Positions 1 through 64,000 of a stretch of DNA of 64,000 bases are shown here, piece by piece (positions within the stretch are counted from its first letter, which is position 1; every line of letters begins with the position of its first letter). The stretch covers positions 124,419,593-124,483,592 of the forward strand of contig NC_090378.1 in NCBI RefSeq assembly GCF_036365525.1, written 5' to 3'. Under the pieces are notes generated by a model. That model had not been told where the DNA came from. It saw nothing but the letters and a program-made list of their open reading frames with translations, and did not search any database. A program made the position numbers and the translations under genes. This DNA is from Heterodontus francisci. Taxonomy: Eukaryota.

Positions 1-380
1 CGTCACAGTTTGATAGAATTAGGTGGCTTGCTAAGCCTCTTCAGAGGGCAGTTAAGGGTCAACCATGCATGGGCCAGGCCAGGTAAGGATATCAGGTTTC
101 CTTTCTTAAAGAACATGAATGAACAATTGGGTTTTTACTCTGGTCCAACAGTTAAACAGCTATTGAGTTACCACTGCAAAACATTGACAAACGTCATTCT
201 TCCTTCATTGTTGGGTCTGAATCTTGGAATTCCCCACCTAATACAAATGGGGAAACACCATCATCAAAAAAACAGCAGCGGCTCAATGATAGGGCCTGTC
301 CCACCACCTTCTCAGGGCAATGAGGGATGAACAATAAATGACAGCTTTACCAGTGATGCTTGTATCCAGAGAATTTTTTA
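1..380 (+). mobile_element. Degenerate Deu-domain SINE / CR1-like 3' tail fragments
   Basis: ggccaggccaggtaagga...tttcctttcttaaagaacat...gggtttttac resembles the Deu core. The segment ccaccttctcagggcaatgagggatgaacaataaatg matches the LINE tail at 17980-18060 in this window. Confidence 0.5.
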
Positions 381-1079
381 AAACTCTGACTGGAATATCA
401 TTCCACAGGCACTGGGAATCCTCACCTAATGAGGCCTTCTGCTTGGTGGAATCTGGACAGTGGGAGTTGACAGGATTTTTAATCATGAGAGAATCACAGC
501 CATGAAGGCTGATCCTGTCTTCAACTTTTTTCTGGTCTCCACTTTTCACCAGAAAAGGTGGTGGGGAGGGTGTCACTGATTAGCACATTAGGTGCTGAGG
601 ACCCCATTGAATCTTCCTGCTTCATCGTCAAGGTGCTCTGCAGCCAACTGAAAAAAGATGGTTCTCGATTTCAGTAAAATAAAATGTTTAATGCATTGTT
701 GAATAATCAATTTGAATTACAATGAAGAAACCAGAATAATGCTGATAAATTCTGAATTATTTTTAGTTAAATCCACAATCAACTCCAGATTTTTACCTAT
801 GACACAATATATCTTTTCGAGGGATTAGCTGACATGAGCCACTAAACTGGAGGAGGCTTTATGCTTTCATTAGGTGCTGACAAATAGCTTGTTACTGAGT
901 AATGTGAAGCTAAATGACTCCAAGTTGGATCCTGCTGAGTGCAGTTGGGTTAGTTCAATTATAAGAATCTGGATTTTCCCAGCTTTTTGTGAAATCAGAA
1001 GAAAATATAAATCTGCTGGCAGAGGTTTATGTATCTTTTGGGATAGATTTATCAAATTGAGACAATTTTCACCCCTCAC

Positions 1080-1158
1080 CTCGATCTTGTGAAATGGTCT
1101 GTGTGAACTGAGAATTCTCTGGAGGTTCTGTTTCCAGGGTCTGATTGGATGAGGCTCT
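1080..1158 (-). CDS. Putative internal exon C of an unidentified Ser-rich gene (RASSNQTLETEPPENSQFTQTISQDR)
   Basis: Acceptor ttattttgcag, donor gag|gtgagg, 79 bp, open frame, phase 0 to 1, compatible with exon 2509-2832. Confidence 0.3.
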
Positions 1159-1239
1159 CTGCAAAATAACAGGTGTCCTATCTTGGTCAGTAACATGAAG
1201 AAATAGAAAATTAATTACATTTCATGAATATATTTTATA

Positions 1240-1590
1240 AAAAGTGCAAAACCTTTCCAAAAGGCAAGGTTCGCAAGTGTTCTGTCTCAGCAACCTCTTC
1301 TCAAAGTATGTGAGACAAGGCTTCAATATCATCATCTTCAAATTTGGATACTAACCAGGAATAGCGTAAGAAATCACAGCTTGTCTCTGGACTAGGATCA
1401 TTTAAATTACCAGCGGCTTCTCCACTACGTAAAGACAATTTTTCCCTCACCAATTCTATCTGTCTGATTTCACTGTCTTTTTGTGCTTGTAATTCCTTCT
1501 CAAACTTTTCCCTCTGGAAAGCACTCTCTCTCTCCCTCTCCTCTCATTCCTCCTTTCTCACCTGAAATTCGAACTCAAAGCTGTGGTTGT
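1240..1590 (-). mobile_element. Possible decayed Gypsy-type gag relic
   Basis: The minus strand gives a charged coiled coil (RAFQREKFEKELQAQK) followed by LVSKFEDDDIEA, reminiscent of vertebrate Gypsy gag N-termini. It is interrupted. Confidence 0.3.
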
Positions 1591-2508
1591 TCTCCTTACA
1601 GCAGAGAAGGTGATGTGAAGATTTGATACAGGCTGTAAAGGCTGATTAGATCAGTAATAAGATGAAAATTCTGACCATTCGTTGCCTTTATACACCCACT
1701 CTGCTGTATTAAAAATTCCCATTTCATATCTTGCAATGGACTGATTCCATGTTTTCAATCAAAGAGGCTTGAAATAATTTTTCCCAACATAAAATATACG
1801 AGTGGGTCATTAAGTTATATGGCCAGCGTGTTACCCATGTGACCAATATTGTTTAGATTTGAATAGTCATTTTTGAATCAGTCACATGGTGACAATTCTA
1901 TTTTGGACTGTACCTTTCTCCACTCCTATTTTTCATTTGCTCTCTTCCCATCTTTGAAACTTCACGTGAGCCAAGGCCAAGGAAGAAAAACTGTTCAAGG
2001 ACTCTGCTATTATTACTCAATTAACTAACAGGAGGTGCCTGTGGTTAGCTACACACTAATTGTAGAACCCAGCGTTCAATCTGTACCTGCTTGGGACATT
2101 GTTGCAATCAGGTACAAGGATGGGGAGAAATCAGAAATTAATAGATTTCAGCTCATTCCCTGAATAAGGGTATGAGTGTGCCACACCTTGGTGTGGCCTG
2201 TACATTTAATGAGTAATGTCAGCAAAACTCAAACAGTATTGCAACATTCCAAAAGAAAGTTGAAATGATGGCCAAAATACTCAAGAGACAGAAAAGATAT
2301 CAACAATGTGGAAATTAGACATTGCGAATTAGCACTAATAGCAGCCACACCGCCATCTTCAATATGACTAGATGGCAACAAATGGTCTGAGGTAATTTTT
2401 TTCTTAAATACAAGAGGAACTTTTTTTAAATGTCTGTGAATATATTGACCGAAGCAACAGCCATTGAGCAGCATGAACATGACTAATAGAAACAATCCAT
2501 GTACTTAC

Positions 2509-2832
2509 CAAAGTGCTTTGGTGCAGATCGTCATCCTCTTGCCTGATTCCGATGTTATCGTGGCCATTCTTCTGCCTGCACCCAGGAAATGCCACTTTTG
2601 AAATGCAGGCAGTCACTGAGGCAGAACACTTGAGAGCCCAATTGCCGGAAGTTGTTCTAACAGAACACTTCTGAATCCAACTGCAGACGGCTGCGAAGAT
2701 GGAACGCCTGGGAACCTTGGGAGTGTGGGACGATGATGATGATGATGACGACACACTACTCAGCGAGGATGATACTCTCGAGGAGACAGTGTCCACAGGG
2801 CGAATGGGTGAATGAGACGATAATTCAGATGA
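2509..2832 (-). CDS. Putative internal exon B, Ser-rich, 108 codons
   Basis: Acceptor tttctgcag, strong donor ttg|gtaagt, 324 bp, phase 0-0, lies within ORF 2404..2865. No recognisable domain. Confidence 0.35.
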
Positions 2833-4240
2833 CTGCAGAAATTTGTTTTTGATAAAGTGTGTCAATGATTATATCTCAGAAAGTTCCCTCTTCCCAGTTA
2901 CATCTATTGTGCCATGAAACTCCCTGGCACTTACCACACCCCACCCCGCAAAAAAAATGGAGGCATTGTGGATACAACAGCTTGGTCTTGAGAAGGGGAA
3001 GTAATGCATGATTCCATGATAGTTAAACTGTGAAATCTTTCCATTGGTTTTCCTCCCTCGCTCAGCCAAAATCTGCTCCGAAGAATGATGCCGCCATCTC
3101 ACATCCACTGGTTGATAAGCCAACATTGACAGTTCATCATTTAGCACGTTTGTAAATTACCCAGTTAGATTGTTAGCACATGGCATGCACAAATTCATCA
3201 CGGCCATTACATTTGAATACTTATGCTACTGTTTTAACTCTAAGTTATCAAATAATCCCTTTGCTTTTCAGTTGAACACTCAGTATTTGAACACTCCTAT
3301 ATCTATGCAGATATTTACTTGCCTGCCTCACCCAGTTACTCATTGTAACTTTGCAGCATCCACCTATATAGGATGAAGTTAAAACATATCCTGTGGTGCT
3401 GCTCGGCTTGAACAAGTCAAGAAAGAGCATGAGTGCAAAAAAGTATTGGTGAGCTTGCCTGAATGAGAAAGCCAGCCAGCGCACATGCAGGCAAGAGCTC
3501 GAGAGACAGAAAGAGACAGCAAGAACTAGAAATAGAGAGAGTTAGAAGTAAGGAAATTAGGAGTCAAATCACTCAGTTCATTCTAATGCAGCTCTTACCA
3601 GGTGAGTGCAGAATATTGGTAATGAAGAAGCAATAAAGGCACTGAAGAGGGGGTGTATAAGGACCAAAAGAGGAGAATCCATAAATAGGGAGGGTATTTT
3701 AAAGCAGAAATAGGACCCTAAAGATGCAGAACAGATATAATAATGGTTAACTGAACTGCTAAAAGACTGAATTGCTGAAATTTCCAGGGAACAGGTGAGA
3801 GACACTTTCTACTAAAACCAATGATACCAGCTTACTGATAAACTTCCAGGAAACACCACCCTTCTGTAGAGAAGATGCTAAATAGCAACTAAAGGTCAAC
3901 TATAGAAAAAACAAAGCCTGCATTCAAGAGGGAATCTGGTGTGCATGCAGGGAGGTGTATTACGTTGTTGCGATTTGGGCAGCAGTTTACTAGATTTGAT
4001 CCCAAAATACCGTTTTTGATGGACTATGCACTTTAAGCTGCTACAGTCACAGCCCAGGTGCTAACTTTATGGTCAACCATGAAGTCATTAATGATCTTAA
4101 AAGAATTAAAATTAAAGATTTTGGTTATTAGTGTGACAATATGTTTTAACACGCAAAGCTTCCTTCGAACATATTTAAAGGATATAAAATATTACACAAA
4201 ACAAGCCAAGCTTGTATTTCACATAAATCAAATCACTGAC

Positions 4241-4323
4241 CCAGTCCATGTTCTCCCCCGAGCTCCCGCTCTGAGGGGATTTCGGCTGGTCACTGCTCTT
4301 GCTTGGAGTGCTGTCTGTGACAT
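4241..4323 (-). CDS. Putative internal exon A (DVTDSTPSKSSDQPKSPQSGSSGENMDW)
   Basis: cag acceptor, donor tgg|gtcagt, 83 bp, phase 1 to 0, in frame with exon B. GC-richer than its flanks. Confidence 0.25.
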
Positions 4324-4927
4324 CTGTCCCGTGAAATAGCCGACATGAGGGAAAGGGATTCATCAGCAAAAACACTGAAAGAATACTAAAGTTGCTACGC
4401 TGTACAGAAAGAGTTTACTGCTGATTCAGGTAGCACTTGGTAGTTGGTCACTCAACAATGGCCCGATATAATGAATAGTTTTTGCAATTTATTAGAATCA
4501 CCTGCTCGATTCCATCCTGGGCCTGTAATGCAACTTATTGAAATAAAAACAGAAAATGCTGAAAATACTCAGGAAGTCTGGCAGCATCTCTGGAGAGAGA
4601 AACTGAGTTAGTGTTTCATGTCTGTGATCTTTCATTAGATCCCATTTATATTTTGATCACAAAGAATTACATTTGAAAAAGGTTCTGTCAGAGGTAGTAA
4701 CAGTAATAATAACTTTATTTATCTCGCTTTTATCAACATCATAAAATTGTCCAAGATGCATCACAGGAGTGTCAGGCCATAAATTTTGTCAGCCGGTCAC
4801 ATGAAGATAAGGTATATTTTTATGTTAACAGCATTTTGGAATCTGGCAATGCTTTTGTATAGAACTGTCTGCATTAAGGCAGTAAAGTTTCAATGTACAG
4901 GTATTTGATTTCTGTGCCTGATTGAAG

Positions 4928-5365
4928 TAAAGACCTGCTCAGGTTAGGGAAAAAGAACCCAACCCAAACCAGACCGAACCACAGTGGACCCGAGCCCGAC
5001 CCGGCCTGAGTCCCTCCGATTTTGCCCCAAGCCCGACCCGAGCCCGACTCGACTATCCCTTTACTTACCTTCCGACTCGGAACGTCCAGGAAGCTGCAGC
5101 ATGTGTGTGATGGCATCATAGAGACGTCACTCACTAACTGCACACACTCAGTTTCCCTGCTTGACGTCCCGCACTCCCAGCTCAGGTACGTTTTATTTAA
5201 TTTTAATACTGACCAGCAGAGCAATAACCATCTGTGTCCGGCCTGACCCGGACCCGGACCCGAACCCGGCCCGACCTGAGCCCGAAAGCCGGACCTGGAA
5301 GAGGGGCCCAACCCGACCTGAACCCAACACATGTCGTCGGGTCCCGGTCGGGTCACAGGCCTTTA
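4928..5365. mobile_element. Non-autonomous hAT-type DNA transposon (MITE), 438 bp
   Basis: Terminal inverted repeats TAAAGACCTG / CAGGCCTTTA (9/10). Flanking 8-bp duplication gattgaag (4920-4927) / cattgaag (5366-5373). Many subterminal acccga/cccgac motifs. Confidence 0.75.
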
Positions 5366-8300
5366 CATTGAAGTCCAAATCATTGATATATCCTGCAAAA
5401 AGCAAGGGACCTGGTACTGAACCCTGCAGAACCCATTTGGAAACAGTCTTCCAGTCACAAAAACACCCATCAACCATTATCCTTTGTTTCCTGCCTCTGA
5501 GCCAATTTTGAATCCATCTTGTCACTTTGCCTTGGTCCCCTGGGCTTTTTCTTTCATGACCAGTCTGTCATCTGGGACTTTATCATAAACCTAGGTATAA
5601 TCCATATAGACTACATCAAATGCACTACCCTCATCGACCCTCCTTGTTTCCTCTTCAAAAAATTCAATCACGTTAGTCAGACACAACCTTCCCTTAACAA
5701 ATCCATGCTGAATATCTTTGACTAATCCATGTATGACTAAATGAAGATTTATCCTGTCCCTCAGAGCTTTTTCCAATATTTTTCCCACCACCGGAGGTAG
5801 GCTGACTGGCCTATAATTACTCGGTCTATTCCTTTCTCCCGTTTTAAACAATGGGACAATGTGAACTGTCCTCCAGTCCTCTGGCACCACACCTGTAGAC
5901 AGAGAATATTGGAAAATGATGGTCAGAGCCTCTGCTGTTTCTTCTCTTGCTTCATTTAACAGCCTAGGATGCATTTCATCTGGGCTTGGTGATTTAACCA
6001 CTTTCAAACATGTTAAATCCCTTAATATCTCATCTCATTATATTAGTTTTATCTAACATTGCACACTCCTCCTCCCTGATTGCAATTTCTGTATCATCCC
6101 TCTCTTTAGTGAAAACAAATGCGAATCCTCCTCCTTCATCCACAGGTTACCCTGGTGGACCCAAATAGGCTCTACTCTTTCTTTCATTATAATCCTGCCT
6201 TTCTGTATTTATAAAACAACCTTTAGTTTTCTTGATTTTACTTGACTTGCCAATTTTTTTCATGCCCTATCTTTGCTTTCCTAATTTCCTTTTTAATTTC
6301 ACCCCTACACTTTTTATACTCCTCTCGATTTTCTGCCTTGGTATCTGTCATTAATCTTCCTGTTTTACTTTATCCTCTCCTTTCAGCCCCTTGACATCCA
6401 CAAGACTCTGGATTTGTTAGTCCCACCCTTTTTCTTTAAGGGAACATATTTCTTTAAGGGCGGCACAGTGGCGCAGTGGTTAGCACCGCAGCCTCACAGC
6501 TCCAGGGACCTGGGTTCGATTCTGGGTACTGCCTGTGCGGAGTTTGCAAGTTCTCCCTGTGTCAGCGTGGGTTTCCTCCGGGTGCTCCGGTTTCCTCCCA
6601 CATGCCAAAGACTTGCAGGTTGATAGGTTAATTGGCCATTATAAATTGCCCCTAGTATAGGTAGGTGGTAGGGAAATATATAGGGACAGGTGGGGATGTG
6701 GTAGGAATATGGGATTAGTGTAGGATTAGTATAAATGGGTGGTTGATGGTCGGCACAGACTTGGTGGGCCGAAGGGCCTGTTTCAGTGCTGTATCTCTCT
6801 CTAAACTAAACTTGCTCTGAACCCTCACTATCTCTTCCTTGAATGCCTCCCACTGATCCAGCACTGATTTACTTTCAAGTAACTGTTTCCAATCCCATAT
6901 AGCTAAATCACATTTCAGCTTAGTAAAATTAGCTTTCCCCAGTTGAGAACTTTTATTCCTGGTCTGTCTTTGTCCTTTTCCATAACTATTCTAAATCAAA
7001 CTGAATTATGATCACTTCCATCAAAGTGCGCCCCGTCCGATCCCCCTTCCACCTGCCCAGCTTCATTCCCTAAAATTTTGTCCAGTCTCACAATCCCTCT
7101 TTTTGGACTTGATACATACTGGATAACAATGTTCTCCTCAATGCATTTGAAGAATTCTGTGACCACTGAGTCTTTCACATAAACTCTACCCCAGTTAATA
7201 TTGGGGCAGTTGAAATCCCCCACTGTTTAATTGTTTTTGCAGTTCTGAAATTTGTCCACATATTTGCTCTTCTCTCTCCTAACAGTTTCAGGGTCTATAG
7301 CACACTCCCAGTAGTGTGATTGCCCCTGTTTTGTTCTTCAGTTCAACCCATATGGCAACATTTGTTTATCCTTCTACCATATCTTCTCTCCTCACAGCTA
7401 TAATTGTTTCTTTAATCAATATTGCAACTCACCCCCTCCTGAGATATCCCCATCTCTGTCTCGTCTGAAAACCCTGTAACTAGGAATGTTGAGCTGCCAT
7501 TCCTGCCCTTCTTTCAGCCATGTCTCAGTAATCGCTATAATATCATACTGCCATGTGTCAATCTGTGCTGTCAGCTCATCTGCCTTATTTCCTCAACTTG
7601 TATTGAAGGATATATTATTTAGCTCTGTCAAACTCCCTTGTTTATTTTCTAACCTTCGTTTTCTCTGCCTTCCAAAGACGCTGACTAATTTACTGCCTTC
7701 CATTTCGAACTTTTCTTCTCTCTCTTCTGAATCTACTCTCAGGTTCCCATCCCTGTGCTCAGCTAGTTTAAACTCTCCCCAACAGCACGAGTAAAACTCA
7801 CTGCGAGGATATTGGTCCCGGCCCTGTTGATTTGCAAACAGTCCGTCTTGTACAGGTCCCACCTCCTCCAGAAGCAGTCCCAAAGCCTCAGGAATCTAAA
7901 GCCCTCCCTCCTGCATAATCTCTCCAGCTCTATGTATTCATCAGTTCTATCTTCCTATTTCTGTAATCACTAATACGTGGCACTGGGAGTAATCTGGAGA
8001 TTAATACTTTTGAGGTTCTGCTTTTCAATCTCCCTCCAAGCTGCCTAAATTCTGCTTCAGAACCTCATCCCTCCTTCTGCCTCTGTCATTGGTGCCAATA
8101 TGGACCACGACCTCTGGCTGTTCACTCTCCCCCGTCAGAATGTCCTGCAGTCGCTCAGTGATATCCTTGTCCCTGGCACCAGGGAGGCAACATACCATCA
8201 TGGAGACACCTCTGCAGTCACAGAAGTGCCTGTCTATTCTCCTCACTATCGAATCCCCTCCCACTATTGCTCTTCCACTCTTCTTCCTCCCTCCCTGTAC

Positions 8301-8730
8301 AGCTGAGTCACCCATGGTGCTGTGGACTTGGCTCTGCCTGCACTCCCCAGTGGAACCATCACTCTGACCAGTATTCAGAACTGAATACCAGTTGGAGAGT
8401 GAGATGCACTCATGGGATCACTGTCCTGCATGCCTGGTCCTCCTTGTTCTTCTGGCCCTCACCCATTCCCCCTCTGCCAGCACATTTTTAAACTGTAGGG
8501 TGACCACCTCCAGAAAGCTCTCAGCCTCGTGGATGCTGCATAGTGACTCCAGTCAGTGCTCAAACTCCGAAACCCAGAGCTCGAGCTGCTGTAACCGGTG
8601 ACACTTCCTGTACATGTGGTCATCCAGGTCATGAGAAGTGTCCAGGATTTCCCACATGACACAGGATGTGTATTCCACAGGGCTGAGGTTCCCTGCCATG
8701 TTTTACTTTCTAGACTATTATCTAGAAACA
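5366..8730 (-). mobile_element. Decayed CR1 LINE (ORF1 plus ORF2 as far as RT), 3'-truncated and interrupted by a SINE
   Basis: RT motifs (WIQNWLRGRKQR, LQGSVPGPLLF..YINDL; NYRPVSL, QHGFVKGRLCLTN), endonuclease motif GDFN (6996-7223), ORF1 SGNH esterase GDSIVR...VHIGTND (8025-8315), and a Cys-rich ORF1 N-terminus near 8700. Frameshifted. Confidence 0.9.
6458..6811 (+). mobile_element. tRNA-derived V-SINE (shark HE1-like)
   Basis: A box tggcgcagtgg, B box ggttcgattc, V-domain-like gtgggtttcctccgggtgctccggtttcctccca, CR1-type tail gggccgaagggcctgtttcagtgctgt and terminal ctaaa repeats. Confidence 0.85.
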
Positions 8731-9378
8731 CTTAGAGCTGATCACCAGGTCTCGCTGTCTCCCGCTCCATCACTCTACTGCTCCGTGTTTTGTCAAAGAT
8801 CAGAATAGAATCTCTTCAGTCATTGCACTGAATTCCCTCAATCCCCAATTCTCCGAGTTAGGTATCTTTTGAAGCAGTACTCCATCAAGCTGGACTTGGT
8901 GCTGGGCTGCTGGGTGAGCCTGCAAGCCCCTTTGAGCACTGGCATCCACAGCCATGATGGCAGCAGTCTGAGCCTGTGTGGCAGCAAGCTCAGATTACAA
9001 TACCACAGTCTGAGCTTCGACTGGAGCACTCAGACATTGGGGTGGCCTCTACTTGTACTGCAATTCACTCATCCATGTCTCTGATACTCTGGAAATGTTA
9101 ATCTGCTCACTTGTGTTTATATTATTCAAATCATCAGAGGAATTTGTAACAGCAATATAATCATGGAGCTTCAGAGGGCAATGTAACCATTGGAACAGGA
9201 TGATTTGAAGGGATAGAGAGGAATAAAGAGCCTTTGCTGGCTCCATGTGGTTATTCTGATATCACTTTTATGTATCTTTGATGTCCTCTGATTCAGTGGC
9301 AGTATGAATGGAATGTAGATGTAGATAAAGTAGAATTAAGATAAGACTTGTGAGTGAAACACTGCATGTTGTATTCAT

Positions 9379-9681
9379 ACTGGATTGTGAAGTGTGATGT
9401 TCCTGAGTACACAGACTGGATTGTGAAGTGTGATGTATCTGAGTACACAGACTGGATTGTGAAGTGTTATGTACCTGAGTACACAGACTGGACTGTGAAG
9501 TGTGATGTACCTGAGTACACAGACTGGACTGTGAAGTGTGATGTACCTGAGTACACAGTCTGGACTGTGAAGTGTGATGTACCTGAGTACACAGACTGGA
9601 CTGTGAAGTGTGATGTACCTGAGTACACAGACTGGACTGTGAAGTGTGATGTACCTGAGTACACAGACTCAACTGTGAAGT
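9379..9681. repeat. 36-bp minisatellite, left part (~8 units)
   Basis: Unit GTACCTGAGTACACAGACTGGA(T/C)TGTGAAGTGTGAT. Confidence 0.95.
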
Positions 9682-11060
9682 ACCAAAACATGGGAGGAGC
9701 GAGTAGCCAAGGTACGACAAAAGTTGGGCATGTGGGGGCAGCGATCTCTCTCCATTGTGGGTAAGAACCTGGTCATCAGGTGCGAGGCGCTCACGTTGTT
9801 GCTCTACGTGGCGCAGGTCTGGCCCATATCCCACTCCTGCGCCGTGGCAGTCACCCGAGCCATTTTCCGCTTCGTCTGGGGATCTAAAATGGACCGGGTC
9901 CGGAGGGACACGATGTTCAAATCTCTGGACATGGGCGGGAAAAATGTACCCAACGTGGCCCTCATCCTGATGACCACCTTCGTGTGCGGCTGCATCAAGC
10001 TATGTGTAGATCCCCAGTACGCAAACTCCAAGTGTCACTACGTGCTGAGGTTCTATCTGTCCCCGGTGTTGCGAAGGATGGGCCTGGTCACATTGCCGCG
10101 GAACGCACCATGCAGTTGGGCGGCGCCGTACCACCTATCCTTCGTGGAGCAGTTTCTGCGGAAAAACATCTTTGACCACCGGTCCATCAGGCAGTGGTCT
10201 GCACGGAATGTCCTCAAGGCCCTACGGGAAAAGGAAACGGTGGATCCTGTCGGATGGTTCCCCGAGCAGACCGTCAAAGTCATTTGGCGGAATGCCTCAT
10301 CACCAGAACTTTCAAACAAGCACCAAGACGTAGCTTGGCTGGTGGTGAGAAGGGCCCTCCCCGTCAGATCCTTCATGCACACCCGAAGTCTCGCCCCCTC
10401 CGCACAGTGCCCCCGCGTTGGCTGTGGTGGGGAAGAGACGGTCGCCCACCTCCTCCTGGAATGTGCCTTTGCAAAGCAGGTGTGGAAAGAGATGCAGTGG
10501 TTTTTGTCAAGGTTCATCCCAAGCAGCTCTGTAACACAGGAGTCTGTGCTCTACGGGCTGTTCCCAGGGACGCACACCGAGACAAACATCAACTGCTGCT
10601 GGAGGACTATCAATTCGGTGAAAGACGCCCTTTGGTCTGCCCGAAACTTGCTGGTCTTCCAGCGCAAAGAGTTGTCCACCACCGAATGTTGCAGACTGGC
10701 ACATTCCAAGGTCCAGGACTACGTGCTGAGGGACGCACTAAAGCTTGGGGCAGCCGCAGCAAAGGCTCAATGGGGAAAGACCACAGTGTAAGGTTCCCCC
10801 ACCAAGCTGGACTGAGGGGCTGGATCCATGGGAAACCCCTCGAACTGTATCGTTAATATTCTCAATTGCTGTAAATGTAAAACTGTAATTGACATGACAA
10901 TTGTGAAACGGAGGGGTTGGGAAGAAACTCATGACAGTATTGAAGGAAACTGATCTCCCTTGCAATGTTTGTATTTTTTGGTGCAGTTTGGAAACTGTTT
11001 GGCAATGTAATTTTTACAGATTTTTATGAATAAAGTATATTTTGGAAATAAAAAAAAAAA
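9682..11060 (+). mobile_element. 5'-truncated Tx1-clade (L1-like) non-LTR retrotransposon: ORF2 C-terminus, 3' UTR and poly(A)
   Basis: Uninterrupted frame TWEERVAKVRQKLGMWGQRSLSIVGKNLVI ending at stop 10791. zf-RVT knuckle CPRVGCGGEETVAHLLLEC. AATAAA near 11028 and an A tail ending at 11060. The satellite resumes directly afterwards. Confidence 0.9.
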
Positions 11061-13746
11061 GTACCTGAGTACACAGACTGGATTGTGAAGTGTGATGTAC
11101 CTGAGTACACAGACTGGACTGTGAAGTGTGATGTTCCTGAGTACACAGACTGGATTGTGAAGTGTGATGTACCTGAGTACACAGACTCAACTGTGAAGTG
11201 TGATGTACCTGAGTACACAGACTGGACTGTGAAGTGTGATGTACCTGAGTACACAGACTGGACTGTGAAGTGTGATGTACCTGAGTACACAGACTGGACT
11301 GTGAAGTGTGATGTACCTGAGTACACAGACTGGATTGTGAAGTGTGATGTACCTGAGTACACAGACTGGATTGTGAAGTGTGATGTACCTGAGTACACAG
11401 ACTGGACTGTGAAGTGTGATGTACCTGAGTACACAGACTGGACTGTGAAGTGTGATGTACCTGAGTACACAGACTGGATTGTGAAGTGTGATGTTCCTGA
11501 GAACACAGACTGGATTGTGAAGTGTGATGTACCTGAGTACACAGACTGGATGGTGAAGTGTGATGTACCTGAGTATGCAGACCGGATTGTGAATTGTGAT
11601 GTTCCTGAGTACATAGATTGGATTGTGAAGTGTGATGTACCTGAGTACACAGACTGGATTGTGAAGTGTGATGTACCTGAGTACACAGACTGGACTGTGA
11701 AGTGTGATGTACCTGAGTACACAGACTGGATTGTGAAGTGTGATCTACTTGAGGACACAGACTGGATTGTGAAGTGTGATGTACCTGAGAACACAGACTG
11801 GACTGTGACGTGTGATGTACCTGAGTACACAGACTGGATTGTGAAGTGTGATGTACCTGAGTACACAGATTGGATTGTGAAGTGTGATGTTCCTGAGTAC
11901 ACAGACTGGATTGTGAAGTGTGATGTATCTGAGTACACAGACTGGATTGTGAAGTGTGATGTACCTGAGTACACAGACTGGATTGTGAAGTGTGATCCAG
12001 TTGAGTACACAGACTGGATTGTGAAGTATGATGTATCTGAGTACACAGACTGGATTGTGAAGTGTGATGTATCTGAGTACACAGACTGGATTGTGAAGTG
12101 TGATGTACCTGAGTACACAGACTGGATTGTGAAGTGTGATCTACTTGAGTACACAGACTGGATTGTGAAGTGTGATGTACCTGAGTACACAGACTGGACT
12201 GTGAAGTGTGATGTACCTGAGTACACAGACTGGATTGTGAAGTGTGATGTACCTGAGTACACAGACTCAACTGTGAAGTGTGATGTACCTGAGTACACAG
12301 ACTGGACTGTGAAGTGTGATGTACCTGAGTACACAGACTGGACTGTGAAGTGTGATGTACCTGAGTACACAGACTGGACTGTGAAGTGTGATGTACCTGA
12401 GTACACAGACTGGATTGTGAAGTGTGATGTACCTGAGTACACAGACTGGATTGTGAAGTGTGATGTACCTGAGTACACAGACTGGACTGTGAAGTGTGAT
12501 GTACCTGAGTACACAGACTGGACTGTGAAGTGTGATGTACCTGAGTACACAGACTGGATTGTGAAGTGTGATGTTCCTGAGAACACAGACTGGATTGTGA
12601 AGTGTGATGTACCTGAGTACACAGACTGGATGGTGAAGTGTGATGTACCTGAGTATGCAGACCGGATTGTGAATTGTGATGTTCCTGAGTACATAGATTG
12701 GATTGTGAAGTGTGATGTACCTGAGTACACAGACTGGATTGTGAAGTGTGATGTACCTGAGTACACAGACTGGACTGTGAAGTGTGATGTACCTGAGTAC
12801 ACAGACTGGATTGTGAAGTGTGATCTACTTGAGGACACAGGCTGGATTGTGAAGTGTGATGTACCTGAGTACACAGACTGGACTGTGACGTGTGATGTAC
12901 CTGAATACACAGACTGGATTGTGAAGTGTGATGTACCTGAGTACACAGATTGGATTGTGAAGTGTGATGTTCCTGAGTACACAGACTGGATTGTGAAGTG
13001 TGATGTATCTGAGTACACAGACTGGATTGTGAAGTGTGATGTACCTGAGTACACAGACTGGATTGTGAAGTGTGATCTAGTTGAGTACACAGACTGGATT
13101 GTGAAGTGTGATGTATCTGAGTACACAGACTGGATTGTGAAGTGTGATGTATCTGAGTACACAGACTGGATTGTGAAGTGTGATGTACCTGAGTACACAG
13201 ACTGGATTGTGAAGTGTGATCTACTTGAGTACACAGACTGGATTGTGAAGTGTGATGTATCTGAGTACACAGACTGGATTGTGAAGTGTGATGTTCCTGA
13301 GTACACAGACTGGATTGTGAAGTGTGATGTATCTGAGTACACAGACTGGATTGTGAAGTGTGATGTATCTGAGTACACAGACTGGATTGTGAAGTGTGAT
13401 GTACCTGAGTACACAGACTGGATTGTGAAGTGTGATCTACTTGAGTACACAGACTGGATTGTGAAGTGTGATGTATCTGAGTACACAGACTGGATTGTGA
13501 AGTGTGATGTTCCTGAGTACACAGACTGGATTGTGAAGTGTGATGTATCTGAGTACACAGACTGGATTGTGAAGTGTGATGTATCTGAGTACACAGACTG
13601 GATTGTGAAGTGTGATGTTCCTGAGTACACAGACTGGATTGTGAAGTGTGATGTATCTGAGTGCACAGACTGGACTGTGAAGTGTGATCTACTTGAGTAC
13701 ACAGACTGGACTGTGAAGTGTGATGTACCTGAAAACACAGGCTGGA
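11061..13746. repeat. 36-bp minisatellite, right part (~74 units)
   Basis: Same unit as 9379-9681, with an internal 1080-bp duplication. Confidence 0.97.
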
Positions 13747-13982
13747 GAGCAGAGAGAGGGCTCCCAAGTTTCCCGATGTGACACTGGAGACATTAATAGA
13801 GGAGGTACAAAGGAGGAGAGAATCAATGTTTGCACAAGGAGCCAGGAGGCCCTCAAAGCAAAACTCTCAGAAGAGAATGGGAGCGATGACCAGGGAGGTC
13901 AATTCCTGGAGTCTGGACCTGAGGACCTGACAGCAGTGTCGCGAGAAGTTCAGTGACCTCACAGGGTGGTCAAGGTCAGTGA
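13747..13982 (+). mobile_element. Decayed Myb/SANT-like DNA-binding domain, probably from a PIF/Harbinger element
   Basis: Translates piecewise to ERAPKFPDVTLETLIEEVQRRR ... RT*QQCREKFSDLT, with frameshifts and a stop. Confidence 0.55.
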
Positions 13983-14795
13983 ATGTATCTTCACAGGACA
14001 TCTCCCACCAAGCACAGCACCAACCTCTCCTCCTGCTCATTGTACCACACCCCCATCACTCACCCAGTAACAATCCCGAGCACTCAGGATTCACTCCTGA
14101 CAGTCAAATACTCCACCTCACCCTCACACACCCACCAATGCATCCTAACCGCAACCCCCACCCCCTGAAGAACCATGGTATCTCTGCTCCTACCCACCTC
14201 CACTGTTCATGCCTCTGTCATCCTTGAAGCCCCTCCCTCCCCTGGCATTCTGTTTGGCATCATTTAAACTGCAGCAATATTATTCAGTTCAGATTTCCTT
14301 TAAAAGGGACAGCCTGCCTTTAAGAAGAGCAGCCTGGCTGCAAAACATGGTTTGTGAACAACACAACTGGGACCCTCTGAGGAACACAGAGGCTGTCATC
14401 AGCATCTGTAAACAATTTCTGCTCATCTTGTTCACATCTTGTTAACTTAATTCTGCTTATTGTTAAAACATGAAATCAACATCTCAACATTGTCCAACTT
14501 TAGCACAGCCTGTCTGCATATATTACTCAACAGGATATATCTTTACTGACAAGGAGACCTTTTTAAATATAATAATGACACATTTCTGATAATCATATTC
14601 ATAAAGTTTTTATTCTCCCTTTCATTAGTTCTATGCTCATTGACACAATGCTGTGGTTTCTACTTTGCCAAATGTAGTAGCCATTTGTAATGTTTTTGGT
14701 GCTGTTCAAATTTATTTCATCAAACTTACACTTAAAATATGCAGACATTATTCTGAATGGTATTAAATGTAACAAACTCAGGTCTGACTCCCAGC

Positions 14796-15308
14796 AGCTC
14801 AAATAGAGGGAGGGATGGAGCTCAGACAGAGGGAGGGATGGAGCTCAGACACAGGGAGGGATGAAGCTCAGATAGAGGGAGGGATGGAGCTCAGACAGAG
14901 GGAGGGATGGAGCTCAGACACAGGGAGGGATGAAGCTCAGATAGAGGGAGGGATGGAGCTCAGACAGAGGGAGGGATGGAGCTCAGACAGAGGGAGGGAT
15001 GGAGCTCAGATAGAGGGAGGGATGGAGCTCAGATAGATGGAGGGATGGAGATCAGATAGAGGGAGGGATGGAGCTCGGATGGAGGGAGGGATGGAGCTCA
15101 GATAGAGGGAGGGATGGAGCTCAGACAGAGGGAGGGATGGAGCTCGGACACAGGGAGGGATGAAGCTCAGATAGAGTGAGGGATGGAGCTCAGACAGAGG
15201 GAGGGATGGAGCTCAGATAGAGGGAGGGATGGAGCTCAGATAGATGGAGGGATGGAGATCAGATAGAGGGAGGGATGGAGCTCGGATGGAGGGAGGGATG
15301 GAGCTCAG
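14796..15308. repeat. 23-bp G-rich minisatellite (~22 units)
   Basis: Unit GGAGCTCAGA(C/T)AGAGGGAGGGAT. Confidence 0.95.
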
Positions 15309-15438
15309 GGAGGTGTGTATCTGAGAGGAAAGAGGATGTCCCTCCACCAATCCATGCAGCTCCCTGCTCCCCCATCCTGACGACAGTCTCCACTATTACA
15401 GTTCGATGGTTTTCACCTTGTACGTTTTACTGATGTGA

Positions 15439-16504
15439 TGGATGAATGGAGCCTTGGCTGGAGACGGCACTGGATGGACGGAGCCCTGGCTGGAGCCTGC
15501 ACTGGATGAATGGAGCCCTGGCTGGAGACTGCACTGGATGAATGGAGCCCTGGCTGGAGACTGCACTGGATGAATGGAGCCCTGGCTAGAGACTGCACTG
15601 GATGAATGGAGCCCTGGCTGGAGACGGCACTGGATGAATGGAGCCCTGGCTGGAGACTGCAGTGGATGAATGGAGCCCTGGCTGCAGACTGCAGTGGATG
15701 AATGGAGCCTTGGCTGGAGACTGCACTGGATGAATGGAACCCTGGCTGGAGACTGCACTGGATGAATGGAGCCCTGGCTAGAGACTGCACTGGATGAATG
15801 GAGCCCTGGCTGGAGACGGCACTGGATGAATGGAGCCCTGGCTGGAGACTGCAGTGGTTGAATGGAGCCCTGGCTGCAGACTGCAGTGGATGAATGGAGC
15901 CTTGGCTGGAGACTGCACTGGATGAATGGAACCCTGGCTGGAGACTGCACTGGATGAATGGAGCCTTGGCTGGAGACTGCACTGGATGAATGGAGCCCTG
16001 GCCTGGAGACTGCACTGGATGAATGGAGCCCTGACTGGAGACTGCACTGGATGAATGGAGCCCTGGCTGGAGACTGCACTGGATGAATGGAGCCCTGGCT
16101 GGAGACTGCATTGGATGAATGGAGGCCTGGCTGGAGACTGCACTGGATGAATGGAGCCCTGGCTGGAGACTGCATTGGATGAATGGACCCCTGACTGGAG
16201 ACTGCACTGGATGAATGGAGCCCTGGCTGGAGACTGCATTGGATGAATGGAGCCCTGGCTGGAGACTGCACTGGATGAATGGAGCCCTGGCTGGAAACTG
16301 CATTGGATGAATGGAGCCCTGGCTGGAGACTGCACTGGATGAATGGAGCCCTGGCTGGAGACTGCACTGGATGAATGGAGCCCTGGCTGGAGAATGCACT
16401 GGATGAATGGAGCCTTGGTTGGAGACTGCACTGGATGAACGGAGCCCTGGCTGGAGACTGCACTGGATGAATGGAGCCCTGGCTGGAGACTGCACTGGAT
16501 GGAT
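15439..16504. repeat. 32-bp minisatellite (~33 units)
   Basis: Unit TGGATGAATGGAGCCCTGGCTGGAGACTGCAC. Confidence 0.95.
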
Positions 16505-16579
16505 TAAAGGAAAATGTACATTTTAAATACAGCAACTCAGAGACTAGTCAGGGAGGGTGGGACAGTAACCAGTTCATGT

Positions 16580-18068
16580 TGCGCCCATAGCCAAGCTGTT
16601 CCAGTTCAGGTACAACACTGGCATCTACCCTGCAATGTGGAAAATTGCCCAGGTATGTCCTATACACAAAAAGCTGGACAAATCCAACCCGGCCAATTAC
16701 CGCCCCATCAGCCGACTCGCAATCATCGGTAAAGTGATGGAAGGTGTCATCAACAGTGCCATCAAGCGGCACCTGCTTAGCAATAACCAGCTCAGTGACG
16801 CTCAGTTTGGGTTCCGCTAGGGCCACTCAGCTCCTGACCTCATTACAGCCTTGGTTCAAACATGGACAAAAGAGCTGAACTCAAGAGGTGAGGTGAGAGT
16901 GACCGCCCTTGACATCAAGGCAGCATTTGACAGAGTATGGCATCAAAGAGCCCGAGCAAAACTGAGGTCAATGGGAATCAGGGGGAAACCCTCCACTGGC
17001 TGGAGTCATACCTAGCACAAAGGAAGATGGTTGTGGTTGTTGGAGATCAATCATCTGAGCTCCAGGACAACACTGCAGGAGTTCTGTAGGGTAGTGTCCT
17101 GGGCCCAACCATCTTCAGCTGCTTCATCAATGAGCTTCCTTCAATTATAAGGTCAGAAGTGGGGATGTTCGCTGATGATTGCACAATGTTCAGCACCATT
17201 TGTGACTCCTCAGATACTGAAGCAGTCCGTGTAGAAATGCAGCAAGACCTGGACAATATCCAGGCTTGGGCTAATAAGTGGCAAGTAACATTCGCGCCAC
17301 ACAAGTGCCAGGCACTGACCATCTCCAACAAGTAAGAATCTAAATATTTTCCCTTGACATTCAATGGCATTACAATCGCGGAATGCTCCACAATCAATAT
17401 CCTGGGGGTTACCATTGACCAGAAACTGAACTGAAGTAGCCATATAAATACCGTGGCTACAAGAGCAGGTCAGAGGCTAGGAATCCTGTGGCGGGTAACT
17501 CACCTCCTGACTCCCCAAAGCCTGTCCACCATCTACAAGGCACAAGTCAGGAGTGTGATGGAATACTCTCCACTTGCCTGGATGGGTACAGCTCCAACAA
17601 CACTCAAGAAGCTGGATACCATCCAGGACAAAGCAGCCTGCTTGATTGGCACCCCATCCACAAACATTCACTCCCTCCACAAGAGACCTACAATGGCAGC
17701 AGTGTGTACCATCTACAAGATGCACTGCAGTAAGACACCAAGCCTCCTTAGGCAACACCTTCCAAACCTGTGACATCTACCACCTAGATGGACAAGGGCA
17801 GCAGATGCATGGGAACACGACCACCTGCAAGTTCCCCTCCAAGTCACACACCATCCTGACTTGGAACTATATTCCCATTTCTTCACTGTCGTTGGGTCAA
17901 AATCCTGGAACTCCCTTCTTAACAGCACTGTGGGTATACCTACCCCAAATGGACTGCAGCGGTTCAAGAAGGCAGCTCACCATCACCTTCTCAAGGGCAA
18001 TTAGGGATGGACAATAAATGCTGGCCTAGCCAGTGATGCCCACATCCCATGAATGAATAAGAAAAAAC
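16580..18068 (+). mobile_element. 5'-truncated CR1-group LINE (RT and 3' tail), inactivated
   Basis: WKIAQVCPIHKK..NYRPIS, QFGFR, LDIKAAFDRVWH, GSVLGP and MFADD motifs with in-frame stops. Tail ends cccacatcccatgaatgaataa. Confidence 0.9.
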
Positions 18069-18774
18069 ATGTACAGGAGCTGACACAGAGTCTATCTCTC
18101 TCTCTCTCTCTCCATCTCACTCTCTCTTTCTATCTATCTCTCTCAATCTCTGTCCCATCCTCTACCTCTGATGGTGTTCTATGGGTGTGAGTGTTTAATA
18201 TAAGGTGGTGTTTGTCAGTATATTTTCTCTACTGTATGGTTTATGAACATGGTGAGAGGGGATAAGGGGTCTGTTCTTTGATGTGCGGCAGTGATGTCTG
18301 TCCCAGTGACTCAGACTGTGATGCTGTTGTTTTCTGTGACTGACACTATGATATCGATTGTAATTTCACTCAGTGTGACAGGAGGTTACATGGCTTGATC
18401 AGTGGTGAGGGCGGAGCAGACTGAACAAGGAGCTGTAATCATCAGTCACTGCCGAACACCTTCACACACACCGCACAGTCCGGAAACTTCTTCACTAAAT
18501 ATTCTTTCAGCTCCTTAATTACAGCCCTGGACCTGAAAAAGGAAAAAGAGAAAGACATCTTTTAGAGAGGGTCCTGGACACAATGCAGACTGTGCATTAC
18601 CCACTAATGACACTACCTCCATATTTAACTCATTGTTTAAACTCCAGCACACCTCCTGTTCCAATCCACATGTTTCAGCCAAAAAGCAGTATAATTCTAC
18701 AGCACAGGAGGAGGCCGTTCAGCCCTCGTCTCTCTGACGGCTGTTTGCTTGAGTAATTCACGACTAACATCTCA

Positions 18775-20250
18775 GTTTAACATCTGTTTTGGGGAAGTTA
18801 TTTGAATCTGTTATTAGGGACAGAATGACTGACAAATATAAACTGATCAGAGAGAGTCAGCACGGATTTAAAAAGGGTGAAACATGTTTAACTAACCGAG
18901 TTGTATTTTTTGAAGCGGTCACTAATGTGGTCGATAAGGGAATGTCTATGGATGTTATTTATATGGATTTCCAGAAGGCATTTGAGAAGGTTCCACACAA
19001 GAGACTGTTCGCAAAATGGAAGCATATGGAATGTGAGGAAATGTTTTGACATGGGTAAGGAATTGGTTAGGAGGTAGGAGACAGAGAGTAGGGATAATGT
19101 GTATTTACTCCAATTAGCAAGATGTGAATCGTGGTGTCCCCAGGGATCTGTGCTGGAGCCTCAACTTTTCACTATATTGATCAATGACTTGGATGAAGGA
19201 ATAGAGACATCTATCCAAGATTGCTGATGACACTAAGTTCAGCAGCTTGGAGGAGGTTCCAGAGATAGGGAGGGATTTGATAACAAGGATGAGAATTTTA
19301 AAACTGAGCCATTGCCGAACCAGGAGACAATGTTGTCCAATGAGCATCGAGGTGATGGGGGAACAGGACAGGACTTTCTGCGAGTTCGAACGCAGGCAGC
19401 AGAGTTTTAGATGAGATCAAGTTTACAGTGGGTAGAATGTGTGAGACCTGTCAGGAGAGCATTGGAATACTCAAGTCTAGAGGTAATAAATGCATGGATG
19501 AGGGTTTCAGCAGTGGATGAGCTGAGGTGTGGTAGAAACTGGTAATGTTAGCAATGTGGAAATAGGTGGTTTTCGTGATGATGTGGTTTATGTGGTCAGT
19601 AACACATCTCAGCATCAACTACAATGCCATGGCTGTGAACTGCCTGGTTCAGTCTCAGACAGTCCCTGGGAGAGGGATGGAATCAGTGGCTCGGGAATGG
19701 AGTTTGTGATGGGGACCGAAGACAATGGCAGATGGAGTTCAATGTGGACAGTGTGAGGTCATCCAGTTTGGACCTGAGAAAGATAAATCAGAGTAATTTC
19801 TAAATGGTGAGAAGCTGAGAACTGTGGAGGAACAGAGAGATTTAAGGGTCCAAGTACAGAAAGTACTAAAATCTAGTGACAGGTACAAAACATATTGAAT
19901 AAGGCTAATGGAATGTTGGTCTTTCTATCAAGGGGACTGGAATACAAAGGGGTTTTACTCCAGTTGAATAAAGCTCTGGTTTAACTGCATCTGGAGTAAC
20001 TGTGTTCAGTTCTGGGCCCCGCACCTCAGGAAGGAGAGATTGGCCTTGGAGGGGGTGCAGCACAGATTCACCAGAATGATACCGGGACTGAAAGGGTTAA
20101 ATTATCAGGACAGATTGTATAGACTAGGCTTGTATTCCCTTGAGTTCAGAGAATTTAGGGGTGATCTCATTGAGGTATTTAAGATGAATAAAGGATTAAA
20201 ATGATTCAGAGAGATCAAGAGAAACTGTTTCCTCTGGTGGGGGAGTCAAG
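18775..20250 (+). mobile_element. CR1 RT fragment split by an opposite-strand LINE fragment (~19245-19726)
   Basis: SQHGFKKGETCLTN, YMDFQKAFEKVPH and ADDTK motifs. The CR1 resumes at ggcagatggagttcaatg (~19727) and runs through the cagttctgggccccgcacctcagg region. Confidence 0.75.
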
Positions 20251-20974
20251 AGTATTCAGAGAATTCACTAAACAATCAGCTTTGATCTTCCCAATGTGTT
20301 TCCCAGTGAGACTGGGTCCTCAGTGCTGACTGCTCTCAGCTGCTGTTATTTTCACTGATTGGACGGTTATTATTAGAGACTCAGACCACAGCAGAAATCC
20401 CCAATGTAAAAAATAACTGCAAAGACTGTCAGTTCGGAAGATTGAAACTTAACCAACAGAGGAAGTGAAAGAAGGAGCTTGGAGCAGCTGGACGTTTGTT
20501 AATGACACGGGAGAAAACTGTGAACCGCACACACTATCTAGAATTTTACAGCACAGAAGGAGGCCATTCAGCCCATCGTGCCTGTGAGCTACCCAATTAG
20601 TCCCACTGCCCCTCTCTGGCCCAAAAACCCAGCAAATCTTTCCTTTTCAGGTATATCTCCAATTCCCTCTTCGAGACCTGGGCCCACAGTACGAGACTGT
20701 CCCTAACCTGGGCTCGAAATTGGCATCTCATTCATTCATTGGAAGACAAAATGCCTGGTGTGGGAAATGGAGCTCAGGACTCCGAACATTCCCTCTCCCC
20801 TCCTGAGCGACACTTCATGCTGGGGTGACAGTTCCATGGGCCCCGACAGCACATTCCTACCTCACCCACTTCCCCATTCTGTGTCTATAAGCCTGGACCC
20901 TGTCAACAGGATATTTGACTACAGGGACCATCACCACTGTATCCAATTCTGTCCCCACCCGAAATCCACACCCA

Positions 20975-21320
20975 ACTTGAATTTATATAGCGCCTATAAT
21001 ATACAAAACGTCACAAGATGCTTCACAGAGCTGCAGTATGAGGAACGGAGGAGGTGGTGAGGGGTCTTTAGGAAGAGTGATCAAAGGCTTGGGTGAAAGG
21101 ATAGAGTTTGATGGAGCAGAGAGAGACCTGGAGAGGGAGAGGGATTAATGGCGGGAGTTCAGAGAGCAGGGCCGAGGCATCTGAAGACCCTGCTGTCAAT
21201 GGTGGGATGAAGGAAGCAGCGATGGGCAGGAAAGCAGTGTCAGAAGATGGAAGAGTGAGAGAGGGAATGTGAGTCTGCAGCAGGAGGCAAAGGTAGGGAG
21301 GAGTGAGGCCATGGAGGAAA
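20975..21320 (-). mobile_element. Probable L2-like LINE 3' end fragment
   Basis: Begins with cttgaatttatatagcgcc...gcttcacag, the reverse complement of an L2-type tail. Degenerate. Confidence 0.4.
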
Positions 21321-21323
21321 ACA

Positions 21324-22043
21324 GAGGCCCATGTTTACTGGTCCCTATTGGAGGCCCAGTGGGATGGAGGCCCATGTTTACTGGTCCCTATTGGATGCCC
21401 AGTGGGATGGAGGCCCATGTTTACTGGTCCCTATTGGATGCCCAGTGGGAAGGAGGCCCATGTTTACTGGTCCCTATTGGATGCCCAGTGGGAAGGAGGC
21501 CCATGTTTACTGGTCCCTATTGGAGGTCCAGTGGGAAGGAGGCCCATGTTTACTGGTCCCTATTGGATGCCCAGTGGGATGGAGGCCCATGTTTACTGGT
21601 CCCTATTGGAGGTCCAGTGGGAAGGAGGCCCATGTTTACTGGTCCCTATTGGATGCCCAGTGGGAAGGAGGCCCATGTTTGCTGGTCCCTATTGGATGCC
21701 CAGTGGGAAGGAGGCCCATGTTTACTGGTCCCTATTGGAGGTCCAGTGGGAAGGAGGCCCATGTTTACTGGTCCCTATTGGATGCCCAGTGGGAAGGAGG
21801 CCCATGTTTACTGGTCCCTATTGGATGCCCAGTGGGAAGGAGGCCCATGTTTACTGGTCCCTATTGGAGGTCCAGTGGGAAGGAGGCCCATGTTTACTGG
21901 TCCCTATTGGAGGTCCAGTGGGAAGGAGGCCCATGTTTACTGGTCCCTATTGGATGCCCAGTGGGAAGGAGGCCCATGTTTACTGGTCCCTATTGGAGGT
22001 CCAGTGGGAAGGAGGCCCATGTTTACTGGTCCCTATTGGAGGA
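21324..22043. repeat. 43-bp minisatellite (~17 units)
   Basis: Unit GAGGCCCATGTTTACTGGTCCCTATTGGA(TGC/GGT)CCAGTGGGAAG. Confidence 0.95.
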
Positions 22044-22664
22044 CCAATGGAACATGGACACTATGGTTGATGTGGAGGACAGCTCCTTCATGTTGTAAAT
22101 GTTTGATTGTCCGCCCCTCATCCCAGTAAAACTCCAATGACCTGGAGCCTGACCATGGAAGGGGATGGAGACGGGAAGGGATTTGAACATGTTATGAGCT
22201 GACAGGATGGGGCAGTGGGTCAGACTCTGTCCTGTCCCTCCAGCTCACACTGATGGGGTGAGGATCTCCTCTCTCTGCTGGGCCTTCATGAAATGAGCTT
22301 TCTGTCCAAACCAGTCCCATTGAGAATAGGCCAACAGCACAGAACTGTCCTAAATTTGACAATAATCTGCCAGTCTTACTGAGAGAGGCCAAAGCATGGT
22401 CACTGTGGGGAATGGGGCCTTACTCCAGGAGAAGGCATGTTTCTGGTGTCAAGGGTTAACATCCATTGGTGGGGCAGAGCAGAGGGAGTTTTACCCTTCA
22501 TTTAACTGTGCTCCACCTGGGAGACTGTGGGAAAGAGAGAGTGAGGTGGAGGCTGTGAGACAGAGAGAGATAGAGAGGGAGACATTTAACTGCTGCACCA
22601 GGCCTCAAAGTGTTCCAGTCTCCAGTAATAACTCCTGTTTTAGAGATCAGTTACAGAATTACAG

Positions 22665-23183
22665 AACAATGGAGGGTGGGAGAGAGATGAGTAGGCAGAG
22701 GAACAAGGACAGAGAGATAGAGAGATAGGGAGGGAGAGAGACAGAGACAGGGAGACAGGGAGAGGAGGAGAGAGCAAAATAGGGAGAGTGAGATTGGAAG
22801 AACAAGATGGGGAGACAGGCAAAGAGTGAGGGAGAGAGAGATGAGTAGGCAGAAAGACAAAGACACAGACAGAGAGAGATACAGACAGAGAATGAGGGAG
22901 AGAGAGCGGACAGAGAGCAGGCAGAGAGACAAAGAGTGAGAGGTAGGGATGGGGAGAAGCAGAAAAAGAGAGAAAGAGATATGGAGAGAGAGACAAGGAG
23001 AATGAGGGAAGGGGAGTGAGAAAGATTTCAGGAGGGTGGGGGAGAGAGAGACAGTGAGTGAGAGGGAGAGGGCAAAAGAGGGAAAGGGATTGAGATAGGA
23101 GATAAAGAGGCAGAGAGAGAGGGGGTGAGAAATAGAAGGAGGGAGGTAGTGAGGGAAACAGAAAGAGAGAAGAGGAAGTGAGA
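22665..23183 (+). repeat. GA-rich polypurine low-complexity tract
   Basis: Almost purely purine on the + strand, directly upstream of the V promoter. Confidence 0.85.
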
Positions 23184-23268
23184 GTTGCTGACGTGCCTTT
23201 CTCTGGGTGATACCATTTACATACTGAGAAACAGGCAGTCAGACTCTCACAGGCTGCAGCTTTATAAA
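23171..23268 (+). promoter_or_regulatory. Ig light-chain V promoter
   Basis: PU.1/ETS-like AGAGGAAGTG (23171-23180), CRE-like TGACGT (23189-23194), octamer variant ATTTACAT (23215-23222; consensus ATTTGCAT) and TATAAA (23263-23268), about 60 bp before the ATG. Confidence 0.75.
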
Positions 23269-23328
23269 GCAGAGCCCAGTGAAGGGAGAGTTTATCAGTA
23301 ACCAGGCACAGAGACAGGAGCAGACACC

Positions 23329-23377
23329 ATGATTTCACCCATCCAGCTGATCTGGCCTCTGGCATTCTGCGTCGCAG
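23329..23377 (+). CDS. IGKV: Ig kappa-type light-chain leader exon (MISPIQLIWPLAFCVA-G)
   Basis: Kozak caccATG, hydrophobic signal peptide, phase-1 donor G|gtac. Resembles the shark NS4/type III leader as recalled. Confidence 0.93.
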
Positions 23378-23563
23378 GTACAAATCTCTCTCCTTCCACG
23401 GTTAATATTTTCCTGCTGTTTGTTTCAGTCCAATTCTACTGACTTGTGATTGGAAAGAAAATGATGAAACAAGAGGAGCGGTCACTGTCTCTAACAATAT
23501 TTCATTTTACAGGGTCTTTCTGTGACAGTTCTTACTTCACTCTGTTTCTCTATTACCCCTCAG

Positions 23564-23864
23564 GTATCAGTGGAGACACCATCATCATGACCCAGTCTCC
23601 ACCGGCACTGTCAGTGACACTGGGACAGACCGCAACGATCACCTGTACGGCCAGCCAGTCCGTTAGCAATTATGTAGCTTGGTATCAGCAGCGAGACGGT
23701 CAGAAACCCACTCTCCTGATCTATTATGCAACAACTCGATACACAGGAATATCCGAACGATTCACCGGCAGTCAACAGAACCTCAAATTCACTCTGACAA
23801 TCAGTAATGTACAGAATGAGGATGTCGCAGATTATTACTGTCAGCAAGGTTACAGCAGCACCGA
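23564..23864 (+). CDS. IGKV: Unrearranged Ig kappa-type (NS4/type III-like) light-chain V exon
   Basis: Acceptor tattacccctcag. Encodes (G)[53 protein letters not shown]-...[25 protein letters not shown]. Both Cys, the conserved Trp and DYYC are intact, with no stops. Confidence 0.96.
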
Positions 23865-23892
23865 CACAGTGAGACAGAGCCGTACAAAAACC
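23865..23892 (+). other. V(D)J recombination signal sequence with 12-bp spacer
   Basis: CACAGTG-agacagagccgt-ACAAAAACC: consensus heptamer and nonamer. A 12-RSS on V is the kappa-type configuration. Confidence 0.98.
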
Positions 23893-23897
23893 TCAAT

Positions 23898-26800
23898 ACA
23901 CACAGTCCCACCTCCTGTACTGACACATCCCACAGTTATATATAATATATAATAATGGACACACAGTCCCACCTCCAGCACTGACACGGCCCACAGTTAT
24001 ATATAATATATAATAATGGACACACAGTCCCACCTCCTGTACTGACACATCCCACAGTTATATATAATATATAATAATGGACACACAGTCCCACCTCCAG
24101 CACTGACACGGCCCACAGTTATATATAATATATAATAATGGATACACAGTCCCACCTCCTGTACTGACACGGCCCACAGTTATATATAATATATAATAAT
24201 GAACACACAGTCCCACCTCCTGTACTGACGCATCCCACAGTTATATATAATATATAATAATGAACACACAGTCCCACCTCCTGTACTGACGCATCCCACA
24301 GTTATATATAATATATAATAATGAACACACAGTCCCACCTCCTGTACTGACACATCCCACAGTTATATATAATATATAATAATGGACACACAGTCCCACC
24401 TCCAGCACTGACACGGCCCACAGTTATATATAATATATAATAATGAACACACAGTCCCACCTCCTGTACTGACACATCCCACAGTTATATATAATATATA
24501 ATAATGGACACACAGTCCCACCTCCAGCACTGACACGGCCCACAGTTATATATAATATATAATAATGGATACACAGTCCCACCTCCTGTACTGACACATC
24601 CCACAGTTATATATAATATATAATAATGAACACACAGTCCCACCTCCTGTACTGACACATCCCACAGTTATATATAATATATAATAATGGACACACAGTC
24701 CCACCTCCAGCACTGACACGGCCCACAGTTATATATAATATATAATAATGGATACACAGTCCCACCTCCTGTACTGACACGGCCCACAGTTATATATAAT
24801 ATATAATAATGAACACACAGTCCCACCTCCTGTACTGACGCATCCCACAGTTATATATAATATATAATAATGAACACACAGTCCCACCTCCTGTACTGAC
24901 GCATCCCACAGTTATATATAATATATAATAATGGACACACAGTCCCACCTCCTGTACTGACACATTCCACAGTTATATATAATATATAACAATGGACACA
25001 CCGTCCCACCTCCTGAACTGACACGGCCCACAGTTATATATAATATATAGTAATGGACACACAGTCCCACCTCCTGTACTGACACATCCCACAGTTATAT
25101 ATAATATATAATAATGAACACACAGTCCCACCTCCTGTACTGACACATCCCACAGTTATATATAATATATAATAATGAACACACAGTCCCACCTCCTGTA
25201 CTGACACGTCCCACAGTTATATATAATATATAATAATGGACACACAGTCCCACCTCCTGTACTGACACATTCCACAGTTATATATAATATATAACAATGG
25301 ACACACCGTCCCACCTCCTGAACTGACACGGCCCACAGTTATATATAATATATAATAATGGACACACAGTCCCACCTCCTGTACTGACACATCCCACAGT
25401 TATATATAATATATAATAATGAACACACAGTCCCACCTCCTGTACTGACACATCCCACAGTTATATATAATATATAATAATGGACACACAGTCCCACCTC
25501 CAGCACTGACACGGCCCACAGTTATATATAATATATAATAATGGACACACAGTCCCACCTCCAGCACTGACACGGCCCACAGTTATATATAATATATAAT
25601 AATGGATACACAGTCCCACCTCCTGCACTGACACATCCCACAGTTATATATAATATATAATAATGGATACACAGTCCCACCTCCTGTACTGACACATCCC
25701 ACAGTTATATATAATATATAATAATGGACACACAGTCCCACCTCCAGCACTGACACGGCCCACAGTTATATATAATATATAATAAAGGACACACAGTCCC
25801 ACCTCCTGTACTGACACGGCCCACAGTTATATATAATATATAATAATGAACACACAGTCCCACCTCCTGTACTGACGCATCCCACAGTTATATATAATAT
25901 ATAATAATGGACGCACAGTCCCACCTCCTATACTGACGCATCCCACAGTTATATATAATATATAATAATGGACACACAGTCCCACCTCCTGTACTGACAT
26001 GGCCCACAGTTATATATAATATATAATAATGAACACACAGTCCCACCTCCTGTACTGACGCATCCCACAGTTATATATAATATATAATAATGGACACACA
26101 TTCCCACCTCCTGTACTGACACGGCCCACAGTTATATATAATATATAATAATGAACACACAGTCCCAACCCCTGCACTGACACGTCCCACAGTTATATAT
26201 AATATATAATAATGGATACACAGTCCCAAGCCCTGCACTGACATGTCCCACAGTTATATATAATATATCATAATGAACACACAGTCCCACCTCCTGTACT
26301 GACACATCCCACAGTTATATATAATATATAATAATGGACACACAGTCCCACCTCCCGCACTGACACATCCCACAGTTATATATAATATATAATAATGGAC
26401 ACACAGTCCCACCTCCTGTACTGACGCATCCCACAGTTATATATAATATATAATAATGGACACACAGTCCCACCTCCTGTACTGACGCATCCCACAGTAA
26501 TATATAATATATAATAATGGACACACAGTCCCACCTCCTGTACTGACACATCCCACAGTTATATATAATATATAATAATGGACACACAGTCCCACCTCCA
26601 GCACTGACACGGCCCACAGTTATATATAATATATAATAATGGACACACAGTCCCACCTCCTGTACTGACGCATCCCACAGTTATATACAATATATAATAA
26701 TGGACACACAGTCCCACCTCCTGTACTGACGCATCCCACAGTTATATATAATATATAATAATGGACACACAGTCCCACCTCCAGCACTGACACGGCCCAC

Positions 26801-29800
26801 AGTTATATATAATATATAATAATGGACACACAGTCCCACCTCCTGTACTGACACATCCCACAGTTATATATAATATATAATAATGGATACACAGTCCCAC
26901 CTCCTGTACTGACACGGCCCACAGTTATATATAATATATAATAATGGACACACAGTCCCACCTCCAGCACTGACACGGCCCACAGTTATATATAATATAT
27001 AATAATGGATACACAGTCCCACCTCCTGTACTGACACGGCCCACAGTTATATATAATATATAATAATGAACACACAGTCCCACCTCCTGTACTGACGCAT
27101 CCCACAGTTATATATAATATATAATAATGGACGCACAGTCCCACCTCCTATACTGACGCATCCCACAGTTATATATAATATATAATAATGGACACACAGT
27201 CCCACCTCCTGTACTGACACGGCCCACAGTTATATATAATATATAATAATGAACACACAGTCCCACCTCCTGTCCTGACGCATCCCACAGTTATATATAA
27301 TATATAATAATGGACACACATTCCCACCTCCTGTACTGACACGGCCCACAGTTATATATAATATATAATAATGAACACACAGTCCCAACCCCTGCACTGA
27401 CACGTCCCACAGTTATATATAATATATAATAATGGATACACAGTCCCAACCCCTGCACTGACACGTCCCACAGTTATATATAATATATAATAATGAACAC
27501 ACAGTCCCAACCCCTGCACTGACACGTCCCACAGTTATATATAATATATAATAATGGACACACAGTCCCACCTCCTGTACTGACACATCCCACAGTTATA
27601 TATAATATATAATAATGGATACACAGTCCCAAGCCCTGCACTGACACGTCCCACAGTTATATATAATATATCATAATGAACACACATTCCCACCTCCTGT
27701 ACTGACACATCCCACAGTTATATATAATATATAATAATGGACACACAGTCCCACCTCCCGCACTGACACATCCCACAGTTATATATAATATATAATAATG
27801 GAGACACAGTCCCACCTCCTGCACTGACACATCCCACAGTTATATATAATATATAATAATGGATACACAGTCCCACCTCCTGTACTGACACATCCCACAG
27901 TTATATATAATATATAATAATGGATACACAGTCCCACCTCCTGTACTGACACATCCCACAGTTATATATAATATATAATAATGGATACACAGTCCCAACC
28001 CCTGTACTGACACGTCCCACAGTTATATATAATATATAATAATGGACACACAGTCCCACCTCCTGTACTGACACATCCCACAGTTATATATAATATATAA
28101 TAATGGACACACAGTCCCACCTCCTGCACTGACACATCCCACAGTTATATATAATATATAATAATGGATACACAGTCCCACCTCCTGTACTGACACGTCC
28201 CACAGTTATATATAATATATAATTATGGACACACCGTCCCACCTCCTGTACTGCCACATCACACAGTTATATATGATATATAATAATGGACAGACAGTCC
28301 CACCTCCTATACTGACAAATCCCACAGTTATATATAATATATAATAATGGACACATGGTTCCACCTCCTGCACTGACACGTTCCACAGCTTTATATATAA
28401 AATATAATAATGGACACACAGTCCCACCTCCTGTACTGACACATCCCACAGTTATATATAATATATAATAATGGACAACAGTCCCACCTCCCGCACTGAC
28501 ACATCCCACAGTTGTATATAATATATAATAAGGGACACACATTGCCACCTCCTGCACTGACACATCCCACAGTTATATATAATATATAATAATGGACTCA
28601 CAGTCCCACCTCCTCTACTGACACAACCCACAGTTATATATTATATATAATAATGGACACATGGTCCCACCTCCCGCACTGACACATCCCACAGTTATAT
28701 ATAATAGATAATAATGGACACATGGTCCCACCTCCCGCACTGACACATCCCACAGTTATATGTAATATATAATATTGGACACACAGTCCCACCTCCCGCA
28801 CTGACACATCCCACAGTTACATATAATATATAATAATGGACACACAGTCCCACCTCCTCTACTGACACATCCCACAGTTATATACAATATATAATAATGG
28901 ACACACGGTCCCACCACCTGCACTGACACATCCCACAGTTATATATAATATATAATATTGGACACACAGTCCCACCTCCTGTACTGACACATCCCACTGT
29001 TCTCTATAATATATATTAATGGACACACAGTCCCACCTCCTCGACTGACACGTTCCACAGTTATATATAATATATAATAATGGGCACACAGTCCCACCTC
29101 CTGTACTGACACATCACACAGTTATATATAATATATAATAATGGACACACAGTCCCACCTCCTGTACTGACATATCCCACAATTATATATAATATATAAT
29201 AATGGACAAACAGTCCCACCTCCTGTACTGACACATCCCACAGTTATATATAATCTTATCATGGACACACAGTCCCACCTCCTGTACTGACACATCCCAC
29301 AGTTATATATAATATATAATAATGGACACAGAGTCCCACCTCCTGTACTGACACATCTCACAGTCATATGTCATATACAATAATGGACACACAGTCCCAC
29401 CTCCGATACTGACATATTCCACATTTATATATAATATATAATAATGGACACACAGTCCCACCTCCTGTACTGACACGTCCCACAGTTATAAATAATATTA
29501 TAATGGACACACAGTCCCACCGCCTGTACTGACACAACCGACAGTTATATATAATATATAATAATAGACACACAGTCCCACCTCCCGCACTGACACATCC
29601 CACAGTTATATATGATATATAATAATTGACTCACAGTCCCACCTACTGTACTGACACATCCCACAGTTATATATAATATATAATAATGGACACACAGTCC
29701 CACCTCCTGCACTGACACATCCCACAGTTATATATAATATATCATATTGGACACACAGTCCCACCTCCCGCACTGAGACATCCCACAGTTATATATAATC

Positions 29801-32800
29801 TATAATAATGAACACACAGTCCCAGCTCCTGTACTGACACATCCCACAGTTATATGTAATATATAATAATGGACACACAGTCCCACCTCCTGTACTGAAA
29901 CATCCCTCAGTTATATATAATATATAATAATGGACACACAGTCCCACCTCCTATACTGACATATCCCACAGTTATATATAATATATAATAATGGATACAC
30001 AGTCCCACCTCCTGTACTGACACGTCCCACAGTTATATATAATATATAATTATGGACACACAGTCCCACCTCCTGCACTGACACGTCCCACAGTTATATA
30101 TAATATATAATTATGGACACACAGTCCCACCTCCTGCACTGACAGATCCCACAGTTATATATAAGATATAATTATGGACACACAGTCCCACCTCCTATAC
30201 TGAGATATCCCACAGTTATATATAATATATAATAATGGATACACAGTCCCACCTCCTGTACTGACACATCTCACAGTTATATATCATATATAATAATGGA
30301 CACACAGTCCTACCTTCTGTACTGACACATCTCACAGTTATATATCATATACAATAATAGACACACAGTCCCACCTCCTGTACTGACACATCCCACAGTT
30401 ATATATAATATATAATAATGGACACACAGTCCCACCTTCTGTACTGACACATCTCACAGTTATATAACATATACAATAATAGACACACAGTCCCACCTCC
30501 TGTACTGACACATCCCACAGTTATATATAATATATAATAATGGACACACAGTCCCACCTCCTGTACTGACACATCCCACAGTTATATATAATATATAATA
30601 ATGGACACACAGTCCCACCTTCTGTACTGACACATCTCACAGTTATATATAATCTACAATAATGGACACACAGTCCCACCTCCTGTACTGACATATCCCA
30701 CAATTATATATAATATATAATAATAGACACACAGTCCCACCTCCTGTACTGACACATCCCACAGTTATATATAATATATAATAATGGACACACAGTCCCA
30801 CCTCCTGTACTGACACATCCCACAGTTATATATAATATTCTAATGGACACACAGTCCCACCTCCTGTACTGACACGTCCCACAGTTATATATAATATGTA
30901 ATAATAAACACACATTCCCACCTCCTGTACTGACACAACCGACAGTTATATATATTAGATAATAATGGACACACAGTCCCACCTCCTCGACTGACACGTT
31001 CCACAGTTATATTTGATATATAATAATGGACACATGGTTCCACCTCCTGCACTGACACGTTCCACAGCTTTATATATAAAATATAATAATGGACAACAGT
31101 CCCACCTCCTGCACTGACACATCCCACAATTATATAGAATATATAATAATGGACTCACAGTCCCACCTCCTCCACTGACACAACCCACAGTTATATATAA
31201 TATATAATAATGGACACACAGTCCCAGCTCCCGCACTGACACATCCCACAGTTATATATAATATATAATAATGGACACACAGTCCCACGTCCCGCACTGA
31301 CACATCCCACAGTTATATATAATACATAATATTGGACACACAGTCCCACCTCCTGCACTGACACATCCCACAGTTATACATAATATATAATATTGGACAC
31401 ACAGTCCCACCTCCTCTACTGACACAACCCACAGTTATACATAATATATAATATTGGACACACAGTCCCACCTCCTGCACTGACACATCCCACAATTATA
31501 TATTATATATAATAATGGACTCACAGTCCCACCTCCTCTACTGACACAACCCACAGTTATACATAATATATAATTATGGACACACAGTCCCACCTCCTGC
31601 ACTGACACGTCCCACAGTTATATATAATATATAATTATGGACACACAGTCCCACCTCCTGCACTGACATATCCCACAGTTATATATAATATATAATTCTG
31701 GACACACAGTCCCACCTCCTATACTGAGATATCCCACAGTTATATATAATATATAATAATGGATACACAGTCCCACCTCCTGTACTGACACATCTCACAG
31801 TTATATATCATATATAATAATGGACACACAGTCCTACCTTCTGTACTGACACATCTCACAGTTATATATCATATACAATAATAGACACACAGTCCCACCT
31901 CCTGTACTGACACATCCCACAGTTATATATAATATATAATAATGGACACACAGTCCCACCTTCTGTACTGACACATCTCACAGTTATATAACATATACAA
32001 TAATAGACACACAGTCCCACCTCCTGTACTGACACATCCCACAGTTATATGTAATATATAATAATGGACACACAGTCCCACCTCCTGTACTGACACATCC
32101 CACAGTTATATATAATATATAATAATGGACACACAGTCCCACCTTCTGTACTGACACATCTCACAGTTATATATAATCTACAATAATGGGCACACAGTCC
32201 CACCTCCTGTACTGACATATCCCACAATTATATATAATATATAATAATAGACACACAGTCCCACCTCCTGTACTGACACATCCCACAGTTATATATAATA
32301 TTATAATGGACACACAGTCCCACCTCCTGTACTGACACGTCCCACAGTTATATATAATATGTAATAATAAACACACATTCCCACCTCCTGTACAGACACA
32401 ACCGACAGTTATATATATTATATAATAATGGACACACAGTCCCACCTCCTCGACTGACACGTTCCACAGTTATATTTGATATATAATAATGGACACATGG
32501 TTCCACCTCCTGCACTGACACGTTCCACAGCTTTATATATAAAATATAATAATGGACAACAGTTCCACCTCCTGCACTGACACATCCCACAATTATATAT
32601 TATATGTAATAATGGACTCACAGTCCCACCTCCTCTACTGACACAACCCACAGTTATATATAATATATAATAATGGACACACAGTCCCACCTCCCGCACT
32701 GACACATCCCACAGTTATATATAATATATAATAATGGACACACAGTCCCACCTCCCGCACTGACACATCCCACAGTTATATATAATATATAATATTGGAC

Positions 32801-35800
32801 ACACAGTCCCACCTCCTCTACTGACACAACCCACAGTTATACATAATATATAATATTGGACACACAGTCCCACCTCCTGCACTGACACATCCCACAATTA
32901 TATATTATATATAATAATGGACTCACAGTCCCACCTCCTCTACTGACACAACCCACAGTTATACATATTATATAATATTGGACACACAGTCCCACCTCCC
33001 GCACTGACACATCCCACAGTTATACATAATATATAATATTGGATACACAGTCCCACCTCCCGCACTGACACATCCCACAATTATATATTATATATAATAA
33101 TGGACTCACAGTCCCACCTCCTCTACTGACACAACCCACAGTTATATATAATATATAATAATGGACACACAGTCCCACCTCCCGCACTGACACATCCCAC
33201 AATTATATATTATATATAATAATGGACTCACAGTCCCACCTCCTCTACTGACACAACCCACAGTTATATATAATATATAATATTGGACACACAGTCCCAC
33301 CTCCCGCACTGACACATCCCACAGTTATATATAATATATAATATTGGACACACAGTCCCACCTCCTGCACTGACACATCCCACAATTATATATTATATAT
33401 AATAATGGACTCACAGTCCCACCTCCCGCACTGACACATCCCACAGTTATATATAATAGATAATAATGGACACACAGTCCCACCTCCTGCTCTGACACAT
33501 CCCACATTTATATATAATATATAATAATGGACACACAGTCCCACCTCCCGCACTGACACATCCCACTGTTATATCTAATAATAATAATGGACACACAGTC
33601 CCACTCCTGTACTGACACATCCCACAGTTGTATATAATATATTATAATCGACACACAGTCCCACCTCCCGCACTGACACATCCCACAGTTATATATAATA
33701 TATAATAATGGACACACAGTCCCACCTCCTGTCCTGACACTTCCCTCAGTTATATATAATATATAATAATGGACACACAGTCCCACCTCCTGCACTGACA
33801 CATCCCACAGTTATATATAATATATAATAATGGACACACAGTCCCACCCCCTGTACTGACACATCCCACTGTCATCTAGAATATATAATAATGGGCTCAC
33901 AGTCCCACGTCCTGTACTGACACATCCCACAGTTATATATAATATATAATAATGGACACACAGTCCCACCTCCTGCACTGACACATCCCACATTTATATA
34001 TAATATATAATAATGGACACACAGTCCCACCTCCTGTACTGACACATTCAACAGTTATATATAATATATAATAATGGACACACAGTCCCACCTCCTGTAC
34101 TGACACATCCCACAGTTATATCTAATATATAATAATGGACACACAGTCCCACCTCCTGGACTGACACGTCCCACAGTTATATATAAGACATAATATTGGA
34201 CACACAGTCCCACCTCCTGTACTGACACATCCGACAGTTATATATAATATATAATATTGGACACACAGCCCCACCTCCTGTCCTGACAGATCCCACTGTT
34301 ACCTAGAATATATAATAATGGGCTCACAGTCCCAAGTCCTGTACTGACACATCCCACAGTTATATATAATATATGTTCATGGACACACAGTCCCACCTCC
34401 CGCACTGACACATCCCACAGTTATGTATAAGACATAATATTGGACACACAGTCCCACCTCCTGTACTGACACATCCGACAGTTATCTAGAATATATAATA
34501 ATGGACACACAGTCCCACCTCCCACACTGACACATCCGACAGTTATATATAATAGATAATAATGGACACACAGTCCCACCTCCTGCACTGACACATCCCA
34601 CATTTATATATGATATATAATAATGGACACACAGTCCCACCTCCCGCACTGACGCATCCCACAGTTATATATAATATATAATATTGGACGCACAGTCCCA
34701 CCTCCTCGACTGACACGTTCGACAGTTATATATAATATATAATAATGGACACACAGTCCCACCTCCTGTACTGACACATCCCACAGTTATATATAATATA
34801 TAATAATGGACACACGGTCCCACCTCCCGCACTGACACATCCCACAATTATATATAATATATAATAATGGACACACAGTCCCACCTCCTCGACTGACACT
34901 TTCCACAGTTATATATAATATATAATAATGGACGCATAGTCCCACCTCCCACACTGACACGTTCCACAGTTATATATAATATATAATAATGGACACACAG
35001 TCCCACCTCCCGCACTGACACATCCCACAGTTATATATAATATATAATATTGGACACACAGTCCCACCTCCTGCACTGACACATCCCACAATTATATATT
35101 ATATATAATAATGGACTCACAGTCCCACCTCCTCTACTGACACAACCCACAGTTATACATAATATATAATATTGGACACACAGTCCCACCTCCTGCACTG
35201 ACACATCCCACAGTTATACATAATATATAATATTGGATACACAGTCCCACCTCCCGCACTGACACATCCCACAATTATATATTATATATAATAATGGACT
35301 CACAGTCCCACCTCCTCTACTGACACAACCCACAGTTATATATAATATATAATAATGGACACACAGTCCCACCTCCCGCACTGACACATCCCACAATTAT
35401 ATATTATATATAATAATGGACTCACAGTCCCACCTCCTCTACTGACACAACCCACAGTTATATATAATATATAATATTGGACACACAGTCCTACCTCCCG
35501 CACTGACACATCCCACAGTTATATATAATATATAATATTGGACACACAGTCCCACCTCCTGCACTGACACATCCCACAATTATATATTATATATAATAAT
35601 GGACTCACAGTCCCACCTCCTCTACTGACACAACCCACAGTTATATATAATATATAATAATGGACACACAGTCCCACCTCCCGCACTGACACATCCCACA
35701 GTTATATATAATATATAATAATGGACACACAGTCCCACCTCCCGCACTGACACATCCCACAGTTATATATAATAGATAATAATGGACACACAGTCCCACC

Positions 35801-38800
35801 TCCTGCACTGACACATCCCACATTTATATATTATATATAATAATGGACACAAAATCCCACCTCCCGCTCTGACACATCCCACAGTTATATATAATATATA
35901 ATAATCGACACACAGTCCCACCTCCTGCACAGACACATCCCACAGTTATATATAATAATAATAATGGACACACAGTCGCACCTCCTGTACTGACACATCC
36001 CTCAGTTATATATAATATATAATAATGGACACACAGTCCCACCTCCTGTACTGAAACATCCCACAGTTGTATATAATATATTATAATCGACACACAGTCC
36101 CACCTCCCGCACTGACACATCCCACAGTTATATATAATATATAATAATGGACACACAGTCCCACCTCCTGTCCTGACACATCCCTCAGTTATATATAATA
36201 TATAATAATGGACACACAGTCCCGCCTCCTGCACTGACACATCCCATAGTTATATATAATATATAATAATGGACACACAGTCCCACCCCCTGTACTGACA
36301 CATCCCACTGTTATCTAGAATATATAATAATGGGCTCACAGTCCCACGTCCTGTACTGACACATCCCACAGTTATATATAATATATGTTCATGGACACAC
36401 AGTCCCACCTCCCGCACTGACACATCCCACAGTTATATATAATATATAATAATGGACACACAGTCCCACCTCCTGCACTGACACATCCCACATTTATATA
36501 TAATATATAATAATGGACACACAGTCCCACCTCCTGTACTGACACATCCCACAGTTATATTTAATATATAATAATGGACACACAGTCCCACCTCCTGTAC
36601 TGACACATCCCACAGTTATATCTAATATATAATAATGGACACACAGTCCCACCTCCTGGACTGACACGTCCCACAGTGATATATAAGACATAATATTGGA
36701 CACACAGTCCCACCTCCTGTACTGACACATCCGACAGTTATATATAATATATAATATTGGACACACAGCACCACCTCCTGTCCTGACAGATCCCACTGTT
36801 ATCTAGAATATATAATAATGGGCTCACAGTCCCACGTCCTGTACTGACACATCCCACAGTTATATATAAGACATAATATTGGACACACAGTCCCACCTCC
36901 TGGACTGACACATCCGACAGTTATCTAGAATATATAATAATGGACACACAGTCCCACCTCCTGCACTGACACATCCGACAGTTATATATTATATATAATA
37001 ATGGACACACAGTCCCACCTCCTGTACTGACACATCCCACAGTTATATATAACATATAATAATGGACACACAGTCCCACCTCCCGCACTGACACATCCCA
37101 CAGTTATATATAATATATAATAATGGACGCACAGTCCCACCTCCTCGACTGACACGTTCCACAGTTATATATAATATATAATAATGGACACACAGTCCCA
37201 CCTCCCGCACTGACACATCCCACAGTTATATATAATATATAATAATGGACACACAGTCCCACCTCCTCGACAGACACTTTCCACAGTTATATATAATATA
37301 TAATAAGGGACGCACAGTCCCACCTCCTCGACTGACACCTTCCACAGTTATATATAATATATAATAATGGAGACATAGTCCCACCTCCTTGATTTACACG
37401 TTCCACAGTTATATATAATATATAGTAATGGACACACAGTCCCACCTCCCGCACTGACACATCCCACAGTTATATATAATATCTAATAATGGACGCACAG
37501 TCCCACCTCCTCGACTGACACGTTCCACAGTTATATATAATATATAATAATGGACACACAGTCCCACCTCCCGCACTGACACATCCCACAGTTACATATA
37601 ATATATAATAATGGACGCACAGTACCACCTCCTCGACTGACACGTTCCACAGTTATATATAATATATAATAATGGACACACAGTCCCACCTCCCGCACTG
37701 ACACATCCCACAGTTATATATAATATATAATAATGGACGCACAGTCCCACCTCCTCGACTGACACGTTCCACAGTTATATATAATATATAATATTGGAAA
37801 CACAGTCCCACCTCCCATTATGACACATCCGACAGTTATATATAATATATAATATTGGACACACAGCCCCACCTCCTGTCCTGACAGATCCCACTGTTAT
37901 CTAGAATATATAATAATGGGCTCACAGTCCCAAGTCCTGTACTGACACATCCCACAGTTATATATAATATATGTTCATGGACACACAGTCCCACCTCCCG
38001 CACTGACACATCCCACAGTTATATATAAGACATAATATTGGACACACAGTCCCACCTCCTGTACTGACACATTCCACAGTTATCTAGAATATATAATAAT
38101 GGACACACATTCCCACCTCCCGCACTGACACATCCGACAGTTATATATAATATATAATAATGGACACACAGTCCCACCTCCTGCACTGACACATCCCACA
38201 GTTATATATAATATATAATAATGGACACACAGTCCCACCTCCTGTACTGACACATCCCACATTTATATATGATATATAATAATGGACACACAGTCCCACC
38301 TCCTGTACTGACACATCCGACAGTTATCTAGAATATATAATAATGGACACACAGTCCCACCTCCCGCACTGACACATCCGACAGTTATATATAATATATA
38401 ATAATGGACACACAGTCCCACCTCCTGCACTGACACATCCCACAGTTATATATAATATATAATAATGGACACACAGTCCCACCTCCTGTACTGACACATC
38501 CCACATTTATATATGATATATAATAATGGACACACAGTCCCACCTCGCGCACTGACACATCCCACAGTTATATATAATATATAATATTGGACGCACAGTC
38601 CCACCTCCTCGACTGACACGTTCGACAGTTATATATAATATATAATAATGGACACACAGTCCCACCTCCTGGACTGACACATCCCACAGTTATATATAAT
38701 ATATAATAATGGACACACAGTCCCACCTCCCGCACTGACACATCCCACAGTTATATATAATATATAATAATGAACACACAGTCCCACCTCCTCGACTGAC

Positions 38801-41800
38801 ACTTTCCACAGTTATATATAATATATAATAATGGACGCATAGTCCCACCTCCCACACTGACACGTTCCACAGTTATATATAATATATAATAATGGACACA
38901 CAGTCCCACCTCCCGCACTGACACATCCCACAGTTATATATAATATATAATATTGGACACACAGTCCCACCTCCTGCACTGACACATCCCACAGTTATAT
39001 ATAATATATAATAATGGACACACAGTCCCACCTCCCGCACTGACACATCCCACAGTTATATATAATATATAATAATGGACACACAGTCCCACCTCCTGGA
39101 CTGACACATCCCACAGTTATATATCATATATAATAATGGACACACAGTCCCACCTCCCGCACTGACACATCCCACAGTTATATATAATATATAATAATGG
39201 ACACACAGTCCCACCTCCTCGACTGACACTTTCCACAGTTATATATAATATATAATAATGGACGCATAGTCCCACCTCCCACACTGACACGTTCCACAGT
39301 TATATATAATATATAATAATGGACACACAGTCCCACCTCCTGCACTGACACATCCCACAATTATATATTATATATAATAATGGACTCACAGTCCCACCTC
39401 CTCTACTGACACAACCCACAGTTATACATAATATATAATATTGGACTCACAGTCCCACCTCCTCTACTGACACAACCCACAGTTATATATAATATATAAT
39501 AATGGACACACAGTCCCACCTCCCGCACTGACACATCCCACAATTATATATTATATATAATAATGGACTCACAGTCCCACCTCCTCTACTGACACAACCC
39601 ACAGTTATATATAATATATAATATTGGACACACAGACCCACCTCCTGCACTGACATATCCCACAGTTATATATAATATATAATTATGGACACACAGTCCC
39701 ACCTCCTATACTGAGATATCCCACAGTTATATATAATATATAATAATGGATACACAGTCCCACCTCCTGTACTGACACATCTCTCAGTTATATATCATAT
39801 ATAATAATGGACACACAGTCCTACCTTCTGTACTGACACATCTCACAGTTATATATCATATACAATAATAGACACACAGTCCCACCTCCTGTACTGACAC
39901 ATCCCACAGTTATATATAATATATAATAATGGACACACAGTCCCACCTTCTGTACTGACACATCTCACAGTTATATAACATATACAATAATAGACACACA
40001 GTCCCACCTCCTGTACTGACACATCCCACAGTTATATATAATATATAATAATGGACACACAGTCCCACCTCCTGTACTGACACATCCCACAGTTATATAT
40101 AATATATAATAATGGACACACAGTCCCACCTTCTGTACTGACACATCTCACAGTTATATATAATCTACAATAATGGACACACAGTCCCACCTCCTGTACT
40201 GACATATCCCACAATTATATATAATATATAATAATAGACACACAGTCCCACCTCCTGTACTGACACGTCCCACAGTTATATATAATATGTAATAATAAAC
40301 ACACATTCCCACCTCCTGTACTGACACAACCGACAGTTATATATATTATATAATAATGGACACACAGTCCCACCTCCTCGACTGACACGTTCCACAGTTA
40401 TATTTGATATATAATAATGGACACATGGTTCCACCTCCTGCACTGACACGTTCCACAGCTTTATATATAAAATATAATAATGGACAACAGTTCCACCTCC
40501 TGCACTGACACATCCCACAATTATATATTATATGTAATAATGGACTCACAGTCCCACCTCCTCTACTGACACAACCCACAGTTATATATAATATATAATA
40601 ATGGACACACAGTCCCACCTCCCGCACTGACACATCCCACAGTTATATATAATATATAATAATGGACACACAGTCCCACCTCCCGCACTGACACATCCCA
40701 CAGTTATATATAATATATAATATTGGACACACAGTCCCACCTCCCGCACTGACACATCCCACAGTTATATATAATATATAATATTGGACACACAGTCCCA
40801 CCTCCTCTACTGACACAACCCACAGTTATACATAATATATAATATTGGACACACAGTCCCACCTCCTGCACTGACACATCCCACAATTATATATTATATA
40901 TAATAATGGACTCACAGTCCCACCTCCTCTACTGACACAACCCACAGTTATACATAATATATAATATTGGACACACAGTCCCACCTCCTGCACTGACACA
41001 TCCCACAATTATATATTATATATAATAATGGACTCACAGTCCCACCTCCTCTACTGACACAACCCACAGTTATACATAATATATAATATTGGACACACAG
41101 TCCCACCTCCCGCACTGACACATCCCACAGTTATACATGATATATAATATTGGATACACAGTCCCACCTCCTGCACTGACACATCCCACAATTATATATT
41201 ATATATAATAATGGACTCACAGTCCCACCTCCTCTACTGACACAACCCACAGTTATATATAATATATAATAATGGACACACAGTCCCACCTCCCGCACTG
41301 ACACATCCCACAATTATATATTATATATAATAATGGACTCACAGTCCCACCTCCTCTACTGACACAACCCACAGTTATATATAATATATAATATTGGACA
41401 CACAGTCCCACCTCCCGCACTGACACATCCCACAGTTATATATAATATATAATATTGGACACACAGTCCCACCTCCTGCACTGACACATCCCACAATTAT
41501 ATATTATATATAATAATGGACTCACAGTCCCACCTCCCGCACTGACACATCCCACAGTTATATATAATAGATAATAATGGACACACAGTCCCACCTCCTG
41601 CTCTGACACATCCCACATTTATATATAATATATAATAATGGACACACAGTCCCACCTCCCGCACTGACACATCCCACAGTTATATATAATATATAATAAT
41701 CGACACACAGTCCCACCTCCTGTACTGACACATCCCACAGTTCTATATAATATATTATAATCGACACACAGTCCCACCTCCCGCACTGACACATCCCACA

Positions 41801-44800
41801 GTTATATATAATATATAATAATGGACACACAGTCCCACCTCCTGTCCTGACACATCCCTCAGTTATATATAATATATAATAATGGACACACAGTCCCACC
41901 TCCTGCACTGACACATCCCACAGTTATATATAATATATAATAATGGACACACAGTCCCACCCCCTGTACTGACACATCCCACTGTTATCTAGAATATATA
42001 ATAATGGGCTCACAGTCCCACGTCCTGTACTGACACATCCCACAGTTATATATAATATATAATAATGGACACACAGTCCCACCTCCTGCACTGACACATC
42101 CCACATTTATATATAATATATAATAATGGACACACAGTCCCACCTCCTGTACTGACACATTCAACAGTTATATATAATATATAATAATGGACACACAGTC
42201 CCACCTCCTGTACTGACACATCCCACAGTTATATCTAATATATAATAATGGACACACAGTCCCACCTCCTGGACTGACACGTCCCACAGTTATATATAAG
42301 ACATAATATTGGACACACAGTCCCACCTCCTGTACTGACACCTCCGACAGTTATATATAATATATAATATTGGACACACAGCCCCACCTCCTGTCCTGAC
42401 AGATCCCACAGTTACCTAGAATATATAATAATGGGCTCACAGTCCCAAGTCCTGTACTGACACATCCCACAGTTATATATAATATATGTTCATGGACACA
42501 CAGTCCCACCTCCCGCACTGACACATCCCACAGTTATGTATAAGACATAATATTGGACACACAGTCCCACCTCCTGTACTGACACATCCGACAGTTATCT
42601 AGAATATATAATAATGGACACACAGTCCCACCTCCCGCACTGACACATCCGACAGTTATATATAATATATAATAATGGACACACAGTCCCACCTCCTGCA
42701 CTGACACATCCCACATTTATATATGATATATAATAATGGACACACAGTCCCACCTCCCGCACTGACGCATCCCACAGTTATATATAATATATAATATTGG
42801 ACGCACAGTCCCACCTCCTCGACTGACACGTTCGACAGTTATATATAATATATAATAATGGACACACAGTCCCACCTCCTGTACTGACACATCCCACAGT
42901 TATATATAATATATAATAATGGACACACGGTCCCACCTCCCGCACTGACACATCCCACAATTATATATAATATATAATAATGGACACACAGTCCCACCTC
43001 CTCGACTGACACTTTCCACAGTTATATATAATATATAATAATGGACGCATAGTCCCACCTCCCACACTGACACGTTCCACAGTTATATATTATATATAAT
43101 AATGGACTCACAGTCCCACCTCCTCTACTGACACAACCCACAGTTATACATAATATATAATATTGGACACACAGTCCCACCTCCTGCACTGACACATCCC
43201 ACAGTTATACATAATATATAATATTGGATACACAGTCCCACCTCCCGCACTGACACATCCCACAATTATATATTATATATAATAATGGACTCACAGTCCC
43301 ACCTCCTCTACTGACACAACCCACAGTTATATATAATATATAATATTGGACACACAGTCCTACCTCCCGCACTGACACATCCCACAGTTATATATAATAT
43401 ATAATATTGGACACACAGTCCCACCTCCTGCACTGACACATCCCACAATTATATATTATATATAATAATGGACTCACAGTCCCACCTCCTCTACTGACAC
43501 AACCCACAGTTATATATAATATATAATAATGGACACACAGTCCCACCTCCCGCACTGACACATCCCACAGTTATATATAATATATAATAATGGACACACA
43601 GTCCCACCTCCCGCACTGACACATCCCACAGTTATATATAATAGATAAGAATGGACACACAGTCCCACCTCCTGCACTGACACATCCCACATTTATATAT
43701 TATATATAATAATGGACACAAAATCCCACCTCCCGCTCTGACACATCCCACAGTTATATATAATATATAATAATGGACACACAGTCCCACCTCCTGCACA
43801 GACACATCCCACAGTTATATATAATAATAATAATGGACACACAGTCGCACCTCCTGTACTGACACATCCCTCAGTTATATATAATATATAATAATGGACA
43901 CACAGTCCCACCTCCTGTACTGACACATCCCACAGTTGTATATAATATATTATAATCGACACACAGTCCCACCTCCCGCACTGACACATCCCACAGTTAT
44001 ATATAATATATAATAATGGACACACAGTCCCACCTCCTGTCCTGACACATCCCTCAGTTATATATAATATATAATAATGGACACACAGTCCCACCTCCTG
44101 CACTGACACATCCCACAGTTATATATAATATATAATAATGGACACACAGTCCCACCCCCTGTACTGACACATCCCACTGTTATCTAGAATATATAATAAT
44201 GGGCTCACAGTCCCACGTCCTGTACTGACACATCCCACAGTTATATATAATATATGTTCATGGACACACAGTCCCACCTCCCGCACTGACACATCCCACA
44301 GTTATATATAATATATAATAATGGACACACAGTCCCACCTCCTGCACTGACACATCCCACATTTATATATAATATATAATAATGGACACACAGTCCCACC
44401 TCCTGTACTGACACATCCCACAGTTATATTTAATATATAATAATGGACACACAGTCCCACCTCCTGTACTGACACATCCCACAGTTATATCTAATATATA
44501 ATAATGGACACACAGTCCCACCTCCTGGACTGACACGTCCCACAGTGATATATAAGACATAATATTGGACACACAGTCCCACCTCCTGTACTGACACATC
44601 CGACAGTTATATATAATATATAATATTGGGCACACAGCACCACCTCCTGTCCTGACAGATCCCACTGTTATCTAGAATATATAATAATGGGCTCACAGTC
44701 CCACGTCCTGTACTGACACATCCCACAGTTATATATAAGACATAATATTGGACACACAGTCCCACCTCCTGTACTGACACATCCGACAGTTATCTAGAAT

Positions 44801-47800
44801 ATATAATAATGGACACACAGTCCCACCTCCTGCACTGACACATCCGACAGTTATATATAATATATAATAATGGACACACAGTCCCACCTCCCGCACTGAC
44901 ACATCCCACAGTTATATATAATATATAATAATGGACGCACAGTCCCACCTCCTCGACTGACACGTTCCACAGTTATATATAATATATAATAATGGACACA
45001 CAGTCCCACCTCCTGTACTGACACATCCCACAGTTATATATAACATATAATAATGGACACACAGTCCCACCTCCCGCACTGACACATCCCACAGTTATAT
45101 ATAATATATAATAATGGACACACAGTCCCACCTCCTCGACTGACACTTTCCACAGTTATATATAATATATAATAAGGGACGCACAGTCCCACCTCCTCGA
45201 CTGACACCTTCCACAGTTATATATAATATATAATAATGGAGACACAGTCCCACCTCCTTGATTTACACGTTCCACAGTTATATATAATATATAGTAATGG
45301 ACACACAGTCCCACCTCCTGCACTGACACATCCCACAGTTATATATAATATATAATAATGGACGCACCGTGCCACCTCCTCGACTGACACGTTCCACAGT
45401 TATATATAATATATAATAATGGACAGACAGTCCCACCTCCCGCACTGACACATCCCACAGTTACATATAATATATAATAATGGACGCACAGTACCACCTC
45501 CTCGACTGACACGTTCCACAGTTATATATAATATATAATAATGGACACACAGTCCCACCTCCCGCACTGACACATCCCACAGTTATATATAATATATAAT
45601 AATGGACGCACAGTCCCACCTCCTCGACTGACACGTTCCACAGTTATATATAATATATAATATTGGAAACACAGTCCCACCTCCCATTATGACACATCCG
45701 ACAGTTATATATAATATATAATATTGGACACACAGCCCCACCTCCTGTCCTGACAGATCCCACTGTTATCTAGAATATATAATAATGGGCTCACAGTCCC
45801 AAGTCCTGTACTGACACATCCCACAGTTATATATAATATATGTTCATGGACACACAGTCCCACCTCCCGCACTGACACATCCCACAGTTATATATAAGAC
45901 ATAATATTGGACACACAGTCCCACCTCCTGTACTGACACATCCGACAGTTATCTAGAATATATAATAATGGACACACAGTCCCACCTCCCGCACTGACAC
46001 ATCCGACAGTTATATATAATATATAATAATGGACACACAGTCCCACCTCCTGCACTGACACATCCCACAGTTATATATAATATATAATAATGGACACACA
46101 GTCCCACCTCCTGTACTGACACATCCCACATTTATATATGATATATAATAATGGACACACAGTCCCACCTCCTGTACTGACACATCCGACAGTTATCTAG
46201 AATATATAATAATGGACACACAGTCCCACCTCCCGCACTGACACATCCGACAGTTATATATAATATATAATAATGGACACACAGTCCCACCTCCTGCACT
46301 GACACATCCCACAGTTATATATAATATATAATAATGGACACACAGTCCCACCTCCTGTACTGACACATCCCACATTTATATATGATATATAATAATGGAC
46401 ACACAGTCCCACCTCCCGCACTGACACATCCCACAGTTATATATAATATATAATATTGGACGCACAGTCCCACCTCCTCGACTGACATGTTCGACAGTTA
46501 TATATAATATATAATAATGGACACACAGTCCCACCTCCTGGACTGACACATCCCACAGTTATATATAATATATAATAATGGACACACAGTCCCACCTCCC
46601 GCACTGACACATCCCACAGTTATATATAATATATAATAATGGACACACAGTCCCACCTCCTCGACTGACACTTTCCACAGTTATATATAATATATAATAA
46701 TGGACGCATAGTCCCACCTCCCACACTGACACGTTCCACAGTTATATATAACATATAATAATGGACACACAGTCCCACCTCCCGCACTGACACATCCCAC
46801 AGTTATATATAATATATAATATTGGACACACAGTCCCACCTCCTGCACTGACACATCCCACAATTATATATTATATATAATAATGGACTCACAGTCCCAC
46901 CTCCTCGACTGACACAACCCACAGTTATACATAATATATAATATTGGACACACAGTCCCACCTCCTGCACTGACACATCCCACAGTTATACATAATATAT
47001 AATATTGGATACACAGTCCCACCTCCCGCACTGACACATCCCACAATTATATATTATATATAATAATGGACTCACAGTCCCACCTCCTCTACTGACACAA
47101 CCCACAGTTATATATAATATATAATAATGGACACACAGTCCCACCTCCCGCACTGACACATCCCACAATTATATATTATATATAATAATGGACTCACAGT
47201 CCCACCTCCTCTACTGACACAACCCACAGTTATATATAATATATAATATTGGACACACAGTCCTACCTCCCGCACTGACACATCCCACAGTTATATATAA
47301 TATATAATATTGGACACACAGTCCCACCTCCTGCACTGACACATCCCACAATTATATATTATATATAATAATGGACTCACAGTCCCACCTCCTCTACTGA
47401 CACAACCCACAGTTATATATAATATAAAATAATGGATACACAGTCCCACCTCCCGCACTGACACATCCCACAGTTATATATAATAGATAATAATGGACAC
47501 ACAGTCCCACCTCCTGCACTGACACATCCCACATTTATATATTATATATAATAATGGACACAAAATCCCACCTCCCGCTCTGACACATCCCACAGTTATA
47601 TATAATATATAATAATCGACATACAGTCCCACCTACTGCACTGACATATCCCACAGTTATATATAATAATAATAATGGACACACAGTCGCACCTCCTGTA
47701 CTGACACATCCCACAGTTGTATATAATATATTATAATCGACACACAGTCCCACCTCCTGTCCTGACACATCCCTCAGTTATATATAATATATAATAATGG

Positions 47801-50800
47801 ACACACAGTCCCACCTCCTGCACTGACACATCCCACAGTTATATATAATATATAATAATGGACACACAGTCCCACCCCCTGTACTGACACATCCCACTGT
47901 TATCTAGAATATATAATAATGGGCTCACAGTCCCACGTCCTGTACTGACACATCCCACAGTTATATATAATATATGTTCATGGACACACAGTCCCACCTC
48001 CCGCACTGACACATCCCACAGTTATATATAATATATAATAATGGGCACACAGTCCCACCTCCTGTACTGACACATCCCACAGTTAAATTTAATATATAAT
48101 AATGGACACACAGTCCCACCTCCTGTACTGACACATCCCACAGTTATATCTAATATATAATAATGGACACACAGTCCCACCTCCTGGACTGACACGTCCC
48201 ACAGTTATATATAAGACATAATATTGGACACACAGTCCCACCTCCTGTACTGACACATCCCACAGTTATATATAATATATAATAATGGACACACAGCCCC
48301 ACCTCCCGCACTGACACATCCCACAGTTATATATAATATATAATAATGGACACACAGTCCCACCTCCTCGACTGACACTTTCCACAGTTATATATAATAT
48401 ATAATAATGGACGCATAGTCCCACCTCCCACACTGACACGTTCCACAGTTATATATAAGACATAATATTGGACACACAGTCCCACCTCCTGTACTGACAC
48501 ATCCCACAGTTATATATAATATATAATAATGGACACACAGTCCCACCTCCCGCACTGACACATCCCACAGTTATATATAATATATAATAATGGACACACA
48601 GTCCCACCTCCTCGACTGACACTTTCCACAGTTATATATAATATATAATAATGGACGCATAGTCCCACCTCCCACACTGACTCGTTCCACAGTTATATAT
48701 AATATATAATAATGGACACACAGTCCCACCTCCCGCACTGACACATCCCACAGTTATATATAATATATAATATTGGACACACAGTCCCACCTCCTGCACT
48801 GACACATCCCACAATTATATATTATATATAATAATGGACTCACAGTCCCACCTCCTCTACTGACACAACCCACAGTTATATATAATATATAATAATGGAC
48901 ACACAGTCCCACCTCCCGCACTGACACATCCCACAGTTATATATAATATATAATAATTGACACACAGTCCCACCTCCCGCACTGACACATCCCACAGTTA
49001 TATATAATAGATAATAATGGACACACAGTCCCACCTCCTGCACTGACACATCCCACATTTATATATTATATATAATAATGGACACAAAATCCCACCTCCC
49101 GCTCTGACACATCCCACAGTTATATATAATATCTAATAATCGACAGACAGTCCCACCTCCTGTCCTGACACATCCCTCAGTTATATATAATATATAATAA
49201 TGGACACACAGTCCCACCTCCTGCACTGACACATCCCACAGTTATATATAATATATAATAATGGACACACAGTCCCACCCCCTGTACTGACACATCCCAC
49301 TGTTATCTAGAATATATAATAATGGGCTCACAGTCCCACGTCCTGTACTGACACATCCCACAGTTATATATAATATATGTTCATGGACACACAGTCCCAC
49401 CTCCCGCACTGACACATCCCACAGTTATATATAATATATAATAATGGACACACAGTCCCACCTCCTGCACTGACACATCCCACATTTATATATAATATAT
49501 AATAATGGACACACAGTCCCACCTCCTGTACTGACACATCCCACAGTTATATTTAATATATAATAATGGACACACAGTCCCACCTCCTGTACTGACACAT
49601 CCCACAGTTATATCTAATATATAATAATGGACACACAGTCCCACCTCCTGGACTGACACGTCCCACAGTTATATATAAGACATAATATTGGACACACAGT
49701 CCCACCTCCTGTACTGACACATCCGACAGTTATATATAATATATAATATTGGACAGACAGCCCCACCTCCTGTCCTGACAGATCCCACTGTTATCTAGAA
49801 TATATAATAATGGGCTCACAGTCCCACGTCCTGTACTGACACATCCCACAGTTATATATAATATATGTTCATGGACACACAGTCCCACCTCCCGCACTGA
49901 CACATCCCACAGTTATATATAAGACATAATATTGGACACACGGTCCCACCTCCTGTACTGACACATCCGACAGTTATCTAGAATATATAATCATGGACAC
50001 ACAGTCCCACCTCCCGCACTGACACATCCGACAGTTATATATAATATATAATAATGGACACACAGTCCCACCTCCTGCACTGACACATCCCACATTTATA
50101 TATGATATATAATAATGGACACACAGTCCCACCTCCCGAACTGACACATCCCACAGTTATATATAATATATAATAATGGACGCACAGTCCCACCTCCTCG
50201 ACTGACACGTTCCACAGTTATATATAATATATAATAATGGACACACAGTCCCACCTCCTGTACTGACACATCCCACAGTTATATATAATATATAATAATG
50301 GACACACAGTCCCACCTCCCGCACTGACACATCCCACAGTTATATATAATATATAATAATGGACACACAGTCCCACCTCCTCGACTGACACTTTCCACAG
50401 TTATATATAATATATAATAAGGGACGCACAGTCCCACCTCCTCGACTGACACGTTCCACAGTTATATATAATATATAATAATGGACACACAGCCCCACCT
50501 CCTGTCCTGACAGATCCCACTGTTATCTAGAATATATAATAATGGGCTCACAGTCCCAAGTCCTGTACTGACACATCCCACAGTTATATATAATATATGT
50601 TCATGGACACACAGTCCCACCTCCCGCACTGACACATCCCACAGTTATATATAAGACATAATATTGGACACACAGTCCCACCTCCTGTACTGACACATCC
50701 GACAGTTATCTAGAATATATAATAATGGACACACAGTCCCACCTCCCGCACTGACACATCCGACAGTTATATATAATATATAATAATGGACACACAGTCC

Positions 50801-53800
50801 CACCTCCTGCACTGACACATCCCACAGTTATATATAATATATAATAATGGACACACAGTCCCACCTCCTGTACTGACACATCCCACATTTATATATGATA
50901 TATAATAATGGACACACAGTCCCACCTCCTGTACTGACACATCCGACAGTTATCTAGAATATATAATAATGGACACACAGTCCCACCTCCCGCACTGACA
51001 CATCCGACAGTTATATATAATATATAATAATGGACACACAGTCCCACCTCCTGCACTGACACATCCCACAGTTATATATAATATATAATAATGGACACAC
51101 AGTCCCACCTCCTGTACTGACACATCCCACATTTATATATGATATATAATAATGGACACACAGTCCCACCTCCCGCACTGACACATCCCACAGTTATATA
51201 TAATATATAATATTGGACGCACAGTCCCACCTCCTCGACTGACATGTTCGACAGTTATATATAATATATAATAATGGACACACAGTCCCACCTCCTGGAC
51301 TGACACATCCCACAGTTATATATAATATATAATAATGGACACACAGTCCCACCTCCCGCACTGACACATCCCACAGTTATATATAATATATAATAATGGA
51401 CACACAGTCCCACCTCCTCGACTGACACTTTCCACAGTTATATATAATATATAATAATGGACGCATAGTCCCACCTCCCACACTGACACGTTCCACAGTT
51501 ATATATAACATATAATAATGGACACACAGTCCCACCTCCCGCACTGACACATCCCACAGTTATATATAATATATAATATTGGACACACAGTCCCACCTCC
51601 TGCACTGACACATCCCACAATTATATATTATATATAATAATGGACTCACAGTCCCACCTCCTCGACTGACACAACCCACAGTTATACATAATATATAATA
51701 TTGGACACACAGTCCCACCTCCTGCACTGACACATCCCACAGTTATACATAATATATAATATTGGATACACAGTCCCACCTCCCGCACTGACACATCCCA
51801 CAATTATATATTATATATAATAATGGACTCACAGTCCCACCTCCTCTACTGACACAACCCACAGTTATATATAATATATAATAATGGACACACAGTCCCA
51901 CCTCCCGCACTGACACATCCCACAATTATATATTATATATAATAATGGACTCACAGTCCCACCTCCTCTACTGACACAACCCACAGTTATATATAATATA
52001 TAATATTGGACACACAGTCCTACCTCCCGCACTGACACATCCCACAGTTATATATAATATATAATATTGGACACACAGTCCCACCTCCTGCACTGACACA
52101 TCCCACAATTATATATTATATATAATAATGGACTCACAGTCCCACCTCCTCTACTGACACAACCCACAGTTATATATAATATAAAATAATGGATACACAG
52201 TCCCACCTCCCGCACTGACACATCCCACAGTTATATATAATAGATAATAATGGACACACAGTCCCACCTCCTGCACTGACACATCCCACATTTATATATT
52301 ATATATAATAATGGACACAAAATCCCACCTCCCGCTCTGACACATCCCACAGTTATATATAATATATAATAATCGACATACAGTCCCACCTACTGCACTG
52401 ACATATCCCACAGTTATATATAATAATAATAATGGACACACAGTCGCACCTCCTGTACTGACACATCCCACAGTTGTATATAATATATTATAATCGACAC
52501 ACAGTCCCACCTCCTGTCCTGACACATCCCTCAGTTATATATAATATATAATAATGGACACACAGTCCCACCTCCTGCACTGACACATCCCACAGTTATA
52601 TATAATATATAATAATGGACACACAGTCCCACCCCCTGTACTGACACATCCCACTGTTATCTAGAATATATAATAATGGGCTCACAGTCCCACGTCCTGT
52701 ACTGACACATCCCACAGTTATATATAATATATGTTCATGGACACACAGTCCCACCTCCCGCACTGACACATCCCACAGTTATATATAATATATAATAATG
52801 GGCACACAGTCCCACCTCCTGTACTGACACATCCCACAGTTAAATTTAATATATAATAATGGACACACAGTCCCACCTCCTGTACTGACACATCCCACAG
52901 TTATATCTAATATATAATAATGGACACACAGTCCCACCTCCTGGACTGACACGTCCCACAGTTATATATAAGACATAATATTGGACACACAGTCCCACCT
53001 CCTGTACTGACACATCCCACAGTTATATATAATATATAATAATGGACACACAGTCCCACCTCCCGCACTGACACATCCCACAGTTATATATAATATATAA
53101 TAATGGACACACAGTCCCACCTCCTCGACTGACACTTTCCACAGTTATATATAATATATAATAATGGACGCATAGTCCCACCTCCCACACTGACACGTTC
53201 CACAGTTATATATAAGACATAATATTGGACACACAGTCCCACCTCCTGTACTGACACATCCCACAGTTATATATAATATATAATAATGGACACACAGTCC
53301 CACCTCCCGCACTGACACATCCCACAGTTATATATAATATATAATAATGGACACACAGTCCCACCTCCTCGACTGACACTTTCCACAGTTATATATAATA
53401 TATAATAATGGACGCATAGTCCCACCTCCCACACTGACTCGTTCCACAGTTATATATAATATATAATAATGGACACACAGTCCCACCTCCCGCACTGACA
53501 CATCCCACAGTTATATATAATATATAATATTGGACACACAGTCCCACCTCCTGCACTGACACATCCCACAATTATATATTATATATAATAATGGACTCAC
53601 AGTCCCACCTCCTCTACTGACACAACCCACAGTTATATATAATATATAATAATGGACACACAGTCCCACCTCCCGCACTGACACATCCCACAGTTATATA
53701 TAATATATAATAATTGACACACAGTCCCACCTCCCGCACTGACACATCCCACAGTTATATATAATAGATAATAATGGACACACAGTCCCACCTCCTGCAC

Positions 53801-56800
53801 TGACACATCCCACATTTATATATTATATATAATAATGGACACAAAATCCCACCTCCCGCACTGACACATCCCACAGTTATATATAATATATAATAATCGA
53901 CAGACAGTCCCACCTCCTGTCCTGACACATCCCTCAGTTATATATAATATATAATAATGGACACACAGTCCCACCTCCTGCACTGACACATCCCACAGTT
54001 ATATATAATATATAATAATGGACACACAGTCCCACCCCCTGTACTGACACATCCCACTGTTATCTAGAATATATAATAATGGGCTCACAGTCCCACGTCC
54101 TGTACTGACACATCCCACAGTTATATATAATATATGTTCATGGACACACAGTCCCACCTCCCGCACTGACACATCCCACAGTTATATATAATATATAATA
54201 ATGGACACACAGTCCCACCTCCTGCACTGACACATCCCACATTTATATATAATATATAATAATGGACACACAGTCCCACCTCCTGTACTGACACATCCCA
54301 CAGTTATATTTAATATATAATAATGGACACACAGTCCCACCTCCTGTACTGACACATCCCACAGTTATATCTAATATATAATAATGGACACACAGTCCCA
54401 CCTCCTGGACTGACACGTCCCACAGTTATATATAAGACATAATATTGGACACACAGTCCCACCTCCTGTACTGACACATCCGACAGTTATATATAATATA
54501 TAATATTGGACAGACAGCCCCACCTCCTGTCCTGACAGATCCCACTGTTATCTAGAATATATAATAATGGGCTCACAGTCCCACGTCCTGTACTGACACA
54601 TCCCACAGTTATATATAATATATGTTCATGGACACACAGTCCCACCTCCCGCACTGACACATCCCACAGTTATATATAAGACATAATATTGGACACACGG
54701 TCCCACCTCCTGTACTGACACATCCGACAGTTATCTAGAATATATAATCATGGACACACAGTCCCACCTCCCGCACTGACACATCCGACAGTTATATATA
54801 ATATATAATAATGGACACACAGTCCCACCTCCTGCACTGACACATCCCACATTTATATATGATATATAATAATGGACACACAGTCCCACCTCCCGAACTG
54901 ACACATCCCACAGTTATATATAATATATAATAATGGACGCACAGTCCCACCTCCTCGACTGACACGTTCCACAGTTATATATAATATATAATAATGGACA
55001 CACAGTCCCACCTCCTGTACTGACACATCCCACAGTTATATATAATATATAATAATGGACACACAGTCCCACCTCCCGCACTGACACATCCCACAGTTAT
55101 ATATAATATATAATAATGGACACACAGTCCCACCTCCTCGACTGACACTTTCCACAGTTATATATAATATATAATAAGGGACGCACAGTCCCACCTCCTC
55201 GACTGACACGTTCCACAGTTATATATAATATATAATAATGGACGCACAGTCCCACCTCCTCGACTGACACATTCCACAGTTATATATAATATATAATAAT
55301 GGACGCATAGTCCCACCTCCCACACTGACACGTTCCACAGTTATATATAATATATAATAATGGACACACAGTCCCACCTCCCGCACTGACACATCCCACA
55401 GTTATATATAATATATAATATTGGACACACAGTCCCACCTCCTGCACTGACACATCCCACAATTATATATTATATATAATAATGGACTCACAGTCCCACC
55501 TCCTCTACTGACACAACCCACAGTTATACATAATATATAATATTGGACACACAGTCCCACCTCCTGCACTGACACATCCCACAATTATATATTATATATA
55601 ATAATGGACTCACAGTCCCACCTCCTGCACTGACACATCCCACAGTTATACATAATATATAATATTGGATACACAGTCCCACCTCCCGCACTGACACATC
55701 CCACAATTATATATTATATATAATAATGGACTCACAGTCCCACCTCCTCTACTGACACAACCCACAGTTATATATAATATATAATAATGGACACACAGTC
55801 CCACCTCCCGCACTGACACATCCCACAATTATATATTATATATAATAATGGACTCACAGTCCCACCTCCTCTACTGACACAACCCACAGTTATATATAAT
55901 ATATAATAATGGATACACAGTCCCACCTCCCGCACTGACACATCCCACAGTTATATATAATAGATAATAATGGACACACAGTCCCACCTCCTGCACTGAA
56001 AAATCCCACATTTATATATTATATATAATAATGGACACAAAATCCCACCTCCCGCTCTGACACATCCCACAGTTATATATAATATATAATAATCGACATA
56101 CAGTCCCACCTCCTGCACTGACATATCCCACAGTTATATATAATAATAATAATGGACACACAGTCGCACCTCCTGTACTGACACATCCCACAGTTGTATA
56201 TAATATATTATAATCGACACACAGTCCCACCTCCCGCACTGACCCATCCCACAGTTATATATAATATATAATAATGGACACACAGTCCCACCTCCTGTCC
56301 TGACACATCCCTCAGTTATATATAATATATAATAATGGACACACAGTCCCACCTCCTGCACTGACACATCCCACAGTTATATATAATATATAATAATGGA
56401 CACACAGTCCCACCCCCTGTACTGACACATCCCACTGTTATCTAGAATATATAATAATGGGCTCACAGTCCCACGTCCTGTACTGACACATCCCACAGTT
56501 ATATATAATATATGTTCATGGACACACAGTCCCACCTCCCGCACTGACACATCCCACAGTTATATATAATATATAATAATGGACACACAGTCCCACCTCC
56601 TGCACTGACACATCCCACATTTATATATAATATATAATAATGGACACACAGTCCCACCTCCTGTACTGACACATCCCACAGTTATATTTAATATATAATA
56701 ATGGACACACAGTCCCACCTCCTGTACTGACACATTCCACAGTTATATCTAATATATAATAATGGACACACAGTCCCACCTCCTGGACTGACACGTCCCA

Positions 56801-59800
56801 CAGTTATATATAAGACATAATATTGGACACACAGTCCCACCTCCTGTACTGACACATCCCACAGTTATATATAATATATAATAATGGACACACAGTCCCA
56901 CCTCCCGCACTGACACATCCCACAGTTATATATAATATATAATAATGGACACACAGTCCCACCTCCTCGACTGACACTTTCCACAGTTATATATAATATA
57001 TAATAATGGACGCATAGTCCCACCTCCCACACTGACACGTTCCACAGTTATATATAATATATAATAATGGACACACAGTCCCACCTCCCGCAATGACACA
57101 TCCCACAGTTATATATAATATATAATATTGGACACACAGTCCCACCTCCTGCACTGACACATCCCACAATTATATATTATATATAATAATGGACTCACAG
57201 TCCCACCTCCTCTACTGACACAACCCACAGTTATATATAATATATAATAATGGACACACAGTCCCACCTCCCGCACTGACACATCCCACAGTTATATATA
57301 ATATATAATAATGGACACACAGTCCCACCTCCCGCACTGACACATCCCACAGTTATATATAATAGATAATAATGGACACACAGTCCCACCTCCTGCACTG
57401 ACACATCCCACATTTATATATTATATATAATAATGGACACAAAATCCCACCTCCCGCTCTGACACATCCCACAGTTATATATAATATATAATAATGGACG
57501 CATAGTCCCACCTCCCACACTGACACGTTCCACAGTTATATATAATATATAATAATGGACACACAGTCCCACCTCCCGCACTGACACATCCCACAGTTAT
57601 ATATAATATATAATATTGGACACACAGTCCCACCTCCTGCACTGACACATCCCACAATTATATATTATATATAATAATGGACTCACAGTCCCACCTCCTC
57701 TACTGACACAACCCACAGTTATATATAATATATAATAATGGACACACAGTCCCACCTCCCGCACTGACACATCCCACAGTTATATATAATATATAATAAT
57801 GGACACACAGTCCCACCTCCCGCACTGACACATCCCACAGTTATATATAATAGATAATAATGGACACACAGTCCCACCTCCTGCACTGACACATCCCACA
57901 TTTATATATTATATATAATAATGGACACAAAATCCCACCTCCCGCTCTGACACATCCCTCAGTTATATATAATATATAATAATGGACACACAGTCCCACC
58001 TCCTGCACTGACACATCCCACAGTTATATATAAAATATAATAATGGACACACAGTCCCACCCCCTGTACTGACACATCCCACTGTTATCTAGAATATATA
58101 ATAATGGGCTCACAGTCCCACGTCCTGTAATGACACATCCCACAGTTATATATAATATATGTTCATGGACACACAGTCCCACCTCCCGCACTGACACATC
58201 CCACAGTTATATATAATATATAATAATGGACACACAGTCCCACCTCCTGTACTGACACATCCCACATTTATATATAATATATAATAATGGACACACAGTC
58301 CCACCTCCTGCACTGACACATCCCACAGTTATATATAATATATAATAATGGACACACAGTCCCACCTCCTGCACTGACACATCCCACATTTATATATAAT
58401 ATATAATAATGGACACACAGTCCCACCTCCTGCACTGACACATCCCACAGTTATATATAATATATAATAATGGACACACAGTCCCACCTCCTGCACTGAC
58501 ACATCCCACATTTATATATAATATATAATAATGGACACACAGTCCCACCTCCTGTACTGACACATCCCACAGTTATATTTAATATATAATAATGGACACA
58601 CAGTCCCACCTCCTGTACTGACACATCCCACAGTTATATCTAATATATAATAATGGACACACAGTCCCACCTCCTGGACTGACACGTCCCACAGTTATAT
58701 ATAATATATAATATTGGACAGACAGCCCCACCTCCTGTCCTGACAGATCCCACTGTTATCTAGAATATATAATAATGGGCTCACAGTCCCATGTCCTGTA
58801 CTGACACATCCCACAGTTATATATAATATATGTTCATGGACACACAGTCCCACCTCCCGCACTGACACATCCCACAGTTATATATAAGACATAATATTGG
58901 ACACACAGTCCCACCTCCTGTACTGACACATCCGACAGTTATCTAGAATATATAATAATGGACACACAGTCCCACCTCCCGCACTGACACATCCGACAGT
59001 TATATATAATATATAATAATGGACACACAGTCCCACCTCCTGCACTGACACATCCCACATTTATATATGATATATAATAATGGAAACACAGTCCCACCTC
59101 CCGAACTGACACATCCCACAGTTATATATAATATATAATAATGGACGCACAGTCCCACCTCCTCGACTGACACGTTCCACAGTTATATATAATATATAAT
59201 AATGGACACACAGTCCCACCTCCTGTACTGACACATCCCACAGTTATATATAATATATAATAATGGACACACAGTCCCACCTCCCGCACTGACACATCCC
59301 ACAGTTATATATAATATATAATAATGGACACACAGTCCCACCTCCTGCACTGACACATCCCACAGTTATATATAATATATATTAATGGACGCACCGTGCC
59401 ACCTCCTCGACTGACACGTTCCACAGTTATATATAATATATAATAATGGACAGACAGTCCCACCTCCCGCACTGACACATCCCACAGTTATATATAATAT
59501 ATAATAATGGACACACAGTCCCACCTCCTGTACTGACACATCCTACAGTTATATATAATATATAATAATGGACACACAGTCCCACCTCCCGCACTGACAC
59601 ATCCCACAATTATATATAGTATATAATAATGGACACACAGTCCCACCTCCCGAACTGACACATCCCACAGTTATATATAATATATAATAATGGACGCACA
59701 GTCCCACCTCCTCGACTGACACATCCCACAGTTATATATAATATATAATAATGGACGCACAGTCCCACCTCCTCGACTGACACGTTCCACAGTTATATAT

Positions 59801-62800
59801 AATATATAATAATGGACACACAGTCCCACCTCCTGCACTGACACATCCCACAGTTATATATAATATATAATAATGGACACACAGTCCCACCTCCTGTACT
59901 GACACATCCCACAGTTATATATAATATATAATAATGGACACACAGTCCCACCTCCCGCACTGACACATCCCACAGTTATATATAATATATAATAATGGAC
60001 ACACAGTCCCACCTCCTCGACTGACACTTTCCACAGTTATATATAATATATAATAAGGGACGCACAGTCCCACCTCCTCGACTGACACGTTCCACAGTTA
60101 TATATAATATATAATAATGGAGACACAGTCCCACTTCCTTGATTTACACGTTCCACAGTTATATATAATATATAGTAATGGACACACAGTCCCACCTCCC
60201 GCACTGACACATCCCACAATTATATATAGTATATAATAATGGACACACAGTCCCACCTCCCGAACTGACACATCCCACAGTTATATATAATATATAATAA
60301 TGGACGCACAGTCCCACCTCCTCGACTGACACGTTCCACAGTTATATATAATATATGATAATGGACACACAGTCCCACCTCCTGTACTGACACATCCCAC
60401 AGTTATATATAATATATAATAATGGACACACAGTCCCACCTCCCGCACTGACACATCCCACAGTTATATATAATATATAATAATGGACACACAGTCCCAC
60501 CTCCTCGACTGACACTTTCCACAGTTATATATAATATATAATAAGGGACGCACAGTCCCACCTCCTCGACTGACACGTTCCACAGTTATATATAATATAT
60601 AATAATGGAGACACAGTCCCACTTCCTTGATTTACACGTTCCACAGTTATATATAATATATAGTAATGGACACACAGTCCCACCTCCCGCACTGACACAT
60701 CCCACAGTTATATATAATATATAATAATGGACGCACAGTCCCACCTCCTCGACTGACACGTTCCACAGTTATATATAATATATAATAATGGACACACAGT
60801 CCCACCTCCTGCACTGACACATCCCACAGTTATATATAATATATAATAATGGACACACAGTCCCACCTCCTGCACTGACACATCCCACAGTTATATATAA
60901 TATATAATAATGGACACACAGTCCCACCTCCTCGACTGACACTTTCCACAGTTATATATAATATATAATAAGGGACGCACAGTCCCACCTCCTCGACTGA
61001 CACGTTCCACAGTTATATATAATATATAATAATGGAGACACAGTCCCACTTCCTTGATTTACACGTTCCACAGTTATATATAATATATAGTAATGGACAC
61101 ACAGTCCCACCTCCCGCACTGACACATCCCACAATTATATATTATATATAATAATGGACTCACAGTCCCACCTCCTCTACTGACACAACCCACAGTTATA
61201 TATAATATATAATAATGGACACACAGTCCCACCTCCCGCACTGACACATCCCACAGTTATATATAATATATAATAATGGACACACAGTCCCACCTCCCGC
61301 ACTGACACATCCCACAGTTATATATAATAGATAATAATGGACACACAGTCCCACCTCCTGCACTGACACATCCCACATTTATATATTATATATAATAATG
61401 GACACAAAATCCCACCTCCCGCTCTGACACATCCCTCAGTTATATATAATATATAATAATGGACACACAGTCCCACCTCCTGCACTGACACATCCCACAG
61501 TTATATATAAAATATAATAATGGACACACAGTCCCACCCCCTGTACTGACACATCCCACTGTTATCTAGAATATATAATAATGGGCTCACAGTCCCACGT
61601 CCTGTAATGACACATCCCACAGTTATATATAATATATGTTCATGGACACACAGTCCCACCTCCCGCACTGACACATCCCACAGTTATATATAATATATAA
61701 TAATGGACACACAGTCCCACCTCCTGTACTGACACATCCCACATTTATATATAATATATAATAATGGACACACAGTCCCACCTCCTGCACTGACACATCC
61801 CACAGTTATATATAATATATAATAATGGACACACAGTCCCACCTCCTGCACTGACACATCCCACATTTATATATAATATATAATAATGGATACACAGTCC
61901 CACCTCCTGCACTGACACATCCCACAGTTATATATAATATATAATAATGGACACACAGTCCCACCTCCTGCACTGACACATCCCACATTTATATATAATA
62001 TATAATAATGGACACACAGTCCCACCTCCTGTACTGACACATCCCACAGTTATATTTAATATATAATAATGGACACACAGTCCCACCTCCTGTACTGACA
62101 CATCCCACAGTTATATCTAATATATAATAATGGACACACAGTCCCACCTCCTGGACTGACACGTCCCACAGTTATATATAATATATAATATTGGACAGAC
62201 AGCCCCACCTCCTGTCCTGACAGATCCCACTGTTATCTAGAATATATAATAATGGGCTCACAGTCCCATGTCCTGTACTGACACATCCCACAGTTATATA
62301 TAATATATGTTCATGGACACACAGTCCCACCTCCCGCACTGACACATCCCACAGTTATATATAAGACATAATATTGGACACACAGTCCCACCTCCTGTAC
62401 TGACACATCCGACAGTTATCTAGAATATATAATAATGGACACACAGTCCCACCTCCCGCACTGACACATCCGACAGTTATATATAATATATAATAATGGA
62501 CACACAGTCCCACCTCCTGCACTGACACATCCCACATTTATATATGATATATAATAATGGAAACACAGTCCCACCTCCCGAACTGACACATCCCACAGTT
62601 ATATATAATATATAATAATGGACGCACAGTCCCACCTCCTCGACTGACACGTTCCACAGTTATATATAATATATAATAATGGACACACAGTCCCACCTCC
62701 TGTACTGACACATCCCACAGTTATAAATAATATATAATAATGGACACACAGTCCCACCTCCCGCACTGACACATCCCACAGTTATATATAATATATAATA

Positions 62801-64000
62801 ATGGACACACAGTCCCACCTCCTGCACTGACACATCCCACAGTTATATATAATATATATTAATGGACGCACCGTGCCACCTCCTCGACTGACACGTTCCA
62901 CAGTTATATATAATATATAATAATGGACAGACAGTCCCACCTCCCGCACTGACACATCCCACAGTTATATATAATATATAATAATGGACACACAGTCCCA
63001 CCTCCTGTACTGACACATCCTACAGTTATATATAATATATAATAATGGACACACAGTCCCACCTCCCGCACTGACACATCCCACAATTATATATAGTATA
63101 TAATAATGGACACACAGTCCCACCTCCCGAACTGACACATCCCACAGTTATATATAATATATAATAATGGACGCACAGTCCCACCTCCTCGACTGACACA
63201 TCCCACAGTTATATATAATATATAATAATGGACGCACAGTCCCACCTCCTCGACTGACACGTTCCACAGTTATATATAATATATAATAATGGACACACAG
63301 TCCCACCTCCTGTACTGACACATCCCACAGTTATATATAATATATAATAATGGACACACAGTCCCACCTCCCGCACTGACACATCCCACAGTTATATATA
63401 ATATATAATAATGGACACACAGTCCCACCTCCTCGACTGACACTTTCCACAGTTATATATAATATATAATAAGGGACGCACAGTCCCACCTCCTCGACTG
63501 ACACGTTCCACAGTTATATATAATATATAATAATGGAGACACAGTCCCACTTCCTTGATTTACACGTTCCACAGTTATATATAATATATAGTAATGGACA
63601 CACAGTCCCACCTCCCGCACTGACACATCCCACAATTATATATAGTATATAATAATGGACACACAGTCCCACCTCCCGAACTGACACATCCCACAGTTAT
63701 ATATAATATATAATAATGGACACACAGTCCCACCTCCCGCACTGACACATCCCACAGTTATATATAATATATAATAATGGACACACAGTCCCACCTCCTC
63801 GACTGACACTTTCCACAGTTATATATAATATATAATAATGGACGCACAGTCCCACCTCCTCGACTGACACGTTCCACAGTTATATATAATATATAATAAT
63901 GGAGACACAGTCCCACTTCCTTGATTTACACGTTCCACAGTTATATATAATATATAGTAATGGACACACAGTCCCACCTCCCGCACTGACACATCCCACA
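23898..64000. repeat. 61-bp tandem satellite, >=40 kb (~657 units), runs off the window end
   Basis: Consensus GGACACACAGTCCCACCTCCTGTACTGACACATCCCACAGTTATATATAATATATAATAAT. Single orientation, no insertions seen, multi-kb higher-order duplications. Confidence 0.99.

What the first reader, a model, noticed from the sequence alone, without database searches (positions are those of the whole stretch)
23865..64000. Intact V-12RSS abutted by a 40-kb satellite of co-oriented RSS-heptamer-like motifs
Seen: the array starts about 5 bp after the nonamer. Each 61-bp unit has CACAGTC and CACAGTT (6/7 heptamer matches, essential CAC intact) spaced 30/31 bp apart. That gives on the order of 1,000+ copies, all pointing the same way as the V RSS. 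The opposite polarity (GTG on +) occurs in only a handful of variant units. Established: shark light chains are V-J-C clusters with short V-J intervals, and in mammals RAG bound at one RSS cleaves convergent cryptic CAC sites. Inference: if J lies downstream, its 23-RSS faces a large field of V-polarity decoy heptamers. The array could act as a RAG sink or rheostat for cluster usage, or yield abortive satellite-J joins. This would be a repeat-based control layer on V(D)J recombination.
Basis: partly seen in the sequence, partly recalled or inferred. Interest (0 to 1): 0.9.

Follow-up and report, generated by a model that had tools for sequence, protein, structure and literature searches.

The report
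Shark kappa V gene abutting giant satellite
An intact shark antibody light-chain V gene is followed, 5 bases after its recombination signal, by at least 40 kb of a 61-base satellite where a 0.5-kb spacer to J is expected; the junction is real and conserved between species, but nothing shows that the repeat controls recombination.

Summary
An intact kappa-type V segment (ATG at 23329, 186-nt leader intron, V exon 23564-23864) carries a perfect 12-RSS (23865-23892). Five bases later a 61-bp satellite starts (23898) and runs 657 units to the window end. It holds 1,056 exact CACAGTC/CACAGTT motifs on the + strand and only 5 GTG.

The junction is not an assembly error. A contig from an RNA-like run spans it. 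A related species' contig stops at the same base. Three Chiloscyllium punctatum V gene models read through the RSS into the same unit sequence at the same offset.

The V family is spliced, joined to a J (…TFGKGTKL) and very highly expressed. No J lies in the window. Nurse shark kappa genes have a V-J spacer of only about 500 bp.

This scan noted the same V-satellite(-J-C) layout at 8 or more other kappa clusters on this chromosome piece. I did not check those notes.

The RAG sink idea stays untested:
- Heptamer positions are not significantly better conserved than the rest of the unit.
- The unit's best RSS-like layout is a 23-type signal, the wrong partner for a J 23-RSS.
- Motif number and orientation follow from tandem repetition.

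The most likely reading is a lineage-specific satellite expansion of the V-J intervening DNA, excised when V joins J.

The parts
23215..23222 (+). Octamer-like promoter motif ATTTACAT (7 of 8 to ATTTGCAT), about 105 bp upstream of the ATG; a TATAAA-like box follows near 23262
   Evidence: A 7/8 match alone is not above chance window-wide; its position is what fits a V promoter.
23329..23377 (+). Leader exon (MISPIQLIWPLAFCVA plus the first base of a split Gly codon)
   Evidence: RNA-run contigs splice from here (table 5).
23378..23563 (+). Leader intron, 186 nt, GT..AG; the same length as in nurse shark NS4 genes
   Evidence: One search shows a 186-nt skip in 17 contigs each of X1 and X2 and none in the DNA runs. 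PMC2193156 reports 186 bp.
23564..23864 (+). V exon of a kappa-type (type III/NS4) light-chain V segment, open, with Cys23, WYQQ and DVADYYC
   Evidence: Pfam V-set E=2e-18. Best relatives are Chiloscyllium punctatum kappa-like V at 80%. Translation. A DNA-run contig covers 23524-23825 with 0 differences.
23865..23892 (+). Canonical 12-RSS: CACAGTG, 12-bp spacer, ACAAAAACC (7/7 and 9/9)
23893..23897 (+). 5-bp linker TCAAT between the nonamer and the first satellite unit
   Evidence: The same offset appears in C. punctatum read-through models (YKNL-N-THS...).
23898..64000 (+). 61-bp satellite, 657 units, running off the window end; C-rich strand is + (G 10.6%, GC skew about -0.46); mean 3.6 mismatches per unit to the consensus; no global higher-order period
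45736..53847 (+). Internal block duplication: 45736-49090 and 50493-53847 are 99.97% identical over 3,355 bp (55 units, lag 78 units)
57631..63364 (+). Second block duplication: 57631-59887 and 61108-63364, 99.8% identical over 2,257 bp (37 units, lag 57)
36672..36678 (+). Variant unit with a perfect CACAGTG heptamer (its twin is at 44541-44547, the same duplicated block); a poor nonamer at 12 bp, ACACAGTCC at 23 bp

Best explanation
This is the 5' half of a shark kappa-type (NS4/type III) light-chain minicluster. It holds a functional-looking V segment with a canonical 12-RSS. The V-J intervening DNA, about 0.5 kb in nurse shark, is here a tandem array of at least 40.1 kb built from a 61-bp unit. 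The unit, or a single-copy forerunner, already sat 5 bp after the nonamer in the common ancestor with Chiloscyllium. The array grew by ordinary satellite dynamics: unequal exchange and multi-kb block duplication. It was probably copied along with the cluster as kappa clusters multiplied (inferred). It would leave the chromosome on the excision circle when V joins a J that most likely lies beyond the window end (inferred). The more than 1,000 CACAGT motifs and their single orientation follow automatically from repeating one unit that contains two of them. Low-level RAG nicking at these sites is plausible, but there is no sign that the array was selected for it. V-J joining and expression of this V family proceed at high level despite such arrays.
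For: The anatomy of the V, RSS and array comes. The junction is real. X1 contig record 8 (103 nt, 3 differences) spans 23824-23926. A contig of related organism B covers 23820-23898 and stops at the array start, and organism B also holds satellite-like contigs 89-93% alike. C. punctatum V gene models P0003, P0008 and P0004 read through the RSS into [22 protein letters not shown]. The window gives [26 protein letters not shown], that is the RSS plus the first unit at the same offset. Satellite dynamics are visible: 143 or more distinct 61-mers, flat identity against distance, and 3.4-kb and 2.3-kb internal duplicates at 99.8-99.97% identity. Depth in the DNA run is about 1e6 over the unit against 70-110 for single-copy flanks. 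That suggests roughly 1e4 units genome-wide, about 15-20 arrays of this size (a rough figure, since the tool warns that depth is not copy number). Other windows' notes report the same 61-bp array between kappa V and J-C at 8 or more loci (unchecked AI notes). There is no selection signal on the heptamers. The V family is spliced, V-J joined (loose ends at 23847-23863 read ...TFGKGTKL) and at about 1e6 depth in RNA-like runs. The nurse shark reference gives a 186-bp leader intron and a 502-524 bp V-J interval (PMC2193156).
Against: No J or C is seen, because the array runs off the window, so an orphan V is not excluded. Tandem repetition in Chiloscyllium is not shown; only the first unit is visible through protein models. 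The unit's RSS-likeness (12 of 16 to an ideal 23-RSS in about 390 units) is rarer than expected by chance (0.3-0.9%). It sits exactly at the cut-off that Zhang et al. 2024 used to flag strong unannotated RSSs (PMC11153149). Conserved placement next to an RSS in two or more species, and possibly in every kappa cluster, could also reflect function. RNA-like runs hold satellite sequence at 1e4-1e5 depth, which is unexplained. Expression could be assigned only to the V family (85% or more alike), not to this copy.
Confidence: 0.7

Rival explanations
1. RAG decoy or rheostat. Hundreds of weak RSS-like sites between V and J capture or are nicked by RAG. This lowers or tunes productive V-J joining per cluster, for example to limit how many of the many kappa clusters rearrange in one B cell, or it yields abortive joins.
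For: There are 3,227 co-oriented CAC on the + strand, convergent with a downstream J RSS. About 390 units match CAC plus 9 of 13 ideal bases as a 23-type signal, which is rarer than chance for one unit (0.3-0.9%). RAG uses convergent sites as simple as CAC (PMC11153149). Mouse gamma-satellite holds 23-cRS that recombine on plasmids and are cut in vivo (PMC2193808). A V-RSS-satellite read-through contig in an RNA-like run suggests open chromatin. The repeat is associated with Ig across species.
Against: The heptamer positions are not significantly better conserved (p=0.10), and the G of CACAGTT is among the most variable positions of the unit at 87%. The nonamer ACACAGTCC lacks the A-tract at positions 6-7, and the 12-bp option has a 3/9 nonamer. 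The best layout is 23-type, incompatible with a J 23-RSS under 12/23 restriction. In the C. punctatum first unit the second heptamer reads as His-Phe or His-Ile, so CACAGT is not kept there (inferred from protein). The family is abundantly and productively joined. Number and orientation are one event, not 1,000.
Confidence: 0.08
2. Orphan V. This cluster has lost its J-C, or never had one downstream. The satellite simply ends the cluster, and the V is a relic that cannot rearrange in cis.
For: There is no J-like sequence (FGxGT, or TTCGG...GGxACC) on either strand of the window, including 40.1 kb downstream of V. Expression could not be assigned to this copy.
Against: The V, its splice sites, promoter motifs and a perfect 7/7 + 9/9 RSS are all intact. 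Other windows' notes describe J and J-C units 15-51 kb beyond the V behind the same satellite, and a J-C with 47 kb of satellite upstream (unchecked). RNA contigs match this V's own 3' end up to 23859 and then continue into J.
Confidence: 0.12
3. Assembly artefact. The array length or the V-array link is produced by misassembly or collapse and expansion of a satellite.
For: Two internal blocks are 99.8-99.97% identical over 2.3-3.4 kb, a pattern that assemblers can create. The array reaches the window end. Short-read contigs cannot span it.
Against: The junction is seen in an independent library, in a second species and in C. punctatum gene models. There are no gaps or N. The many unit variants form an ordered block structure typical of real arrays. 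DNA depth supports about 1e4 units in the genome.
Confidence: 0.04
4. Architectural or regulatory spacer. The array acts on chromatin, for example as an AT-rich matrix-attachment-like half-unit, a site of germline transcription or heterochromatin nucleation, and sets cluster accessibility or V-J synapsis independently of RAG recognition of the motifs.
For: Each unit has a 25-bp pure A/T half with a near-palindrome. Satellite sequence is present in RNA-like runs at levels that differ 8-fold between two runs with equal V expression. The position is conserved.
Against: The array is not a CTCF-site array: only 19 variant units come within 2 mismatches of the CTCF consensus. There is no Rfam match. 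No data on chromatin exist, and RNA depth could be DNA carry-over.
Confidence: 0.06

Closest known systems
Nurse shark NS4 (kappa, type III) split light-chain genes (Lee et al. 2000, PMC2193156)
   Same: Kappa-like V with a leader, a 186-bp leader intron, an octamer-type promoter, a V 12-RSS with classical heptamer and nonamer, and a J of the FGxGTKL type joined in transcripts.
   Different: There the V-J intervening sequence is 502-524 bp and a whole V-J unit fits in 2.5-2.8 kb. Here at least 40.1 kb of satellite follows the RSS and no J is reached.
Mouse gamma (major) satellite cryptic RSSs (Cowell et al. 2003, PMC2193808)
   Same: A tandem satellite whose unit contains CAC-headed 23-type cryptic signals. 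That work showed such satellite signals can recombine on plasmids and be cut by RAG in vivo, and raised the idea of a harmless sink.
   Different: Gamma-satellite is pericentromeric and unrelated to antigen-receptor loci, and some of its units score near physiological RSSs. The shark unit lies inside a V-J interval, has a weak nonamer, and has not been assayed.
Cryptic CAC targets used during RAG chromatin scanning in mouse Igh/Igk (Zhang et al. 2024, PMC11153149)
   Same: Orientation logic: sites convergent with the recombination-centre RSS give deletional joins. The Cer-J-kappa interval shows such low-level joins.
   Different: Those are scattered single sites used at very low level and detected only by HTGTS. 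No repeat array is involved, and primary V-kappa-to-J-kappa joining there is diffusional, not by scanning.
Chiloscyllium punctatum kappa-like V genes (proteins P0003, P0004, P0008)
   Same: 74-80% identical V. The read-through tails encode the RSS and then the same sequence as the first satellite unit, at the same offset from the nonamer.
   Different: Only about 45 bp beyond the nonamer is visible, through protein models on contigs of 0.6-6.7 kb. Whether it is tandemly repeated there is unknown, and the second heptamer-like motif is not kept.

Membership tests
Ig kappa-type V gene segment (elasmobranch NS4/type III) | V-set Ig domain with conserved Cys23, Trp41 and Cys104 and kappa-like framework motifs | tested here: met
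   Pfam PF07686 E=2.2e-18. ITC...WYQQ...DVADYYC. The nearest proteins are shark kappa-like V genes, followed by vertebrate kappa V genes.
Ig kappa-type V gene segment (elasmobranch NS4/type III) | Leader exon plus a short intron with a split codon, actually spliced | tested here: met
   A 186-nt GT..AG intron. The 186-nt skip appears in 17 contigs in each of two RNA-like runs and in none of the DNA runs. This is family-level evidence (85% or more alike).
Ig kappa-type V gene segment (elasmobranch NS4/type III) | 12-RSS directly 3' of the coding end | tested here: met
   CACAGTG, 12 bp, ACAAAAACC; 7/7 and 9/9.
Ig kappa-type V gene segment (elasmobranch NS4/type III) | Somatic V-J joining and expression of this copy | tested here: inconclusive
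   Contigs matching up to 23847-23863 continue into J (...TFGKGTKL) at very high depth, but paralogues share this 3' end, so the copy cannot be assigned.
Elasmobranch IgL minicluster (V-J-C cassette within a few kb) | A J with a 23-RSS a few hundred bp downstream of V, and C a few kb further | tested here: not met
   No J-like sequence in the 40.1 kb downstream. Nurse shark has about 500 bp. J may lie beyond the window (notes; unchecked).
Satellite DNA | Long head-to-tail array of one unit with variant structure and block duplications | tested here: met
   Period 61, 657 copies, 0% indels. Variants and blocks.
Satellite DNA | Many copies at several genomic sites | tested here: inconclusive
   The DNA-run depth ratio of about 1e4 to 1 suggests 15-20 times the content of this window. 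Other loci are known only from unchecked notes.
Functional (cryptic) recombination signal | CAC at heptamer positions 1-3 | tested here: met
   CAC is present at unit positions 4-6 and 34-36 in 93-99.8% of units.
Functional (cryptic) recombination signal | A-rich nonamer at 12 +/-1 or 23 +/-1 bp | tested here: inconclusive
   The best is ACACAGTCC at 23 bp (6/9, with the A-tract broken at positions 6-7) in about 390 units. With an 11-13 bp spacer, only 25 units have both a 6/7 heptamer and a 6/9 nonamer. RIC models were not available.
Functional (cryptic) recombination signal | Spacer class complementary to the proposed partner (J 23-RSS needs a 12-type signal) | tested here: not met
   The RSS-like layout of the unit is 23-type. 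That the J carries a 23-RSS is inferred from the V 12-RSS and the kappa rule.
Functional (cryptic) recombination signal | Binding, nicking or joining by RAG1/2 | not testable with these tools
   Needs HTGTS or LM-PCR on lymphoid DNA, or in vitro cleavage.
CTCF-site array next to a V RSS | A CTCF core consensus in each unit | tested here: not met
   Only 19 variant units of the array's 657 units come within 2 mismatches of CCASYAGRKGGCRSY; the consensus unit does not.

The most novel reading that the evidence does not exclude
The 61-bp array is a selected part of kappa miniclusters in this shark lineage. It forms a field of hundreds of weak, co-oriented RSS-like sites (23-type, mimicking J for the V 12-RSS, plus bare CACs convergent with the J RSS), tens of kb long. 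This field lowers the per-cluster chance of productive V-J joining or absorbs RAG cuts. It would thereby help restrict how many of the dozens of clusters rearrange in one B cell, a repeat-based solution to light-chain cluster exclusion.
Probability: 0.07. Interest if true: 0.85.

Novelty: new variant of a known kind. Interest (0 to 1): 0.45.

Why it matters
Shark Ig genes are the textbook case of compact V-(D)-J-C miniclusters that rearrange over a few hundred bases. A kappa cluster whose V and J are separated by tens of kb of one satellite, yet whose family is abundantly joined and expressed, would show that the minicluster mode tolerates long-range V-J synapsis. The repeat is anchored 5 bp from the RSS in at least two species. 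It would also give a natural system, with arrays of different length in paralogous clusters, for testing three things: how distance and dense cryptic CAC sites affect RAG choice, how clusters are excluded, and how satellites drive gain and loss of clusters. If the array is neutral, it remains a useful warning. These arrays break short-read assemblies of shark Ig loci and can make intact clusters look like orphan V or orphan J-C units.

Tried and rejected
I therefore could not read the Chiloscyllium or Scyliorhinus contigs around the V homologues, and used the read-through tails of their protein models instead.
- J in the window: none on either strand.
- Progenitor of the unit elsewhere in the window: only chance-level blastn hits of 21 nt or less.
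- Global higher-order repeat: none. Identity is flat at about 0.90 for lags 1-40, with only local block duplications.
- CTCF-site array: rejected.
- Known RNA families in 1-26000: none.
- Satellite unit in public metagenome contigs: no match.
- The search of earlier findings by sequence: blank.
- Literature: I found no paper describing satellites in shark IgL V-J intervals. This is absence within the held library only.
- RIC scoring of the cryptic signals was not done, because the models are not available here.
The exons were translated and searched separately by reference, and the joined step was left out.
- Complex prediction, structure tools and phage, plasmid or E. coli searches were not relevant.

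Full report
**1. What is in the sequence**

The window holds a complete light-chain V gene segment on the + strand.
- An ATG at 23329 opens a 16-codon leader, MISPIQLIWPLAFCVA.
- A GT..AG intron of exactly 186 nt follows (23378-23563).
- The V exon (23564-23864) is open and has the landmarks ITC...WYQQ...DVADYYC.
- It matches Pfam V-set at E=2e-18.
- Its nearest proteins are kappa-like V genes of Chiloscyllium punctatum (up to 80%) and Scyliorhinus torazame (75%), then kappa V genes of bony vertebrates.
- An octamer-like ATTTACAT (23215) and a TATAAA-like box lie upstream.

Directly after the coding end comes a perfect 12-RSS: CACAGTG at 23865-23871, a 12-bp spacer, and ACAAAAACC at 23884-23892.

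After a 5-bp linker the 61-bp satellite starts at 23898 and runs to the window end. TRF gives 657.6 copies, 90% matches and no indels. I found no interruption, no N and no J-like sequence anywhere in the window.

**2.

All are right.
- The unit has CACAGTC at positions 4-10 and CACAGTT at 34-40, so the spacing is 30/31 bp.
- Exact copies number 580 + 476.
- There are 3,227 CAC on the + strand against 5 GTG.
- No ACTGTG occurs in the array.

These numbers are one observation repeated 657 times, and the common orientation is inherent to a tandem array.

**3. Is the junction real?**

Yes.
- In an RNA-like run from the individual that also gave the DNA runs, a 103-nt contig (3 differences) spans the V end, the RSS and the first unit (23824-23926).
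- In a DNA run of a related species (organism B), a V-RSS contig covers 23820-23898 and stops at the first base of the array.
- Separate organism B contigs are 89-93% like the unit.

Three C. punctatum gene models happen to read through the RSS. Their tails, for example [26 protein letters not shown], match the translation of window 23865 onward, [26 protein letters not shown]. That stretch is heptamer, nonamer, linker and first unit, all at the same offset. The unit, or its single-copy forerunner, has therefore sat 5 bp from the kappa V nonamer since before these species split.

**4. How unusual is the layout?**

Nurse shark NS4 (kappa) split genes have the same 186-bp leader intron. Their V-J intervening sequence is only 502-524 bp (PMC2193156). 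Here at least 40.1 kb follows the RSS without a J.

Notes from other windows of this scan report the same 61-bp array starting 5-6 bp after kappa V nonamers at 8 or more loci on this chromosome piece.
- J or J-C units are reported 15-51 kb downstream.
- One J-C unit is reported with 47 kb of satellite upstream.

These are unchecked AI notes, but they changed my first reading (orphan V) to a systematic V-satellite-J-C layout.

A rough independent check fits them. In the DNA run the unit has about 1e6 summed depth against 70-110 for single-copy flanks. That is on the order of 1e4 units, or 15-20 arrays of this size. The tool warns that depth is not copy number.

**5. Expression**

Two RNA-like runs show three things:
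- the 186-nt intron spliced out, in 17 contigs each and in none of the DNA runs;
- V-exon depth near 5e6;
- contigs that follow this V's 3' end to 23847-23863 and then continue into a J reading ...TFGKGTKL.

The family is thus joined and highly expressed. Paralogues share the 3' end, so this copy cannot be singled out.

The V-RSS-satellite contig is about 40 times over-represented, relative to the satellite, compared with DNA. It therefore looks like a germline read-through transcript. Whether the array itself is transcribed is open.

**6. Array dynamics**

- There are 143 or more distinct 61-mers, with a mean of 3.6 mismatches to the consensus.
- Identity is flat at about 0.90 at all distances.
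- Two internal duplicates exist: 3,355 bp at 99.97% identity and 2,257 bp at 99.8%.

This is ordinary satellite behaviour. The near-identical blocks should be checked with long reads.

**7. Tests bearing on the RAG sink idea**

(a) Conservation. Heptamer positions are 96.7% conserved against 93.2% for the rest (p=0.10). The G of CACAGTT is among the most variable positions of the unit, at 87%.

(b) RSS-likeness. The best layout is CACAGTT, 23 bp, ACACAGTCC (6/7 + 6/9) in about 390 units, all on the + strand. Only 25 units have both a 6/7 heptamer and a 6/9 nonamer with an 11-13 bp spacer. By the crude filter of Zhang et al. 2024 (CAC plus at least 9 of 13 ideal bases; PMC11153149), the 23-type sites sit exactly at the cut-off. 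Such a score occurs in 0.3% of random genomic 61-mers and in 0.9% of shuffles. That is mildly unusual, though the A-tract of the nonamer is broken.

(c) Partner class. A 23-type signal in V orientation is the wrong class for a J 23-RSS. If it acts at all, it mimics J for the V 12-RSS, giving inversional or hybrid outcomes.

(d) Other species. In the C. punctatum first unit the second motif is not kept as CACAGT (inferred from protein). Organism B's units do keep CACAGTT.

(e) Other repeats. Other minisatellites in the window also carry CACAG-type motifs. The 36-bp repeat has CACAGTC on the minus strand.

(f) Other roles. The array is not a CTCF-site array.

There is a precedent for satellites with working cryptic signals. 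Mouse gamma-satellite 23-cRS recombine on plasmids and are cut in vivo (PMC2193808).

**8. Verdict**

The functional claim is untested, and the indirect evidence leans against a selected decoy role.

The best explanation (about 0.7) is a lineage-specific satellite expansion of the kappa V-J intervening DNA. It is inherited with the clusters and excised on V-J joining.

The layout itself is a new variant of the shark minicluster, and I did not find it described in the held literature. It has tens of kb between V and J, with the repeat anchored at the RSS in at least two species. It is worth a proper genome-wide and wet-lab follow-up.

Noticed in passing
window 9379-9681 and 11061-13746: Two arrays of a 36-bp minisatellite (8 and 75 copies, 94-96% alike). 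Because 36 is a multiple of 3 they give open frames of 900 aa on both strands, which are repeat artefacts and not genes. Some units carry CACAGTC on the minus strand, the same 6/7 heptamer match as the V-adjacent satellite but in the opposite orientation.
   Followed up: partly
window 14796-15308, 15439-16501, 21324-22040: Three further minisatellites (23-bp x22, 32-bp x33, 43-bp x17) lie within 9 kb upstream of the V gene. The whole inter-cluster region is unusually rich in tandem repeats.
   Followed up: no
window 5193-7223 (-) and 9724-10791 (+): Decayed non-LTR retrotransposon pieces: a reverse-transcriptase fragment (Pfam RVT_1, below the curated cut-off), an endonuclease-like N-terminus (MGDFNCPNINW...), and a 355-aa ORF with a zf-RVT domain (E=1e-11).
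   Followed up: partly
window 22640-23160: About 500 bp of GA-rich low-complexity DNA (GAGAGA/GGGAGA runs) ends some 50 bp before the octamer-like motif of the V promoter.
   Followed up: no
window 23898-23990 as laid in runs X1 and X2: Satellite sequence is present in two RNA-like runs at depths that differ 8-fold (1.2e5 against 1.4e4), although V-exon and intron depths are equal. This could be transcription of the array or variable DNA carry-over.
   Followed up: partly
window 23937-23953 and every unit (positions 40-56): The A/T half of each unit contains a near-perfect palindrome (8-bp arms TTATATAT/ATATATAA around one base). It is a weak cruciform-prone element repeated 657 times.
   Followed up: no
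protein P0005 (Scyliorhinus torazame): This gene model joins a kappa V exon directly to a C-domain sequence (QPTLTLLPPSLEEV...) on a 21-kb contig, skipping J. In the catshark, V and C therefore lie within 21 kb, a hint that giant V-J arrays may not be universal among sharks.
   Followed up: no
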